The notes beneath the pieces were generated by a model, which saw only the letters and a list, made by a program, of their open reading frames with translations, was not told where the DNA came from and ran no database searches. From assembly GCA_016201135.1 (NCBI GenBank), contig JACQDK010000005.1:1-56466 (forward strand): DNA of 56,466 nt. Reading direction: 5' to 3'. Shown here piece after piece: positions 1 to 56,466 of the stretch (within the stretch, counting starts at the first letter, position 1; each line of letters opens with the position of its first letter). Made by a program: the position numbers and the translations under genes. The DNA comes from Actinomycetota bacterium. Its GTDB lineage: Bacteria; Actinomycetota; UBA4738; HRBIN12.

Positions 1-666
1 CATCATGTGCACCATGTACCGGAAGAAGATGACGCGGTCGGCGGTCGTGAGAGCCTCGTCGAACTGGAAGTTGGACTCGAACTGGCCGTTGGCGTCCTCG
101 TGGTCGTTGGCGTAGTTGTCCCAGCCGAGCTGCGTCTGGTACTTCGACAGGGTCGAGATGAAGTCGAACTGCCGGGACAGGGCCTTCATGTCGTAGCAGG
201 GGCGGTCGAGCGTGTCCAGCGGGTCGGCCACGCTGATCGACCCGTCCTCGTCCAGCTTGGTCAGGAAGAACTCGGCCTCCTGGCCGGTCTTGAAGACGTA
301 GCCCATGTCGGCTGCGCGCTTGAGCTGGCGCTTCAGGATGACCCGTGGGCAGTACGGCCACGGCTCGCCCTCCACGTAGATGTCGCAGGCGAACCGGGCG
401 AGGTTGGGCTGCCAGGGCACCGGCGTGAAGCTCTCCGGGTCGGGCATCGCCGCGAGGTCTGGGTCGTTCGGACCCTGCCCGATCTCGCCGGTCGCGAAGC
501 CCGCGAACCCTGCCCCCTCGGCGAACACGTCCTCCAGGTGGTTGGCCGGGACCAGCTTCGCGTTGGCCTTGCCGTACATCTCCACGAACTGCGCGAAGAT
601 GAACTCGATCCCCATCTTGTCGACGAGCTTGCGGACCTCCTCGACCGACTTGGGCCTATCAGCCAT
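1..666 (-). CDS. gmaS: Gamma-glutamylmethylamide synthetase (type III glutamine synthetase, GlnT/GmaS), N-terminal part; runs off the window start
   Basis: Hand-translated (not in the ORF track because it is open at the window edge): MADRPKSVEEVRKLVDKMGIEFIFAQFVEMYGKANAKLVPANHLEDVFAEGAGFAGFATGEIGQGPNDPDLAAMPDP...GQEAEFF...RPCYD...ANDHEDANGQFESNF. The AKLVP/GAGFAGFA and DHEDANGQFE motifs are typical of GlnT/GmaS. The ATG overlaps the end of the upstream regulator. Confidence 0.85.
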   Translation of the reverse strand, partial: MADRPKSVEEVRKLVDKMGIEFIFAQFVEMYGKANAKLVPANHLEDVFAEGAGFAGFATGEIGQGPNDPDLAAMPDPESFTPVPWQPNLARFACDIYVEGEPWPYCPRVILKRQLKRAADMGYVFKTGQEAEFFLTKLDEDGSISVADPLDTLDRPCYDMKALSRQFDFISTLSKYQTQLGWDNYANDHEDANGQFESNFQFDEALTTADRVIFFRYMVHMM

Positions 667-2470
667 CCTTGCCCCCTTCCCCTACAGCCGTCTTCCGCAT
701 CCGACGCAACTTGACGACCTTCGCCGCCACCGCGAGCGAGAGCCAGTCCTCTCGCTCGAGGTCGATCCCCGACTCGCGCTCGATGCGGTCGAGACGCTGC
801 CGGAGGGTGTTCGGGTGGATGAACAGGGCGCGCGAGGTCGCCACCACGTTGCCCCTGTGGTCCAGGTAGCCCTCGAGCGTGTCGAGCAGCTGGGTGCCGC
901 GCTTGCGGTCGTACTCCACGAGGAGCTCCAGGCGCTGCTGAGAGCGGTCCCGGAGGTCGTCCTCGGTCTGGAGCACGTACCGGTAGGGGCCGAGGTCCTC
1001 GTAGGCGGTTACCCCGGGCGCCCCCCTGATCAGCGCGCCCACCTCCGCCGCGGACTCGGCCTCCTGGAACCCGCGAGCGAACGACCGCGGGCCGCTGCAC
1101 GCGGCGGAGGCGCCCACCGAGAGCCCATCGCCCGAGACGGGGTCCCCCCAGTCCATGTCCAGCACCGACCTGAGGATCTCCTCCGCGTCTGCCTCCCCGA
1201 TCGGGACTATCGCCCGGATCGACCGCTCGAGGTTGTCGACCAGCACGTTCGGGAACCGCGCGACCAGCCGCGCCTCGACCTGGCCGGCGCGGTCCGGCCA
1301 GGAGAGGCGGGGCTTCGGCTTGAGTCCCGGCTTGGGCTTGGCTCGGCTGCCGGTGGCCTTCCAGGGGACGATGTGCAGCACGAGGTGCGGCGACGATAGG
1401 TCGCAGGCCAGGCGCGCCGCGAGCGCGCCCACCGCCTCCCGCTCGGCATCTCCCCGAGCGAGCATCTGGAAGAAGTCCTTCAGGAGATTCTTCTCCCGCA
1501 GGTGCTCGATCACCTGGTGCTGCTTGAGCGCCACGGCCGTGTGGGCTGCCACCGCGGCCAGGGCAGTCTCGGCCTCGCCGGCCCGGCCCGGGATCGTCAC
1601 GCCGACGAGGCCCAGCCGCTCACCGCCGGCCACGAGCGGCAACACGATCGGGATGCCTTCGAAGGGTTCGCCCCAGAGGGCGGCGGCCAGCCGGCGAGAC
1701 TTCTCCGAGCGAGCCTTCGACGGCGCCTCCAGGGCGTCGAGCCACAGCGAGCGGGTGTCGAGCGGCTCCGGAGAAGAACGCTCGGGTCTTGCGACCGCGA
1801 GCCGGAGCCGGCCGTCTGGATCGAGCAGGTGGATCTCGGCGCGGTCGGCCCGAAGGAGCTCCAGGAGGCTGGCGGCCACCACCCGGAGGACGTCGTCCTG
1901 GCTGCCCGCCGACGCGATCCGCTGGGAGAGCTGCGACAGGTTCGACAGCAGCGCCACGCGCGCGGTGGCATCCTCGTAGAGCCGGGCGTTCTCCACCGCG
2001 CCCGAGATCAGCGCCGCCGTGTGCTCCAGGAAGTCAAGGTCGGTTCGGGCGAACTCGTGCGGCGCGTCGGCGTGCAGCGTGATCACGCCGATCACGTCGC
2101 CCGCGCGGGCGAAGATCGGCACCGAGACGAGCGACTGGTACACCTCGTCGCCCAGCTCCGGGAAGGACGCGCGGCGCACGCGGGGATCCTCGAGCGCGCC
2201 CTCCCGGATGTGGGCTGAGCGCCGGGTCTTCGCGACCCACCCCGTGAGCCCCTCTCCGAGGGGGATGAGGACCTTGCCCTACAGGTGCTCATACATGCTC
2301 GAAGCGGCGCGGAGCCCGAGGCCGTCGTCGCGCAGGAAGTAGACGAAGCAGGCGTGGCAGGCCGTGGCCTCCGTGACGAGCCGCACCACCCCGCGAAGGA
2401 TCGCCTCCAGATCGGGGCCGGCCCCGATCGTCTGGATCAGCTCGTACAGGTAAGCGCGATCGTCGGTCAC
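659..2470 (-). CDS. GAF-GAF-PucR/CdaR family transcriptional regulator, interrupted by an in-frame TAG at 2279-2281 (nonsense mutation, sequence error or readthrough)
   Basis: ORFs 2279..2542 and 659..2179 are in the same frame and read ...SSMYEHL*GKVLIPLGEGLTGWVAKTRR...SLVSVPIF... as one continuous GAF domain. The C-terminus LLDTLEGYLDHRGNVVATSRALFIHPNTLRQRL is the PucR HTH. Probable start is GTG at 2470. Confidence 0.8.
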
Positions 2471-2736
2471 CCGGCGCACCGCGGCAAGGGGTCCCGATCC
2501 GGTCTTGGCTCTTGCCGCGACCGACCCGTGGGTCGCACTCACCGCGCCGGGTCACCTCCGCACGATATGTGGAGGCTGCCCATAACGAGCCCCCTAGGGC
2601 GCGGACCGTACGCCGGTCGTTCCCGTTCGTCAAGTCCGGGACGCGCCGAGAGCCGCCGCCAAAGCGCGGATGGACGCGGCTGCCCAAAGAGCCCGCCGGG
2701 CGGCGAGCCGCGATGCGGCCGGGTAGGTGCCGGGCG

Positions 2737-3147
2737 CTACCTGGCGATGACCACCGGGCAGTGCGCGAGGTTGATGACCTTGTGGGCCACGCTCCCCACG
2801 AAGGACGCGGCCCAGTCGGAGAGGCCGCGAGAACCCATCACGATGGCGTCGAACCCGCCCTGCTGGGCTTCGTCCACGATCTCGGCGGCCGCGCGTCCGA
2901 AGGGCGCGCTCCTGACCTCCGCTTTGGCTACGATGCCTTGCTCGGCGAGCCGGTCCACCACGGCGCTGGCGATCGCCAGGGCGTCGGCAGGTGCCTCGAG
3001 GGCGCCGTGGAAGCGGCCTATCTCGACCTCCCGGACGTGCATGACCGTCACCTCCGAGCCCATCGCGCCGGCGAGCTGCACCGTGAGCGCGACGGCCTTG
3101 TCGGCCGACTCCGAGCCATCGACCGCGACGAGGATCTTCTCGAACAT
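2737..3147 (-). CDS. Universal stress protein (UspA family)
   Basis: MFEKILVAVDGSESADKAV...IVMGSRG...GSVAHKVINLAHCPVVIAR; GGAGG RBS upstream of ATG at 3147. Confidence 0.93.
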   Translation of the reverse strand: MFEKILVAVDGSESADKAVALTVQLAGAMGSEVTVMHVREVEIGRFHGALEAPADALAIASAVVDRLAEQGIVAKAEVRSAPFGRAAAEIVDEAQQGGFDAIVMGSRGLSDWAASFVGSVAHKVINLAHCPVVIAR

Positions 3148-3169
3148 CTCGTCCACCTCCTCTGCTCCG

Positions 3170-3234
3170 AGCATAGGTGCGCTCCTCGCCCCCTCCAGGG
3201 TCTGTCGACCGGTGCGCCAAGGGTCGTCGGTCCC
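3170..3234 (-). promoter_or_regulatory. usp promoter with two tandem DosR/DevR-like boxes
   Basis: -10-like TATGCT (minus strand, 3170-3175); GGGTC-TGTC-GACCG at 3198-3211 and GGGTC-GTCG-GTCCC at 3221-3234, 23 bp apart. Resembles GGGAC-N4-GnCCC and lies upstream of a usp gene, a typical DosR target. Confidence 0.65.
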
Positions 3235-3288
3235 GCGGCTCGCGAGGGACCGGGAGCGATCAGCCAGGACCCGCGACACGAGGGCGAG

Positions 3289-3307
3289 ATGTGGAGGGAA
3301 CTCACAT
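3289..3307. promoter_or_regulatory. Inverted repeat ATGTG-N9-CACAT, candidate operator of the PucR-family regulator
   Basis: Perfect 5-bp palindrome upstream of the 3579 operon; related sites at 2567-2585 and 26268-26290. Confidence 0.4.
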
Positions 3308-3578
3308 GCTGACGCGGTGCAGCATCTAGCCGAGACGGAGCGATGACGCTAGTATTTCCGCCGCCACAGCCGCCGCGATCGGAAGCGGCAGTTGCGCACG
3401 AGGAGGTCCGATTGCGTTCGATCGTCGACGCTCACACGCTGACGATGCCGACGCACGCCCGCCGCCCTGCTGGGACGGATCCCGGCGGGGCTCCGTCCTC
3501 GGGCTCCGAGCCCCTCGAAGGGTCCCCATCCCACCCCAGCGCCCGCCCCAGCGCCCGCGCAGAAGAAGGGAGAGTCTC

Positions 3579-4973
3579 GTGACGGATCTCGATCGGTTCC
3601 TCGAACAGCCCGGACGGGAAGAAGCCATCGCCGAGGTGAGGAAGCAGATCGACGCCGAGGGCGTCACGTACATGTACTACCAGTTCGTCTCGGTGACCGG
3701 GCGCATCATGGGCAAGGGCATCCCCGCCAAGCACTGGGAGTCCATCGCCCGGCGCGGCTTCCAGCTGGTCTACGGGTCGACGGCGAACCTGTTCGTGGAC
3801 CGGGACGGCAACTACATCGGGTACGGGCCCGAGGCCCGTGAGCTGGTCGGCCTCGCCGACGTGGACACCTTCTGCGTGCTGCCCTGGGACCGCAAGACCG
3901 CCCGCGTCTTCTGCACCCTGTTCCGTGGCCGCGAGGAGGAGGTCGACGGCGGCGCCTTCCTCACATCTGACTGCCGCGGCAACCTGAAGCGGATCCACGA
4001 CGAGTTCACCGCCGAGACCGGGCTGCATCTGCGGGCGGGCTGCGAGCCCGAGATGATGTGGCTCAAGACCAACCCCGACGGCACGCCGTCGGTCGAGGGC
4101 AAGACGAAGCCGTACTGCTACCACATCGACCAGTTCTCCGAGCTTCAGCCGATCATCCACAAGGTGATGGAGTACGGCGAGGCGATGGGGCTGGACATGA
4201 TCCAGGGCGACCACGAGGACGCGCCCGGCCAGCTCGAGCTGAACTTCATGTTCGACAAGGCCGAGCTCACCGCCGACCGGCTCACCACCTACCGCCAGAT
4301 CTGCCGCCAGGTGGGGCGTGAGATGAACGCCTTCGCCTGCTTCATGCCCAAGCCCTTCATGGGGGTCTCGGCGAACGGGTGCCACCACAACATCTCCCTG
4401 TGGCAGGGCGACCAGAACATGTTCCTGCCCGACGGCGACGATCCCCGGGTGCCCGGCAAGGTCGGCCTGCACGCGATCGGCGGCGTGCTGAAGCACCTGC
4501 GGGCCCTCACGTGCATCACCTCGCCCACCGTGAACTCCTACCGGCGGTTCTGGGACGCGGGCTTCTGGGCTCCGATCTTCGCGGACTGGGGCTTCCAGAA
4601 CAGGACGACGGCCCTGCGCATCTCGGCGCCGGGCCGCTACGAGTACCGATCGGTCGACTCCGCGGTGAACCCCTACCTGTCGTTCGCCGCGTTGCTTGTC
4701 GCGATGAAGGACGGCTTGGAGAACAGCATCGACCCCGGCCCGCCCGAGGAGCGGAACATCTACGACGCGATCGCCGCGGGCAAGGACGTCACCCGGATCC
4801 CCGAGACGCTTGGCGAGGCGCTGGACGCCCTCGCCGCCGACGACGTCGTCAGGGCGGCAATGCCCGGCGACATGGAGCGCGTGTTCATGCACTACAAGCG
4901 CGACGAGTGGACGCGGTTCATCGCGACGGTGAGCGACTGGGACATCGGCGAGTACCTGGACATCCTCCCCTAG
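3579..4973 (+). CDS. Glutamine synthetase-like gamma-glutamyl-amine ligase (second, divergent GS paralog)
   Basis: GS catalytic motifs GCEPE, DHEDAPGQLE, MPKP, NGCHHNIS, NRT, EYRSVD. The Glu-flap reads GFWAP instead of GFEAP, as in amine-glutamylating GS-like enzymes. Confidence 0.85.
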   Translation: MTDLDRFLEQPGREEAIAEVRKQIDAEGVTYMYYQFVSVTGRIMGKGIPAKHWESIARRGFQLVYGSTANLFVDRDGNYIGYGPEARELVGLADVDTFCVLPWDRKTARVFCTLFRGREEEVDGGAFLTSDCRGNLKRIHDEFTAETGLHLRAGCEPEMMWLKTNPDGTPSVEGKTKPYCYHIDQFSELQPIIHKVMEYGEAMGLDMIQGDHEDAPGQLELNFMFDKAELTADRLTTYRQICRQVGREMNAFACFMPKPFMGVSANGCHHNISLWQGDQNMFLPDGDDPRVPGKVGLHAIGGVLKHLRALTCITSPTVNSYRRFWDAGFWAPIFADWGFQNRTTALRISAPGRYEYRSVDSAVNPYLSFAALLVAMKDGLENSIDPGPPEERNIYDAIAAGKDVTRIPETLGEALDALAADDVVRAAMPGDMERVFMHYKRDEWTRFIATVSDWDIGEYLDILP

Positions 4974-4995
4974 AGGAAAGGAGCGCACCGCCCCC

Positions 4996-5925
4996 ATGTG
5001 CGGCATCGCAGGCATAATCCACCGGGACGCAGCAGCGGACATCGGCACGGAGATGACCCGCATGCTTCAGTCGATGAAGCATCGCGGGCCGGACTCGTCC
5101 GGCTACGCGCTGTTCGGCCCGCAGAGCGACATGGTCGTCATCAGGTTCAAGCTCGCCGATGCCAACGACCGGCGCGGCTTCGACTTCAAGGAGCGGCTGG
5201 AGCGTCACCGTCAGGAGGTCGAGACCCGCCTGTCCAAGATCGGCGCCTCCATCGACCGGGTGGAGAGAGAGACCGAGTACGCCTACCGCGCCAAGGTCCG
5301 CTACGAGGGCGACCTGAAGGCGCTCGCCGACTACCTCGAGGACGTACCTGGCTGCGAGGTCCTCTCGATGGGGCACTCCCTCGAGATCGTGAAGGACCTG
5401 GGCGACGCGAACGAGGTGTCGGACCTATACCGGCTGGGCGGCTTCGAGGGGACTCACGCGATCGGGCACGTGCGGATGGCGACCGAGTCCGACGTCGACA
5501 TCTCCGGAGCGCACCCGTACTGGGCCTACCCGTTCTCCGACGTGGCCGTGGTCCACAACGGGCAGCTCACGAACTACTTCCACTGGCGTCGCCGGCTGGA
5601 GCGCTCCGGGCACCGGTTCCAGTCCGAGTGCGACTCCGAGATCATCGCCGTGTACCTCGCCGAGAAGATGGCCGATGGGGTAGGGCTCGAGGATGCCATG
5701 CACCAGAGCCTGGAGGAGCTCGACGGAGTGTTCACGTACATGGCCGTCACGAGCGACTCGCTCGGCGTGGCGAAGGACGAGATGGCCGCGAAGCCGCTCG
5801 TGCTCTTCGAGTCCGACGACCTGGTCGCGATGGCCTCCGAGGAGATCGCGATACGCGCGCTGATCGACCACGAGATCGATACGTACGATCCGTACGAGGG
5901 GCAGGTGCTGGCATGGACACGGTAG
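4996..5925 (+). CDS. mgsA: N-methylglutamate synthase subunit A-like (class II glutamine amidotransferase, GlxB), copy 1
   Basis: N-terminal MCGIAG, HRGPDS, IGHVRMATES, VHNGQLTN, CDSEII; first gene of a GATase-GXGXG-FMN triplet. Confidence 0.82.
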   Translation: MCGIAGIIHRDAAADIGTEMTRMLQSMKHRGPDSSGYALFGPQSDMVVIRFKLADANDRRGFDFKERLERHRQEVETRLSKIGASIDRVERETEYAYRAKVRYEGDLKALADYLEDVPGCEVLSMGHSLEIVKDLGDANEVSDLYRLGGFEGTHAIGHVRMATESDVDISGAHPYWAYPFSDVAVVHNGQLTNYFHWRRRLERSGHRFQSECDSEIIAVYLAEKMADGVGLEDAMHQSLEELDGVFTYMAVTSDSLGVAKDEMAAKPLVLFESDDLVAMASEEIAIRALIDHEIDTYDPYEGQVLAWTR

Positions 5926-6701
5926 GCGAGCGCAGGATTACCTACGATGCAAGGGGTCTCGCCGAGCCCAACGCCGAGGTCCCGCACGTCTCCGAGATCG
6001 ACGGCGGCAGGGCGGTGTTCGACGCTGCGGATCTGACGACGCGACAGATCAACCTGGAGCTCCGCTCGCTCATCTACGAGCAGGGCATCCGCGACGTCAC
6101 GGTGCGCAATCCCGGTGCGAAGCATTCGATAGGGGTGGGCATCCTCCAGCGCTGCAAGATCCGCTACGAGGGGAGCCTGGGGTACTTCGGGCTGGGAGTG
6201 ATCGACGGCCCCGAGATCGTGGTGACCGGCCGGGTGGGCTGGTCCGTGTGCGAGAACATGATGTCAGGCGTCGTCGTGATCGAGAAGAACGCCGGCTCGC
6301 TCACCGGGGCCGCGATCCGCGGCGGGGACCTCGTGGTGAAAGGCGGTGTCGGCGCGAGGACCTGGATCGACCAGAAGGGCGGGACGATCATGGTCGGCGG
6401 CAACGCGGGATCGATGACCGGGTTCATGATGCAGCGCGGGCGGCAGATCATCTGCGGAGACGTCGGCGACGGCCTGGGCGACTCGATGTACGACGGCACG
6501 CTCTACGTCGCAGGCAAGGTGAAGTCCCTCGGCATCGACTGCGTCCCGGGGGAGTGGACCGACGCCGACACGGAGCTGATCGAGCGGAAGTTCCGGATGT
6601 ACGGCCTGGACAAGCCGGACTCGTTCCAGAAGTTCGTGTGTGGGAAGCAGCTCTACAACTACGACAACCTTGAGCCGAGCGAGAAGAAGCTCGTCATCTG
6701 A
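5913..6701 (+). CDS. mgsB: N-methylglutamate synthase subunit B-like (GltB C-terminal GXGXG beta-helix, GlxC), copy 1
   Basis: ATG at 5913 inside ORF 4998..6701: NPGAKHSIGVG, GRVGWSVCENMMSG, GFMMQRG, GDSMYDG, QLYNY. Confidence 0.82.
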   Translation: MDTVGERRITYDARGLAEPNAEVPHVSEIDGGRAVFDAADLTTRQINLELRSLIYEQGIRDVTVRNPGAKHSIGVGILQRCKIRYEGSLGYFGLGVIDGPEIVVTGRVGWSVCENMMSGVVVIEKNAGSLTGAAIRGGDLVVKGGVGARTWIDQKGGTIMVGGNAGSMTGFMMQRGRQIICGDVGDGLGDSMYDGTLYVAGKVKSLGIDCVPGEWTDADTELIERKFRMYGLDKPDSFQKFVCGKQLYNYDNLEPSEKKLVI

Positions 6702-6721
6702 GCGAAGGGGCAGGCGAAGCG

Positions 6722-8131
6722 ATGGCAGACGACGTCTCCTCCCGTAGGAACGTTCTTGGCCGCTCGAAGATCTTCACGGAGGACGTCATGAACGACATCC
6801 ACGTGAAGGCCGAGCTCGGCCGCTACAGGATGCGCGGCTTCTCGATGTTCAAGCCGATCCCGCACTGGGACGAGCTGATGTTCCTTCCGGGCACCCTCAC
6901 CCGTTTCGTGATCGAGGGCTACCGGGAGAAGTGTGAGACGAAGACGGTGATCGGCGCGAGGTTCGCCAAGAACCCGCTCGAGCTCGAGATCCCGATCTAC
7001 ATCACGGGGATGAGCTTCGGGGCGCTCTCGCTGGAGGCCAAGATGGCCCTCGCCAAGGGCGCGTCCATGGCGGGGACCGCCACGTGCTCGGGGGAGGGCG
7101 GGATGATCCCGCCCGAGCGCGACCACTCGACGAAGTGGTTCTACCAGGTGATCCAGAGCCGCTACGGGTTCAATCCTCATCACCTGATGCTCGCCGACGG
7201 AGTCGAGTTCTTCATCGGCCAGGGCTGCAAGGTGGGCCTGGGCGGCCACCTGATGGGTCAGAAGGTCACGGAGCAGGTCGCCGAGATGCGGTCCCTGCCG
7301 GCCGGGATCGACCAGCGCTCGCCGGCCCGCCACCCGGACTGGCTGGGTCCCGACGACCTCTCGCTCAAGGTGCAGGAGGTTCGCGAGGCCACCGACTACC
7401 GCGTGCCGATCCAGCTGAAGCTGGGAGCCGCCCGGGTCTACGACGACGTGCGGATGGCTGCGAAGTGCGGCCCGGACTCCATCTACCTGGACGGGGCCGA
7501 GGGCTCGACCGGAGCCGGTCCGCACATCGCCACCGAGGAGACGGGCATCCCGCTCATGGCCGCGATCCCTGAGGCCCGGCGGGCGCTCGAGGACGTGGGC
7601 CTGGCCGACGAGATCGACCTGATCGTCGCTGGGGGCATCCGCAACGGCGCCGACGTCGCCAAGTGCCTGGCCCTCGGCGCGAAGGCGGTCGCGATCGGCC
7701 ACTCCGCCCTGATGGCCCTCAACTGCAACAAGGACATCCCAGGCGTGACCGACTACGAGGGCACGGTAGGAGTCCCCGCCGGCCAGTGCTACCACTGCCA
7801 CACCGGCAGGTGTCCGGTCGGGATCACGACGCAGGACCCCGAGCTCCGCAAGAGGCTGAACGTCGAGGAGGGCGCGCTCCGCGTCTACAACTTCCTCACC
7901 GCGATGACGATGGAGCTCCAGATGCTCGCGCGCGCCTGCGGCAAGACCGACGTGCACTCGCTCGAGCCCGAGGACCTGTGCGCGCTCACGCTGGAGGCCT
8001 CGGCGATGGCGAAGGTACCGCTCGCGGGGACCAGCTACATCCCCGGCGTGACCGAGGAGAGCACCCTCGACCGGATCAAGACGATGATGGAGAAGTACCT
8101 GGCCGACACGGGCCAGTACCCGAACGCCTAG
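6722..8131 (+). CDS. mgsC: N-methylglutamate synthase subunit C-like (FMN-binding glutamate synthase domain, GlxD), copy 1
   Basis: GMSFGALS, SGEGG, GQGCKVGLGG, DQRSPARHPD, DGAEGSTGA, CYHCHTGRCPVGITTQD (FeS motif). Confidence 0.85.
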   Translation: MADDVSSRRNVLGRSKIFTEDVMNDIHVKAELGRYRMRGFSMFKPIPHWDELMFLPGTLTRFVIEGYREKCETKTVIGARFAKNPLELEIPIYITGMSFGALSLEAKMALAKGASMAGTATCSGEGGMIPPERDHSTKWFYQVIQSRYGFNPHHLMLADGVEFFIGQGCKVGLGGHLMGQKVTEQVAEMRSLPAGIDQRSPARHPDWLGPDDLSLKVQEVREATDYRVPIQLKLGAARVYDDVRMAAKCGPDSIYLDGAEGSTGAGPHIATEETGIPLMAAIPEARRALEDVGLADEIDLIVAGGIRNGADVAKCLALGAKAVAIGHSALMALNCNKDIPGVTDYEGTVGVPAGQCYHCHTGRCPVGITTQDPELRKRLNVEEGALRVYNFLTAMTMELQMLARACGKTDVHSLEPEDLCALTLEASAMAKVPLAGTSYIPGVTEESTLDRIKTMMEKYLADTGQYPNA

Positions 8132-8141
8132 GAGAGACTCG

Positions 8142-8576
8142 ATGACCCAATCGCATCTCACCACGAAGATCGGGATCGACGCCGAGGAGCTGGCCGGCCA
8201 CCGGTTCCCGTACCAGGAGGACCCGTCGCTCCTGGACGACATCGACCTCATGGCGCTCACGCCGGGCGAGGACCTCAACTGGCTCGAGGACATCCACCTG
8301 CTCGGCGAGGACGACATGCCGGCGGTGTTCGACCGGTACTCGAACTCGTTCCTCAAGATCTACTTCCCGATCCCGCAGGGACGTGAGGACGAGATCGCGA
8401 GGAAGGTGCTGATGAAGCACCTGACGAGCGGCAACTCGTACGGGATCCAGCTCAAGGGTCGGCACGCCAAGTTCGCACAGCCGGCGCTGGGACCGTGGGT
8501 GGAAGGCTCCGAGACGGTCGGTGCCGACTACCATCCCTCGGCCCTCGAGGGCTGGGAAAGGCCGGCCGGGCACTGA
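8142..8576 (+). CDS. Hypothetical protein (144 aa) inside mgs operon 1
   Basis: AGGAG RBS, GC3-biased codons, 10 bp after mgsC; no recognisable family. Confidence 0.8.
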   Translation: MTQSHLTTKIGIDAEELAGHRFPYQEDPSLLDDIDLMALTPGEDLNWLEDIHLLGEDDMPAVFDRYSNSFLKIYFPIPQGREDEIARKVLMKHLTSGNSYGIQLKGRHAKFAQPALGPWVEGSETVGADYHPSALEGWERPAGH

Positions 8577-8586
8577 GGACCTCCGG

Positions 8587-9378
8587 GTGACCCCGCGCCG
8601 ACCGCTCGTCGCGATCTCCGAAGGCTTCGCGGACTACGGCGACTACTACGGGTTCGGCTACGGCCGGCCGCTCCTGGCGGTCGGCGCCCTGCCGGTCCTG
8701 CTGCCGTACTACGAGAGCGAGGCAGACCGCGCCGAGCTGATCGAGCGCGTCGACGGGCTGGTGCTCGCCGGGGGCCGCGACATCGAGACGTGGAGGTACG
8801 GGCGCGAGGATCCGCACCCGGCCCAGGGCGAATCGCAGCCGCACCTGGACGAGATCGACCTCTCATACGCTCGGCTGGCGGTCGAGGCTGGCGTGCCGGT
8901 CCTGGGCGTGTGCCGTGGCTGCCAGGTCCTGAACGTGGCGTTCGGCGGCACTCTCTACGGCGACATGGCCGAGTACCCGGATGCCGGAGCGGATCATCCC
9001 GGCGCGAAGTGGAAGGAGTGGCGCGAGCTCGTCCGGGCGACGCTGGATGGCACGCCGCGCCCGCCGCACCCGGCGCACCCGATCGAGATCGCGCCCGATT
9101 CCATGCTCGCGTCGCACCTGGGGGAGCGGGCGATCGTCGACAGCTACCACCATCAGGCGATCCGCGAGCTCGGACGAGGTCTCCGCGCGGTCGCGTGGGC
9201 TCCCCACGGGGTGATCGAGGCGATCGAGATGCCCGGGGCCTCCGCGTTCTTCCTGGGGGTCCAGTGGGAGATCCACGAGGAGTGGCAGGAAGACGAGCGC
9301 ACGCTCGCGGTGTGGCGGACGCTCGCCGAGGCCGCAGAGCGGCGCTCGTCGGCCCGCGAGGCCGCGGTGGTCCCGTGA
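8587..9378 (+). CDS. Gamma-glutamyl-gamma-aminobutyrate hydrolase family (PuuD / peptidase C26, class I GATase)
   Basis: DGLVLAGGRD, PVLGVCRGCQVLNVAFGGTL (Cys nucleophile), SYHHQAI, LGVQWEIHE (variant of QWHPE). GTG start at 8587. Confidence 0.85.
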   Translation: MTPRRPLVAISEGFADYGDYYGFGYGRPLLAVGALPVLLPYYESEADRAELIERVDGLVLAGGRDIETWRYGREDPHPAQGESQPHLDEIDLSYARLAVEAGVPVLGVCRGCQVLNVAFGGTLYGDMAEYPDAGADHPGAKWKEWRELVRATLDGTPRPPHPAHPIEIAPDSMLASHLGERAIVDSYHHQAIRELGRGLRAVAWAPHGVIEAIEMPGASAFFLGVQWEIHEEWQEDERTLAVWRTLAEAAERRSSAREAAVVP

Positions 9379-9740
9379 CCGCCTCGATCGAGGTCACGAT
9401 CGACGCGGTCGACGCGGAGCCCGCCGCCGAGTTCTGGCGTGAGGCCCTCGGCTACCGGCTCCTCTACGAGCGGCCGCCCTACATCGTGCTCGGTCCGCCC
9501 GCCGGCGACCCGCGCCCGCGCGTGCTGATCCAGCGGGTGGACGAGGTCGCACCCGGCAAGACGCCGGTGCACATGGACCTGCGGGTCGAGGACCCCGACG
9601 CCGAGGTCGAGCGCCTGCTCGCCCTCGGAGCCCGGATCGAATGGGTGATCGACGAGACCGAGGCAGGCTTCATCCGATGGACGACGATGAGCGACCCCCA
9701 GGGCACCTTGTTCTGCGTGTGCCCCGCACGGAAGGAGTGA
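9375..9740 (+). CDS. VOC/glyoxalase-like family protein
   Basis: GTGA overlap with the previous gene; VTIDAVDAEPAAEFWREALGY...VHMDL...EVERLLALGA...MSDPQGTLFCV. Confidence 0.85.
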   Translation: MTASIEVTIDAVDAEPAAEFWREALGYRLLYERPPYIVLGPPAGDPRPRVLIQRVDEVAPGKTPVHMDLRVEDPDAEVERLLALGARIEWVIDETEAGFIRWTTMSDPQGTLFCVCPARKE

Positions 9741-9748
9741 TCTCCCCT

Positions 9749-11083
9749 ATGGCGTTGCCCCGGCACGCGAAGTACGTGGTGATCGGCGCGGGCGTGCACG
9801 GCCTCTCGACGGCCTGGCACCTCGCGAAGGAGCTCGAGGCGCGCGGCGCCGGGTCGGGCGCCGACGTGATCGTGCTCGACAAGACCGGGGTCGGCGCCGG
9901 CCCCTCGGGGATCGCCTGCGGGGTGATCAGGAACAACTACTTCCAGCCGGCCATGCGCGAGCTGATGGCCTACTCGGTGGGCGTATGGGAGTCCGACCCC
10001 GAGGCGTTCCACTACCACCCGGTCGGCTACATGCAGCTGGGGCCGGAGGTCATGCACGCCGACGTGGTGCAGATCTACGAGCAGCAGAGGGCGATCGGGT
10101 ACGCATCCGAGCTGGTGGAGGGCGAGGCAGACTGCCACGCCTACATGGAGGGCATCTTCTCCGACTGGCAGGCCGGGGGCGTGACGGTCGTGCTCCACGA
10201 GAAACGGGGAGGCTACGCAGAGAACCTTCCCTCGATGATCGGGCTGCGCGGCAAGAGCGAGGCACTGGGGGTGGAGCTGCACGCGCCGGTGACGGTCGCG
10301 GGGTTCCGCATGGAGGGAGGCGCGATCGCCGCGGTGCAGACCGACCGCGGCGACATCGAGTGCGACCAGGTGATCGTGGCCGCCGGACCGTGGGTGCGCG
10401 ACTTCTGGCGCCTGCTGGACCTTCCGGCCACCATCACCGTTCGAGGCCGAGACGGAAAGGACCACGAGCGTCCGATGTGGACCTACTGGTGCCTCCAGGA
10501 GGGGACGCTCGGCGTGGATCCCACCTACCTGACGGACAACGAGGGCAACCCGCCGCCGGTGATCCACATCGACACCGACGCGCCGCTCCTCGACGGCATG
10601 GACGGGTCCCTGGTGACCGACGAGCTCTGGGGCATCTACTACAAGCCCGATTTCAACTTCGGTGGCGTGCAGGGCGGCGCGATGCCATGGGTGGTAAAGG
10701 AGCCGGCCGACGACGTGAAGGTCGATCCTTACGGCGCCAAGTCGAAGGAGTACGTCGTGACGGAGGAGTTCGAGCGCATGTGGACCTCGGCGCTCGCCCA
10801 CTGCCACAAGCGGTTCGAGGGCAAGCGACCCCTTTACCACAAGGCCCCCACCGGGGGCATCGGAGCGTTCACGCCGGACAGCTTCCCCGTGTTCGACCGG
10901 TTCCGCGAGAACGCCTACGTCGTAGCCGATTCGAACCACGGCTACAAGATGATCGGCGTGGGCGCCCTCGTGGCGAAGGAGCTGCTCGGCGAGCAGCAGG
11001 CGCTGCTCGAGCCCTTCCGGTTCTCGCGGTACGCGCAGGGGAAGCTGCATCCCGTGAGTCACTCGCCGTTCCCCTGGAGCTGA
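9749..11083 (+). CDS. FAD-dependent amine oxidoreductase (DAO / sarcosine oxidase beta / dimethylglycine dehydrogenase N-domain-like)
   Basis: YVVIGAGVHGLSTAWHLA Rossmann motif, GAGPSGIACG, VAAGPW, TPDSFPV, NHGYKMIG; AAGGAG RBS. Confidence 0.85.
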   Translation: MALPRHAKYVVIGAGVHGLSTAWHLAKELEARGAGSGADVIVLDKTGVGAGPSGIACGVIRNNYFQPAMRELMAYSVGVWESDPEAFHYHPVGYMQLGPEVMHADVVQIYEQQRAIGYASELVEGEADCHAYMEGIFSDWQAGGVTVVLHEKRGGYAENLPSMIGLRGKSEALGVELHAPVTVAGFRMEGGAIAAVQTDRGDIECDQVIVAAGPWVRDFWRLLDLPATITVRGRDGKDHERPMWTYWCLQEGTLGVDPTYLTDNEGNPPPVIHIDTDAPLLDGMDGSLVTDELWGIYYKPDFNFGGVQGGAMPWVVKEPADDVKVDPYGAKSKEYVVTEEFERMWTSALAHCHKRFEGKRPLYHKAPTGGIGAFTPDSFPVFDRFRENAYVVADSNHGYKMIGVGALVAKELLGEQQALLEPFRFSRYAQGKLHPVSHSPFPWS

Positions 11084-11085
11084 CG

Positions 11086-11712
11086 GTGCCCGAGGCCCCG
11101 GAGGAGTTCGCGCTCCGGGTGGCGGGCGGGGTCGCCGCAGGAGCGCCCGAGATCGCGGAGTCCCCGTTCGAGGAGGTTCCCGAGGAGGCGCCGCTCGAGA
11201 TCGAAGGCGAGCAGGGGGAGGACCCCGCGCTCGCCTTCCGCCGGACGCTCGGCATGTTCGCCACCGGCGTCACGATCATCACGACCCGCGTGGCCGACCG
11301 CGTGCACGGGATGACCGCGAACGCCTTCATGTCGGTGTCGCTGCGGCCTCCGCTCGTCCTGATCTCGGTTGACAAGCGGGCGAGGATGAACTCGCTCCTT
11401 CGCGATGGGGTCCGGTTCGGGGTCAGCGTGCTCGCGGACGACCAGCGAGAGCTGTCCGATCGCTTCGCCGGCCGGGCGGTGCAGGACGCGGCGGAGGCGC
11501 GCTTCACCGAGGTGCACGACACGCCGCTGGTGGAGGGAGCGCTCGCCGGCCTCGTGGCCAGGGTTGAGCGGTCGTACTGGGGCGGTGACCACTCGCTGTT
11601 CCTGGGGCGGGTCGAGTACGCGCGCTGGGGCGGGGGCCGGCCGCTCCTTTTCCACGGGGGCAAGTACGAGCGCCTGCCGGGGGAAGATCCGAACCCGGGG
11701 GCCGAAGACTAG
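11086..11712 (+). CDS. Flavin reductase (HpaC/RutF-like) family protein
   Basis: FRRTLGMFATGVTIIT, GMTANAFMSVSLRPPLVLISV, GGDHSLFLG, PLLFHGGKY. Start is approximate. Confidence 0.88.
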   Translation: MPEAPEEFALRVAGGVAAGAPEIAESPFEEVPEEAPLEIEGEQGEDPALAFRRTLGMFATGVTIITTRVADRVHGMTANAFMSVSLRPPLVLISVDKRARMNSLLRDGVRFGVSVLADDQRELSDRFAGRAVQDAAEARFTEVHDTPLVEGALAGLVARVERSYWGGDHSLFLGRVEYARWGGGRPLLFHGGKYERLPGEDPNPGAED

Positions 11713-13784
11713 CCGGCGACCCTGGCCTCGTCCAAGAGCTGCACGACGTCGGAGACCACGAGACGATCGGAGTGGCCTGTCGTCTTGACGGCGTCCGAGT
11801 ACATGACGTAGTCCTTGGGGCAGGCGACCGCGAAAGTCTGAACGTCGAGGGCGGCCGCCTCCCGGATCCGGTTCTCGCTCGGCCTTTCCTGGGTGTACGA
11901 GTCGGTCATCGAGAACCGTCCACCCCCGGCACCGCAGCAGAACGAGTTCTCCCGGTTGCGGGGCATCTCGACCAGCTCGCAGCCGATCGCGGCCAGGATG
12001 CGACGGGGCGCCTCGGTCACCCCGTTGTACCTGCCCAGGTAGCAGGGGTCGTGATACGTGACCCGCTTCCCGAGCGGCCGCACCGCGATGGCGCCCGACT
12101 CCAGGAGCTCTGCCAGGAGCTCGGTGTAGTGAAGCACCGGCTTGTCGAGGCCGTGTTCGGGGTACTCGTTGCGCAGGGTGTTGAACGAGTGTGGGTCGGT
12201 GGTGAAGATCCGATCGAAAGCGGCACGCCCGAACGCATCCAGGTTGTGTTCGACCAGGTGCTCGAAGAGGCTCTCCTCGCCGACCCTGCGGACGTCGTTG
12301 CCCGCGTTCCACTCGTCGTGGTAGAGCAGCCCGAAGTCGACGCCGGCATCGTGAAGGATCCGTGCCAGGGTCCTCGACAGCGCCTGTACCTGGGTGTCGA
12401 AGGACGCGAAGTCGCCGACGAACCAGAGATGGCTCACGGGCTCCTTCCGCGCGTCCTTGATCTCGAACCCGAGGTCCTTCGTCCATCTCGTTCGCTCCCG
12501 GGAGGGCTTGCCAAAGGAATTCCCGAGCTGGCCCACGTTCTGGAGGGCCAGCTGGAGGCTCGGCTCCATCCTGCCGGTGTCGACCAGGCGGCGTCTCAGC
12601 TGGACGATCGTCGGAACGTGCTCGATGCCGACGGGGCAGACCTCGACGCAGGCCATGCAGGTCGTGCAGGCCCACAGCGTCTCCTGCGCGATCACGTCCC
12701 CGGCGATCTCTCGCGCCGCGCGCCCCGCCGCCGGACCCGAGCCCCCCGGCCGTAGCTCCCGGTCGAGCAGCATCGGGCTACCGCCCACGGCGTCGGCCCA
12801 CTGCCGCAGGTCGAGCACGAAGTCGCGCGGGGAGAGCGGCGCGCCCCCCGCACGGGCGGGACAGACCTCGTGGCATCGCCCGCAGCGCGTGCACGCGTCC
12901 AGGCCGAGCAGCTCCTTGCGCGTGAGGTCCGCGAGCGTCAGGTAGCCGACGTGTTCCGACCCCGGCTGCGGCGGGGGCAGCCGGCGAGCCGAGCCCGGAT
13001 CGGCGACGACGAGATCGACGCCGGAGGTGAAGATGTGCATGGCCTTGGAGAACGGGATGTAGGCCACGAAGGTGAGCCCGATCGCGATATGAACCCACAT
13101 GGCGATCTCGTGGATCTGGAGGGCTTTCCCGGGCCCGATCCCGACCGCGCGCACCGCATGGGCAAGGAGCCACGCCACCCACTGCCACTTCTCGGACGGA
13201 GGGAAGCCGTCCGCGCGTATCTCGAGGCCGTACATGAACAATCCGATCAGAGGGTTGGCGAAGAGCAGGCTGACGAACACCCAGTCGCCGGCGATCAGCC
13301 CGGCGCGCGAGTATCCCTCGGGAGGCTTCTGCGCCCGGCTGTAGTCGAGTCGGGGTCCCGACGAGCAAGCCCGCCGGACCATGAGATACGCGGCGCCCAC
13401 GATGATCAGCAGGCCGGCGGTGTTGAAGACGACCGCGTACACCATGCTCAGCCGCCCGACGAGGAACACCGACACCGCCCGCGCGACCAGCCGGGTGAAG
13501 AACGGGTAGAAGTTGAGGTCCACCGCGACCACGATGTGGGCGAGGAAGATCCCCACGATGCCCCAGAAGACGAGCAGGTGAGCCGCGCCGACGGATCGGT
13601 TCCGCCTGATGACGGTGGCGTTGGAGGCGACGGCGAGGAGGCGCTTGGCGAGCGGCGGCCGCTGCGGCGGCGCACCCGGTGAGGTCCGGCGTCCCCGCCT
13701 GTACTTCCGGAGTCGCAGCCCCCATCCCAACCAGAAGATGGAGAAGGAGAGGGCGGAAGCCACGTACATGACCACCCTGCTCAT
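11709..13784 (-). CDS. Membrane-bound FeS oxidoreductase (FadF/EtfD/HdrD-like: TM region, 2x4Fe-4S, CCG domain), probable ETF:quinone oxidoreductase
   Basis: N-terminal TM helices with His residues, CTRCGRCHEVCP, CTTCMACVEVCP, YHDPCYLGR, CCGAGG, ACPKD; co-transcribed with etfAB. Confidence 0.85.
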   Translation of the reverse strand: MSRVVMYVASALSFSIFWLGWGLRLRKYRRGRRTSPGAPPQRPPLAKRLLAVASNATVIRRNRSVGAAHLLVFWGIVGIFLAHIVVAVDLNFYPFFTRLVARAVSVFLVGRLSMVYAVVFNTAGLLIIVGAAYLMVRRACSSGPRLDYSRAQKPPEGYSRAGLIAGDWVFVSLLFANPLIGLFMYGLEIRADGFPPSEKWQWVAWLLAHAVRAVGIGPGKALQIHEIAMWVHIAIGLTFVAYIPFSKAMHIFTSGVDLVVADPGSARRLPPPQPGSEHVGYLTLADLTRKELLGLDACTRCGRCHEVCPARAGGAPLSPRDFVLDLRQWADAVGGSPMLLDRELRPGGSGPAAGRAAREIAGDVIAQETLWACTTCMACVEVCPVGIEHVPTIVQLRRRLVDTGRMEPSLQLALQNVGQLGNSFGKPSRERTRWTKDLGFEIKDARKEPVSHLWFVGDFASFDTQVQALSRTLARILHDAGVDFGLLYHDEWNAGNDVRRVGEESLFEHLVEHNLDAFGRAAFDRIFTTDPHSFNTLRNEYPEHGLDKPVLHYTELLAELLESGAIAVRPLGKRVTYHDPCYLGRYNGVTEAPRRILAAIGCELVEMPRNRENSFCCGAGGGRFSMTDSYTQERPSENRIREAAALDVQTFAVACPKDYVMYSDAVKTTGHSDRLVVSDVVQLLDEARVAG

Positions 13785-13820
13785 GCCCGCCCCCCCCTCG
13801 AACCCCCGTGCCGGTCTCTC

Positions 13821-14930
13821 TCAGCTCTCCTTCGCCCGCTTGCGCTCGGGCTCGTAGACCGGATGGCGGACGATCTCTCCGGTCACCAGCTCGTCACCGA
13901 CACGAGCCTGGATCCGCGCTCCCGGCTGGTTCTGGTCCTTGTGGACCTTGGCCAGGCCGACCGTCTTGCCGCCCCGGAAGGGCGAGACGAGCGCCTGGGT
14001 CACGTATCCGATCTCCCGCCCTTCGAGCAGGATCGGGGCGCCGGTCGCCTCGTCCGCGCCCGACTCGAGCTCGACGCTCGTGAGCCGGAGCGTGGTGGAC
14101 TCCCGATCGCGAAGGAGGGCCTCCCTGCCCTGGAAGTCACCCTTGCCGAGTGCCACCGACCAACCGAGCCCGCACTCGTAGGGGGAGACCGTCTGGTCGT
14201 ACTCGACCCCGCCGATGATGAAGCCGCCTTCGATGCGGAAGATGTCCAGGGCCGTCATGCCTATGACCCTCAAGCCCCGCGGCGCTCCGGCCTCGAGGAG
14301 GGCGTCCCACAGGTCGAGGGCGAGATCGGGCTCGACCCACAGCTCGTACCCGAGCTCGGCGGTGTAGCCGAGGCGCGTCATGAAGATCGGGATGCCGCCG
14401 ATCCGCACGTCCTCGCGGAACCCGTAGTAGCGCAGGGCCGCGCCCGAAAGGTCGGCCTGCGTCAGCGACTGGAGGATCTCGCGGCTCCTGGGTCCCTGGA
14501 CGCAAAGGTGTGGGAGCTCGTCCGTGCGCTCCCGAACGCTGATCCCGGTGCCCTCGGCCTTGGCCGCGAAGATCTCGGCGTCGCGGTCGTTGGCGCCGCA
14601 GAACCGGACCCTCGCCGGGTCGCGGTTCATGACCGTGCAGTCGTCGACCATCCGGCCTTCGGCGTCGGCCAGGGCGCCGTACGCTATCCGGCCCTGCGGA
14701 AGCTTCGAGACGTCGCGGGTGACGATCGAGTTGACCAGATCGAGCGCCCCGGGACCCTCGATGTCGACCTTGCGCAGCATCGAGAAATCCATGATCCCGG
14801 CGGTCTCGCGCACCGCTCGGTACTCGTCGGCGACGTCCGTCACCACGGCGGGCGCCGAGTAGCCGAAGAGGTCCGTCCAGTCGTCCGTGAGGGCGGCGAG
14901 GCGGGGGTAGAAGGCGGTTTCCTTGCTCAC
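13821..14930 (-). CDS. Aminomethyltransferase (GcvT/T-protein family, THF-binding)
   Basis: EYRAVRETAGIMDFSML, VQGPRSREIL, TRLGYTAELGYEL, RIEGG, KGDFQGREAL. Confidence 0.9.
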   Translation of the reverse strand: MSKETAFYPRLAALTDDWTDLFGYSAPAVVTDVADEYRAVRETAGIMDFSMLRKVDIEGPGALDLVNSIVTRDVSKLPQGRIAYGALADAEGRMVDDCTVMNRDPARVRFCGANDRDAEIFAAKAEGTGISVRERTDELPHLCVQGPRSREILQSLTQADLSGAALRYYGFREDVRIGGIPIFMTRLGYTAELGYELWVEPDLALDLWDALLEAGAPRGLRVIGMTALDIFRIEGGFIIGGVEYDQTVSPYECGLGWSVALGKGDFQGREALLRDRESTTLRLTSVELESGADEATGAPILLEGREIGYVTQALVSPFRGGKTVGLAKVHKDQNQPGARIQARVGDELVTGEIVRHPVYEPERKRAKES

Positions 14931-14946
14931 GTCTGTCCCTCCCTTC

Positions 14947-15891
14947 TCATGCGAAGAGCTCGGCCAACGCTTCTGCGACCTCGAAGAGGTCGACCACGGC
15001 GCCGTATCGAGCCACGCCGAAGATAGCCGCTTCCGGGTCCGTGTTCACGGCGATGATGGTCCCGTCTCCCTTGATGCCCGCCAGATGCTGAACGGCGCCC
15101 GAGATCCCGAGGGCGAGGTAGACCTTCGGCCTCACGGTCTTGCCCGACTGCCCCACCTGGCGCGCGTTCGTCATCCAACCGGCGTCCACGAGCGGACGTG
15201 AGACGGAGAGCGTGGCTCCCATCTTCCCGGCCAGCGCCTCGAACCGGGGGATCTCTTCCCTGGTCCCGATCCCGCGACCTATCGACAGCAGGAAGTCGGC
15301 GGCCGTGATGTCGACGTCGCCCGCGGGGGGATCGACGAGCTTCAGGTGGCGGGCCCGCGGCGCCGTCACCTGAACCGAGAGGTCCGTGATCGTGGGGTCG
15401 CCGCGGCCCTCCGCGGGGGCCCAGGCGCCCGGCCGGAGCATGAGCAGGACCCGTTCCTTTCCCGGGAAGTCGACCTCGGCGTGGACCTTGGCCCCGTAGA
15501 AGGCGCGGCGGGCGAGGAGCCCGTCTTCCTCGCGCGACAACCGGAAGACGTCGCTCGCGAACCCGAGCCCGAGCTTCGCGGCCACCGCGGGTCCGTAGCC
15601 CATCCCGTTCACGGTGAAGCCGAGCAGGACGAAGCCGGGCCCGCGGTCCTCGATCAGCGCTTCTATGACCTGCTGGTAGACGTCGTTCTCGAACTCCTCG
15701 GCCTCCGCCTGCACCGTGACGATCTCGTCGACCCCCTCGACCGAGAGGGCGTCCGTGAACAGCGACGGGTCCCGAGCGATCACGGCGACCGATACCGGGC
15801 CGCCGATCTCCGCCGCGGCGGCGACGAGCTCGAAGGTGACGTCCCGGAGCTCTCCTCGGAGGTGCTCGGCGACCACGAGCGTGCCGTTCAC
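14947..15891 (-). CDS. etfA: Electron transfer flavoprotein alpha subunit
   Basis: SIGRGIG, SRPLVDAGW, QVGQSGKTVRPKVYLALGISGAVQHLAG, AVNTDPEAAIF; GTG at 15891 overlaps the etfB stop. Confidence 0.93.
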   Translation of the reverse strand: MNGTLVVAEHLRGELRDVTFELVAAAAEIGGPVSVAVIARDPSLFTDALSVEGVDEIVTVQAEAEEFENDVYQQVIEALIEDRGPGFVLLGFTVNGMGYGPAVAAKLGLGFASDVFRLSREEDGLLARRAFYGAKVHAEVDFPGKERVLLMLRPGAWAPAEGRGDPTITDLSVQVTAPRARHLKLVDPPAGDVDITAADFLLSIGRGIGTREEIPRFEALAGKMGATLSVSRPLVDAGWMTNARQVGQSGKTVRPKVYLALGISGAVQHLAGIKGDGTIIAVNTDPEAAIFGVARYGAVVDLFEVAEALAELFA

Positions 15892-16652
15892 GCGAGCCGC
15901 TCCTTGACGATCTCGGCGATCCTTCGCGCGACGTCCGCCGGGCCTCCGTCCAGCATCTCCGCGCCCTCGGGCTTCGGCGGGACGAACATGCGCCGGACGT
16001 GGTAGCCGCTCACCGCTCCGCCCGCGGCGGAGACGAGGGAGATCTCCTTGCGTTCGGCGTCCTTGATCGCCCTGAAGGTCGGGTATCGGGGTTCGTTGAT
16101 CCCCGTCTGGATCGCGAGGACGGCAGGCGTGTCCACCTCGACGACGTCGACGAGCCCGCCCTCGAGCTCGCGATGGCAGGTGGCCCTTCGGGTGGCGTGG
16201 TCGTACTCGACCTTCTTCACCACCGCGACCCGTGGAAGGTCGAGGAACTGAGCGAGCGCTGTGCCGGTGGATCCCTGGACCGAGTCGCTCGACTGGACCC
16301 CGACGAGCACCAGGTCGGGCTGCTCCGGGACGATCGCCTCCGAGAGCGCGTGGCCGATCGCGATCGGGTCGTGGACCGTCTGGTCGAACGAGATCCGGAC
16401 CGCCCGGTCGGCGCCCATGGCCAGGCATCGCTGGAGCGCCACGTCGGCGGACGGGCCGCCGACCGTGACGACCAGGACCTCGCCCTCGCCGCCGAGGCGC
16501 TCGCGGATCCGCAGCGCCTCCTCGGCGGCGCAGGCATCCCACTCGTTCAGCGTCCGGTCGTAGTAGTCCTCGTCCACGTCCCGCTCGTCCGTGGTGAACC
16601 GGATCTCGTCTCCCAGCACGGCGACGTGCTTCACGCAGACGACGATCTTCAC
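15888..16652 (-). CDS. etfB: Electron transfer flavoprotein beta subunit
   Basis: MKIVVCVKHV, NEWDACAAEEAL, LAMGADRA, GVQSSD, RELEGG, NEPRYP. Confidence 0.93.
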   Translation of the reverse strand: MKIVVCVKHVAVLGDEIRFTTDERDVDEDYYDRTLNEWDACAAEEALRIRERLGGEGEVLVVTVGGPSADVALQRCLAMGADRAVRISFDQTVHDPIAIGHALSEAIVPEQPDLVLVGVQSSDSVQGSTGTALAQFLDLPRVAVVKKVEYDHATRRATCHRELEGGLVDVVEVDTPAVLAIQTGINEPRYPTFRAIKDAERKEISLVSAAGGAVSGYHVRRMFVPPKPEGAEMLDGGPADVARRIAEIVKERLA

Positions 16653-16697
16653 GGGCGGCGTCCCCGCCTGGCGGTCCCGTGGATCCGGGTCAACGCC

Positions 16698-18806
16698 TCA
16701 GGCACGGAGCAGCTCGATCACCTTGCGGTCGCGGAGGAATGGCTTCGGGACCGCCGGGTCCGGCGAATCGATCTCGCGGGCCAGCCGGTGACCGTCGAAG
16801 ACGCAGTCGGCGACCATCCGCGGGGCCAGGCAGTCACCGATCCGGTAGAGGCCGATGATGCCCTCGCTCCGCAGGGCGTCCGTCCCGAGGTCCTTGAGCT
16901 CGCGATAGAGCGCCTCGTTCGACCGCCGCTGGGTGATGAGCACCACGGCGTCGGCGTCCCATTCGGTCAGGTGCTCCGGATCGAAGACGTGGTAGGAGAC
17001 GGCCCTGCCCGGCTCGATGGACTGGAGCATCGCATGGGTGACGATGTTCACGTGGAGCGAGTGCAGCTTGCGTAGCATGTTCGGAAGCTCCAGCGTGAAC
17101 TTCATGTAGGGAGCGACCTCCCCGAGATGCGTCAGGAGCGTCACCTGCTTGCCCTCGGTGGCCAGCTTCTCGGCGAGCGAGACGCCCATGAAGTAGCCAT
17201 CGTTGTCGAGGATCACGACCCTCTCGCCGGGGATCTCCTTGCCTCCGACCATGATCTGCTCGGGCGTGAGCACGTGCGGCAGGCTCGCATCGGCTCCGGG
17301 GATCGGCTCGCTGGTCGCGCCGTTGAGCCCGTTGGTGGCCCAGTAGGCGCCGGTGGCGATGACGACGATCTCGGCCCCGTACTTGAGCACCGCGTTCGCG
17401 TCCGCCCTGGTGCTGGGGATGAGCTCCACGTTCTTGAGCTTGTCGATCTGGATCTTGCGGTAGTTGACGACCCGCGCCCACTCGCCGAGTCCGGGCAGCA
17501 GCGGGATCCAGCGCATGATCCCGCCCATCTCCTTCTCGGCTTCCAGCAGGTGAACGCGGCGCATCCCACGCTTGCCGAGGATCATCGCGCACTCCATCCC
17601 CGCGGGACCTGCGCCCACGACGAGCACGTCGTTGTCGGCGTTCTCGGCCTTCGTGAACTTCTCCGGGTGCCAGCCGCGGCGGTACTCCTCCATGAAGGTC
17701 GCGTTCTGCGTGCAGACGGCGGGCGGGCCGCCGATCTCCCAGCGCGAGACGCAGATGTTGCACCCGATGCACTCGCGGATGTCGTCGTACCGGCCCTCCG
17801 AGATCTTGGTGGGCAGGAACGGGTCCGAGATGGAGGGCCGGCAGGCGCCGATGATGTCGAGCTTGCCGGAGCGGATCGCCTCGGCCATCACGTCGGCGCT
17901 CGTGAACCGCCCGACGCCCACGACCGGCTTCTTCGTGACCTGCTTAACGCGTCCCTGCCAGGGCAGCTGGCGGCCCGACTCGTAGAAGCGGGAGGGGGTC
18001 GCGTCCTCGCCCCACTCGGAGATGCCAGAGACGTTCACGTCCCACAGGTCGACGAGGTTGTCGACGAGCTCGACGAAGGGCAACGCGTCGCGCTCGAGCT
18101 GGGTCCCGATCTCGCCCATGAACATGTCGGTCGAGATGCGCACTGCGATGGCGCAGTCGTCTCCGACGGCCTCCCGCACCTGCTCGATGGTCTCGCGCCA
18201 GAACCGGGCCCGATTCTCGAACGAGCCGCCGTACTCGTCGGTGCGCTTGTTGTAGAAGGGCGTCAGGAACTGCTGTGGCAGGTATGAGTGGGAGCCGTAC
18301 ACGTAGACGATGTCGAAGCCGGCGGACCGGGCCCGCCTGGCGGCCGCGACGTAGAAGCCCTGCACCTCACGGATGTCGTCCTTGTCCATCTCCTTCGGGT
18401 AGGTGAGGTGCTCGAAGTCGCTCGGCAGCTGCGAGGGAGCGCGGGGGACGCATCGCGACTCCATGCAGGGAGCGTGCGCGCCTCCGTACCACAGCTCCAC
18501 GCCTGCGAGAGCGCCGTGCTCGTGGAGCTTGTCGCACATGAGCGAGAGGTTGCGGACGTCGTCCTCGTCCCACAGCCGTGCCGAGATGCGCATCGTGTCG
18601 TCGCTCTCCGGGTGGATCGAGCAGTACTCGGTGCAGGAGGCGCCCCAACCGCCCTCGGCCCTCATCGCGCGGTTCCAGGCCTGGGCGTTCGGCTTCTCCG
18701 ACCCTGCTCCGTTGCAGTGGGGGACCTGGTAGAAGCGATTCCTGAGGGTCTTCGGACCGATCCGGATAGGCTCGAAGAGGACGTCGTGCTTCGGATCTCG
18801 TGCCAT
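16698..18806 (-). CDS. tmd: Trimethylamine dehydrogenase
   Basis: Closely matches recalled Methylophilus TMADH: MARDPKHD.LFEPI.IGPKTLRNRFYQVPHC (Cys30 for 6-S-cysteinyl FMN), TEYC (Tyr60), VYG.HSY (Tyr169/His172), EWGED and SRWEIG (Trp264/Trp355), CIGCNIC 4Fe-4S. Adjacent to etfBA. Confidence 0.9.
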   Translation of the reverse strand: MARDPKHDVLFEPIRIGPKTLRNRFYQVPHCNGAGSEKPNAQAWNRAMRAEGGWGASCTEYCSIHPESDDTMRISARLWDEDDVRNLSLMCDKLHEHGALAGVELWYGGAHAPCMESRCVPRAPSQLPSDFEHLTYPKEMDKDDIREVQGFYVAAARRARSAGFDIVYVYGSHSYLPQQFLTPFYNKRTDEYGGSFENRARFWRETIEQVREAVGDDCAIAVRISTDMFMGEIGTQLERDALPFVELVDNLVDLWDVNVSGISEWGEDATPSRFYESGRQLPWQGRVKQVTKKPVVGVGRFTSADVMAEAIRSGKLDIIGACRPSISDPFLPTKISEGRYDDIRECIGCNICVSRWEIGGPPAVCTQNATFMEEYRRGWHPEKFTKAENADNDVLVVGAGPAGMECAMILGKRGMRRVHLLEAEKEMGGIMRWIPLLPGLGEWARVVNYRKIQIDKLKNVELIPSTRADANAVLKYGAEIVVIATGAYWATNGLNGATSEPIPGADASLPHVLTPEQIMVGGKEIPGERVVILDNDGYFMGVSLAEKLATEGKQVTLLTHLGEVAPYMKFTLELPNMLRKLHSLHVNIVTHAMLQSIEPGRAVSYHVFDPEHLTEWDADAVVLITQRRSNEALYRELKDLGTDALRSEGIIGLYRIGDCLAPRMVADCVFDGHRLAREIDSPDPAVPKPFLRDRKVIELLRA

Positions 18807-18868
18807 GAGTCACCTCCGGCAGCTTCTCCTGCCCGCTGGCCCGCCCCTTCGCTCCGGGGATGTGGGCG

Positions 18869-18933
18869 ATGCTAGGCACCGAGGGATGGGTCCGTAGGGA
18901 CCAAGGTCCTCTCGTCGAGGGGTCCATCGACCC
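18869..18933 (-). promoter_or_regulatory. tmd operon promoter with two tandem DosR/DevR-like boxes
   Basis: -10-like TAGCAT (minus strand, 18869-18874); TAGGGAC-CAAG-GTCCTCT (core 18897-18910) and GGGTC-CATC-GACCC (18920-18933). Same spacing as the usp promoter. Confidence 0.7.
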
Positions 18934-18944
18934 TGGCAGGGCCC

Positions 18945-19808
18945 CTACGCTTCGAGGTCCGGCAGATCCGACAGCCAGGGCGTGCGGTAGCCCGTCTCGT
19001 CCCACATGACCGGGAAGAACGACTCGTCGAGCGAAAGGTCCCCGCGCCGGCGGTAGCGGGAATAGATCAGGTCGGCGTTGTGCTCGTGGAATCGCGCCTG
19101 CACCGGGAGCATGTGCGACACGAGCGCCATGCGCGCCACGGAGGCGTTGGCGTTCGGCTCCGAGCCGTGCCAGGTGAGGTTGTGGTGGAACGAACCCCCA
19201 CCGGCCTTCACGACCACGGGCACCACCTCGACCGGGTCGCCGGGGTGTGCGGCGGCGCGGACGCCGGCCATCCAGTCATCCGGCGCGTGGAACTGGGAGC
19301 GCGCGGGCGGGGACTTCGGCCAGAGGTGCGAACCCCGAACGTAGGCGATCGGGCCGGCGTCGGCCGCGGTGTCGTGCAGCGAGATCCAGCAGGTGGTCAT
19401 CTCGGGCGGCACGAGGTAGTCGGCGTACGAGCCGTCCTGATGGAACCCGATCGCCTTGGTCCCCGGCGGCTTCCACAGCACGTTGTCCTGGAGGATCCGC
19501 ACTCCGCGGTAGCCCATCAGCTGCGCCGCAAGCCTTCCCGTGCGTGCCGAGAGCACCTGCGCGGCTATCAGGTTGTCGGAGCGCCAGCCGTTGCAGATCT
19601 GGCGGGTCCGGTCGTCGGGGTCCCGGCCCTTGACCCAGTTCACCTCGTCGGGCTTGATCCCCGTCTCGTACTCGCCGTCGAACAGACGCAGGTACCGCTC
19701 ACGGAGCCGGTCGAGCGCCTTCTCCGGGACGAGCCCCTCCTCGACGATCAGGAAGCCGTCGCGGTGGAAGGATCCCACCTGCTCCTCTGTGAACCGCTCG
19801 ATCGTCAT
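18945..19808 (-). CDS. PhyH-family Fe(II)/2-oxoglutarate dioxygenase
   Basis: FHRDGFLIV, KPPG...FHQD (HxD), TCWISL, GSHLW, TWHGSEPN...R; ATG at 19808. Confidence 0.88.
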   Translation of the reverse strand: MTIERFTEEQVGSFHRDGFLIVEEGLVPEKALDRLRERYLRLFDGEYETGIKPDEVNWVKGRDPDDRTRQICNGWRSDNLIAAQVLSARTGRLAAQLMGYRGVRILQDNVLWKPPGTKAIGFHQDGSYADYLVPPEMTTCWISLHDTAADAGPIAYVRGSHLWPKSPPARSQFHAPDDWMAGVRAAAHPGDPVEVVPVVVKAGGGSFHHNLTWHGSEPNANASVARMALVSHMLPVQARFHEHNADLIYSRYRRRGDLSLDESFFPVMWDETGYRTPWLSDLPDLEA

Positions 19809-19816
19809 CGCCCTAC

Positions 19817-22153
19817 CTAGGAGCGCGGCCGGGTCTTCTCGGGGTCGTAGAACGGGAAGCGCTCCACGGTGGCGGCGATCCGCTTCTGGAGGCCGTCCAG
19901 CTTCCCGACCTCGAGCCCGGTGCCGAGCCCCGAGAACCGCACGGCGACGCGGGCGAGGGCGATCGTCTCGTTCAGCACGGGGGAGAGGGTGCCGCTGGTG
20001 ACGACGCCGACCTCCTGACGGCCAACGAAGACCGGATCGCCGTGGCCCGCCGGCTCGTTCCCCTCGAGCACAAGCCCGACGAGCCTGCGCTGCGGGTGGG
20101 CGGCGCGCTCGAGGAGCGCCTCGCGCCCGACGAAGTCCTCCTCGTTCTTGAGGTTCACCGCGAACCCGATGCCGGCCTCGAGCGGGTCGACGGACTGGTC
20201 GAACTCGTTGCCGGAGACCACGAGTCCCGCCTCGATGCGCACGATGTCGAGGGCATCCAGACCGAACGGCTTCAGCCCGCGAGGCTCCCCGGCGGCCCAG
20301 ATCGCGTCCCACACCGCCTCGCCGTCGCTCGGGTGGCACCACACCTCGTAGCCGAGCTCACCCGTGTACCCCGTGCGCGAGACGACGATAGGGATGCCGT
20401 CGGGCCTCTCCACCCGTCCCACCAGGAACCGGAACCAGCCGAGCTCCGGCAGCGAGGGCTGGGTGGGCGGGGTCCAGACCACCTGCTGCATGATCTCCCT
20501 GCTGTTCGGACCCTGCACGGCCAGGTTGTGCAGCTGGTCGCTGGAGGGCTTCACCCACACCCGCAGGCCCAGGCGCTCGGCCTGCTCCTTCAGCCACACC
20601 CCGTCGTAGTCGGCGCCGCCGATGAACCGGAAGTTGTCCCGGCCGAGCCGGAACACGGTCGCGTCGTCGATCATGCCGCCGGTCTCGTTGCACATCGCGG
20701 TGTACGTGACCTGGCCGACCGAGATCCGGCGGGCGTCGCGGGTGATGGTCGCCTGGATCAGGTCTTCGGCGTCGGGGCCGAGGACCTCGAACTTCCGCAG
20801 CGGCGAAAGATCCATGATCGCCGCCTGCTCGCGGCAGGCCCAGTACTCCGCGATCGCACCCTCGTTGTTGAAGTGCGAGGGCAGCCAGTAGCCGGAGTAC
20901 TCGGTGAAGTTGCGCGTGAGGGGTTCCGTCCTCGTGTGGAAGGCGGTCTTCTTGGTGAGCACCGGCCGGGCCTCCGGTGTGACGCGGTGGGCTATGGCGA
21001 CGCTGAAGCGCTCCTGCGGCGAGTACACGCGCACGTGCACATCGGTCGGGTCCCAGGCGTTCGCTGGGTCGATGTCGTCGGGGCACGCCGAGGACGCGCA
21101 GACGAGATCGGTCATGGCCCGCAGCAGGACGTAGTCGCCGGGCCTGGACCACGGCTCGTCGGAGACCAGGACGTTGTCCGCCGTGAACGCCGTGTTGAAG
21201 AAGAAGTTCAGCGCCGGCCAGCCCTTGCGCGCCGCGATCGCGTAGGACTCGATCTGCTCGTTGAAGTTGTCGGTGCAGTTGACGTGGCCGGGGTACCCCA
21301 TGTCCTCGTAGTACTTCGCGTTGCAGGCCAGTGCGAACGTGTCGTGCCGGCCGACGGTGTCGCGGACGACCTCGACGAGCGCCTCCAGGTCCGCGTCGTA
21401 GAACTTCCCAGAGAGCCCCGGGGTCGGGTAGGCGTTGCCCATGAGGGTGCGCGTTACCGTGGCGTCGAGGCCTCGTTCGATCCCGTCCTCGAGCTTGCGC
21501 CGGTGGAACGCGAGGAAGTCGGAGCACTGCCGGCCCTCGACGTCGATGACCTGGATGAACTCGCCCGCCTTGACCTCGTAGCTGCGGGCGGTGGCGTGAT
21601 CGATGCGGAAGTCGAGTCGCGGCTCCGCGAGCGGGGGAGGGAGCTCCATGTCCTCATGGGTGCGCGGCACCGTCCGGCGAACCTCCACCACGAGGTCCGA
21701 AGGCGGCGGGGCCCCGTCGACCACGCGCCCGGCCGGGGCCGCCACCACGACGATCACGGGGCGACCGGCCACGAACGGATGGGACGACCCCGGGGGAGAC
21801 CACTCGCCGAAGAGCCGGACCGCCATGGCCTCGGTCGGGTTCAGCCCCCGCGAGGCCAGGTCCTGGACCACCTCCCCGGCGCCACCCGCGAGCGAGGCCA
21901 CCAGCGCGCGAAGGACCGTGGCCGGCGCGTCGGCCCGGACCCCGAGCGCGTCCGCCGCGTCCTGGCCGTCGGGAGAGAGCGCGGTGACCTCCGCCGCCTG
22001 CCCGCCGTCGAGATCGATCACGGTCAGGCGATCGTCGGGGGACAGGGGAAGGACCGTGGCGCCGCCGGGTCGCACCCAGTACCGCTCGAGGTACGGATCG
22101 GGCGGGCGCATGCCCGCTATCAGGAGCTTGCGGCCGCTCGCCTCGATCGTCAT
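19817..22153 (-). CDS. tdm: Trimethylamine N-oxide demethylase (DUF1989 + GcvT fusion)
   Basis: DUF1989 region (IDVEGRQCSDF, RHDTFALAC-x15-C with H three residues before the second Cys, then x63-C in SACPDD) fused to a GcvT domain (DLSPLRKFEV, SRTGYTGELGYE). Size and Cys spacing match recalled Methylocella Tdm. Confidence 0.85.
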   Translation of the reverse strand: MTIEASGRKLLIAGMRPPDPYLERYWVRPGGATVLPLSPDDRLTVIDLDGGQAAEVTALSPDGQDAADALGVRADAPATVLRALVASLAGGAGEVVQDLASRGLNPTEAMAVRLFGEWSPPGSSHPFVAGRPVIVVVAAPAGRVVDGAPPPSDLVVEVRRTVPRTHEDMELPPPLAEPRLDFRIDHATARSYEVKAGEFIQVIDVEGRQCSDFLAFHRRKLEDGIERGLDATVTRTLMGNAYPTPGLSGKFYDADLEALVEVVRDTVGRHDTFALACNAKYYEDMGYPGHVNCTDNFNEQIESYAIAARKGWPALNFFFNTAFTADNVLVSDEPWSRPGDYVLLRAMTDLVCASSACPDDIDPANAWDPTDVHVRVYSPQERFSVAIAHRVTPEARPVLTKKTAFHTRTEPLTRNFTEYSGYWLPSHFNNEGAIAEYWACREQAAIMDLSPLRKFEVLGPDAEDLIQATITRDARRISVGQVTYTAMCNETGGMIDDATVFRLGRDNFRFIGGADYDGVWLKEQAERLGLRVWVKPSSDQLHNLAVQGPNSREIMQQVVWTPPTQPSLPELGWFRFLVGRVERPDGIPIVVSRTGYTGELGYEVWCHPSDGEAVWDAIWAAGEPRGLKPFGLDALDIVRIEAGLVVSGNEFDQSVDPLEAGIGFAVNLKNEEDFVGREALLERAAHPQRRLVGLVLEGNEPAGHGDPVFVGRQEVGVVTSGTLSPVLNETIALARVAVRFSGLGTGLEVGKLDGLQKRIAATVERFPFYDPEKTRPRS

Positions 22154-22156
22154 CGG

Positions 22157-23563
22157 CTATCCCTTGCCCGCGGATTCCTTGAGCTCGTCCGCGGAAGCCT
22201 GCGACACGAGCTGCTCCGCCAGCTCACGCTTGCCCTTCGCGTCGAGCTTCTTGACCTCGTTCTCGACCGCTCGGCGGTTGTAGGCCTGGTTCCAGTAGTC
22301 GAGCGAGTCGAAGCCGAGAAGGACCGCCTTGCCGACGAACTGGCGGAGCACCTCGTTCGTGGGGCCCATGACCCAGCCCGCCTTCGCGTCGCGCAGGTAT
22401 CGCTCGAGCTCCATGTCGCGCTTGTAGCCGGAACCGCCGCACGCGTGCAGCATCTTGTCCACCACGTGCGCGACGTTCTTCGCGGCTTCGAACTTGATCT
22501 GCCATGCCCAGTGAAGGAAGTCCGCCCGCGCGAACTCGCCCGGGGCCAGGACCTTGGTGTTGTCGTCCGTGACCCCGTCCATCGCCTGTGCGACCGACAG
22601 GACGAAGAGACGGCAGGCGTTCGTGTCCATCAGGGCCTCGCCGACGTAGTCCTGGATCGTGGGGTAGTCGGCGACGCGAAGGCCCACGTCGACGTGCTTC
22701 TTCTTGGTGGTGTGGCGCTTCGCGATGTCGATCGCGCCGAGCGCGAGGCCATTCCACACCGAGGACGACCCCACCAGGAACCACGGGTCGACCGACTCGT
22801 CGTTCGAGGCGGCGCCGTCGCCTTCGGGCCCGACGAGCTGGGTGGTGGGGACCTCCACGCCGGGAACCTCGAGCGGGCCGGACTGGTTGCCGCGGAGCCC
22901 GAGCGCGTCCCAGAGCGAGGGCTGGGCCTGAACGTGCTCGCCGTCGATCACGAAGACCGACAGGTCGTCGTACCCGGAGAACTCGGGGCTGGTCGTCTGC
23001 ACTACGTAGAAGTCGGCGAAGCCCGCCGACGTCGTCCACGAGGCCTTCTTGCGGACCTTGTAAGCGTTCTCCGTACGGTCGGCGCCGGAGGAGACGGGGT
23101 ACCAGAAGTGGGAGCCGGTCTCGGGGTCGGAGTAGGAGAGCGTGCCGATCGTCTTGCCGGCCGCGAGCGGCCGGATGTACCTGTCGACCAGCGCCGGCGT
23201 GGCGCGCAGCAGGATCGCGTTCACGGCCCCGATGTGCATCACGTAGCACATCGCGGTGGAGGCGCATCCGTACCGCGCGATCGTCTCGCAGACCATCGAG
23301 TACGCGACGTGGCTCTCGCCGAGGCCGCCGTACTCCTCGGGCACCGTGAGCGCGAGGAAGCCGTGCTCTCCCAGTATCTCCAGGTTCTGCCGGGGGAACA
23401 TGAGCTCGTCGTCGAAGCGCTTGGAGTTCGCGCGTAGCTCCTTCTCGCAGAGGTCGATCAGCTTCGCGCGGAGCTCCTTCTGGCGCTCGGTGTAGACCCA
23501 CTCGGGGTCCCACTCGTAGCCCATCCCCCAGAACGGCTCGGAACCCCACATCTTGTCGCCCAT
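22157..23563 (-). CDS. Acyl-CoA dehydrogenase-fold flavoprotein (lacks the canonical C-terminal catalytic Glu; possibly a monooxygenase)
   Basis: LTVPEEYGGLG, SYSDPETGS, KASWTTSAGFAD, WDALGLRGNQS, CGGSGY...ERYLRDA, WVMGPTNE; GGAGG RBS before ATG at 23563. Confidence 0.85.
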   Translation of the reverse strand: MGDKMWGSEPFWGMGYEWDPEWVYTERQKELRAKLIDLCEKELRANSKRFDDELMFPRQNLEILGEHGFLALTVPEEYGGLGESHVAYSMVCETIARYGCASTAMCYVMHIGAVNAILLRATPALVDRYIRPLAAGKTIGTLSYSDPETGSHFWYPVSSGADRTENAYKVRKKASWTTSAGFADFYVVQTTSPEFSGYDDLSVFVIDGEHVQAQPSLWDALGLRGNQSGPLEVPGVEVPTTQLVGPEGDGAASNDESVDPWFLVGSSSVWNGLALGAIDIAKRHTTKKKHVDVGLRVADYPTIQDYVGEALMDTNACRLFVLSVAQAMDGVTDDNTKVLAPGEFARADFLHWAWQIKFEAAKNVAHVVDKMLHACGGSGYKRDMELERYLRDAKAGWVMGPTNEVLRQFVGKAVLLGFDSLDYWNQAYNRRAVENEVKKLDAKGKRELAEQLVSQASADELKESAGKG

Positions 23564-23620
23564 ATGTCCTCCAGGAGGTCGTTCTTCCCGCGGATGGTAC
23601 CGCCACCCGCCCCGATGACG

Positions 23621-23653
23621 CCGGGGCCGGCGGGTTCGTCCCGCCGGCCCCGG
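23621..23653 (-). terminator. 14-bp perfect hairpin downstream of the permease
   Basis: CCGGGGCCGGCGGG-TTCGT-CCCGCCGGCCCCGG; no U-tract. A -10-like TACCAT for the ACAD gene follows (23594-23599, minus strand). Confidence 0.6.
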
Positions 23654-23697
23654 GCGCAGCTTCCCCGTGCCTCGTACCTTCGCGTCTCGACCCCGGA

Positions 23698-25212
23698 TCA
23701 GCCGGAGACGGTCTCCTCCCGCAGCAGCTCCATCTGAGCCGCGCTCGGCATGGTCGGCACGTCGCGATCGCGGAAGGTGATCTTCGCCTTGTCCTCCACC
23801 GCGCGGCGGTAGAAGAACAGCAGCACCGCCACGACCAGGACGCCGACCGACATGAAGAAGGGACCACCGCTCGCCGAGTACCCGCCGATCGTCGCGGCGA
23901 GTCCTCTCTGGGTGAGACCCCAGACGACCAGGAACATGTTGAACGCCGCCAGGACCGCGGCGATCGGGGTCCAGATCTTGGCGACCTTGATCGGGCGCGG
24001 CCAGTTCGGCCGGTCCCTGCGCAGCAGCAGGAACGCCGTGAGCGCAAGGACGTGGGCGAAGACGTAGCCGAGGTTGGACAGGTACAGGATCGCCAGGTTG
24101 TTCGCGACGAACAGGATCAGCAGCGTGTTCACCACCAGGTCGACGGTCATCGCCCGGGCGGGCACGTGGTGCTTGTTCAGGTGGTGGAGCCACCTGATGC
24201 TCATGTCGTCGCGCGCGATGCCGTACAGCGCTCGTCCGCCGTCGGCCGTGGCCGAGTTCATCGAGAGCAGCAGGCTCGCGATCAGGCAGATCAGCGCGAT
24301 GCTGCCCAGCCCGCTGCCGGCGATCTTCTTGAACGCCTCCACGTAGAAAGGCCCGTAGTCGCCGTTGATCCCGACGACGCCGCCCAGCCCGATCGGCAGG
24401 AGCACGTAGACCAATAGGGAGAACACCGCGGCCGACCGGAGCGCGAGTGTGGTGTCGCGCTTCGTGTCGTGGTACTCGGGCGCGAAGCTCGCGCACACCT
24501 CGATGCCGTAGGCGGACCAGCACATGATGAACAGCCACATGATGGCCACCGAGAGCTTGCTGTAGCCCGGAACGGCCGTGTACGTGAGGTTCCCGCTCTG
24601 CCAGTGCCCGGTCAGGTAGGGCATGATGATGAAGACCACGAGCGGCACCATGAGCAGGGCGCCGGTGACGTAGCCGACCCGCAGCGAGGGCTTGACCCCG
24701 AAGACGTTGAACAGCCAGACCGCGAGGATCAGGCCGATCCCGATCAGCTGCGGCAGGCCGACGGAGACGAGACCCGTGCTGAAGTAGCCGGAGACGCCGT
24801 CCGCGCCCGCCGCCCCGCCGAACCTCGCGCTCGGGAACCACTGGGCGGTGATCAGACCGCCGATCAGGTTGCCGAACAGCGAGAGCACGACCGACCAGCC
24901 GATCCAGTAGCCGAACGCCGCGATCGGCCCGAAAAGGTTGAAGTACTTCCGCCAGCCCTCGTAGGCGTAGATCGCGATGCCGCCGGGCTTGTCCGGGAAC
25001 ATCGCCGCCGTCTCGGAGTAGATCCAGTTCTGGAGCAGCCCGACGACGGCGGAGATGCCCCACAGGATGACGGAGCCGAGCGCGCCGACCGTGGCCAGGG
25101 AGAAACCCAGCGAGCTGATGAGGAAGCCCGGGTTGGCGAGCGCGATCACGAACCCGTCGTACCAGTGCATCGACTTGAGGAGCTGCCTCTCCTCGATGAC
25201 CGCTTCAGCCAC
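23698..25212 (-). CDS. APC-family amino acid/amine permease
   Basis: About 12 hydrophobic segments, YSETAAMFPDKPGG, WSAYGIE...APEY, GRALYGIARD, WPRPIK; GTG start at 25212. Confidence 0.9.
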   Translation of the reverse strand: MAEAVIEERQLLKSMHWYDGFVIALANPGFLISSLGFSLATVGALGSVILWGISAVVGLLQNWIYSETAAMFPDKPGGIAIYAYEGWRKYFNLFGPIAAFGYWIGWSVVLSLFGNLIGGLITAQWFPSARFGGAAGADGVSGYFSTGLVSVGLPQLIGIGLILAVWLFNVFGVKPSLRVGYVTGALLMVPLVVFIIMPYLTGHWQSGNLTYTAVPGYSKLSVAIMWLFIMCWSAYGIEVCASFAPEYHDTKRDTTLALRSAAVFSLLVYVLLPIGLGGVVGINGDYGPFYVEAFKKIAGSGLGSIALICLIASLLLSMNSATADGGRALYGIARDDMSIRWLHHLNKHHVPARAMTVDLVVNTLLILFVANNLAILYLSNLGYVFAHVLALTAFLLLRRDRPNWPRPIKVAKIWTPIAAVLAAFNMFLVVWGLTQRGLAATIGGYSASGGPFFMSVGVLVVAVLLFFYRRAVEDKAKITFRDRDVPTMPSAAQMELLREETVSG

Positions 25213-25253
25213 TCGACACCCCTTCGAAGAACGACCCCCAGCCGTGACGGGCC

Positions 25254-25283
25254 GGTATAGCACGAAGCACCCGGCGCGTTCAA
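25254..25283 (-). promoter_or_regulatory. Sigma70-like promoter of the permease
   Basis: Minus strand TTGAAC-N18-TATACC with an extended TG. Confidence 0.45.
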
Positions 25284-25364
25284 TGGGAACTCCGTACAGG
25301 TTGTGCAGCAGCGGAACGCGCCCCGCGAGCTCCGGATCCAGATCCTCGGGCGTAGAATTAATGG

Positions 25365-25718
25365 GTGCGCGGGGCGACCATCACGATCAAGTGCGACTGC
25401 GGGCAGGTGCAGTACGTGCCGTACGGAGAATCGTGGACCTGCCCCGCGTGCGGCCGCCGGTGGAACACGAACCAGATCCCCGCCGAGGAGTACTGGGGCA
25501 TAATGCGCGAGATGCGCGGCTACCGATTGAGGGTGATCGGCGTCGCGCTGATCCTCGCCGGGGTCTTCGCCGTCCTGTTCATCACGACCGGTCCAGGCGC
25601 GATCTCGCTCGTTCCCCTGGTGATGGGAGGGTGGTTCTTCTTCTACATGCCCCGGTGGCGGCGGAAGGTGCGAGCGGCGACCCGCAGGCTGCCGAAGTGG
25701 CAGCTCCACCCGGAGTAG
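25365..25718 (+). CDS. Hypothetical small membrane protein with an N-terminal zinc ribbon
   Basis: CDC...CPAC followed by two hydrophobic helices and a basic tail. Confidence 0.75.
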   Translation: MRGATITIKCDCGQVQYVPYGESWTCPACGRRWNTNQIPAEEYWGIMREMRGYRLRVIGVALILAGVFAVLFITTGPGAISLVPLVMGGWFFFYMPRWRRKVRAATRRLPKWQLHPE

Positions 25719-25722
25719 CGCG

Positions 25723-26202
25723 GTGCGCACGAGGACGCGGGTCCGGCGTGACCTCTCCGGAGCCCCGCCCCGCGCGTCCGGCCGGCCCGTCCTGCTCGCG
25801 ACGCTCGGCGTCCCGTTCGACGAGCGCGCGGCGGCCTTCGCGGTCGACAGCGCCGTCGAGTCCGGGTCCCCCCTGATCGTGGCCAACGTGACCGCGCTCG
25901 AGCCGCTCGGCCTCTCCGTGATGCTCGGCTACGACGCGCTGGAGGAGTTCACCCCGGAGGTGTCGGCGTCGGTGCGTCGTCCCGTGGAGCTCGCCCAGTC
26001 GCTCGGGCTCACCGTCGAGCGGCTCCGCGTCCGGAGCCCCCGGCCCGTGCAGGCCCTCCTCGAGCTCGCTTCGTCCCGACGGGCGGGGCTCCTGGTGTTC
26101 GGTCCAGATCGCCGGGCGATCCGCGACCGGACCTACCGCCGGGCGATCCGGCGGATCCGCGAGGGGACCCCGTGCCTGCTCTCGACCGCCGACCCGGTAT
26201 GA
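25723..26202 (+). CDS. Universal stress protein-like
   Basis: PVLLATLGVPFD...AVDSAVESGSPLIVANV...GLLVFG...PCLL, a degenerate USP fold; next to an APC permease. Confidence 0.7.
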   Translation: MRTRTRVRRDLSGAPPRASGRPVLLATLGVPFDERAAAFAVDSAVESGSPLIVANVTALEPLGLSVMLGYDALEEFTPEVSASVRRPVELAQSLGLTVERLRVRSPRPVQALLELASSRRAGLLVFGPDRRAIRDRTYRRAIRRIREGTPCLLSTADPV

Positions 26203-26267
26203 GCGGGCGAGCTTATGTCTGGTTAGAACAGTGTTCATCCGGCGGCGCCGCGTCCTCGTGCGGGACG

Positions 26268-26290
26268 CATGTGTGACTACTGCACACATG
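26268..26290. promoter_or_regulatory. Perfect inverted repeat CATGTGTG-N7-CACACATG upstream of mgs operon 2
   Basis: 8-bp palindrome about 95 bp before the mgsA2 start; -10-like TAACGT at 26354-26359. Confidence 0.5.
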
Positions 26291-26384
26291 ATTCCGGGAG
26301 ATTGCGGTCTCGGCGAACCCCACATGGGGGTGCTCGCCCGAGCCGGCGGGCGGTAACGTTCAACCCTTCGAAAGGGGACCGTCG

Positions 26385-27290
26385 GTGTGCGGCATCGTGG
26401 GTGTGTTCTACAAGGGCGAGGGCGCCGTGGGGCCCGTCGGGCAGCTGATGACGGACATGTGCGACCAGCTCTTCCGCCGCGGGCCCGACTCGGCGGGAGT
26501 GGCTCTCTACGGGCCGCCGGTCACAGATGGCCTGGTCGTACGGGTCGACCTGGACCGTCCCGATCTCGACACGGCCGAAGGCGAGGTGCTGACGGCGGTG
26601 GATCAGGTCACGACGGTGAAGGAGGCCGCTCGGGTGTCGCGCTCGCTCCGGCTGATCGTGACGGATGACGCCGAGGGCAAGCTCGCCGACGTCATAGAGG
26701 AGCGCGTCCGGGATGCCCGGGTCTTCTCCGTCGGCCGGTCCATGGAGATCGTGAAGGATCTGGGGATGGCCTGCGACATCAACCAGCGATACGAGCTGGG
26801 GACGTTCGTGGGCAGCCACGGGATCGGGCACACGCGCATGGCCACCGAGAGTCGCGTCGACATCGCGCACTCACACCCGTTCTGGGCCCGCCCCTTCCCG
26901 GACATCTCCGTCGTCCACAACGGCCAGATCACGAACTACCACAAGCTTCGCCGCCGCCTGGAACAGCGAGGCCACCGCTTCGCCACCGAGAACGACTCCG
27001 AAGTCATCGCCGTCTACATCGCCGACAAGCTGGAGGCCGGCGGATCCCTCGATCAGGCGCTGCGAGCTTCGATCGAGGATCTCGACGGCACGTTCGCGTA
27101 CCTGATCTCGACCGCGAACGGGGTGGGCCTGGCCCGCGACCAGTTCGCGACGAAGCCTCTCCTTTACGCCGAAGACGACGAGAAGGTGGTCCTGGCCTCC
27201 GAGGAGATCTCGATCCGCGCGCTCTTCCCCGATCCGGGGCTCGTCCCCAGGGAGCTCCAGGCCAAGGAGGTGCGGTGGTGGCTGAGATGA
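26385..27290 (+). CDS. mgsA: N-methylglutamate synthase subunit A (class II GATase), copy 2
   Basis: MCGIVG, RRGPDSAGVALY, GHTRMATES, VHNGQITN, TENDSEVIA. Confidence 0.85.
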   Translation: MCGIVGVFYKGEGAVGPVGQLMTDMCDQLFRRGPDSAGVALYGPPVTDGLVVRVDLDRPDLDTAEGEVLTAVDQVTTVKEAARVSRSLRLIVTDDAEGKLADVIEERVRDARVFSVGRSMEIVKDLGMACDINQRYELGTFVGSHGIGHTRMATESRVDIAHSHPFWARPFPDISVVHNGQITNYHKLRRRLEQRGHRFATENDSEVIAVYIADKLEAGGSLDQALRASIEDLDGTFAYLISTANGVGLARDQFATKPLLYAEDDEKVVLASEEISIRALFPDPGLVPRELQAKEVRWWLR

Positions 27291-27988
27291 CCGCCGTGAC
27301 CGTCGAGGCCCAGGACCTGGAGACCCGGGAGGTGAACCGGGCGATCAAGCGGTCGATCGCCGACGGGGCCAAGGAGATCCACGTCCTACACCCGGCCGGC
27401 CGCCACTCGTTCGCGGTGGCTCTCAGGGCCGACGACGTGAAGGTGGTGTTCGAGGGCCCGACCGGGTGGTACACGGCCGGCATGAACTTCGGCCCGCACG
27501 TCGTGATCGAGGGCAACACGGGCTGGGGCGTCGGCGAGTGCATGATGGGCGGCCGGATCGAGGTGCTGGGGCACGCCGGCTCGGGCACCGCGGCCTCGAT
27601 CCGCGGAGGCCTCGTCTACGTGCAGGGCGACACCGGCGCCCGCGCCGGCATCGCGATGAAGGGCGGCGCGCTCGTCGTCGGCGGGGACTCGGGCTACATG
27701 ACCGGATTCATGATGCAACGCGGCACGATCGTGATCTGCGGCGACGCGGCCGACGGGATCGGCGACTCGATGTACGAGGGCACGATCTACGTGGGGGGCT
27801 CGATCGCCTCACGCGGCGCCGACGCCGAGATCGAGGAGGTCACCGACGAGGATCGAGTGCTCCTCAAGCAGATGCTCGGCGACGTGGGCATCGACGAGAA
27901 CGTCGACGGGTTCACGAAGATCGTGTCGGGCCGCAAGCTCTGGAACTTCTCCACCAAGGAGCCCGAGCTGTGGAAGTCGGCGCTGTGA
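27287..27988 (+). CDS. mgsB: N-methylglutamate synthase subunit B (GXGXG), copy 2
   Basis: ATGA overlap; PAGRHSFAVAL, GWYTAGMN, GWGVGECMMGG, GARAGIAMKGG, GDSMYEG, RKLWNF. Confidence 0.85.
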   Translation: MTAVTVEAQDLETREVNRAIKRSIADGAKEIHVLHPAGRHSFAVALRADDVKVVFEGPTGWYTAGMNFGPHVVIEGNTGWGVGECMMGGRIEVLGHAGSGTAASIRGGLVYVQGDTGARAGIAMKGGALVVGGDSGYMTGFMMQRGTIVICGDAADGIGDSMYEGTIYVGGSIASRGADAEIEEVTDEDRVLLKQMLGDVGIDENVDGFTKIVSGRKLWNFSTKEPELWKSAL

Positions 27989-28001
27989 GGAAGGTTCGGC
28001 C

Positions 28002-29393
28002 ATGACCGAGAGCGACGAACGCCACGAGGGCCTCTTCACGCTGCGCGAGTCACCGGTGTGGCCGAGGCACGTGATCGAGGAGATCCAGCTGAAGTCGCAG
28101 CTGGGGCGCTACCACATCCAGGGGTTCTCGATGCACCGCCGGGGCGTGCCGACCTTGGACGACCTCACCTTCGTGCCCTGCACGCTGTCTCGCGTTCCGC
28201 TCGAGGGGTACCGGGAGAAGTGCCAGACCAGGACCGTGCTCGGGACGCGCTTCGCCGAGAACCCCGTGGTCCTGGACCGGCCGATCACGATCGCCGGCAT
28301 GAGCTACGGAGCGCTCTCCGCCAACGCGAAGACCGCGCTGGGTCGGGCGGCGAAGCGGGCCGGCATATCCACGACGACCGGCGACGGGGGCATGTGCGGT
28401 GAGGAGCGCGAGGAGGTAGACCTGATGGTCTACCAGGTGCTCCCGTCGAGGTACGGGTTCAACCCCGACCACATGAAGCTGGCTCAGGCGGTCGAGGTGG
28501 TGGTCGGGCAGGGGGCCAAGCCGGGGACCGGAGGCCTGCTGCTCGGCGCGAAGGTCTCCGAGACGATCGCCGAACAGCGCACGCTGCCCGTCGGCGTCGA
28601 CCAGCGCTCGCCCGTGCGCCACCCGGACTTCATCGGGCCCGACGACCTGCAGCTCAAGATCGAGGAGATCCGTGAGGCCACGGACTGGAAGGTCCCCGTT
28701 TACGTGAAGATGGGCGCGTCGCGCACCGCGGACGACGTCAAGCTGGCCGTGAAGGCCGGCGCCGACGTCCTCGTGATCGACGGGATGGAGGGGGGCACGG
28801 GGGCATCGCCCGACGTGCTGCTCGACCACACCGGCATCCCGACGCTCTCCGCGCTCAGCGAGGCCATGCGCGCCCTGGACGACATGAAGGCCATCGGCGA
28901 GGTGCAGGTCGTGATCTCCGGCGGCATCAAGAACGGCGTCGACGCGGCCAAGGCGCTCGCGCTCGGGGCCGACGCGGTCTCGATCGGCACGGCCGCGCTG
29001 ATCGCGCTGAACTGCAACGCCCCCCTTTACGAGGAGGACTACGCGAAGCTCGGGGTGCAGCCCGGCTTCTGCCACCACTGCCACACGAGCCGCTGCCCGG
29101 TGGGGATAACGACCCAAGATCCCGAGCTGATGAAGCGCCTGCAGGTCGACGAGGCCGCCGATCGAGTGTTCAACTTCCTGCAATCGATGACCATGGAGAT
29201 GCAGATGATGGCCCGGGCGTGCGGCAAGAACGACGTTCACGACCTGGAGGCCGAGGACATGCGGGCGCTCTCGCTGGAGGCCTCGCTGATCACCGGGATC
29301 CCTCTCGCGGGCACGGACTTTACCCTGCGGCCCGAGGACATCGCGGCGGCGGTCGCGGCGCGGATCTCGGGCGCGAACGGTCAGGGGCACTGA
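28002..29393 (+). CDS. mgsC: N-methylglutamate synthase subunit C (FMN-binding), copy 2
   Basis: SRVPLEGYREKC, GMSYGALSANAK, TTTGDGGM, YQVLPSRYG, GQGAKPGTGG, CHHCHTSRCPVG. Confidence 0.87.
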   Translation: MTESDERHEGLFTLRESPVWPRHVIEEIQLKSQLGRYHIQGFSMHRRGVPTLDDLTFVPCTLSRVPLEGYREKCQTRTVLGTRFAENPVVLDRPITIAGMSYGALSANAKTALGRAAKRAGISTTTGDGGMCGEEREEVDLMVYQVLPSRYGFNPDHMKLAQAVEVVVGQGAKPGTGGLLLGAKVSETIAEQRTLPVGVDQRSPVRHPDFIGPDDLQLKIEEIREATDWKVPVYVKMGASRTADDVKLAVKAGADVLVIDGMEGGTGASPDVLLDHTGIPTLSALSEAMRALDDMKAIGEVQVVISGGIKNGVDAAKALALGADAVSIGTAALIALNCNAPLYEEDYAKLGVQPGFCHHCHTSRCPVGITTQDPELMKRLQVDEAADRVFNFLQSMTMEMQMMARACGKNDVHDLEAEDMRALSLEASLITGIPLAGTDFTLRPEDIAAAVAARISGANGQGH

Positions 29394-29400
29394 TCGCGAG

Positions 29401-29694
29401 ATGACGTTCCTGATTACCTGCCCCAACTGCGGCCCGCGCGAAGCGCTGGAGTTCTCCTACGGGGGCGAGATCACGCGCAGAGCGGGGCCCGGCTCCTCGT
29501 CGGCAGAGCTCACTGGCTACCTCTTCTTCCGCGAGAACGCGAACGGTTGGCAGACGGAGTGGTGGCTCCACCGGGACGGCTGCCGGATGTGGTTCTTGGC
29601 CGAGCGCCACACCTTCACGAACGAGATCCGCCGGACGTACCCACCCGGCTCCGAGCCGCCGGTGGACGCCCAGGCACCGGAGGGGGCAGCATGA
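29401..29694 (+). CDS. soxD: Sarcosine oxidase delta-like subunit (N-methylglutamate dehydrogenase MgdB)
   Basis: ITCPNCGPR...EFSYGGE...YLFFREN...EWWLHRDGCRMWF..ERHT (Zn site). Confidence 0.85.
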   Translation: MTFLITCPNCGPREALEFSYGGEITRRAGPGSSSAELTGYLFFRENANGWQTEWWLHRDGCRMWFLAERHTFTNEIRRTYPPGSEPPVDAQAPEGAA

Positions 29695-32507
29695 GCGGCC
29701 GTCTCCCCGCTCGCCCGGGCGAGGCCATCGATCGCGGCCGGCCACTGACCATCGACTTCGAGGGCCGCCGCGCTCCGGCGTTCGAGGGGGACACGGTTGG
29801 CTCGGCGCTCGCCGCCGCGGGTGTCACCATCACCGGGCGCTCGTTCAAGTACCACCGGCCGCGCGGCCTGATGTGCATGACCGGCGCGTGCCCGAACTGC
29901 CTGATGCAGATCGACGGCATCCCCAACGTGAGGTCCTGCACCGAGCCGGTGCGCGAGGGCATGCGCGTGGAACGGCAGAACGCCTGGCCCAGCGTCGACC
30001 GCGACGTGCACGGGGTGCTCGACTCCTTCTCTTTCATGATGCCGCCGGGCTTCTACTACAAGGTGTTCCAGCGGCCGCGCTGGGCCTGGTCCAAGGTCGA
30101 GCCGATCATCCGCAAGCAGGCGGGCCTCGGGAAGGTTCCCCGGACGGAAGACCACGAGCCGCGCGAGGTGGTGAACCTGCACGCCGACGTCGCGGTGATC
30201 GGGGGAGGTCTGGCGGGGCTCGCGGCCGCCGCCGAGGCAGCGGCGGCAGGCGCGAGCACGGTCCTGCTGGAGCAGAGGAGGGAAGCGGGCGGCCGTGCGC
30301 TCGGCTCGGCGGACGACGTCGACCGGGCGCGCCTGGTCGCCGAGGCGGAGGCTTCGGGTGCGAGGATCCTGCTCGGGACCGCGGCGTTCGGCGTCTTCGA
30401 CGGGCCGGTCGTCGCGGCCGTGGGTGGTGGAGGCCTCCAGCGGATCCGGGCGCGGCACCTCGTGTTCGCGACGGGCGCCGTGGAACAGCCGGCCGTGTTC
30501 CCGAACAACGACCTGCCGGGAGTGATGCTCTCCTCGGCGGTGGAGCTCCTCGTCAACCGGTTCCGGGTGCTGCCGGGACGCCGGGCGGTGGTCCTTACTT
30601 CGAACCAGGACGGCTACCGAGCGGCTCGCACCCTCCGAGACGCCGGCGCCGACGTTTTCGTCGTGGATCTGCGCGCCGGCGCCGGGAGCGCCGACGGCCT
30701 GCGGGTGATCCCCGGCTCGACGATCCTGTCGGCGAAGGGGCGGCGCGGGGTCACCGCCGTCTCGGTTGGCGCGCCCGGATCGGCGACAGGACAGAGCATC
30801 CCGTGCGACCTGGTGGTGCTGGCCGGGTTCTCCGCGCCGTCCACGAACCTGCTCGCCATGACCGGCGCGAAGCTGGGGTTCGACGACGACGCTCAGGCTT
30901 TCTTGCCGGTGGAGCTGCCTCCCGATGTCCACGCGGTGGGAGCTGTAGCCGGCGCGCGCACCGTGCAGGGCGCTATCGCGCAGGGCCGGCTTGCCGGGCT
31001 CGAGGCCGCTGCGGCGGTGGGCCAGGAGCCACCGGGCGCGGCGGGGCGGATGGAGGTCCTGCGCGCCCAGGCGGCCGAGCGGGGCGATCCGGTGGTTCTG
31101 CCGCCGGAGGTGGCGACCGGCGAGGGGAAGCAGTTCGCGTGCCTTTGCATGGACGTCACCAGCAAGGAGCTCAAGGCCGCGGCGGCAGAGGGCTTCGACT
31201 CGATGGAGCTCCTGAAGCGCTACACCACGGTCTCGATGGGGCCCTGCCAGGGCAAGGCCTGCATGCTCTCGGCGCAGCGGCTCTGCGCCCGCGCGGCCGG
31301 CTCCTCGTTCGCCGAGACCCGGCCCACCACGGCGCGTCCGCCCTGGACTCCGGTGGAGCTGGGTGCGCTCGCGGGCTGGCGGCGCACCCCGAGGAAGGAG
31401 ACGACGATCCACGACCTGCACGCCGACTCCGGCGCCACGTTCATGTGGGCCGGCGACTGGCGCCGTCCGCACCACTTCGCCACTCCCGAACAGGAGGTCG
31501 AGGCCGTGCGGCATCGCGTCGGTGTGATCGACGTGAGCACCCTGGGGAAGTTCCGTGTGAAGGGGCCCGAGGCGGTCGAGCTGCTGGAGCGGCTGTACCC
31601 GAACCGTTTCGGCGATCTGGCCGTGGGGCGGGTCCGCTACGGCGCGATGCTGAACGACGAAGGGGTGATCCTGGACGACGGCGCGGTGTGCCGCGTCGGC
31701 GACGACGAGTTCTTCGTGACCGTGACCACCGGCAACACGGCCGCTCTCGAGCGGTGGATCACATGGTGGCTCGCCGACTGGCGCCTGGACGTGCGGGTTC
31801 TGAACGTGACCGGCGCCTTCGCGGCGCTGAACCTCGCCGGCCCCGATTCCAGGAAGGTCATGAGTGTCCTCACCGACGCGGACGTGTCGAGCGAAGCAGT
31901 GAAGTACATGTCGGCCTCCTCCTTCGAGGTGGCCGGGGTGCCCTCGCTGGTGCTGCGGATCGGCTTCGTCGGCGAGCTGGGCTACGAGATCCACTTCCCG
32001 TCGATGTACGGCGAGCACGTTTGGCGGGCGGTGATGGAGGCCGGCCGCCCGTTCGGCATCGTGCCGTTCGGCCTCGAGGCCCAGCGCGTCCTGCGGCTGG
32101 AGAAGCAGCACATCCTGGTCGGGCAGGACACCGACGCCGAGTCCGATCCGTTCGAGGTGGGCCTGGGTTGGATGGTGAAGGCCGACAAGCCGGACTTCCT
32201 CGGCAGGCGAGCGCTCGAGGACCTCGCGGAAGCCGGGCCCAAGGAGCGGCTGGTCGGGTTCACCTGCGATCCGTCCTGGCTCCCGCCCGAAGGCGCCTCG
32301 GTGGTACATGAGGGCGTGTGGGTGGGGCGCGTGACCTCGGCTCGCCGGAGCGCGGCGGCCAGGAGCGTGGTGGGCCTGGCGTGGGTCCCGGCCGGCTGGG
32401 CCGAGGACGACACCGAGATCGAGATCCAGTTCGGCGGCGCCCACGCGAAGGCGAAGGTCGCCCTGAAGCCCTTCTACGACCCCGAGGGCGCGAGGTTGCG
32501 GTCGTGA
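29691..32507 (+). CDS. soxA: Sarcosine oxidase alpha-like subunit (MgdC; FeS + NAD-binding + GcvT domains)
   Basis: GRSFKYHRPRG, VIGGGLAGL, ATGAVEQP..FPNNDLPG, LKRYTT.SMGPCQGK, IDVSTLGK, GELGYEI, LRLEK; ATGA overlap. Confidence 0.88.
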   Translation: MSGRLPARPGEAIDRGRPLTIDFEGRRAPAFEGDTVGSALAAAGVTITGRSFKYHRPRGLMCMTGACPNCLMQIDGIPNVRSCTEPVREGMRVERQNAWPSVDRDVHGVLDSFSFMMPPGFYYKVFQRPRWAWSKVEPIIRKQAGLGKVPRTEDHEPREVVNLHADVAVIGGGLAGLAAAAEAAAAGASTVLLEQRREAGGRALGSADDVDRARLVAEAEASGARILLGTAAFGVFDGPVVAAVGGGGLQRIRARHLVFATGAVEQPAVFPNNDLPGVMLSSAVELLVNRFRVLPGRRAVVLTSNQDGYRAARTLRDAGADVFVVDLRAGAGSADGLRVIPGSTILSAKGRRGVTAVSVGAPGSATGQSIPCDLVVLAGFSAPSTNLLAMTGAKLGFDDDAQAFLPVELPPDVHAVGAVAGARTVQGAIAQGRLAGLEAAAAVGQEPPGAAGRMEVLRAQAAERGDPVVLPPEVATGEGKQFACLCMDVTSKELKAAAAEGFDSMELLKRYTTVSMGPCQGKACMLSAQRLCARAAGSSFAETRPTTARPPWTPVELGALAGWRRTPRKETTIHDLHADSGATFMWAGDWRRPHHFATPEQEVEAVRHRVGVIDVSTLGKFRVKGPEAVELLERLYPNRFGDLAVGRVRYGAMLNDEGVILDDGAVCRVGDDEFFVTVTTGNTAALERWITWWLADWRLDVRVLNVTGAFAALNLAGPDSRKVMSVLTDADVSSEAVKYMSASSFEVAGVPSLVLRIGFVGELGYEIHFPSMYGEHVWRAVMEAGRPFGIVPFGLEAQRVLRLEKQHILVGQDTDAESDPFEVGLGWMVKADKPDFLGRRALEDLAEAGPKERLVGFTCDPSWLPPEGASVVHEGVWVGRVTSARRSAAARSVVGLAWVPAGWAEDDTEIEIQFGGAHAKAKVALKPFYDPEGARLRS

Positions 32508-33133
32508 TCGCCGCCACGCGCCGCTCGCCTATCGCCCGCCTGAGCGCCTCGCTCGGCGCGAGCGTGGAGACGGAGGCCGGTTGGGAGATCGCGGCCCACT
32601 ACGGGGACGAGGCGGCCGAGCGGGCCCTCCTCAGGGACCTCGTGGCGGTGGCCGACGTCACACCCCGGGGGAAGATCGACCTGCGCGGGGAGATCGACGG
32701 TGGAGTGCTGACCGCGGCCGGCGAGGTCCTCACGGCCCGGATGTGGGATGGATGGGCCCTGCTGCTGACCGAGCCGGGGGGCGAGGAAGCGGTGCTGGAT
32801 CGCGCGGACGCGGCCGCGGGCCCGCGCGCGATGGCGACGGACGTCACGCACCTCTTCGCCGGCCTCGCGCTCGCGGGCCCGAAGCTCGAGGACGCGCTCG
32901 CGCGGCTCACCTCGTGGGATCCATCGACGCTGGCGCCGGGGTCGGCGACCGGCGCCTCTATCGGCGACGTCCGCGCCGTGCTGGTGCGCCGCGACATCGG
33001 GATCCCAGTGCTCGAGGCGTACGTCGCGACCGAGTTCGCGCGCTACGCCTGGGAGACGGTGCTCGGGGTCGTCCGGCGGCTCGGCGGCGGCCCCGCCGGC
33101 TGGCGCGCCCTACGCGCGGAGGGGTGGAGCTGA
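32504..33133 (+). CDS. soxG: Sarcosine oxidase gamma-like subunit (MgdD)
   Basis: GTGA overlap; VADVTPRGKIDLRG, TDVTHLFAGLALAGP, FARYAWETV. Confidence 0.75.
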   Translation: MIAATRRSPIARLSASLGASVETEAGWEIAAHYGDEAAERALLRDLVAVADVTPRGKIDLRGEIDGGVLTAAGEVLTARMWDGWALLLTEPGGEEAVLDRADAAAGPRAMATDVTHLFAGLALAGPKLEDALARLTSWDPSTLAPGSATGASIGDVRAVLVRRDIGIPVLEAYVATEFARYAWETVLGVVRRLGGGPAGWRALRAEGWS

Positions 33134-34347
33134 TGCATCCGGTCCGGTACTTCAAGCCCTGGCGCATGTGGCGCCACCACGACGTCGAGAAGACGTACGA
33201 CGTGGTGATCGTCGGCGGCGGGGCGCACGGCCTGGCCATGGCCTACGAGCTCGCGAAGCGCGGCGTGAAGAAGGTGGCGGTCCTCGAGAAGAGCTACATC
33301 GGAGCCGGAGGCAGCGGCCGCAACACCACGATCGTCCGTGCGAACTACCGCACGCCGGAGGGTGTGGCCTTCTACAAGGAGGCCCTGCGCCTCTACGAGC
33401 AGCTCGCCCAGGAGCTCGACTACAACCTGCTCTTCTCGCAGCAGGGGCACCTCACGCTCGCTCACGCCGAGCGCGCGGTGAACGTGGCCCACGAGCGCGC
33501 TGAGGTCAACCGGCTCCTCGGAGTGGACTCCAGGGTGATCTACCCCGACGAGATCGGAAGGCTCTGCCCCGTGCTCGATCTCTCGGACCGTCCCGCGTTC
33601 CCGATCATGGCCGCGCTCTACCACCCGCCGGGCGGCGTGATCCGCCACGACGCGGTGGTGTGGGCCTACGCTCGCCAGGCGGACCGCATGGGCGTGCACA
33701 TCCACCAGGACACCGAGGTGACCGGGGTCGTCGTCGAGGACGGCCGCGTGGCGGGGGTCCGGACCTCGCGCGGGGACATCTCCACGCGCGTCGTGGTCTC
33801 GGCGGTGGCCGGATGGACGAGCGAGGTGGCCAGGATGGCCGGGGTGCGCGTCCCCATCGTCACGCACCCGCTACAGGCCTTCGTGACCGAGCCCCTGAAG
33901 CCGTTCCTCCACGTGATCCTGGTCTCGGCGACCCTGCACGTGTACGTGTCGCAGACCGACCGCGGCGAGGTGCTGATCGGCTCGGAGATCGAGCCTTACT
34001 CCTCGTACTCGCAGGCCTCCACGCTCAACTTCCTCGAGGTCACGGCGAAGCACGCCCTGGAGCTCCTGCCGATGCTGGGTCGCGTGAAGATGATGCGCGC
34101 ATGGGGAGGGCTCTGCGACGTCACGCCCGACTACTCCCCGATCATGGGCCTCACCGACGTCGACGGGTTCCTGCTCGACGGCGGGTGGGGGACCTACGGC
34201 TTCAAGGCCACGCCGATCGTCGGGGTGACGATGGCAGACCTGATCCACACGGGGCGGGTTCCTGACCTGATCGCGCCCTTCGCCGTCTCGCGCTTCTGGG
34301 AGCGCAGGCTGGTCTCCGAGATCGCCGCCGCGGCCGTCTCGCACTGA
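33133..34347 (+). CDS. soxB: Sarcosine oxidase beta-like FAD subunit (MgdA)
   Basis: YDVVIVGGGAHGLA, GSGRNTTIVRANY, RHDAVVWAYAR, HPLQAFVTEP, YVSQTDRGE, GWGTYGFKATP, AAAVSH. Confidence 0.9.
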   Translation: MHPVRYFKPWRMWRHHDVEKTYDVVIVGGGAHGLAMAYELAKRGVKKVAVLEKSYIGAGGSGRNTTIVRANYRTPEGVAFYKEALRLYEQLAQELDYNLLFSQQGHLTLAHAERAVNVAHERAEVNRLLGVDSRVIYPDEIGRLCPVLDLSDRPAFPIMAALYHPPGGVIRHDAVVWAYARQADRMGVHIHQDTEVTGVVVEDGRVAGVRTSRGDISTRVVVSAVAGWTSEVARMAGVRVPIVTHPLQAFVTEPLKPFLHVILVSATLHVYVSQTDRGEVLIGSEIEPYSSYSQASTLNFLEVTAKHALELLPMLGRVKMMRAWGGLCDVTPDYSPIMGLTDVDGFLLDGGWGTYGFKATPIVGVTMADLIHTGRVPDLIAPFAVSRFWERRLVSEIAAAAVSH

Positions 34348-34374
34348 ACGGTGCGCGCAGGTCGATAATGACCC

Positions 34375-35214
34375 ATGGCCGCCTCGGACCCGCTCCGCCG
34401 GACCGTCTCGCCGGCCAGGGTCGTGGTCGTGCGGGGCGGCGTGCGCTCGGAGCGGGCCGACACGCTCGCCACCGAGGAGCCGATGGAGATCCGCGTGGCC
34501 GGCCCGGGCCAGGAGGCGCGGAGCGTCGCCGTCACCATGCGGACCCCGGGCGGCGACTACGAGCTAGCGGTGGGGTTCCTGTTCACGGAGGGGCTGGTCC
34601 GGCCCGGCGACATCCAGCGCGTGGCGTACTGCGACGATCTGGAGGACCAGGAGCAGCGCTACAACGTCGTCACCGTGACGCTCTCTCGTCCCTTCGACTT
34701 CGACCTGCTCCGCCGGAACTTCTACGCGACCTCGTCGTGCGGGATCTGCGGGAAGGCGGCGCTGGAGGACGTGGAGGTCCGCTGCGCGCCCGTCGCCGAC
34801 GGGCCCGAGGTGCGGGCGGAGGTGCTGGCCGGCCTGCCCGAGCAGCTCCGCGCCGCGCAGAAGGTATTCGAGCGGACCGGAGGGCTGCACGCGGCCGGAC
34901 TCTTCACCGCGGGGGGCAAGGTCGTCTCGCTCCGCGAGGACGTGGGGCGGCACAACGCGGTCGACAAGGTGATCGGCGAGCACGTGCTGACCGGCGGCGT
35001 TCCGCTAGCCGGTCACGTCCTGCAGGTGAGCGGCCGGGCGTCGTTCGAGATCGTGCAGAAGGCGGCGATGGCGGGGATCCCGATCGTGGCCGCGGTCTCC
35101 GCACCGTCCTCGCTCGCCGTCGAGGCGGGGGACCGGTTCGGGATGACGATCGTGGGGTTCGTCCGAGACGGGCGTTTCAACGTGTACTCGCGCCCGGACC
35201 GCGTGGCCGGCTAG
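34375..35214 (+). CDS. fdhD: Formate dehydrogenase accessory sulfurtransferase FdhD
   Basis: EEPMEIR, TMRTPG, SSCGICG, TGGLHAA, EDVGRHNAVDKVIG, SGRASFE. Confidence 0.95.
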   Translation: MAASDPLRRTVSPARVVVVRGGVRSERADTLATEEPMEIRVAGPGQEARSVAVTMRTPGGDYELAVGFLFTEGLVRPGDIQRVAYCDDLEDQEQRYNVVTVTLSRPFDFDLLRRNFYATSSCGICGKAALEDVEVRCAPVADGPEVRAEVLAGLPEQLRAAQKVFERTGGLHAAGLFTAGGKVVSLREDVGRHNAVDKVIGEHVLTGGVPLAGHVLQVSGRASFEIVQKAAMAGIPIVAAVSAPSSLAVEAGDRFGMTIVGFVRDGRFNVYSRPDRVAG

Positions 35215-35359
35215 TGGCGGGTGGCGCCACGCTTCGCAGGGCGCTCGATGTGGTCCGTGGGGACCGCGGGTCATCCGCGCTGTCATCCCCCAGGGGCCGG
35301 CGACACTACAATCCACCCCAAGTTCCGGAGGAAGAAGAAAGAGGAAAGGAGCCAACTCG

Positions 35360-37282
35360 ATGCCGAACGGGCTAACGCGACTGACCGAGCCGATGGTCCG
35401 CGACGATGGGACGCTGCGCGCCGCCACGTGGGAGGAGGCCCTCGACCGGGCCGCTGCGGGGCTGCGAGCCGCGACCGAGCGGAACGGAGGAGACGGGGTC
35501 GGCCTGTTCAGCTGCTCCAAGGCCACCAACGAGATGAACTTCATGGCACAGAAGTTCGCTCGGCAGGTCTTGCGCAGCAACAACATCGATAGCTGCAACC
35601 GCACCTGACACGCTCCTTCTGTGGTCGGTCTGGCCACGGTGTTCGGAGCCGGAGGCGGCACCAGCTCATACGAGGAGGTCGAGAACGCCGACCTCGTCAT
35701 CTTGTGGGGGTCGAACGCGCGGAGCGCGCATCCGATCTTCTTCCACCACGTCCTCAAGGCGGTGAACCGGGGGGCGAAGCTGATCGTGGTCGACCCGCGG
35801 CGCACGGGGTCGGCCGAATGGGCCGACCTGTGGCTGGGGATCGACGTGGGTACCGACATAGCGCTCTCGAACGCGATGGCGCGCGAGATCATCGTGAGCG
35901 GTCTGCATCACAGCGCCTTCGTCGATGGCGCCACCCTCGGCTTCGAGGAGTACCGAGACTCCGTGATGGACTGGACCCTCGAGCGCGGTGAGGCCGTCAC
36001 GGGAGTGCCCGGCGAGGCGATCCGCGAGGTGGCACACGCGTACGCGCAGGCGGGTCGCGCGATCCTTTGCTGGACCCTCGGCATCACCGAGCACCACAAC
36101 GCGGTAGACAACGTCCTTTCGCTCATCAACCTCGGGTTGCTCACAGGACACGTGGGGAGGTACGGATCGGGCCTGAACCCGCTCCGGGGCCAGAACAACG
36201 TTCAGGGCGGCGGGGACATGGGCGCGATCCCGAACAAGCTCCCGGGCTTCCAGGACATCGAGAAGGACGCCGACGCCCGTGCGCGGTTCGAGGCCGCGTG
36301 GGGCGTGCCCATCGCGCCCAGGGCCGGTTGGCACCTCTCGAAGATGTTCGAGGCGATGGAACGCGGCGACCTCACGGCCTGCTACGTGATCGGCGAGAAC
36401 CCGGTCGTATCGGAGGCGGACAGCTCCAGGGCGACGCGGCTGCTGGAGGACCTGGATTGCCTGATCGTCCAGGACATCTTCCTCACGCAGACGGCGAAGA
36501 TCGCCGACGTGGTCTTCCCGGCCGCGGCTTCGTGGGCCGAGAGCGAGGGGACCGTCACGAACAGCGAGCGCAGGGTCCAGCGCGTGCGCAGGGCGCTGGA
36601 CCCGCCGGGCGAGGCGAAGGACGACATCTGGATCATCGAGCAGCTGGCCGCTCGCCTGGGGGCCGAATGGGGCGGAGTGACGCCCAGGCAGGCCTGGGAC
36701 GAGTGCCGCTCGCTCGCCCCGAAGATGTTCGGGGGCATGACCTACGAGCGGCTGGAGGCCCTATCGGGGATCCAGTGGCCCTGTCCCGACGAGGCGCACC
36801 CCGGAACCCAGTTCCTGCACGCCCGGCTGTGGGAGTTCGACGACCCCGATCGACAGGGCCCGAAGGCGCCGTTCAGCGTGGTCGTCGACGAGCCGCCGGT
36901 CGACGAGCTCACCGACGAGTACCCGATCCGCCTCACGACCGGCCGCCGGCTGGACTCGTACAACTCGGGCGTGCAGTCGGGGCAGTTCACCTCGCCGCTC
37001 CGCAGGCCCGAGGAGATCGAGATCTCGCCCGAGGACGCGGAGCGGCTCGGCCTGCAGGAGGGGGAGTGCGTGGCCGTCACGTCTCGACGCGGCTCGGTCG
37101 AGGCGCCGGTCCGCGTCACGCCGGCCGTCCGCCCGGGCCTGGCCTTCATGACGCTCCACTTCCCCGACCAGGTGGCGACCAACGCCCTCACGATCGAGGC
37201 TTGGGACCCGAAGTCCGGCACGTCCGAGTTCAAGGCCACCGCGATCCGCATCGAGAAGCTGCCCGCGAAGGTCGAGGCGTAG
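35360..37282 (+). CDS. fdhF: Formate dehydrogenase catalytic subunit (Mo/W-bisPGD), selenocysteine at TGA 35606-35608
   Basis: ORFs 35360..35608 and 35621..37282 join in frame as NNIDSCNRT-U-HAPSVVGLATVFG, the position of the metal-ligating Sec of FdhF (ARV-U-HGPS). Also LRGQNNVQG, GTVTNSERRVQ, LTTGR. Confidence 0.92.
35609..35649 (+). promoter_or_regulatory. Bacterial SECIS element
   Basis: Directly 3' of the UGA: lower stem GCTCC/GGAGC, upper stem GTGGTC/GGCCAC, apical GGTCT loop matching the E. coli fdhF SECIS. Confidence 0.8.
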
Positions 37283-37289
37283 GAGGCGA

Positions 37290-39143
37290 GTGGACCTTCA
37301 CCTGCTGAGCGCGGCGCCCACGGAGGAGGAACGCGCCGCCGTGGACGATCTCCTCGGTCCTCCGGAGTCCGGATGGGTGGGGGGAGAGCGCGACGCGTCG
37401 GTCGAGACCCGGGTGGCAAGGGGGGGCCGCCAGGCGAGAGAGCGGCGACACCTCTTGCTGCCCGCGCTCCACGCCCTGCAGGCGAGGGTCGGGTGGATCA
37501 GCGAGGGCGGGCTCGGCTACGTCTGCCGGCGGCTGACCGTGCCCCCGGCCGAGGCCTACGGCGTGGCGACGTTCTACGCGATGTTCAGCATCGAGCCGCG
37601 CCCGAAGACCGTCGTGCACGTCTGCGACGACCTCGCGTGCCGGGTGGCCGGTGCGGAGGCGCTCATCGAGGGCGTCCTTCGCGAGGTGGGTTCCGAGGGC
37701 GCGAGCCAGATCCTGCGGAGCCCCTGCCTCGGACTCTGCGAGCGGGCGCCGGCCGGCCTCGTGCAGAGCGCCGGCGAACGCCCGAGCGACATCGCCATCG
37801 GCCCGCTGTCGTCGGGGTCCTTCGAGCCGCTCCTGCGCAGCGGCCCCTGGCCGGCGATGGCCGGCCCCGATCCGGCGATCGCAGCGCCCCAGACCGCCGG
37901 CCAGCGCGGAGGTCTCCGCCTGCTGCGAAGGATCGGGGTCGTGGATCCGGGGTCGCTCGAGGACTATCGCGGGAACGGCGGCTACGAGGCCCTGCGCAGG
38001 GCCTTCGAGCTCGGGCCCGAGGGCACCGTCCGCGAGGTCACCGACTCGAAGCTCCTCGGGCGCGGCGGGGCCGCGTTCCCGACCGGCGTCAAGTGGAAGG
38101 CCGTGGCGGAGCAGCCGGTCCGACCGCACTACTTCGTCTGCAACGCCGACGAGTCAGAGCCCGGCACGTTCAAGGATCGCGTCATCATGGAGCACGACCC
38201 GTTCGCCGTGATCGAGGCCCTCACGATCGCGGGCTTCGCGACCGGCTCGGAGAAGGGCTACGTCTACATAAGGGGTGAGTACCCGCTGGCCACCGCTCGT
38301 CTCGAGCACGCGATCGTCGAGGCTCGCCGCCACGGGTTCCTGGGCGAGGATGTGATGGGTCACGGCTCGCGGTTCGACGTAGAGCTGCGCCGCGGCGCCG
38401 GCGCTTACATCTGCGGCGAGGAGACGGCGCTCTTCAACTCCATCGAGGGCAGGCGCGGCGAGCCACGCAACAAGCCGCCCTTCCCCGTTACGCACGGAGT
38501 CTTCGGCAAGCCCACGGGCATCAACAACGTCGAGACGTTGATCAACGTGCTCGAGGTTCTCCGGATGGGCGGATCCGAGTACGCGAAGATCGGCACCGAG
38601 ACCTCGACGGGACCTCGCCTCTTCTGCGTGAGCGGCACGGTGGCGCGCCCCGGCCTCTACGAGGTCGAGTTCGGCGCGACCCTCCGCGACGTGCTCGATC
38701 TGGCAGGAGGAGCGCCGGCTTCGCTGAAGGCGGTCTTGCTCGGCGGTGCGGCCGGCGGCTTCGTGGGTCCCGGGGAGCTCGACATCAAGCTCACGTTCGA
38801 GGACTCCCGCGCCGGCGGATACACCCTTGGCTCCGGCGTGGTGATGGCGTTCGACGGCTCCGTCGACCTGGTCGACATCGTCCTTCGGATAGCCGCTTTC
38901 TTCCGCGACGAGTCCTGCGGGCAGTGCGTGCCGTGTCGGGTGGGCACGGTGCGTCAGGAGGAGGCGCTGCACCGGCTCGTGTCGGGACGATCCATCGGCT
39001 CGAACGATGACGAGCTGCGGCTCCTGTCCGAGATCGCGCAGGTGATGCGCGACGCCTCGATCTGCGGGCTCGGCCAGACCGCCGCGAGCGCCGTGCAGTC
39101 GGCTCTCTCGCGGCTCCACCTCTTCGACGGAGGAACCGCATGA
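37290..39143 (+). CDS. NAD-reducing diaphorase subunit of FDH (NuoE-NuoF / FdsG-FdsB fusion)
   Basis: LLPALHALQ...VATFY..VCDDLAC...CLGLC (2Fe-2S); GRGGAAFPTG, NADESEPG, GAYICGEET, ESCGQCVPCRVG...ICGLG. Confidence 0.9.
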   Translation: MDLHLLSAAPTEEERAAVDDLLGPPESGWVGGERDASVETRVARGGRQARERRHLLLPALHALQARVGWISEGGLGYVCRRLTVPPAEAYGVATFYAMFSIEPRPKTVVHVCDDLACRVAGAEALIEGVLREVGSEGASQILRSPCLGLCERAPAGLVQSAGERPSDIAIGPLSSGSFEPLLRSGPWPAMAGPDPAIAAPQTAGQRGGLRLLRRIGVVDPGSLEDYRGNGGYEALRRAFELGPEGTVREVTDSKLLGRGGAAFPTGVKWKAVAEQPVRPHYFVCNADESEPGTFKDRVIMEHDPFAVIEALTIAGFATGSEKGYVYIRGEYPLATARLEHAIVEARRHGFLGEDVMGHGSRFDVELRRGAGAYICGEETALFNSIEGRRGEPRNKPPFPVTHGVFGKPTGINNVETLINVLEVLRMGGSEYAKIGTETSTGPRLFCVSGTVARPGLYEVEFGATLRDVLDLAGGAPASLKAVLLGGAAGGFVGPGELDIKLTFEDSRAGGYTLGSGVVMAFDGSVDLVDIVLRIAAFFRDESCGQCVPCRVGTVRQEEALHRLVSGRSIGSNDDELRLLSEIAQVMRDASICGLGQTAASAVQSALSRLHLFDGGTA

Positions 39144-40090
39144 GCCAGGTGATGCTCGATCCGCCCAGGCGCCTGATCGACCTGGAGGTCGATGGCAAAC
39201 CCGTCCGCGTGCCGGAAGGCTCGACGATCCTGGACGCCTGCCGGGCCGAGCGGATCGACACGCCGACCCTCTGCTACGCCGACAACCTGACCCCGGTGAA
39301 CGCCTGCCGCGTGTGCGTGGTCGAGGTCGAGGGCTCCCGCACCCTGGTGCCGGCGTGCTCGCGACCCGCCGAGCCGGGCATGAAGATCAGCACCGACACG
39401 GAGCGGGTCCGCCATTCGCGACGGCTCGTGATGGAGTTCCTTGGATCGTCCGTGGACACGTCGCTCGGCTCGCCCGACTGGCATCGCTGGCAGGATGAGT
39501 ACGAGGCACATCCCGAGCGGTTCGGCGCGGCGATGCCACAGCTCCAGGCGGGGGAGCGTGACTCGCGGGCCCCAGGGCATCACCACGAGCCCCAGGATCC
39601 CGCCGTCGCCGAGTCCGTCGCGCAGCCCGTGAAGATCGACAACGAGCTGTACGTGCGCGACTACTCGCGGTGCGTGCTCTGCTACAAGTGCGTCGAGGCC
39701 TGCGGCGTGGACGCGCAGAACACGTTCGCGATCGCCGTGGCGGGCCGAGGCTTCGACGCGCGCATCTCAACCGAGTTCGCCGTCCCGCTGAGCGAGTCGG
39801 CCTGCGTGTACTGCGGCAACTGCATCGGAGTGTGCCCGACCGGAGCGCTGATGTTCACGAGCGAGCACGACATGCGCGAGGCCGGGACGTGGGACGAGTC
39901 GCGGCAGCAGGTCGTCGAGACGATCTGCCCCTACTGCGGGGTCGGGTGCGACCTCGAGCTGCACGTTCAGGACAACGAGATCGTCAAGGTCACATCCCCC
40001 TGGGACAACTACGTGACCAGCGGGCACCTGTGCGTGAAGGGGCGGTTCGGTTTCAGCTTCGTGCAGCAGCGCGGACCAGGCGGAGGCTAG
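39140..40090 (+). CDS. FDH iron-sulfur subunit (NuoG/FdsA N-terminal 2Fe-2S + 4Fe-4S, plus the Mo-proximal 4Fe-4S domain)
   Basis: PTLC...CRVC..C; CVLCYKC; CVYCGNCIGVCPTGAL; C-terminal TICPYCGVGC...LCVKGRFG. Confidence 0.9.
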   Translation: MSQVMLDPPRRLIDLEVDGKPVRVPEGSTILDACRAERIDTPTLCYADNLTPVNACRVCVVEVEGSRTLVPACSRPAEPGMKISTDTERVRHSRRLVMEFLGSSVDTSLGSPDWHRWQDEYEAHPERFGAAMPQLQAGERDSRAPGHHHEPQDPAVAESVAQPVKIDNELYVRDYSRCVLCYKCVEACGVDAQNTFAIAVAGRGFDARISTEFAVPLSESACVYCGNCIGVCPTGALMFTSEHDMREAGTWDESRQQVVETICPYCGVGCDLELHVQDNEIVKVTSPWDNYVTSGHLCVKGRFGFSFVQQRGPGGG

Positions 40091-40112
40091 CGTCGTTCGC
40101 GCGACCGGGATC

Positions 40113-40685
40113 GTGCTGGCGGGAGGGCGTTCGGCGCGGTTCGGTTCGAACAAGCTCGAGGCCGTGTTACGCGGCATGCCGTTGCTGCACCACGCCGTCC
40201 TGCGCGCCGCAGAGGTGTGTCACGAGGTCGTAGTCGTGGTGGCTCCGGGAGCTCCGGAGCCGTCGCTGCCGCCGGGGGTAGCCGCGACCGTCGTCCGCGA
40301 CGCCACCGAGGGGGAGGGCCCTGTGGCCGGACTCATGGCAGGTCTGCTCGCGGCCGCCGGGGACGATCTGGCCCTGGTCGCCGGAGGTGACATGCCCGAC
40401 CTTCAGATCGCGGTGCTGCTGGAGATGCTGCGCGTGGCCGAGGGAGTGCCCGTCGAGGCCGTGGCCCTCCAGGACGGGGATCGCTTCCGGCCTCTCCCGT
40501 GCGTCGTCCGGACCGGCCCCGCTGCCGAAGCAGCGCACTTCCTGCTGCACGCCGGCCGCCGGCGCCTGCGCGACGTGCTCGGATCCCTCCGGCTCGCCGT
40601 GATCGACGAGCCGACCTGGACGGGCCTGGATCCGGAGCGGCGCACCCTCTTCGACGTGGACGAGCCGGCAGACCTCGGCTCGTGA
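40113..40685 (+). CDS. mobA: Molybdenum cofactor guanylyltransferase
   Basis: (ATGI)VLAGGRSARFGSNK, GEGPVAG, GGDMP, FDVDEPADL; the true start is uncertain. Confidence 0.85.
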   Translation: MLAGGRSARFGSNKLEAVLRGMPLLHHAVLRAAEVCHEVVVVVAPGAPEPSLPPGVAATVVRDATEGEGPVAGLMAGLLAAAGDDLALVAGGDMPDLQIAVLLEMLRVAEGVPVEAVALQDGDRFRPLPCVVRTGPAAEAAHFLLHAGRRRLRDVLGSLRLAVIDEPTWTGLDPERRTLFDVDEPADLGS

Positions 40686-40780
40686 AGCGCGGGCCGGAAG
40701 GCTTGACCATGGCATAACCCGGCGTTGGGGGGTCCATGGCCCCCTCCCTCCTACGGTGGCGGCACAGGAGGAAAGGGGAG

Positions 40781-41356
40781 ATGCAGATGGACGGATACTC
40801 GATCCGAAAGGCGATGCGGGTGGGGACGCTCGCGACGGCGAGCCTTCTGGCCACCTTCATGGCGCGTCCGCCCATGGCGGTGGCTGGAACGGTGCCAACG
40901 TGCCAGGGGCAGGCAGCGACGATCGTGGGCACCGCCGGCGCGGATCACCTGGTGGGCACGTCGGGACACGACGTGATCGTGGGCCTCGGGGGCAACGACC
41001 TGATCCAAGGTCGCGGCGGGAACGACACGATCTGCGGCGGCGGGGGCTCGGACACGATCTCGGGCGGCAGCGGTCGTGACACGATCTCCGGCGGCTCGGG
41101 GAGCGACTCGATCTCCGGGAACGACGGAGCCGACACGATCTCCGGCGGCTCGGGCGACGACACGCTCGATGGCAACGCCGGAAACGACTCGATCTCCGGG
41201 AACGACGGAGCCGACACGATCTCCGGCGGCTCGGGCGACGACACGCTCGAGGGCAACGCCGGCAGCGACAGCCTCGACGGCGGCACCGGCGTGGACGTCG
41301 AGAGCGGGGGTTCGGGCTCTGACAGCTGCGATGGGAGCACTTGCACCGACGGCTAG
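40781..41356 (+). CDS. Secreted Ca-binding protein with RTX/hemolysin-type GGxGxD nonapeptide repeats
   Basis: Signal-like N-terminus, TCQGQAATIVGT, about a dozen GGxGxD-type repeats, C-terminal Cys pair. Confidence 0.85.
   Translation: MQMDGYSIRKAMRVGTLATASLLATFMARPPMAVAGTVPTCQGQAATIVGTAGADHLVGTSGHDVIVGLGGNDLIQGRGGNDTICGGGGSDTISGGSGRDTISGGSGSDSISGNDGADTISGGSGDDTLDGNAGNDSISGNDGADTISGGSGDDTLEGNAGSDSLDGGTGVDVESGGSGSDSCDGSTCTDG
41104..41265 (+). repeat. 81-bp near-perfect tandem duplication within the RTX gene
   Basis: CGACTCGATCTCCGGGAACGACGGAGCCGACACGATCTCCGGCGGCTCGGGCGACGACACGCTCGA at 41104 and again at 41185. Confidence 0.85.
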
Positions 41357-41385
41357 CAGGGGCATCCGGTACCTCGAGCGACAAG

Positions 41386-41423
41386 GCCGAAAGGGACCCG
41401 GCGAGATCGCCGGGTCCTTCGGC
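41386..41423 (+). terminator. Hairpin after the RTX gene
   Basis: GGACCCGGCG-AGAT-CGCCGGGTCC core with extended GCCGAA/TTCGGC pairing; no U-tract. Confidence 0.6.
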
Positions 41424-41526
41424 GTTCGCGGCCGGCGTTCGCGGCCGGCGTTCGCGGCCGGCGTTCGCGGCCGGCGTTCGCGGCAGGTCGGCGGCCGGCA
41501 GGTCGGCGGCCGGCAGGTCGGCGGCC
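41421..41526. repeat. Compound minisatellite: (GGCGTTCGCGGCC)x4.7 followed by (GGCAGGTCGGCGGCC)x3
   Basis: Read directly: 13-mers at 41421, 41434, 41447, 41460 and 41473 (partial); 15-mers at 41482, 41497, 41512. Confidence 0.9.
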
Positions 41527-41628
41527 GGGCCTGGTGCCGTCCCGCCGACTTGGGGGTAGGCTCCGGGTCGAAGAGCGAGCCGGCCTCCGCCGCTCGCGGA
41601 TCACACCTCTCCCGGAAAGGATCTGACG

Positions 41629-42939
41629 ATGCCCCGCCGCGTGCTGATCATGGGAGCCGCGGGCCGCGACTTCCACAACTTCAACACCGTCTACCGCGAC
41701 GACCAGCGCTACGAGGTGGTGGCCTTCACCGCGACCCAGATCCCGTTCATCAACGACCGCACCTATCCGCGCGAGCTGGCCGGCCCACGGTACCCTGCCG
41801 GCGTCCCGATCCACGACGAGAGCGAGCTCTCCCGGCTGATACGCGAGCTCCACGTCGACGACGTCGTCTTCGCCTACTCTGACGTCTCCCACGAGCACGT
41901 CATGCACAAGGCCAGCCAGGCGCTCGCCGCCGGCGCGAACTTCTTGCTGCTGGGGCCGACCGAGACGATGCTCAAGGCGAAGGTCCCCGTGGTGGCCGTG
42001 TGCGCCGTCCGCACCGGTTCCGGCAAGAGCCAGACAACCCGCGCGATAGCCGGCACGCTGAAGGACGCCGGGAAGAAGGTCGTGGCGGTGCGTCATCCCA
42101 TGCCCTACGGGGACCTGGTGGCCCAGCGCGTGCAGCGGTACGGGACGATCGAGGATCTCGAGCTGAACCACACCACGATCGAGGAGCGCGAGGAGTACGA
42201 GCCGCACATCACCTCGGGCACGGTGATCTACGCGGGGGTGGACTACGGCGACATCCTCGCGCGGGCCCAGGAGGAGTGCGACGTCTTGCTATGGGACGGT
42301 GGGAACAACGACCTCCCGTTCTACCGGCCGACCGTGCACGTCGTCGTGGCGGACCCGCTGCGGGTGGGCCACGAGACCAGGTACCACCCGGGCGAGGCGA
42401 ACCTCCGCATGGCCGACGCGATCGTGGTGAACAAGATGGACTCGGCCTCGAACGAGCAGGTGGAGGCGCTGCTCACCACGATCCGCGAGCTGAACCCCGA
42501 CGCCACGATCCTGAAGGCGAACAGCAGGGTCACGGTCGATGACCCCGGCGCCATCGCGGGCAAGCGCGTGCTGGTGATCGAGGACGGCCCCACGCTCACG
42601 CACGGCGACATGAAGTTCGGCGCCGGTGTGGTGGCCGCCCGCGCGAACGGCGCCTCCGAGATCGTCGACCCGCGGCCGTGGGCGGTCGGCACGATCGACG
42701 AGACCTTCCGCAAGTACGACGTCGGCCCGGTGCTGCCGGCGATGGGGTACTCGGCCGGTCAGCTCGCCGAGATGGAGAAGATCATCGAAACGGCTGAGGC
42801 GGACGTGGTCGTGATCGGGACGCCGATAGACCTCCGGCGCGTGATCGACATCAGGAAGCCGGCCGTCCGGGTCCGCTACGACCTTGACGTGCTGCCGGAC
42901 TCGCCGACGCTCCTAGACGTGCTGAAGCCGGTGCTGTAG
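41629..42939 (+). CDS. Cyclic 2,3-diphosphoglycerate synthetase-family P-loop protein (COG2403); probable arginine synthetase ArcE
   Basis: MGAAGRDFHNFN, AVRTGSGKS, RHPMPYG, IEEREEYE, WDGGNND, EDGPTLTHG, PAMGY; directly upstream of carbamate kinase. Confidence 0.8.
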   Translation: MPRRVLIMGAAGRDFHNFNTVYRDDQRYEVVAFTATQIPFINDRTYPRELAGPRYPAGVPIHDESELSRLIRELHVDDVVFAYSDVSHEHVMHKASQALAAGANFLLLGPTETMLKAKVPVVAVCAVRTGSGKSQTTRAIAGTLKDAGKKVVAVRHPMPYGDLVAQRVQRYGTIEDLELNHTTIEEREEYEPHITSGTVIYAGVDYGDILARAQEECDVLLWDGGNNDLPFYRPTVHVVVADPLRVGHETRYHPGEANLRMADAIVVNKMDSASNEQVEALLTTIRELNPDATILKANSRVTVDDPGAIAGKRVLVIEDGPTLTHGDMKFGAGVVAARANGASEIVDPRPWAVGTIDETFRKYDVGPVLPAMGYSAGQLAEMEKIIETAEADVVVIGTPIDLRRVIDIRKPAVRVRYDLDVLPDSPTLLDVLKPVL

Positions 42940-42960
42940 CCGGCGCTGAGGAGGACTCTC

Positions 42961-43902
42961 GTGGCGGAACGGGTGGTCGTCGCCCTAGGCGGGAACGCGT
43001 TGCTGCGGCGCGGGGCGCAGGACACCTTCGACGAGATGTACCGCGCCGCACGCCTGGCGGCCGAGCAGATCGCCGACATCGCCGCGGCCGGGTGGGAGGT
43101 CGTCGTCACGCACGGCAACGGCCCGCAGGTCGGCCGGATCCTCCTTCAGCAGGAGGCGGCGAAGGACGTCGTCAGCCCGATGCCACTCGACGTGTGCGGG
43201 GCGGAGAGCCAGGGACAGATCGGCTACCTGCTGCAGGTCACGATCGGCGACGTCTTCTTCGAGCGCGGGATGGAGCGCCCGGTCGTCACGATCCTCACGC
43301 TCACCCGCGTCCGCGCGAACGACCCCGCGTTCGAGAAGCCCACGAAGTTCGTCGGCCCCTACTACCGGGAGGACGAGGCGAGGGCGCTGGAGGCCGAGCG
43401 TGGGTACACGATGAAGCCGGATCCACACGGGGGTTGGCGTCGCGTGGTGCCGAGCCCAGCCCCGTATTCGATCGTGGAGACGCCGATCGTGAAGGGTCTG
43501 GTCGCGGACGGGGCGATCGTGATCGCCTCGGGCGGCGGCGGGGTGCCCGTGATCGAGGACGGCCCGCGCCTGGTGGGCAAGGAAGGGGTCGTCGACAAGG
43601 ACCTGGCCGCCGCGATCTTGGCGCGGGAGGTCGGAGCCGCGGTCCTTCTGATCCTCACCGATGTGAACAAGGTGCAGAAGGGATACGGAACGCTCATGCC
43701 CGAGGACATCGAGCGGATGAGCGTGGACGAGGCGGAGGCGCTGCTGGCGGCGGGCGAGTTCGGAACCGGCTCGATGGGACCCAAGATCCGGGCCGCCGTG
43801 GACTTCGTCCGAGGGGGAGGCCGGCGCGCGATCGTGGCAGATCTCGACGAGGGCCTCCAGGCGCTCTCCGGTGGAGCCGGGACGTTGATCCTTCCTGCCT
43901 GA
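42961..43902 (+). CDS. arcC: Carbamate kinase
   Basis: VVALGGNAL, THGNGPQVG, SQGQIGY, PTKFVGP, WRRVVPSP, GGGGVPV, DKDLA, GSMGPK. Confidence 0.95.
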   Translation: MAERVVVALGGNALLRRGAQDTFDEMYRAARLAAEQIADIAAAGWEVVVTHGNGPQVGRILLQQEAAKDVVSPMPLDVCGAESQGQIGYLLQVTIGDVFFERGMERPVVTILTLTRVRANDPAFEKPTKFVGPYYREDEARALEAERGYTMKPDPHGGWRRVVPSPAPYSIVETPIVKGLVADGAIVIASGGGGVPVIEDGPRLVGKEGVVDKDLAAAILAREVGAAVLLILTDVNKVQKGYGTLMPEDIERMSVDEAEALLAAGEFGTGSMGPKIRAAVDFVRGGGRRAIVADLDEGLQALSGGAGTLILPA

Positions 43903-44124
43903 AGTACCCTGCGCCGGCGCGCCTCCGGGCCACCTACAGCTTCCGCGGCTTCCGCGACGGGGTCGACGAGGTCGCTTCCACCCGAGGGGGCACCTGGGGC
44001 TCGCCCCCGCCGAACGGAGAGCTCACGTCCGGGAGGGCTCGCTGGCTTGTGCGAGGAGCCCCACACCTCGGACCGCCTGCTGGCCGCCGTCGACCTGCTG
44101 ATCGGGGACGCCGAGCGGTGAGGC

Positions 44125-44253
44125 CTACCGGCGGGCGGGGTTCCGGAAGAGCTGCAGGAGCATGAGGATCGCGAACACGCTCACCGCTCCGACGAGCGAG
44201 GCGAGCAGGCCCGCGAAGAAGATCTCCAGGATCCCCCAGTGGATCGCCAGCAC
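44125..44253 (-). CDS. Small single-TM protein (42 aa)
   Basis: Hand-translated: GGAGG-N4-GTG, MLAIHWGILEIFFAGLLASLVGAVSVFAILMLLQLFRNPARR*; GC3-rich codons. Confidence 0.65.
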   Translation of the reverse strand: MLAIHWGILEIFFAGLLASLVGAVSVFAILMLLQLFRNPARR

Positions 44254-44410
44254 CGTGCCTCCGTCTTGGTTGGCTGCCGTCCCATGCTACCGGAGGCCGC
44301 CTCGAGGACGCCGATGCCGGGCCCTGCCACCTGGGCTCCCGGAGGATCGGACGCGCGAGCGCGCTCGGATGGTCCGCCGGCGCCCGGGGGTCCGGTAGGG
44401 TGGACGGCGG

Positions 44411-45433
44411 ATGCGGATCGGAGTGCTCACCGGCGGCGGCGACTGCCCCGGCCTGAACGCGGTCATCCGGGCGATCGTGCGGAAGGCCGTTGGGACCTAC
44501 GGCGCCGAGGTCATCGGGTTCCGCGACGGCTGGCAGGGCGTCATGGAGGGGGAAGTCGAGGAGCTCACGGTCGCGACCGTTCACGGGATCTTGCACCGGG
44601 GCGGCACGATCCTCGGCAGCTCCGGCGCCAACCCTTACCACGAGGGCGGGATCGACCGCGTCCGGCAGACGTACCGAGACCTCGCGATCGACGGCCTGAT
44701 CGCGATCGGCGGGGAGGGGACCCTCGGCGCGGCCGCGCACATGGCGGCCGAGGGCCTGGCCGTGATCGGCGTCCCCAAGACGATCGACAACGACATCCCC
44801 GGCACGGATCGGTGCGTCGGGTTCCACACGGCGGTCCAGGTCGCGACGGATGCGATCGACCGCCTGCACAGCACCGCGGAATCTCACAACCGCCTGATGC
44901 TGGTGGAGGTGATGGGCCGCAGCTCCGGGTGGATAGCCCTGCACGCCGGCCTGGCCGGCGGCGCCGACATGATCCTCGTGCCCGAGCGTCCGTTCGATCT
45001 CGAGCAGGTCTGCCGACACGTGCGGAGCCGGCAGCTCCGGGGCCACCGTTTCTCGATCGTGGTCGTGGCCGAGGGCGCGACGCCGGTCCCCGGGTCGTTC
45101 GAGGTGCCTTCCTACGGCGTCGATGAGCGAGGCTTCCCGCGCTACGGAGGGATCGCGCACGCTCTTGCTCCGGAGATCGCGGCGCGCACAGGATTCGAGA
45201 CGCGCGTGACCGTGCTCGGGCACGTCCAGCGCGGGGGGACGCCGACGGCCGAGGACCGCGTCCTCGCGACCCGGTTCGGAGTGGCCGCCGTCGACCTGGC
45301 CGCCCGGGACCGATGGGGGAGGATGGTCGCGATACGGGGGGGCGAGATCACGGGCGCCGCGCTCGGCGACGCGCTCGCGGGGGCGGCCTCGATCCCCGAC
45401 GATCTCTACGAGGTGGCCGAGGTGTTCTTCTGA
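44411..45433 (+). CDS. pfkA: 6-phosphofructokinase, group III, ATP-type signature
   Basis: [21 protein letters not shown] (Gly104), PKTIDND, EVMGR, GHVQRGG. Confidence 0.9.
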
Positions 45434-45491
45434 GAGGCGCCGTTCGGCCCCATGCCTCGAGGCCCCAGGCAGTTGGGCACAGGAGGAAGCG

Positions 45492-46640
45492 ATGAAGATC
45501 GGGATCCTGACCGGTGGGGGGGATGTCCCCGGCCTGAACGCGTGCATCAAGGCGGCGACGATGCGGGCCGCGGAGGAGGGTCACGAGGTCGTCGGCATCC
45601 GGCGCGGATGGGAGGGCCTGCTCGGGTGCAACCCGGACGACCCCGCGACGGTGGGGGCAAGGGTGATCGACCTGGACCCGGGTTCGGTCCGCACGATCGA
45701 CCGGACCGGCGGAACGATCCTTCACACCTCGCGGACGAACCCGGCGAGGGTGCGCCCGTCCGAGGAGCCGGAGTTCCTGAAGAACGGGCGGGAGGACGAA
45801 GAGACCCGCGACCACACCCCGCACGTGCTGAACGTGCTCGACCGGCTCGGCATCGACGCTCTGATCCCGATCGGGGGCGACGACACGCTGTCGTTCGCGC
45901 TCCGCCTGCACGACGAGGGCGTGCCCGTGGTCGCGATCCCGAAGACGATGGACAACGACGTGCACGGGACCGACTATTGCATCGGCTTCTCGACGGCGAT
46001 CACCCGCACCGTGATCTTCATCCACCAGCTGCGCACGAGCGCCGGCTCGCACGAGCGCCTGGCCGTGGTGGAGGTGTTCGGCCGCTACAGCGGCGAGACG
46101 TCCCTCGTGTCGGCGTACCTGTCCGGCGTGGACAGGGCGATCATCTCCGAGGTGCCGTTCGACCCGGATAAGCTCGCCGAACTGTTGATGCAGGACAAGC
46201 GAGGCAACCCGAGCAGCTACGCGATGATGACGATCTCCGAGGGTGCCACGATGGTCGGGCGCGAGATGGTGATGGGCGGGACTGCCGATGCCTACGGCCA
46301 TCTGAAGCTCGGCGGCATCGGGCAGCTGACAGGGGCGGCCCTCAAGGAGATCACGGGCGAGGGCGTGATCTACCAGCAGATCGGGTACCTCATGCGATCG
46401 GGCAGCCCCGACTCCCTCGATCTCATGGTTGCGATCAACTTCGCCGTCATGGCCGCCGACCTCGTGATCGAGGGCAACTTCGGGCGCTTGGTGGCCCTTC
46501 GCAACGGCAACTACGCGAACGTCCCGATCGGCGTCACCCGGCAAGGGGTGAAGCGCGTGGACGTGGGTGCCCTGTACGACGTCGAGCAGTACCGGCCGAA
46601 GATCCGCCACGTCGATGGCAAGCCGATGTTCCTCTATTGA
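45492..46640 (+). CDS. 6-phosphofructokinase family, PPi-type signature
   Basis: [15 protein letters not shown] (Asp104), PKTMDND, EVFGR, GYLMRSG. Confidence 0.88.
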
Positions 46641-46662
46641 GGGCGCCGATACACTGCCCGCC

Positions 46663-47718
46663 ATGTACCGCGTCGACCTGCGCTCGGACACCGTCACCAA
46701 GCCGTCCGAGGCGATGCGCCGGGCGATGGCCGCCGCCGAGGTGGGAGACGACTGGTTCGGGGACGACCCCACCGTCAATCGTCTCCAGGAGCGGGCGGCC
46801 GAGGTCACCGGCAAGGAGGCCGCCCTCTACGTGCCCACCGGCACGATGGCGAACCAGATCTGCCTGTCGATGCACCTCAGGGGCGTCGGGCACTTCGTGG
46901 CCGCGACGCCGGGGGCGCACGTGGCGAGCACCGAGGTGATGTCATCCGCCGCGCTCTCCGGCATCTCGTTCCGCACGGCAGACCCAGGGCCCTCGGGGTG
47001 GATGACGGCGGATCTGGCCCGCAGGCTGCTCGCGGACGACGACCCGTACGAGGTGGAGGTGGTGGACCTCCTCTGCGTCGAGAACACCGTCGGGCATGCG
47101 GGCGGCACGGTCATGCCCCTCGAGGAGCTGCGCGCGATCCGCCGGGTCGCCGACGCAGCCGGCGCCCCCGTGCACCTGGACGGCGCGAGGATCTTCAACG
47201 CGGCCGTCGCCGCGGGGGTGGAGGTCGCGGACTACGCCCGCGAGGTCGACACGCTGATGTTCTGCGTGTCCAAGGGGTTGGGCGCCCCGATCGGCTCGAT
47301 CGTCTGCGGCTCGCGGGAGCAGATCCGCGAGGCCCGGCGCCGCAGGATCCTCTTCGGCGGCGCATGGCGCCAGGCCGGGATCCTGGCGGCGGCCGGCCTG
47401 ATCGCCCTGGAGGAAGGGCCGAAGCGCCTGCACGAGGACCACGCCCGGGCCGGACGCCTCGCGGCCGGTGTCGCCGAGATCCTTCCCGGGTCGATCGACC
47501 CCGGGTCGGTTGAAACGAACATCGTGTACGTGGACACCGAAGCGGTGGGACGGTCGCCGCTGGAGGTCCTCCGGCGCCTGGCCGACCTCGGCGTGGGAGC
47601 TACTTACGTGGAAGGCAAGGTCCGCATGCTCACGCACGTCGACGTGGACGACGAAGGATTGGACCTCGCGCTCTCCGCGTTGCGATCCCTCGTGGCAGGG
47701 GCGACCGATGAGGGCTGA
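46663..47718 (+). CDS. ltaE: Low-specificity L-threonine aldolase (PLP)
   Basis: [50 protein letters not shown]. Confidence 0.9.
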
Positions 47719-48341
47719 TGGGCCTGTTCACGAAGGACTACCCGGCGGAGATCGCCGCTCGGGTCCCGCCGGGCCAGCATCTGGTCAAGACGTGGCCGGT
47801 GCTGCACTACGGCCCGATACCGAGGTTCGACGGGCAGACGTGGGACCTGGAGGTCTCCGGCGCGGTGGAGCGCCCCCTCGTGCTCTCGTACGAAGAGCTG
47901 CGCGCTCTGCCTACCGTGAAGGTGCACGCCGACATGCACTGCGTGACGGGCTGGACCACGCTGGACAACGACTGGGAGGGAGTGGCCTTCCCGACCCTCC
48001 TCGAGAGGGCGCTGCCGAAACCCGAGGCCAAGTGGGTGATCGCGCACTGCGCGTACGGCTACACCTCGAACCTGTCTCTGGCCGCGATGGAAGACGACGA
48101 CGTCCTGGTCGCCTGGCGGAACAACGGCGAGGACCTCGCCCCCGAGCACGGCTGGCCGCTGAGGCTCGTGGTACCCAAGCGATACGCATGGAAGAGCGCG
48201 AAGTGGCTCACCGGCCTCGAGCTCACGGACCACAACGAGCGGGGCTTCTGGGAGGTGCGCGGCTACCACGTTCACGCGGAGCCGTTCGCCGAGGAGCGCT
48301 ACGGTTATCAGGAAAGGCCGCGCGCCGAGCTCGAGCCGTAG
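47718..48341 (+). CDS. Sulfite oxidase-like molybdopterin oxidoreductase
   Basis: PPGQ, DMHCVTGW, EHGWPLRLVVPKRYAWKSAKW, GFWEVRGYH. Confidence 0.9.
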   Translation: MGLFTKDYPAEIAARVPPGQHLVKTWPVLHYGPIPRFDGQTWDLEVSGAVERPLVLSYEELRALPTVKVHADMHCVTGWTTLDNDWEGVAFPTLLERALPKPEAKWVIAHCAYGYTSNLSLAAMEDDDVLVAWRNNGEDLAPEHGWPLRLVVPKRYAWKSAKWLTGLELTDHNERGFWEVRGYHVHAEPFAEERYGYQERPRAELEP

Positions 48342-49162
48342 GCTCGAAGGAGAGCGATGTCGCGCGCCTGACGCTCGGCGTCTCCCGGCGTCTCCAGCAC
48401 GAACGCCAGGCCGGCCGCCTCGGGCCTGCCGAGCAGCGCGCGGAAGCCGGCGCGACCGATGTGGCCGTCGCCGATGTTCTCGTGGCGGTCGCGCCGGCTC
48501 CCGCGCTCGAACATCGCGTCGTTCGCGTGGACGACGGCGAGGCGGCCGAGGAGGCCGGTTCCTCGCAGATCGGTGAACATCTGCTCGATCCCTTGGGGGG
48601 TGTCCAGCTCGCAGCCGGCGGCGAACAGGTGGCAGGTGTCGAGGCAGAGGCCGAGCGTCGGGGAGTCGGCCGCCTCGAAGAGCCGGGCGGCCTCGGCGAC
48701 CGTCGAAGCGGAGGCCGCGGGGATGCCCTCCTCGAGCTCGACGAGCACGCGCGCCGGCCCGGCGGCGGAGACGAGCACGCGCAGGCCCTCCGCCGCGCGC
48801 GCCACCACCTCCTCGTGGGGATCGGTCCCTCCGGTTCCCGCGTGCACGACGAGGAAGTCCACGCCGAGGGCGGCGCAGGCCTCGAGCGTGGCCCTCGCGA
48901 GCACGATCGAGCGCTCGAGGACCTGCGGGTCGGCCGAGGCCACGTTGACGAGGTACGGGGCGTGCGCGACGAGCGGGCCCATCCCTGAGGCGCCCCACTC
49001 CTGGCGGAAACGGACGGCCTCGTCCGGCTCGATCCGGGGCGGCGCCCAGCCGCGCGGGTTGGAGACGAAGATCTGGGCGCAGTCGGCACCCCGGGCCCGG
49101 ACCTCGTCGACCAGGAGGGCGACGCCGCCGGCCCTTCGGCGGACGTGCGCACCGATCCTCAC
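48308..49162 (-). CDS. nfo: Endonuclease IV
   Basis: RIGAHV, QIFVSNPRGW, HAPYLVN, VVHAG, CLDTCH, HAND, DRHENIG, LETP (Zn ligands); GTGA overlap with the kinase stop. Confidence 0.92.
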   Translation of the reverse strand: MRIGAHVRRRAGGVALLVDEVRARGADCAQIFVSNPRGWAPPRIEPDEAVRFRQEWGASGMGPLVAHAPYLVNVASADPQVLERSIVLARATLEACAALGVDFLVVHAGTGGTDPHEEVVARAAEGLRVLVSAAGPARVLVELEEGIPAASASTVAEAARLFEAADSPTLGLCLDTCHLFAAGCELDTPQGIEQMFTDLRGTGLLGRLAVVHANDAMFERGSRRDRHENIGDGHIGRAGFRALLGRPEAAGLAFVLETPGDAERQARDIALLRAYGSSSARGLS

Positions 49163-51039
49163 GCGTAGTAGAGAGTGATCGTCGCGCCGTAGCGCACGGT
49201 GGCGCCCGGATCCGGCACCTGGCTCACCACCGTCGTCCCGCTCGCGCCCGGCACTGGCAGGGCGGCGACGCGCAGGCCGAGGCTCGCGGCCAGCGCCCTG
49301 GCGTCGGCCAGGGTCATACCGCGGAAGTCCGGGCACGGGAAGCTCTGCGGGCCCTTCGACACGGTGAGCGTGACCTGTGACCCGTACGCCGCGTCGATCT
49401 TCGGCTTCGGGTCGACCGCGATGACTTGATCGACCGGGGCGGTGTCGGAGAACTTCAGCTCGACCTTCACGGTGAACCCGAGGGACTTCAGGGCCGCGGT
49501 GGCCTTGCCGACGTCCTGGCCCACCACGTCGGGAACCGCCACCGGCGGGCGGCCCCTGCTCACCACGAGGGAGATCGCGCTCTGCTCGGGTGCGTTCTGC
49601 CCCGGACCGGGGATCGTGCTGATGACCCGTCCCTTGCGGATCGTGTCGCTGTAGCGGCGCTTCGGGTCGCCGACCTTGAACCCGGCGTCCTCGAGGGCCT
49701 TGGTCGCCTCCGCGACGGTGGCGCCCCCCAGGTCGGGCACCGGGATCGGACGTGGGCCGAGCGACGGCACGAGGGTCACGATCGCGCCGCGCTCGAGCTT
49801 GGCCCCGCTCTGAGGATCCTGCTTCACGACGTGGCCCCGATCGACCGTGAGGGAGTAGACGCCGCTCGCCAGCCGTACCTTCAGACCGGAGTCGGAGAGC
49901 TGGGCCGTCGCCGCGTGCACCGAGAGCCCCGTGACGTTCGGCACCTGGACGCGGTGGGGGAGGAGGTACGCCCACGCCCCCCACGCCGCCGCGGCGACCG
50001 CGGCGATCGCGAGCAGCGCGCCGAAGAACCGGCGGACGCCGCGGCGGCGGTGCCGCTGAACCCGGGGGATCGTGACGGTGGTGGTCTGGGCGGAGGCCTC
50101 CGCAGCTTCGGCCCGCACGTCGACGATGTCCGGAGCGCTAGCGACCAGGTCGGTGAGGGATGGCGCGGCCGGCAGGTCCCGGGCGATCGACTCGAGGTCC
50201 CGGCGCATCTCGGTCGCCGACTCTGGACGGAGTTCGCGGTCGCGTTCTGTGGCCGAGGCCACGAACCCGTCCAGCTCCTCCGGCACCTGCGGGACGATGC
50301 CCGACGGCCTCGGCACCCGGTCCGACAGGTGCTTGTACGCGATCGCCATCGCCGTCTCGCCGGTGAACGGCAGGCGCCCGGTGAGGAGCTCGAAGGCAAC
50401 CACGCCCAGCGAGTAGAGGTCGGTGCGGGGGTCGGCGGGCTCTCCCCGGATCTGTTCGGGCGCGAGGTACTGCACCGTGCCGGTCACCGCTCCGGTCTGG
50501 GTGGCGTGCCCGTCGGCATACGCGCGCGCGAGGCCCAGATCCGTGAGCTTCATGACCCCGCCCGCGTTCACGAGCATGTTCTCGGGCTTCAGGTCCCGGT
50601 GGACGATCCCGACGTCGTGGGCGTGCTCGAGAGCGAGCAGCGCCTGGCGGATGACCTCGGCGGCCTGCGCGGGCTCCAGGCGCACCATCGCGTTCAGGAG
50701 GTCGCGGACGCTCCGACCGCGCACGTACTCCATGACCATGTAGTAGATGCCGTCGACCGAGCCCCAGTCGTACACCGCGACGATGTTCGGATGGTTCAGC
50801 GTTGCGGCGGCGCGCGCCTCCCGCCGAAAGCGGTCCACGAACCCCTGGTCGCCGGCGAGCGAGCGGTGAAGGACCTTTATCGCCACCTCGCGCGCGAGGA
50901 CGCTGTCCTGCGCCCGGAAGACCTCGCCCATGCCGCCGGCGGCGATCCGCTCCACGACGTGATAGCGCCCGTCGAGGGTGACGAGCGCGCGGCCGGCGGT
51001 CTCACCGGCGGCCGAGGCGTGTGCGATGCTCTTGGACGT
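49159..51039 (-). CDS. Ser/Thr protein kinase with TM helix and PASTA domains (PknB/PknL-like)
   Basis: GGMGEV, VAIK, RFRREA, HRDLKPEN, DLGLA, GTVQYLAPE, TM helix, about four PASTA repeats. The first canonical start is GTG at 50955, but the frame extends through LDGRY to an ACG at 51039 behind GGAGG. Confidence 0.9.
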   Translation of the reverse strand, partial: TSKSIAHASAAGETAGRALVTLDGRYHVVERIAAGGMGEVFRAQDSVLAREVAIKVLHRSLAGDQGFVDRFRREARAAATLNHPNIVAVYDWGSVDGIYYMVMEYVRGRSVRDLLNAMVRLEPAQAAEVIRQALLALEHAHDVGIVHRDLKPENMLVNAGGVMKLTDLGLARAYADGHATQTGAVTGTVQYLAPEQIRGEPADPRTDLYSLGVVAFELLTGRLPFTGETAMAIAYKHLSDRVPRPSGIVPQVPEELDGFVASATERDRELRPESATEMRRDLESIARDLPAAPSLTDLVASAPDIVDVRAEAAEASAQTTTVTIPRVQRHRRRGVRRFFGALLAIAAVAAAAWGAWAYLLPHRVQVPNVTGLSVHAATAQLSDSGLKVRLASGVYSLTVDRGHVVKQDPQSGAKLERGAIVTLVPSLGPRPIPVPDLGGATVAEATKALEDAGFKVGDPKRRYSDTIRKGRVISTIPGPGQNAPEQSAISLVVSRGRPPVAVPDVVGQDVGKATAALKSLGFTVKVELKFSDTAPVDQVIAVDPKPKIDAAYGSQVTLTVSKGPQSFPCPDFRGMTLADARALAASLGLRVAALPVPGASGTTVVSQVPDPGATVRYGATITLYYA

Positions 51040-51117
51040 GTTCGGACCTCCTCGGGGGAAGCGCTCGGAGCCGGAGCGCGTCCGGGGGCGATTCTAGGGC
51101 CGGGAAGGGGCGGAACC

Positions 51118-51819
51118 GTGGAAGCTCGCCCAACGGAGCAGGAGCTGCGAGAGGCGTTCGCCCGCATCGAGGCGGCCGTCGACGCGGGGGACCGGGACCT
51201 TCGGCGGCTCGGGTTCTGGCGCCTGGTGGGGGTCGTCAAGCGCGACCCCGAGCTCCGGGAGCGGTGGGCCGAGCAGGTCGGGCGGATCGACGCCGCCGCG
51301 TTCAGAGCAGGGGTGAAGTTCCGCGCTCCCGTGTGGGCGGGCAACCTGGTCCTCTCGGCCGGCGTGGCAGCCGGCGCGCTGGCGGTCGTGGCGGCCAGGG
51401 TCACCGGCCGCCCGGCGGTCGCCGGCGTGGCCCTGGTGGCGGCCGGAGTGATCTGGTCCGTGGCGACCCACAGCCTCACCCACTGGGCGGTCGGTCGCGC
51501 CGTCGGGATCCGCTTCACGGACTACTTCATCGGAGGGCCCCTCCCCCCGAGGCCGGGCCTCAAGACCGACTACGCCTCGTACCTGCGGACCGACGCCGGA
51601 AGGCGGGCCGTGATGCACGCGTCGGGGGCGATCGCGACGAAGCTCTCGCCCTTCGTCGCGCTCGGGTTCTGGCCTTCCACCCGGGCGCCGTGGTGGTCGG
51701 CCGCGCTCCTGCTGGCGGTCGGCGTGCTGCAGATCGTGACCGACGTGGTCTTCAGCGTGCGATCGAGCGACTGGAAGAAGGTCAAGCGCGAAAGGGCCCT
51801 GGCCAGGGCGCGGGGCTGA
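51118..51819 (+). CDS. Hypothetical membrane protein
   Basis: 3' part of ORF 49426..51819 from GTG at 51118; several TM segments and an HSLTHW motif. Confidence 0.75.
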   Translation: MEARPTEQELREAFARIEAAVDAGDRDLRRLGFWRLVGVVKRDPELRERWAEQVGRIDAAAFRAGVKFRAPVWAGNLVLSAGVAAGALAVVAARVTGRPAVAGVALVAAGVIWSVATHSLTHWAVGRAVGIRFTDYFIGGPLPPRPGLKTDYASYLRTDAGRRAVMHASGAIATKLSPFVALGFWPSTRAPWWSAALLLAVGVLQIVTDVVFSVRSSDWKKVKRERALARARG

Positions 51820-51847
51820 GGGATCGGGAGGGGTTCGAAACGTGCGG

Positions 51848-52411
51848 ATGCAGGGGTTCGAGGCATGGGTGCTTCGTAGCGGCGCCTGGGACGCGTTCTC
51901 CCGAGGAGTGGTCGTCCCGTGGGTGGCTGACTTCGCCCGGTTCCGGGAGGACGCCGAGGTGCTCGAGATCGGGTGCGGGCAGGGCTCGGTCGCCCTGGCC
52001 CTGGCCGAGAGGTTCCCCGGCTGGAGTCTGACCGCGACCGACGTCGACCCCGACATGGTGGTGCCCGCGATCGGGCGGCTCGCCCGATTCGGGGATCGCG
52101 TGAAGGTGGAGGTGGCCGACGCCGAGGAGCTCCCATATCCCGTGGGCCGGTTCGACGTCGTCGTGGCCGTCCTCGTCTGGCACCACGTGGACGTGTGGCG
52201 CGCGGCCACCCGGGAGGCGTTCCGGGTGCTCCGCCCCGGCGGGTCGCTCGTGCTCGCCGACGTGCGCCACCCGCGGTCGAGTGAACCCAAGCGCGGGCTG
52301 CTCGCGGGGACCTACGGCCTCGAGGCTCTCCACCACGCGCTCGCGGACGCGGGCTTCCGGGAGTGGCGCGTGAGCGAGGGGCGGGTCTCGTTCCGCCTGG
52401 AGGCGCGGTGA
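51848..52411 (+). CDS. Class I SAM-dependent methyltransferase
   Basis: VLEIGCGQG, TDVD, ADAEELPY...FDVV, WHHV, RVLRPGG. Confidence 0.88.
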   Translation: MQGFEAWVLRSGAWDAFSRGVVVPWVADFARFREDAEVLEIGCGQGSVALALAERFPGWSLTATDVDPDMVVPAIGRLARFGDRVKVEVADAEELPYPVGRFDVVVAVLVWHHVDVWRAATREAFRVLRPGGSLVLADVRHPRSSEPKRGLLAGTYGLEALHHALADAGFREWRVSEGRVSFRLEAR

Positions 52412-52454
52412 ACCGCGCTTCCGGGTCGCGCGCGGCTCCCTATACTGGACCCGA

Positions 52455-52548
52455 GGAACCGGGGAGCTCGGGCACACCGGGCTGAGAGGCCGGCAGATCG
52501 CGCCGGCGACCCGAACGACCTGAACCGGGTAATGCCGGCGGAGGGAGC
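52455..52548 (+). ncRNA. TPP riboswitch
   Basis: GGGGAGCT...GCTGAGAG...GACCC...ACCTGAACCGGGTAATGCCGGCGGAGGGA; preceded by TATACT (52441-52446). Its 3' end overlaps the thiG RBS, suggesting translational control. Confidence 0.93.
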
Positions 52549-52550
52549 CG

Positions 52551-53342
52551 ATGCCGCATCACGATCCCCTGACGATCGCGGGGCGCGAGTTCGGATCGCG
52601 CCTCGTCGTAGGGACCGGCAAGTTCGGCTCGTTCGAGGCGATGCGCGACGCGCTCGCGGCGAGCGGCACGGAGCTCGTGACGGTGGCGCTGCGGCGGGTC
52701 GATCTCGAGGCGACGGGGGGCCCGGACATCCTGGAGTTCATCGATCCCGAGAGGTACCTGCTGCTGCCGAACACCTCCGGGGCGACGGACGCCGACGAGG
52801 CCGTGCGGATCGCGAAGCTCGCGCGCGCGGCCGGTCTGCCCACGTGGGTGAAGCTCGAGGTGACGCCGGAGCCTCGATACCTGCTGCCCGATCCCGTGGA
52901 GACGCTGGAGGCGGCCGAGCGTCTGGTGTCGGAGGGGTTCACCGTGCTGCCCTACATCAACGCGGACCCCGTCCTGGCGAAGCGGCTCGAGGAGGCCGGC
53001 TGCGCCACCGTCATGCCGCTCGGTTCCTGGATCGGGTCGAACCGCGGCGTGCGCACGCGGGAGGCGGTCCAGATCATCGTGGAGCAGGCGACGGTGCCCG
53101 TGATCGTTGACGCCGGACTCGGCGCGCCATCGCACGCAGCCGAGGCGATGGAGATGGGGGTCGATGCCGTCCTGGTGAACACCGCGATCGCGGTGGCCGG
53201 CGACCCCATCGAGATGGCCCGCGCGTTCCGCCTGGGCGTCGAAGCCGGGCGCGCCGCGCGCCTCGCGAAGCTGCCGGCGGAGCTCCCGCGGGCCGAGGCC
53301 TCCAGCCCCCTCACCGGGTTCCTGGGAAAGGGACGGCCGTGA
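52551..53342 (+). CDS. thiG: Thiazole synthase
   Basis: [52 protein letters not shown]. Confidence 0.96.
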
Positions 53343-54535
53343 ACGACGACGGGTTCCTCGAGCCGGCCCCTCGGGTCACCTTCGCCGACGAGCTCGAGCG
53401 GCTGCCGCTCGACCGGCTGCTGGAGATCGCCCACGGCGCCTCGCCCGAGCAGGTCGCGTCGGCGCTCTCGACCCAGCCGATCGAGCGGACGCCGGGGGAC
53501 TTCGCGGCGCTTCTCTCGCCGGCCGCCGGGGAGCGCCTCGAGGAGCTCGCGCGCGCGGCGCACGATCTCACCGTCGCACGGTTCGGAAGGACGATCCGGA
53601 TGTACGCCCCGCTCTACCTCTCGAACGAGTGCCTTTCGACCTGCACCTACTGCGGGTTCGCGCGGGAGCTCCCGATCGCGCGCAAGACCCTGTCGGTCGA
53701 GGAGACGCTCGAGGAGGCGCGGCACCTGCTACGCGGGGGATTCCGCTCGGTCCTGCTGCTCACCGGGGAGCACGAGCGGCTGACCGGGGTCGACCTGCTT
53801 CAGGAGCGGATCCGAGCGCTCGCCGCGGAGGTGCCCCAGCTCGCCGTCGAGGTCCAGGTCTGGAGTGAGGAGGAGTACCGCAGGCTGGTCGAGGCCGGCT
53901 GCGAGGGCCTCGTGATCTACCAGGAGACCTACCATCCGGAGACGTACGCGCGCGTCCACCTGGCGGGCCGCAAGCGCCGGTACCGGTGGCGGCTGCTCGG
54001 CCCCGAGCGGGGGGCGCGCGCGGGGATGCGCCGCGTCGGCATCGGGGCGCTGTTCGGTCTGCACGAGGACTGGCGCTACGAGGCGATCGCGGTCTGCGCG
54101 CACGCGCGGTTCCTCCAGAGGCACCACTGGCGCGCGCAGGTGAACGTGTCGGTGCCGCGCATGCGGCCGAGCGCTTCGGGTTACCAGCCGCGCGTGCTCC
54201 TGGACGATGCCGAGCTCACCCAGCTCGTGTGCGCCCTGCGCCTCGCGCTTCCGGACGCGGGCATCGTCTTGTCGACGCGCGAGTCGCCGGCGCTCCGCGA
54301 CGGCCTGGCCAGGGTCGGGGTGACGCACATGAGCGCCGGCTCGCACACGGAACCCGGTGGCTACGAGCATCCGGAGGAGGCCTCGGAGCAGTTCGAGGTC
54401 GCGGACCTGCGCTCGCCGCGTGAGGTCGCGGATCGGCTGCGGGGCATGGGGTACGACCCGGTCTGGGAGGACTGGGCGCGGGTAACGCCGAGCGTCGAGG
54501 CGCGCCTCGCTTCCGGCCGCTCGCGGCGAGGGTGA
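53339..54535 (+). CDS. thiH: 2-iminoacetate synthase (radical SAM tyrosine lyase)
   Basis: [56 protein letters not shown]. Confidence 0.92.
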
Positions 54536-54741
54536 TCGCCGTGCAGGTGACGGTGAACGGGCGTCCGCGCGAGGTCCCCGACGGCTGCTCGGTGCAGGAG
54601 CTGATCCGCGCGGCCGAGCTCGACCCCCGGTTCGTGATAGTCGAGCGCAACGGGGAACCCGTGGAGCGCAAGAGATACGAGGAGGTCCACGTGGCGGCCG
54701 GCGACCGGCTGGAGCTGGTGCGGGCGGTGGCCGGTGGGTGA
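54532..54741 (+). CDS. thiS: Sulfur carrier protein ThiS
   Basis: VNG, ERNGE, GDRLELVRAVAGG with C-terminal GG. Confidence 0.93.
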   Translation: MIAVQVTVNGRPREVPDGCSVQELIRAAELDPRFVIVERNGEPVERKRYEEVHVAAGDRLELVRAVAGG

Positions 54742-55375
54742 GGACATCCGCGCGCACCTCGCGCGCGCCCGGCTGTACGTCGTGACGGACGCGCGCCGAC
54801 GGCAGGGGGACCTGGCGTCCTTCCTCGATGCGATCCTCGGCGCCGGCGTGGACGTCGTGCAGCTGCGGGAGAAGGGGTCCGAGGCCGGCGACCTGCTGCG
54901 GTGGGGCGAGGTGTTCCGCGAGGCAGCGGCCCGGCACGGGACCCTCTTCACCGTGAACGACCGCCCCGACGTCGCACTCGCTCTTGGCGCGGACGGCGTG
55001 CACGTCGGGCAGAACGACCTGCCGGCGTCGTGGGCCCGCCGAGTGTTGGGGCCCGATGCGATCGTGGGCGTGTCGTGCCACTCGCCGGAAGATCACGCGC
55101 AGGCGCCCGAGGAGGCCGACTACCTGACGGCCGGGCCGGTGTGGGCGACGCCCACGAAGCCCGGCCGGCCTGGAACGGGGCTCGAGTTCGTGCGGAGCGC
55201 CGCCGCGACTATCGCGAGGCCCTGGTTCGCGATCGGCGGCATCGACGCCGCCAACGTGCACGAGGTCGTCGAGGCGGGAGCGCGCCGGATCGTGGTCGTG
55301 CGGGCGGTCTGCGACGCGGACGACCCCGCCGGCGCGGCGCGGGCTCTCGTGGCCGCGCTTCCCTCGCTCCCCTAG
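54734..55375 (+). CDS. thiE: Thiamine-phosphate synthase
   Basis: LYVVTD, QLREK, VNDR, GVHVGQND, GVSCH, GPVWATPTK, AIGGI. Confidence 0.94.
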   Translation: MGEDIRAHLARARLYVVTDARRRQGDLASFLDAILGAGVDVVQLREKGSEAGDLLRWGEVFREAAARHGTLFTVNDRPDVALALGADGVHVGQNDLPASWARRVLGPDAIVGVSCHSPEDHAQAPEEADYLTAGPVWATPTKPGRPGTGLEFVRSAAATIARPWFAIGGIDAANVHEVVEAGARRIVVVRAVCDADDPAGAARALVAALPSLP

Positions 55376-55874
55376 TGTCGCGTGGGTGAAGTCTTCTTAC
55401 GCATCGTTCTCGTGATCAATTCGTCTGCCTGCTTGGTCTGCGAAGCTGCCCCTGCGGATGGCTTGGCGGGGTGATGATCCCGAAGAAGATCTAGCAGCCG
55501 GGGCGCGGAGGATCTGGTCAGGATGTGCGGCGTTTCGGCATCCCTCAGCGTGTCAGCAGCAGCCACTGACCGCGACCGCAGGAACTTGTCGCGCCGGGGC
55601 CCGGTAGGTCTGCCGCTCCAAGGTGGCCAGGGTGGGCTGCTTGGGCACCGCAACGCGGACGGCTACAGCCAACTCGGCACGGTGGCGTCCTTCCGTGTGG
55701 CAACTCGAGCGGACGCTACGTGCCCCGCCCCTTCAGGGGGGAGGGGGGGATTCGTTCGAGACTGGCTCGCGGGCGACGCTAACCCAGGGCCTCCCCGAGA
55801 ACGACAGGAACCGAGGGGAGTGCTATAAGTGATTGAAGGGCATTTGAGGGTAGTCGAGGATGAGGGGATGATCC

Positions 55875-56264
55875 ATGCGGCGGCTTGCATACGCGCTGAT
55901 TGCCGTCTGTGCTTTCGGGCTAGGCCTACTGGCAAGCTCACCGGCCCACACGGCGGGAACGGGTCCCTGCGGGGCGGGTAGCGGCACTTGGCAGGGTTCC
56001 ACGTCCGTTGATCTTGTTCCCGGTGCCGGCGGCGATTCGGTTGCCGCGGCTATCTCTGAAGCAGAGCAGAACGTCCCAAACATGCCCGTGCTCACGAACG
56101 ACCAGTCTCAGAGCCTCGTGAATCAGGTGGAGTCGGCCGATGCTCCTGTTGGCGGCACGGTGACAGCGTCGCTCCCTAGCGGAACCGTGGTCTCGTTCGA
56201 AAACACCGGCCATGGATACCTCGTATCGGGAGTAACCAATTGCGAGTCCGAGCAGAGCTCGTGA
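55875..56264 (+). CDS. Hypothetical secreted protein in a lower-GC segment
   Basis: MRRLAYALIAVCAFGLGLLASSPAHTA signal peptide, two further Cys, GAGGGG RBS; atypical codon usage. Confidence 0.6.
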   Translation: MRRLAYALIAVCAFGLGLLASSPAHTAGTGPCGAGSGTWQGSTSVDLVPGAGGDSVAAAISEAEQNVPNMPVLTNDQSQSLVNQVESADAPVGGTVTASLPSGTVVSFENTGHGYLVSGVTNCESEQSS

Positions 56265-56368
56265 ACGTGCCAGGATCCGTCGCGGCCGGTCTGATCGAAC
56301 TCCTGGCGAGCATGGCGTTTCATGTGGGTCAAGTCCTGAGACTCCTGTAAAAGCGGCGACCTGAGTCA

Positions 56369-56466
56369 TCACGCGATCTTCCTCTTGCGGTCGCGCACCT
56401 CCTTCTTCTCTGTCGGCGTCGGCGGCGGATCGATTCCGAGCTCTGTCCGAAGCAGGCGCAGCTGAT
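56369..56466 (-). CDS. C-terminus of a CDS entering from beyond the window
   Basis: ...QLRLLRTELGIDPPPTPTEKKEVRDRKRKIA*; family not identifiable. Confidence 0.5.
   Translation of the reverse strand, partial: QLRLLRTELGIDPPPTPTEKKEVRDRKRKIA

Follow-up and report, generated by a model that had tools for sequence, protein, structure and literature searches.

How an uncultured actinobacterium might oxidise methylated amines, and through which entry enzymes, is the question raised by this locus, in which genes for trimethylamine dehydrogenase (TMADH) and TMAO demethylase (Tdm) lie close together. The window, a stretch of 56,466 nucleotides, is the entire contig C108 of a MAG from a soil/groundwater actinobacterium (2.24 Mb in 132 contigs, completeness 89.8%, contamination 1.0%, full genome size estimated at about 2.5 Mb). 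Gene families were assigned by Pfam/NCBIfam profiles and are collected in Table 1.

Organisation of the island

Every gene class named in the original prediction, which described a methylated-amine island of about 40 kb, was found contiguously between positions 1 and 40,685. The left boundary had been misplaced: contig C54 holds the rest of the gene at 1-666, and the island therefore exceeds 40 kb. The gene list, complete in the classes it names, omitted the ACAD-fold protein, the flavin reductase, the PhyH and DAO proteins, the C26 hydrolase and the conserved proteins of 144 and 117 residues. Translation reveals that the PucR-family regulator gene is broken by an in-frame TAG (2279-2281) within the GAF domain.

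Table 1 Features of the methylated-amine island (window coordinates unless contig C54 is named)
Feature	Position	Strand	Basis or remark
Canonical gmaS (gamma-glutamylmethylamide synthetase), N-terminal half	1-666	-	TIGR03105 positions 2-211, 285 bits
gmaS, C-terminal half	C54:24077-24772	-	TIGR03105 positions 216-434, 309 bits
PucR-family regulator with GAF domain	659-2551	-	Pfam HTH_30, GAF, GGDEF_2
Universal stress protein (Usp)	2737-3279	-	PF00582, 94 bits
GS-like B, second GS-like candidate gamma-glutamyl-amine ligase	3579-4973	+	TIGR03105, 315 bits (below 469.6 cut-off)
mgsA1-mgsB1-mgsC1, N-methylglutamate-synthase-like set 1	4996-8131	+	Pfam GATase, GXGXG, Glu_synthase
Conserved 144-aa protein	8142-8576	+	Always after mgsC1
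Peptidase_C26 gamma-glutamyl hydrolase (PuuD-like)	8587-9378	+	PF07722, 169.7 bits
DAO-family FAD flavoprotein, rival candidate for dimethylamine oxidation	9641-11083 (probable start 9749)	+	PF01266
Flavin reductase (HpaC-like), candidate ACAD-fold partner	11086-11712	+	PF01613, 120.7 bits
Membrane FeS/CCG oxidoreductase, candidate ETF:quinone oxidoreductase (EtfD/DgcB-like)	11709-13784	-	CCG and two 4Fe-4S motifs
GcvT-like folate-binding protein encoded on its own, candidate for capturing TMADH formaldehyde as methylene-THF	13821-14930	-	GCV_T, GCV_T_C
etfA	14947-15903	-	PF01012, PF00766 (etfB/etfA)
etfB	15888-16652	-	PF01012, PF00766 (etfB/etfA)
TMADH	16698-18806	-	PDB 1djn, residues
PhyH-family Fe(II)/2-oxoglutarate dioxygenase, candidate dimethylamine demethylase	18945-19808	-	PF05721, 85.5 bits; HxD...H
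Tdm	19817-22153	-	NF053776
ACAD-fold flavoprotein without catalytic Glu, candidate TMA-to-TMAO oxygenase component	22157-23563	-	ACAD domains
APC-family permease, candidate TMA/TMAO uptake	23698-25263	-	AA_permease_2
117-aa zinc-ribbon membrane protein and second Usp	25365-26202	+	Divergent from permease
mgsA2-mgsB2-mgsC2, N-methylglutamate-synthase-like set 2	26385-29393	+	Pfam
soxD-soxA-soxG-soxB homologues (mgdBCDA-like N-methylglutamate dehydrogenase/oxidase)	29401-34347	+	Pfam/NCBIfam
FdhD sulfurtransferase	34375-35214	+	NF001943, 305.7 bits (cut-off 269)
Formate dehydrogenase catalytic subunit, selenocysteine, without N-terminal Fe4S4 domain	35360-37282	+	TIGR01591 positions 135-672
NuoE-NuoF fusion, NAD-linked diaphorase part	37290-39143	+	Pfam/NCBIfam
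NuoG-N-like Fer2/Fer4/Molybdop_Fe4S4 subunit, split-off N-terminus of FDH alpha	39140-40090	+	Pfam/NCBIfam
MobA-like molybdenum cofactor guanylyltransferase	40113-40685	+	PF12804, 93 bits

Nine genes, permease-ACAD-Tdm-PhyH-TMADH-EtfB-EtfA-GcvT-FeS, make up a tight co-directional array. Comparison with 160 related loci (80 Tdm loci and 80 TMADH metagenome loci), which are not phylogenetically independent, reveals one conserved scaffold that accepts either a TMADH-ETF or an ACAD-Tdm-PhyH cassette. The Tdm loci share this scaffold and include TMADH in 1/80, the locus of a Gaiellales MAG (L057) that, together with the window, carries both cassettes in tandem. The TMADH loci display the same scaffold with permease-TMADH-EtfBA-FeS-GcvT, while Tdm, the ACAD-fold protein and the reductase occur in none of these 80 metagenome loci; the permease homologue lies upstream of TMADH in 58/80 and the FeS/CCG gene follows etfA in 26/80. 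The 117-aa zinc-ribbon protein and the second Usp are conserved in both cassette types. The 144-aa protein, without a match in Pfam, NCBIfam or Atlas, is present at no less than 50% identity in 22/80 Tdm loci and also in TMADH loci.

TMADH and its proposed electron transfer chain

TMADH matches the Methylophilus methylotrophus W3A1 enzyme (PDB 1djn, 1o94) over its full length, at 894 bits against 575 bits for histamine dehydrogenase. The alignment preserves Cys30, Tyr60, Ser74, Trp105 and the CxxCxxC...C cluster, the key residues and 4Fe-4S cysteines of TMADH. As in W3A1, ETF genes adjoin the TMADH gene. In contrast, the island gene probably shares a transcript with the genes for a separate GcvT-like folate protein and the membrane FeS/CCG oxidoreductase, and belongs to an actinobacterial homologue lineage (70-96% identity). 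On strong homology, TMADH would convert TMA to dimethylamine (DMA) without O2 and pass its electrons to the presumably co-transcribed EtfBA and then to the FeS/CCG oxidoreductase, the N-terminus of which displays about five hydrophobic segments. The stand-alone GcvT-like protein, for which NCBIfam gives the Tdm C-terminal half as top match (284.6 bits), may capture the formaldehyde released by TMADH.

Tdm and a possible O2-dependent entry

Tdm scores 1170.5 bits against NF053776 (cut-off 1100) and 898 bits against the solved Paracoccus TDM (PDB 9q59). It is thus an equivalog of the enzyme of the tmm-tdm-dmmDABC pathway of Methylocella silvestris and Ruegeria pomeroyi, with a folate domain and with the substrate-contact residues equivalent to D220/F327/D367, as named in PMC13619132, conserved. 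By strong homology it would cleave TMAO to DMA and channel the formaldehyde to its own folate domain. Bit scores and structure-based residue checks thus place both the tmd and tdm homologues with the characterised enzymes rather than with enzymes for other substrates. The original prediction envisaged O2-independent and O2-dependent entry together. The O2-independent route stands, with TMADH, ETF and the FeS protein all present; the O2-dependent one cannot rest on tdm, because Tdm cleavage is non-redox and requires no O2, and because searches of the 89.8%-complete MAG revealed neither Tmm (no match above a 29.5-bit fragment) nor DmmA. Similarly, Tmm was not found in five other ACAD-Tdm genomes (query control positive in 3/3). 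Unlike the Methylocella and Ruegeria pathway, the island presents an ACAD-fold protein, a flavin reductase and PhyH in neighbouring positions; a Pseudonocardia locus has an FMO at the position of PhyH, and Streptomyces retains FMO and DmmA. An O2-dependent route through the uncharacterised ACAD-fold protein with the reductase, and PhyH, is plausible. The permease reaches 211 bits against the TMAO-permease model NF053774, far under the cut-off of 690.

In the ACAD-fold protein VMGPT aligns opposite IYEGT, so that the catalytic Glu is absent, and the Gly at this site is invariant in 28 sequences. Among 201 genomes of the phylum its gene occurs in exactly the six that carry Tdm, adjacent to tdm in all of them, and in the island its stop codon and the start of tdm overlap (22157 vs 22153). 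The ACAD fold, the missing Glu and a separate reductase resemble the class of ACAD-fold two-component flavin monooxygenases that includes DnmZ (PDB 4zxv) and DszC; unlike that class, the island protein is strictly Tdm-linked, and its sequence and fold lie nearer those of true acyl-CoA dehydrogenases (114 bits) than those of the N-oxygenase DnmZ (49 bits). The reductase gene lies behind the DAO gene and not beside the ACAD gene. Its product is 65% identical to the reductase of locus L087, which sits between a DAO gene and PhyH, and it is found in 31/47 ACAD loci against 0/28 FMO loci. We infer that the two proteins are a candidate TMA oxygenase, which as a two-component monooxygenase might convert TMA to TMAO in place of the missing Tmm. 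The ACAD gene accompanies an FMO/Tmm gene in 7/80 loci (of the 40 with full flanks, in L017 and L084), which speaks against its being a plain Tmm substitute.

DMA, the product of both cassettes, could be demethylated to methylamine by PhyH in place of the missing Dmm. PhyH, which we infer to be a candidate for this step, stands alongside both cassettes and directly follows a GcvT-domain gene in 19/24 Tdm loci and 5/13 TMADH loci. As a DMA oxidase the DAO flavoprotein, in which only the N-terminal half matches PF01266 (108 bits), is just as plausible. Its gene occurs in 42/80 Tdm loci and in 12/201 phylum genomes, including 6/6 with Tdm, and never in one locus with DmmA (0/5 DmmA loci).

N-methylglutamate pathway

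The two gmaS halves total about 595 bits against the TIGR03105 cut-off, and the C-terminal half has as top PDB match 9qur, 'Glutamate--methylamine ligase' (234 bits vs 172 bits for GS). GS-like B, 29% identical to gmaS, scores 227 bits against a glutamate--methylamine ligase and 213 bits against a GS. The mgs assignments come from general families, there being no specific models for MgsABC; mgsC1 is 85-93% identical in related islands. SoxD was found on reading as a short frame that then matched PF04267 (93.8 bits), and soxG gave a GCV_T fragment match. SoxA (TIGR01372, 791 bits) and soxB (TIGR01373, 462 bits) each score below their own cut-off, and so do not fix the substrate. All component families of the gmaS-mgsABC-mgdABCD pathway of Methyloversatilis universalis and Methylocella are present. 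Unlike that pathway, the island holds two ligases and two mgsABC sets (43-55% identical; 46/43/55% for A/B/C), set 1 is tied to the 144-aa protein, the C26 hydrolase and the DAO flavoprotein, and the sox order is D-A-G-B. On strong homology GmaS, both MgsABC sets and the SoxDAGB-type N-methylglutamate dehydrogenase would carry methylamine to methylene-THF. TMADH, Tdm and this pathway had been described as characterised mainly in Proteobacteria, which is fair, although PMC5023230 and PMC12162431 already record methylated-amine genes in Actinomycetota genomes, the former (McTaggart et al. 2015) noting the N-methylglutamate pathway in Mycobacterium.

Formate dehydrogenase and the folate link

The formate dehydrogenase gene contains an in-frame TGA (35606-35608; CNRT-U-HAPS on read-through), and tRNA-Sec, selA and selB are found in the MAG, which together argue for a genuine selenocysteine enzyme; a SECIS-like hairpin was no better than shuffles (z = 0.48). 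The NuoE/NuoF-like and NuoG-like FeS modules, the Mo-bisPGD catalytic domain, FdhD and MobA resemble the NAD-dependent FdsABG type. In contrast to FdsABG, the enzyme has selenocysteine and fused NuoE and NuoF, and its alpha subunit is split after the Fe4S4 domain with the N-terminal piece encoded 3' of the catalytic piece. The split/fused arrangement, the TGA and the gene order are conserved in family member G157. By strong homology this NAD-linked enzyme, with FdhD and MobA, would oxidise formate.

The folD, fhs and purU genes had been reported as absent from the window, which proved correct. The genome holds two folD matches and one for fhs, all outside the window, and no purU match over its cut-off in the 89.8%-complete MAG. 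The fhs gene lies on contig C54, about 5 kb past the left end of the window, where FTCD and GcvT stand with it beside the gmaS half; this contig also carries a second permease. FolD and Fhs would, on strong homology, convert methylene-THF to formate. With both, and with the selenocysteine enzyme, present and RuBisCO and hexulose-phosphate synthase not found in the MAG, the proposed dissimilation to CO2 is plausible.

Alternative readings

It is extremely improbable that the two cassettes were brought together by an assembly or binning chimera, or that the contig is not actinobacterial. The TMADH block is absent from the islands of all close relatives and the MAG has some contamination (1%), but Logan contigs span the reductase/FeS junction (three runs) and the TMADH/PhyH junction (two runs) with 0 differences, in runs of one study that may be the MAG's source samples. 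Since separately built contigs span both ends of the block, it is not a product of chimeric assembly. L057 repeats the tandem order, GC (0.67-0.73 along the window) and GC3 are uniform, and the closest TMADH homologues are labelled Actinomycetota, Gaiellaceae or Thermoleophilia. The nearest Tdm loci (76-82% identity, Actinomycetota/Actinomycetes MAGs), a PASTA kinase in the window and a WhiB gene on the adjoining contig bear out the predicted Actinomycetota origin. Very unlikely too is an island for glycine betaine, dimethylglycine and sarcosine, with Oxidored_FMN, ETF and FeS/CCG proteins forming a DgcAB-type demethylase and soxDAGB a sarcosine oxidase. Its OYE-type flavoprotein, ETF, FeS/CCG, soxBDAG and GcvT paralogues match the content of Pseudomonas dgcAB/sox clusters, and the sox scores under their cut-offs would allow it; against it stand the TMADH match with its conserved substrate-bowl residues, the equivalog score and residue test of Tdm, the sox genes adjoining gmaS and two mgsABC sets, and the window itself, which showed neither betaine-demethylase nor choline genes.

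A different division of labour within methylated-amine catabolism is possible, if somewhat unlikely: the ACAD-Tdm-PhyH cassette would serve imported TMAO only, the ACAD-fold protein (with the reductase) would oxidise DMA and not TMA, TMADH would be the sole TMA entry, and PhyH and/or DAO would be otherwise engaged, for example in oxidising a gamma-glutamyl or N-methyl intermediate. The permease as first gene of the operon, the ACAD genes beside FMO/Tmm and the mutual exclusion of DAO and DmmA are consistent with this, and the ACAD/tdm overlap would also fit handling of the Tdm product. It is opposed by the absence of the reductase from FMO loci, by the failure to find Tmm in 6/6 sampled ACAD-Tdm genomes, and by PhyH, and not ACAD, being common to the two DMA-producing groups, the Tdm loci and those with TMADH only.

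The preferred reading, to which we assign a probability of about 0.85 from sequence, is that the island would serve catabolism of TMA and TMAO to formate and CO2 via methylamine and tetrahydrofolate in this uncultured member of the Actinomycetota, in which the nine-gene array unites two cassettes found separately in its relatives.

Gene content and limits of the island

The metagenome-assembled genome (MAG) of the window comprises 2.24 Mb in 132 contigs, is 89.8% complete with 1.0% contamination, and the window, which is the complete 56,466-bp contig C108, displays a GC content of 0.67-0.73 along its whole length. Genes were called by third-position GC and named from Pfam and NCBIfam. With these models, all the gene classes that the original prediction had listed as contiguous are found in an uninterrupted run at 1-40685, together with six genes that it left unmentioned. 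Nine co-directional minus-strand genes form an array extending from 25263 down to 11709, in the order permease, ACAD-fold protein, Tdm, PhyH, TMADH, EtfB, EtfA, GcvT-like and FeS/CCG, with intergenic gaps of 0-190 nt and the stop of the ACAD gene overlapping the start of Tdm.

Island genes additional to those originally listed
Gene product	Position	Strand	Model
ACAD-fold protein	22157-23563	minus	
PhyH-family dioxygenase	18945-19808	minus	
Flavin reductase	11086-11712	plus	PF01613
DAO-family flavoprotein	9641-11083		
Peptidase_C26 hydrolase	8587-9378		
SoxD	29401-29694		

The left boundary proposed for the island is wrong, as gmaS runs on into C54, a second contig of the same MAG, and the island is thus larger. 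Window positions 1-666 correspond to TIGR03105 positions 2-211 (285 bits), while the C-terminal half, located at the extreme end of C54 (24077-24772), covers positions 216-434 (309 bits). The two contigs abut without an exact overlap of their ends, with ~4 codons absent between the gmaS halves. Beyond gmaS, C54 carries a second APC permease, Usp, a DUF294/CBS/cNMP protein, fhs, a glyoxalase-like gene, FTCD_C and FTCD_N genes, a GcvT-like paralogue and a 5-formyl-THF cyclo-ligase. Rfam returned 0 matches within the window; for the protein of 144 residues, ESM Atlas and relaxed Pfam searches gave no usable match, and for that of 117 residues relaxed Pfam gave chance-level matches only.

Several features of the surrounding sequence were also observed. 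The PucR-family regulator adjoining gmaS (659-2551) contains an in-frame TAG at 2279-2281 on the minus strand, within its GAF domain (SSMYEHL-stop-GKVLIPLG). This stop could stem from a sequencing error, mark a pseudogene or be followed by a restart further downstream. Directly after mobA, positions 40736-41356 encode a 206-aa protein consisting almost entirely of RTX calcium-binding nonapeptide repeats (10 matched stretches, 240 bits). In the region 44411-46640, a tandem pair of phosphofructokinase-family genes (359 and 228 bits) precedes genes for a GntG-family/low-specificity threonine aldolase and for a small sulfite-oxidase-like molybdoenzyme.

Identity of TMADH and Tdm

The assignment of tmd and tdm made in the original prediction is upheld, both products grouping with characterised enzymes by bit score, cut-off and residues. 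The 702-aa flavoprotein displays the full-length OYE-FMN plus ADP-binding architecture and is nearest to TMADH, scoring 894 bits against 1djn (residues 2-693) versus 575 bits against histamine dehydrogenase (6de6) and 129 bits against dienoyl-CoA reductase (1ps9). In the alignment to 1djn, Cys30, Tyr60, Ser74, Trp105 and the four 4Fe-4S cysteines are all conserved. We take Cys30 to be the site of the 6-S-cysteinyl FMN and Tyr60, Ser74 and Trp105 to be the trimethylamine (TMA)-type residues; work from the Scrutton laboratory reportedly places Gln, Thr and Phe at these three positions in dimethylamine dehydrogenase. The etfBA genes adjoin the TMADH gene, whose product is predicted to act on TMA with ETF as acceptor.

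Tdm exceeds the cut-off of NCBIfam equivalog NF053776 (1170.5 bits against 1100), a model with 0/14 control genomes over cut-off, and combines DUF1989 with GCV_T. It aligns over its full length to the solved Paracoccus enzyme (898 bits) and keeps the equivalents of D220, F327 and D367 as D, F and D, the residues described as contacting TMAO in the available part of PMC13619132. An island dedicated to betaine or dimethylglycine was considered and rejected.

Origin and assembly

The actinobacterial origin proposed for the contig is borne out by the labels of its relatives and by marker genes. The best 80 genome loci with a Tdm relative are nearly all from Actinomycetota, the closest among them (76-82% identity) being Actinomycetota/Actinomycetes MAGs, and TMADH homologues at 70-96% identity are labelled, where a label is given, Actinomycetota, Gaiellaceae or Thermoleophilia. 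A PASTA kinase is encoded within the window and a WhiB gene on C54. Contigs assembled separately from four groundwater-metagenome runs, all of one study and possibly the source samples of the MAG, cover the stretch at 99-100% identity. The reductase-side end of the TMADH block is bridged with 0 differences by contigs at 11145-11801, 11362-11742 and 11339-11792, and the PhyH-side end, likewise with 0 differences, by contigs at 18226-19440 and 18235-19878. No RNA run was listed among the sequencing runs that contain the stretch. Labels, markers and bridging contigs together thus argue against a proteobacterial or chimeric contig, and the chimera was rejected on the bridging of both block ends.

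N-methylglutamate pathway, folate genes and formate dehydrogenase

The C54 half of GmaS scores 234 bits against the solved glutamate--methylamine ligase versus 172 against glutamine synthetase (GS), and the combined halves exceed the TIGR03105 cut-off of 469.6 bits. For the second GS-like ligase, GS-like B, the margin is narrow (227 versus 213 bits). Two complete mgsABC sets with GATase class II, GXGXG and Glu_synthase domains are present, their substrate being putative under family-level models, and homologues of soxD, soxA, soxG and soxB follow directly after mgsC2 as MgdABCD-like genes, those of soxA and soxB scoring under the NCBIfam subfamily cut-offs. Across the 2.24-Mb MAG, the GcvT-type folate domain gives thirteen matches and the GS-like family six genes (seven matches), which, given how small the genome is, represents a large outlay on gamma-glutamyl and methyl-group chemistry.

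As originally stated, folD, purU and fhs lie outside the window: fhs is ~5 kb past its left end on C54, folD has two matches elsewhere in the genome, and purU has none over cut-off there, with partial matches of 82 and 36 bits only. RuBisCO and hexulose-phosphate synthase were not found in the 89.8% complete genome, which is in keeping with dissimilation of methyl groups in preference to C1 assimilation via either of the corresponding pathways.

The catalytic gene of the formate dehydrogenase (FDH) reads through a single in-frame TGA (35606-35608) at the active-site Sec/Cys-His position, giving U131 in the context CNRT-U-HAPS, and the genome contains tRNA-Sec, selB (306 bits) and selA (483 bits), both sel genes over their cut-offs. 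Rfam gave no match for a SECIS element, and the hairpin ~14 nt past the UGA is not distinguishable from shuffled sequences (z = 0.48). The alpha subunit of this NAD-linked enzyme (35360-40090) is split and permuted, an unusual arrangement in which the Sec catalytic part is followed by a NuoE-NuoF fusion and then by the Fer2/Fer4/Molybdop_Fe4S4 N-terminal part; the Fe4S4 domain is absent from the catalytic gene and instead terminates a NuoG-N-like gene, the second one downstream. A genome from the same family (G157, locus L106) shows an identical start, TGA and order of genes.

Two entry cassettes in a common scaffold

Window proteins were compared by tblastn with 80 Tdm genome loci and counted at ≥50% coverage, with identity thresholds of 55% for ACAD, 50% for PhyH, 50% for DAO and 45% to the Pseudonocardia protein for FMO, the Tmm-type enzyme; all the compared loci are mutually related and the counts represent non-independent events. 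Close relatives share a scaffold in which GS-like B, mgsABC1, the 144-aa gene, the Peptidase_C26 hydrolase, DAO and the reductase flank one side of a core of PhyH, Tdm, ACAD and permease genes; the opposite flank consists of the 117-aa gene and Usp, in some cases mgsABC2, and soxDAGB and fdhD. The TMADH block occurs in only 1/80 Tdm loci (L057, a Gaiellales MAG), where it likewise adjoins ACAD-Tdm-PhyH. The 80 metagenome loci recovered with TMADH (76-94% identity), many on short contigs, carry permease (58/80), TMADH, EtfB (52/80), EtfA (45/80), FeS (26/80) and GcvT (20/80). Here too the cassette is embedded in the scaffold of the Tdm loci: the 117-aa gene and Usp lie to one side of it, and DAO, the 144-aa gene and mgsCBA1 to the opposite side. 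None of these metagenome loci (0/80, many of their contigs being short) contained Tdm, ACAD or the reductase. Thus, the scaffold accepts either cassette, and the window carries both in tandem.

Candidate enzymes in place of Tmm and Dmm

The canonical aerobic route, an FMO-type Tmm plus DmmA, was not found in the 89.8% complete MAG: the sole FMO-like match is a 29.5-bit fragment, and the DmmA model PF11927, which does match in a Streptomyces genome (G202) beside its tdm, gave no match. Since Tdm works without oxygen, the O2-dependent entry route of the original prediction cannot be based on tdm.

The ACAD-fold protein may occupy the vacant oxygenase position. Among 201 genomes sampled evenly across the phylum, a set that includes the present MAG, Tdm exceeds its cut-off in 6, and the ACAD-fold protein (at least 81% identical) is present in exactly those 6, adjoining Tdm each time; Tmm-like FMO was not found in the five others with a query that recovers 3/3 known carriers. 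The family, abundant and unnamed, forms clusters of up to 750 member sequences, and the catalytic Glu of acyl-CoA dehydrogenases (YEGT) is replaced by a Gly that is invariant in 28 sequences. A candidate role as a simple Tmm replacement agrees with the ACAD fold lacking the catalytic glutamate and with a dedicated flavin reductase encoded in the island, whose gene occurs in 31/47 ACAD loci, in three loci without ACAD (short contigs) and in 0/28 FMO loci. Against such a replacement, ACAD and FMO occur together in 7/80 loci, among them those of the cultured Pseudonocardia acaciae DSM 45401 (L017) and P. spinosispora DSM 44797 (L084), the reductase gene is placed behind DAO and not beside ACAD, and in both PDB and NCBIfam the protein finds its best matches among acyl-CoA dehydrogenases, which it resembles more than the known ACAD-fold monooxygenases. 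The AF2 model (pLDDT 75.8) and Foldseek (TM 0.7-0.75 to ACADs) assign the ACAD fold only, at which level dehydrogenase and oxygenase are not separable. Literature searches turned up no published account of an ACAD gene next to tdm, and the term 'acyl-CoA' has 0 occurrences in the available portion of PMC13619132. The reductase itself lacks the C-terminal cyclic-nucleotide-binding domain of several relatives (compare L087:13232-14209). At this border of the TMADH insertion, the reductase stop and the terminus of the FeS gene, which runs convergently, overlap.

For the dimethylamine (DMA) step, PhyH and the DAO flavoprotein are rival candidates; literature searches on dimethylamine enzymes of actinobacteria gave no usable result. 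PhyH goes with both DMA-producing cassettes, occurring in 24/80 Tdm loci and in 15/80 TMADH loci at the looser length filter (13 at the stricter). In 19/24 Tdm loci and 5/13 TMADH loci it follows a GcvT-domain gene at a distance of ≤300 nt, four of the other eight TMADH loci being at a contig edge. This pairing with a folate-binding domain is as expected of a formaldehyde-releasing demethylase. In Pseudonocardia, the FMO gene directly follows tdm, in the position that PhyH holds in the window. DAO, the rival candidate, is present in 42/80 Tdm loci and in 0/5 DmmA loci (four Streptomyces and L064), and in 12/201 genomes of the phylum, a count that includes all six with Tdm and takes in the unpublished genome G120, which is used for this count only. 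Its homologue in a same-family genome (G116:C5:61864-63318) displays three in-frame TGA codons in the match.

Taken together, many Actinomycetota may possess a complete aerobic TMA pathway without Tmm or Dmm, composed of the ACAD-fold protein with its reductase, Tdm and PhyH/GcvT, and here welded to TMADH-ETF in an oxygen-flexible degrader, a tentative reading to which we give about three chances in ten. The ACAD-fold oxygenase and flavin reductase would convert TMA to TMAO, Tdm would cleave TMAO, and the PhyH-type Fe(II)/2-oxoglutarate dioxygenase with the folate-binding GcvT domain would demethylate DMA. Encoded in one operon with the O2-independent TMADH-ETF route, this aerobic route would make the organism an oxygen-flexible TMA degrader. 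The earlier interpretation was mostly right, though imprecise on the O2-dependent route and the island limits.

Relation to known pathways and significance

Methylated amines rank among the major carriers of nitrogen and C1 units and are volatiles of relevance to climate. To our knowledge, nearly everything established about how they are degraded comes from Proteobacteria. With its testable candidate enzymes, the island represents a variant of pathways already known. NMG-pathway and Tmo genes of actinobacterial methylamine users were recorded in 2015 (PMC5023230, available part), and a 2025 survey, in its available part, lists Actinomycetota as minor holders of dmd-tmd, tmm and tdm, Pseudomonadota accounting for 89% of dmd-tmd and 97% of tdm sequences (PMC12162431). 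That the phylum possesses such genes is thus not new. What is new is the joining of the two cassettes in tandem within a single operon, the association of TMADH with putative folate-capture and FeS partners, and the split selenocysteine FDH; to these may be added the candidate set of ACAD, reductase, PhyH and DAO standing where Tmm and Dmm would be expected, on which a literature search found nothing in print.

Soil and groundwater Actinomycetota are predicted to hold a full gene chain to CO2 whose entry step consists of two interchangeable cassettes in one scaffold. The candidate stand-ins for canonical Tmm and Dmm are three conserved, abundant and uncharacterised proteins, which supply candidate enzymes, both of them new, for oxygenation of TMA and demethylation of DMA; if the proposed pathway is true, the long-noted dimethylamine step would be filled by a new enzyme class. 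Surveys with tmm and dmm as markers would overlook such organisms.

What the first reader, a model, noticed from the sequence alone, without database searches (positions are those of the whole stretch)
3579..11712. A second, divergent glutamylation module: candidate new route for dimethylamine (or another amine)
Seen: an operon of a GS-like ligase (GFWAP flap, so not an ammonia GS, and clearly different from the GmaS at 1-666), a divergent mgsABC, a 144-aa unknown, a PuuD-like gamma-glutamyl hydrolase, a VOC protein, a standalone FAD amine oxidoreductase and a flavin reductase. A conventional GmaS and mgsABC-mgdABCD already exist elsewhere in the window. Established: TMADH and Tdm both yield DMA, and known DMA removal needs DmmABCD or DMA dehydrogenase; neither is in this window. 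Inference: this module may glutamylate DMA (gamma-glutamyl-dimethylamide to N,N-dimethylglutamate) and demethylate it to NMG with the FAD enzyme, or handle another small amine. This is the best candidate for an undescribed pathway.
Basis: partly seen in the sequence, partly recalled or inferred. Interest (0 to 1): 0.85.

Follow-up and report, generated by a model that had tools for sequence, protein, structure and literature searches.

The report
Second glutamate-linked amine module beside Tdm
This operon is a real, widely conserved second copy of the glutamate-based methylamine machinery that travels with the enzymes that make dimethylamine and is found where the known dimethylamine monooxygenase is missing, so it is a strong candidate for the long-sought alternative way bacteria consume dimethylamine.

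Summary
They form a tight operon (gaps of 22 bases or less).

The conserved core is GS2–MgsA2B2C2–u144. The DAO-fold FAD enzyme is a frequent but separable partner. C26, VOC and the flavin reductase are accessories of this lineage.

Distribution in Actinomycetota (401 sampled genomes):
- All 10 Tdm-positive genomes carry the type-2 MgsC and the FAD enzyme.
- None of the 10 carries the Dmm marker PF11927.

Distribution in Alphaproteobacteria (110 sampled genomes):
- 8 of 10 Tdm-positive genomes carry type-2 MgsC. Seven of these have no PF11927 match and one has a weak one.
- The other 2 have Dmm and no type-2 MgsC.
- 3 of the 5 type-2 genomes without Tdm carry a TMADH homologue.
- A 1.4-Mb, 36% GC genome has the same module beside tmm and tdm.

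Papers state that the SAR11 route for dimethylamine (DMA) is unknown.

Best reading (about 0.45): a Dmm-independent, glutamate-mediated DMA route. No biochemistry exists.

Two caveats: an uncharacterised TMADH-family paralogue lies elsewhere in this genome, and one genome carries both systems. High interest.

The parts
3579..4973 (+). GS2: a GmaS-like gamma-glutamyl-amine ligase of a distinct clade
   Evidence: Gln-synt_C 1.6e-85. It scores below the cut-offs of the GlnT/GmaS, GlnA and PuuA models. Trp replaces the flap Glu, and an Asp-bearing loop is kept where GmaS 9QUR has a deletion. Its clade of 14 rows has support 100 and is separate from the canonical GmaS rows.
4996..5925 (+). MgsA2: class-II glutamine-amidotransferase subunit with an N-terminal Cys
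   Evidence: GATase_6 and GATase_7. It is 46% identical to the window's MgsA1 and 81-91% to orthologues in relatives.
5913..6701 (+). MgsB2: GXGXG subunit
   Evidence: PF01493 2e-11. It is 43% identical to MgsB1.
6722..8131 (+). MgsC2: FMN/glutamate-synthase-domain subunit, type 2
   Evidence: Glu_synthase 3.3e-92. It is 85-93% identical across Actinomycetota and 71-78% in Alphaproteobacteria, against 41-58% for canonical MgsC. The motifs QGCKVGLGGHL and EGSTGAGPH replace QGAKPGxGG and GGTxA.
8142..8576 (+). u144: conserved 144-aa protein that always follows MgsC2; fold unknown
   Evidence: No Pfam or NCBIfam match. Orthologues lie in 15 loci, one of them alphaproteobacterial at 37% identity, and further copies at 34-38% lie in four more alphaproteobacterial clusters. 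The model has pLDDT 69 and no PDB fold match.
8587..9378 (+). C26 (PuuD-like) class-I amidotransferase-fold hydrolase; a lineage-specific accessory
   Evidence: Peptidase_C26 8e-50. It scores below the PuuD cut-off. In other lineages a different class-I GATase (cluster c11) takes its place or there is none.
9375..9740 (+). VOC / glyoxalase-like protein; a lineage-specific accessory
   Evidence: Glyoxalase_6 2.6e-26. Orthologues at 62% identity or more lie in 11 of the 80 loci (L030, L032-L039, L041), all from the window's own clade of the FAD tree.
9749..11083 (+). FAD amine oxidoreductase with a sarcosine-oxidase/proline-dehydrogenase fold and no folate-binding domain
   Evidence: DAO 7.5e-31. 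The model has pLDDT 87, and its best folds are 1y56_B, SoxB and MSOX at TM 0.70-0.74. At least 587 relatives lie in the genome collection, 65-81% identical across phyla.
11086..11712 (+). HpaC/StyB-like flavin reductase; it may serve the ACAD-like oxygenase at 22163-23563
   Evidence: Flavin_Reduct 7.5e-35. HpaC and StyB are its best NCBIfam matches.
19817..22156 (-). Tdm (TMAO demethylase): the DMA source that travels with the module
   Evidence: DUF1989 + GCV_T + GCV_T_C. It lies next to the module in G023 and G020 and in 21 of 80 loci.
16698..18809 (-). TMADH: a second DMA source
   Evidence: E 4.4e-268 to solved TMADH, with C30, Y60, S74 and W105 kept.
13821..14930 (-). GcvT-type aminomethyltransferase (folate-dependent formaldehyde acceptor)
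   Evidence: GCV_T 5.2e-61. In L046, L053 and L100 a GcvT gene directly follows the FAD gene.

Best explanation
The operon is the local form of a conserved second glutamate-mediated amine system. Its core is GS2, MgsA2B2C2 and u144. The FAD enzyme is its usual partner.

I think the system takes up the dimethylamine (DMA) released by Tdm and TMADH in bacteria that lack DMA monooxygenase.

Inferred steps:
1. GS2 uses ATP to ligate DMA to the gamma-carboxyl of glutamate.
2. The amidotransferase subunit MgsA2 splits that amide and passes DMA to the FMN subunit MgsC2. There DMA is joined to 2-oxoglutarate and reduced to N,N-dimethylglutamate.
3. The FAD enzyme removes one methyl group as formaldehyde, which a GcvT protein takes up on folate. 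The product is N-methylglutamate.
4. The Mgd/Sox-type dehydrogenase finishes the conversion.

Shown here: the domains, the operon, the separate clades and the co-distribution. Inferred: every substrate and product.
For: 1. The gene set is conserved in order in four related genera.

2. The core is conserved across phyla. GS2 forms one clade of 14 rows with support 100. MgsC2 identity is bimodal: 71-93% for type 2 against 41-58% for canonical MgsC.

3. Actinomycetota sample of 401 genomes:
- Tdm in 10.
- Type-2 MgsC in 12, which include all 10 with Tdm.
- The FAD enzyme in 22, which include all 12 with type-2 MgsC.
- PF11927 in 16, none of which has Tdm.

4. All 5 further Tmm-Tdm-FAD genomes have type-2 MgsC.

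5. Alphaproteobacteria sample of 110 genomes:
- Tdm in 10.
- 8 of these have type-2 MgsC and no strong PF11927 match.
- The 2 without type-2 MgsC are the 2 with strong PF11927.
- Type-2 MgsC occurs in only 5 of the 100 genomes without Tdm.
- 3 of those 5 hold a TMADH homologue at 61-63% identity, one of them 8 kb from MgsC2.

6. Position: in L114 the module sits beside Amt, a PuuR-like regulator and mgsABC1. In L115 the PF11927 gene (C39:25740-26540) lies in that place.

7. Eight genomes without a canonical MgsC all keep a SoxA/MgdA-like gene, in 6 of them on the module's contig.

8. The FAD enzyme has the fold of N-methyl amino acid oxidases. In other genomes it lies between BHMT-like and SoxBDAG genes, where a dimethylglycine-to-sarcosine step is expected. 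GcvT follows it in 3 loci.

9. A canonical GmaS already turns over DMA, with Km 16 mM (PMC7948447, passages).

10. Papers say that SAR11 lacks dmmDABC although strain HTCC1062 grows on TMAO, and that the function of SAR11_1304, next to glnT and gltB2, is uncertain. A 1.4-Mb, 36% GC genome has FAD-GS2-Mgs2-u144 beside mgsABC, mgd, tmm and tdm.
Against: - There is no biochemical, genetic or expression evidence for any step.
- N,N-dimethylglutamate and gamma-glutamyl-dimethylamide gave no relevant paper in the library.
- One genome, G430, has Tdm, PF11927, type-2 MgsC and the FAD enzyme together.
- G461 has a weak PF11927 match (5.6e-14).
- The FAD enzyme was not found in G495, G515 or G525, which have Tdm and type-2 MgsC. 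It occurs in 10 actinobacterial genomes without type-2 MgsC. So the FAD step is not fixed to the core.
- In HTCC1062 the FAD homologue rose under nitrogen limitation while the neighbouring glnT and gltB2 fell (PMC3870248, passages).
- A TMADH-family paralogue of unknown specificity is present in G000, G020 and G023.
- The SAR11-like cluster holds other unassigned candidates: a Rieske oxygenase, a GcvT protein and a second DAO enzyme.
- Related genomes are not independent, MAGs are incomplete (G000 is 89.8% complete), and PF11927 marks only one Dmm subunit.
Confidence: 0.45

Rival explanations
1. The FAD enzyme is itself the DMA dehydrogenase or oxidase (DMA to MMA plus formaldehyde). GS2/Mgs2 is only a second, divergent GmaS/NMG-synthase set that handles the MMA so produced.
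For: - All 10 Tdm-positive Actinomycetota have the FAD enzyme, in 8 of them on the Tdm contig.
- Four of those 10 genomes, and 4 of 5 further Tmm-Tdm-FAD genomes, have type-2 Mgs as their only Mgs. So it could serve MMA there.
- The FAD enzyme has the fold of a secondary or tertiary amine oxidase.
- GcvT follows the FAD gene in 3 loci.
Against: - The FAD enzyme was not found in 3 of 8 alphaproteobacterial genomes with Tdm and type-2 Mgs.
- It occurs in 10 Actinomycetota that have neither Tdm nor type-2 Mgs, in betaine-type clusters with no DMA source.
- Type-2 Mgs, not the FAD enzyme, is what mirrors Dmm.
- Many carriers, among them a 1.4-Mb genome, keep both Mgs sets side by side. That argues against simple redundancy.
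Confidence: 0.2
2. The module handles a different small amine (ethylamine, ethanolamine, an amino alcohol, a polyamine or similar). It merely shares regulation and neighbourhood with methylated-amine genes. This would be a Puu-like or Ipu-like gamma-glutamylation route.
For: - A GS-like ligase, a DAO-family oxidase and a C26 hydrolase recall PuuA, PuuB and PuuD.
- PuuR-like regulators lie near some copies.
- GS-like ligases are known to be promiscuous (PMC7948447).
Against: - The operon has no aldehyde dehydrogenase.
- C26 is missing from most lineages.
- The association with Tdm or TMADH holds for 10 of 12 type-2 genomes in one phylum sample and 11 of 13 in the other. The mirror image with Dmm is not expected for an unrelated amine.
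Confidence: 0.15
3. It is a redundant or differently tuned MMA pathway, for example of high affinity or regulated by nitrogen supply, with no new substrate. Dmm-less bacteria simply excrete DMA.
For: - Lidbury et al. 2017 describe DMA accumulation as a 'bottleneck' (PMC5520151, passages).
- GS2 shares the GmaS flap Trp.
- All Mgs domains are retained.
Against: - HTCC1062 grows on TMAO as nitrogen source without dmm (PMC8918994, passages).
- Genomes with Dmm lack the type-2 set (2 of 2). A mere MMA isozyme should not avoid Dmm.
- MgsC2 has altered substrate-site motifs that are conserved across phyla.
- It has its own extra subunit, u144.
Confidence: 0.12

Closest known systems
N-methylglutamate pathway (GmaS, MgsABC, MgdABCD) for monomethylamine
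   Same: It has the same enzyme families in the same order: a GS-type ligase with Trp in place of the flap Glu, followed by a split glutamate-synthase-like trio. The window also holds the canonical set.
   Different: - GS2 is 29-33% identical to canonical GmaS and forms a separate clade.
- It keeps an Asp-bearing loop that GmaS 9QUR lacks.
- MgsC2 is only 41-58% identical to canonical MgsC and has changed site motifs.
- It has an extra 144-aa protein.
- It is usually linked to a monomeric DAO-fold enzyme.
- It is distributed with Tdm or TMADH and apart from Dmm.
Dimethylamine monooxygenase DmmDABC (haem-dependent oxidative N-demethylase; Pfam PF11927 marks its alpha subunit. That PF11927 corresponds to a Dmm subunit is recalled, not taken from a call.)
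   Same: It takes the same place in the pathway logic (after Tdm, before the NMG enzymes) and, in L114 against L115, the same place in the gene cluster.
   Different: There is no homology. PF11927 was not found in G000 or in any of the 10 Tdm-positive Actinomycetota. The proposed chemistry is ATP-dependent glutamylation rather than oxygenation.
Genes SAR11_1304 ('monomeric sarcosine oxidase'), 1305 (glnT) and 1308 (gltB2) of 'Ca. Pelagibacter ubique' HTCC1062, as listed in PMC3870248 and PMC3160333
   Same: The order of annotations in the papers' tables matches the FAD-GS2-MgsA2B2C2-u144 operon that I found in a 1.4-Mb, 36% GC alphaproteobacterial genome.
   Different: The match rests on gene names and order in the papers' text. 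I held no sequence of that strain. The papers leave the function open and do not link these genes to DMA.
Putrescine Puu pathway (PuuA, PuuB, PuuC, PuuD)
   Same: A GS-like ligase, a DAO-family FAD enzyme and a C26 gamma-glutamyl hydrolase lie in one operon.
   Different: There is no aldehyde dehydrogenase. The scores are far below the PuuA and PuuD cut-offs (237.8 against 650; 73.2 against 266). A glutamate-synthase-like trio is present.
Dimethylglycine oxidase/dehydrogenase and sarcosine oxidases
   Same: The FAD enzyme has the same fold (TM 0.64-0.74). In other genomes it lies in betaine-type clusters.
   Different: It has 444 residues and no GcvT-type folate domain. Its soxB model score is 66.4 against a cut-off of 529. 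Sequence searches of the PDB match only its N-terminal half.

Membership tests
GmaS (gamma-glutamylmethylamide synthetase, GlnT / type III GS) | Glutamine-synthetase catalytic domain | tested here: met
   Gln-synt_C 1.6e-85 over residues 131-459.
GmaS (gamma-glutamylmethylamide synthetase, GlnT / type III GS) | Flap glutamate replaced by Trp (Trp300 in RhGmaS; PMC7948447, passages) | tested here: met
   GFWAP aligns with GYEAP of GS 8OOL and with ATWAP of GmaS 9QUR.
GmaS (gamma-glutamylmethylamide synthetase, GlnT / type III GS) | Loss of the Asp50' ammonium-binding residue (Ala48' in RhGmaS) | tested here: inconclusive
   GS2 has FVDRDG aligned with YFDGSS of GS 8OOL, while GmaS 9QUR has a gap there. 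This is a pairwise HMMER alignment only.
GmaS (gamma-glutamylmethylamide synthetase, GlnT / type III GS) | Reaches the curated family score and groups with canonical GmaS | tested here: not met
   TIGR03105 scores 315.5 against a cut-off of 469.6. In the tree the GS2 clade (support 100) excludes the 7 canonical GmaS rows (FastTree, 25 rows).
GmaS (gamma-glutamylmethylamide synthetase, GlnT / type III GS) | Preference for monomethylamine | not testable with these tools
   This needs an enzyme assay.
N-methylglutamate synthase MgsABC | Three genes: a class-II amidotransferase with N-terminal Cys, GXGXG, and an FMN glutamate-synthase domain | tested here: met
   MgsA2 starts MCGI.
N-methylglutamate synthase MgsABC | Orthology with the canonical set that stands beside gmaS and mgd | tested here: not met
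   It is a paralogue. Identity to the window's own canonical MgsC is 55%, while type-2 copies share 71-93% across two phyla.
Dimethylamine monooxygenase (Dmm / HODM) | PF11927 alpha subunit | tested here: not met
   No match in G000, which is 89.8% complete. The same search finds 16 of 401 genomes elsewhere in the phylum, so the search does work.
Puu pathway | PuuA-, PuuB-, PuuC- and PuuD-type genes together, reaching the family scores | tested here: not met
   No aldehyde dehydrogenase lies in the operon. NF045547 scores 237.8 against 650 and NF008471 scores 73.2 against 266.
Sarcosine oxidase / dimethylglycine oxidase superfamily (for the FAD enzyme) | Two-domain DAO fold with an N-terminal FAD-binding GxGxxG | tested here: met
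   DAO 7.5e-31. Foldseek E 2.8e-24 and TM 0.74 to 1y56_B, and similar values to SoxB and MSOX.
Sarcosine oxidase / dimethylglycine oxidase superfamily (for the FAD enzyme) | Membership of a named subfamily (SoxB, MSOX, or DMGO with a folate domain) | tested here: not met
   soxB scores 66.4 against 529, and soxA_mon 33 against 480. No GCV_T domain is present.
TMADH (for the neighbouring gene 16698-18809) | Cys30 for 6-S-cysteinyl FMN. Tyr60, Ser74 and Trp105 as the residues that set TMA against DMA preference (this role is recalled; no paper was found). | tested here: met
   All four residues are kept in the alignment to 1DJN.

The most novel reading that the evidence does not exclude
GS2, MgsA2B2C2 and u144, usually with the DAO-fold enzyme, form a previously unrecognised ATP-dependent, glutamate-mediated pathway for dimethylamine. 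The route runs from gamma-glutamyl-dimethylamide to N,N-dimethylglutamate to N-methylglutamate.

It would be the missing DMA step in Dmm-less bacteria, among them SAR11-like Alphaproteobacteria and Actinomycetota. That would mean the supposed oceanic 'DMA bottleneck' is not a gap in metabolism but an unannotated pathway.
Probability: 0.4. Interest if true: 0.9.

Novelty: new variant of a known kind. Interest (0 to 1): 0.8.

Why it matters
Methylated amines are climate-active nitrogen compounds.

Lidbury et al. 2017 found dmmDABC absent from all SAR11 genomes and much rarer in ocean metagenomes than tmm, tdm and gmaS. They inferred a bottleneck at DMA (PMC5520151). Later work showed that a SAR11 strain grows on TMAO as nitrogen source and supposed an unknown isoenzyme (PMC8918994). 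For Gram-positive methylotrophs no DMA gene could be named either (PMC5023230).

A conserved gene set that accompanies Tdm or TMADH where Dmm is missing makes this open question directly testable. The tools would be a few enzyme assays and knockouts in cultured carriers.

If confirmed, it would:
- add two new metabolites and a new marker gene for DMA turnover in soil, groundwater and sea;
- change the annotation of many genes now called 'glutamine synthetase', 'glutamate synthase' and 'sarcosine oxidase'.

Tried and rejected
**Complex of MgsC2 with u144 (complex prediction).** The machine was busy. The job was accepted and collected. The result is no verdict, so it counts neither for nor against binding.

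**u144.** It has no Pfam or NCBIfam match. The protein atlas gave no usable hit. Foldseek against the PDB gave nothing at E 0.001 or better. Its fold and role stay unknown.

**Sequencing runs.** No RNA holder is listed. I did not lay reads, so I can say nothing on expression.

**Cysteine motif of MgsC (CxxCxxxxC).** I looked at it as a possible difference between type 1 and type 2. Both window copies have it, so it does not separate them.

**Classifying the C46/G023 TMADH-family paralogue.**
- Source names are only the generic 'dimethylamine/trimethylamine dehydrogenase'.
- A paper search for the residues that set specificity found nothing.
- Its residues fit neither TMADH nor what I recall of DMADH.
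- It remains unresolved.

**The FAD tree (79 rows, because one of the 80 loci gave no FAD ORF of 400 residues or more; FastTree).** I asked whether Tdm-type and betaine-type contexts fall into separate clades. They interleave, so I rejected the idea of two subfamilies with separate functions.

**The flavin reductase as partner of the FAD enzyme.** I now think this less likely than a partnership with the ACAD-like oxygenase.

**Supplements.** Supplementary tables of PMC5520151 (genome lists) were closed. They may list which marine genomes lack dmm.

**Unpublished genomes.**
- G153 is one of the 22 FAD-positive genomes.
- G205 is one of the genomes with canonical MgsC.
- G425 is one of the 5 Tmm-Tdm-FAD genomes with type-2 MgsC and one of the 8 with a MgdA-like gene.
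- G022, G029 and G037 are among the 36 of 40 relatives without a GS2 orthologue.
- No conclusion rests on any of them alone.

Full report
**Observation**

The window is contig C108 of a 2.24-Mb, 132-contig MAG that is 89.8% complete, with about 70% G+C.

Between 3579 and 11712 nine + strand genes stand head to tail, with gaps of 22 bases or less or small overlaps:
- a GS-like ligase (GS2)
- a class-II amidotransferase that begins MCGI (MgsA2)
- a GXGXG protein (MgsB2)
- an FMN glutamate-synthase-domain protein (MgsC2)
- a 144-residue protein with no family match (u144)
- a C26 peptidase
- a glyoxalase-like VOC protein
- a DAO-family FAD enzyme
- an HpaC/StyB-like flavin reductase

The rest of the window is a methylated-amine island. 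It holds:
- the N-terminus of GmaS
- a PucR-type regulator and a USP
- an EtfD-like iron-sulfur protein, GcvT and ETF alpha/beta
- a TMADH that keeps Cys30, Tyr60, Ser74 and Trp105
- a PhyH dioxygenase, Tdm and an ACAD-like protein
- a permease
- canonical mgsABC and mgd genes, and formate dehydrogenase genes

**What GS2 and Mgs2 are**

GS2's best solved relative is a glutamate-methylamine ligase (9QUR, 3e-66). At the flap, GS2 reads GFWAP where a true GS reads GYEAP and 9QUR reads ATWAP. The structure paper on GmaS names this Glu-to-Trp change as the mark of GmaS (PMC7948447, passages). So GS2 is a gamma-glutamyl-amine ligase and not an ammonia GS.

GS2 is not a GmaS orthologue, for four reasons:
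- It is 29-33% identical to canonical GmaS.
- It falls below the TIGR03105 cut-off.
- It keeps an Asp-bearing loop where 9QUR has a deletion.
- In a 25-row tree the 14 GS2-type rows, from Actinomycetota and Alphaproteobacteria, form one clade with support 100, apart from the 7 canonical GmaS rows (FastTree, so a first look).

MgsC2 is 55% identical to the window's own MgsC1. Its orthologues are 85-93% identical across actinobacterial families and 71-78% identical in Alphaproteobacteria. Canonical MgsC copies score 41-58%. The distribution is clearly bimodal. Type-2 copies share changed motifs around the glutamate-synthase substrate site.

u144 follows MgsC2 in every complete copy that I read.

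**What belongs to the module**

The same gene order is found in four related genera: G023, G020, G016 (cut by a contig end) and G003.

I took the FAD enzyme as a probe. It has at least 587 relatives in the species-genome collection, 65-81% identical to the window's copy among the best 80. I examined those 80 loci:
- At least 16 hold GS2 and MgsC2 together.
- 21 hold Tdm.
- Others place the FAD gene among a BHMT-like methyltransferase, an OpuA-type transporter, SoxBDAG-like genes, formate-THF ligase and an IclR regulator. That is a glycine-betaine-type setting.

In the FAD tree these contexts interleave, so the enzyme probably does one kind of reaction in all of them.

C26 and VOC occur only in the window's wider lineage. 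Elsewhere a different class-I amidotransferase stands there, or none.

The core is therefore GS2, MgsA2B2C2 and u144. The FAD enzyme is a frequent, separately regulated partner, with an IclR gene beside it in 27 loci and in the 36% GC genome.

**The test of the DMA idea**

The Dmm marker PF11927 was not found in G000. The same search works elsewhere: it finds 16 of 401 genomes in the phylum.

In an evenly drawn sample of 401 Actinomycetota (G000 included):

| Feature | Genomes |
|---|---|
| Tdm, near full length | 10 |
| Type-2 MgsC | 12, including all 10 with Tdm |
| FAD enzyme | 22, including all 12 with type-2 MgsC |
| PF11927 | 16, none with Tdm or the FAD enzyme |

- In 8 of the 10 Tdm genomes, Tdm and the FAD gene share a contig.
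- Four of the 10 (G149, G023, G126, G155) have no canonical MgsC at E 1e-90 or better.
- Five further genomes with Tmm-Tdm-FAD clusters, one of them a cultured Streptomyces, all have type-2 MgsC at 86-88%. Only one of the five also has a canonical-type copy, and that copy is read through a stop codon.

For a test outside the phylum I drew 110 Alphaproteobacteria around a centre genome.
- Ten have Tdm.
- Eight of these have type-2 MgsC. Of the eight, seven have no PF11927 match and one (G461) has a weak one (5.6e-14).
- The remaining two have strong PF11927 matches and only canonical MgsC.
- Type-2 MgsC occurs in 13 of the 110: 8 of the 10 with Tdm and 5 of the 100 without.
- Of those 5, three carry a full-length TMADH homologue (61-63% identity). 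In G534 it lies 8 kb from MgsC2.

So in both phyla the type-2 set goes with an enzyme that makes DMA, and in the samples it takes turns with Dmm.

Position agrees with this. In L114 the module stands beside Amt, a PuuR-like regulator and canonical mgsABC. In L115 the PF11927 gene stands in that place.

Results against:
- G430, which was chosen because it has the FAD enzyme, has Tdm, PF11927, type-2 MgsC and FAD together.
- The FAD enzyme was not found in G495, G515 or G525.
- Related genomes are not independent, and many of the genomes are MAGs.

**Link to the literature**

- Lidbury et al. 2017 report that dmmDABC is absent from all SAR11 genomes while tmm, tdm and gmaS are ubiquitous there (PMC5520151, passages).
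- Gao et al. 2022 show growth of HTCC1062 on TMAO as nitrogen source and suppose 'an isoenzyme of DmmDABC' (PMC8918994, passages).
- Smith et al. 2013 list SAR11_1304 ('monomeric sarcosine oxidase', strongly raised under nitrogen limitation, function uncertain), 1305 (glnT), 1308 (gltB2), 1310 (amt), 1313-1315 (glxBCD) and 1316 (glnT). They note that the DMA route is in question (PMC3870248, passages; also PMC3160333).
- McTaggart et al. 2015 could name no DMA gene in Gram-positive methylotrophs (PMC5023230, passages).

A 1.41-Mb, 36% GC genome in my sample has FAD-GS2-MgsA2-MgsB2-MgsC2-u144 next to an Amt gene, canonical mgsABC, mgd, tmm and tdm. This fits the order of names in those papers. 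I did not compare sequences with that strain.

Four searches found no paper that assigns these genes to DMA or names the proposed intermediates:
- dimethylamine oxidase/dehydrogenase terms
- dimethylglutamate/dimethylglutamine terms
- SAR11 locus tags
- DMA catabolism terms from 2019 on

**Mechanism**

The FAD enzyme's model (pLDDT 87) has the fold of L-proline dehydrogenase beta, SoxB, MSOX and the flavin domain of dimethylglycine enzymes. It is therefore an oxidiser of secondary or tertiary amine C-N bonds.

In betaine-type clusters it sits where dimethylglycine must become sarcosine, ahead of a SoxBDAG-type enzyme. In the module it sits ahead of an Mgd/Sox-type enzyme. That enzyme is kept in all 8 genomes examined that lack canonical Mgs.

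The simplest common reading is 'N,N-dimethyl amino acid to N-methyl amino acid'.

A canonical GmaS already turns over DMA poorly, with Km 16 mM against 27 µM for MMA. A paralogue tuned to DMA is therefore plausible.

A variant that I cannot exclude: MgsC2's FMN oxidises DMA itself and uses the electrons to make NMG.

All substrates are inferred.

The main rival makes the FAD enzyme the DMA dehydrogenase and GS2/Mgs2 a plain MMA set. It explains genomes that have only type-2 Mgs. It does not explain carriers without the FAD enzyme, FAD genes in betaine clusters, or why it is Mgs2 that avoids Dmm.

**Caveat for this genome**

A TMADH-family paralogue lies on C46. It is 58% identical and read in four frame pieces, so it is either a pseudogene or an assembly error. 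Intact or partial copies exist in G023 and G020 but not in G149, G126 or G155. The G023 copy keeps Cys30, Tyr60 and Trp264 but has Ala74, His105 and Val355. Its substrate is unknown, and it could be a DMA dehydrogenase.

**Verdict**

The module is a new variant of the glutamate-mediated amine pathway with a well-supported link to DMA and no biochemical proof. Interest 0.8.

Noticed in passing
window 22163-23563 (-) and 11086-11712 (+): An acyl-CoA-dehydrogenase-fold protein lies beside Tdm. Its NCBIfam matches include the SfnB, HsaA and DszC oxygenase components. Among the 80 FAD loci this protein occurs in 13 and the FMO-type Tmm in 6, never both. The own genome gave no Tmm match at E 1e-15 or better. 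Together with the operon's flavin reductase it may be a two-component replacement for trimethylamine monooxygenase.
   Followed up: partly
window 18951-19823 (-): A PhyH-type Fe/2-oxoglutarate dioxygenase lies between TMADH and Tdm. Homologues lie beside Tdm in 10 loci and beside Tmm in an alphaproteobacterial cluster (L113). Its function is unknown.
   Followed up: partly
G000 contig C46, 341-2409 (-): A TMADH-family paralogue, 58% identical to the window's TMADH, is read in four different frame pieces. An intact relative in G023 differs from TMADH at three substrate-bowl positions. Its specificity is unknown.
   Followed up: partly
window 11709-18809 (-): A block of EtfD-like membrane iron-sulfur protein, GcvT, ETF alpha, ETF beta and TMADH lies between the module and PhyH-Tdm in this genome. 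It is absent from that place in G023 and G020. It looks like an inserted TMA dehydrogenase unit with its own electron path.
   Followed up: no
L024 (G003:C79) 11131-12516: In G003 the ligase of the module is only 52% identical to GS2, while the other module proteins are 72-91% identical. It branches at the base of the GS2 clade. Either the ligase was exchanged or it evolves fast.
   Followed up: no
loci L042, L043, L048, L050, L072, L077, L079, L086, L093, L099 and others: The same FAD enzyme (67-74% identical) lies with a BHMT-like methyltransferase, an OpuA-type transporter, SoxBDAG-like genes, a carbon-nitrogen hydrolase and an IclR regulator, in Actinomycetota and Chloroflexota without Tdm nearby. 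It is a candidate folate-domain-less dimethylglycine demethylase.
   Followed up: partly
L111 (G461:C1) 7608-9969: In the 36% GC alphaproteobacterial cluster a Rieske-type oxygenase and a GcvT-like protein lie between tmm and tdm, and a second DAO enzyme lies beside the FAD gene. These are other unassigned candidates for amine demethylation.
   Followed up: no
window 40718-41356 (+): A 212-residue frame is made almost wholly of RTX calcium-binding nonapeptide repeats (10 stretches, E 1.7e-72), within an actinobacterial-type genome next to a MobA-like gene.
   Followed up: no
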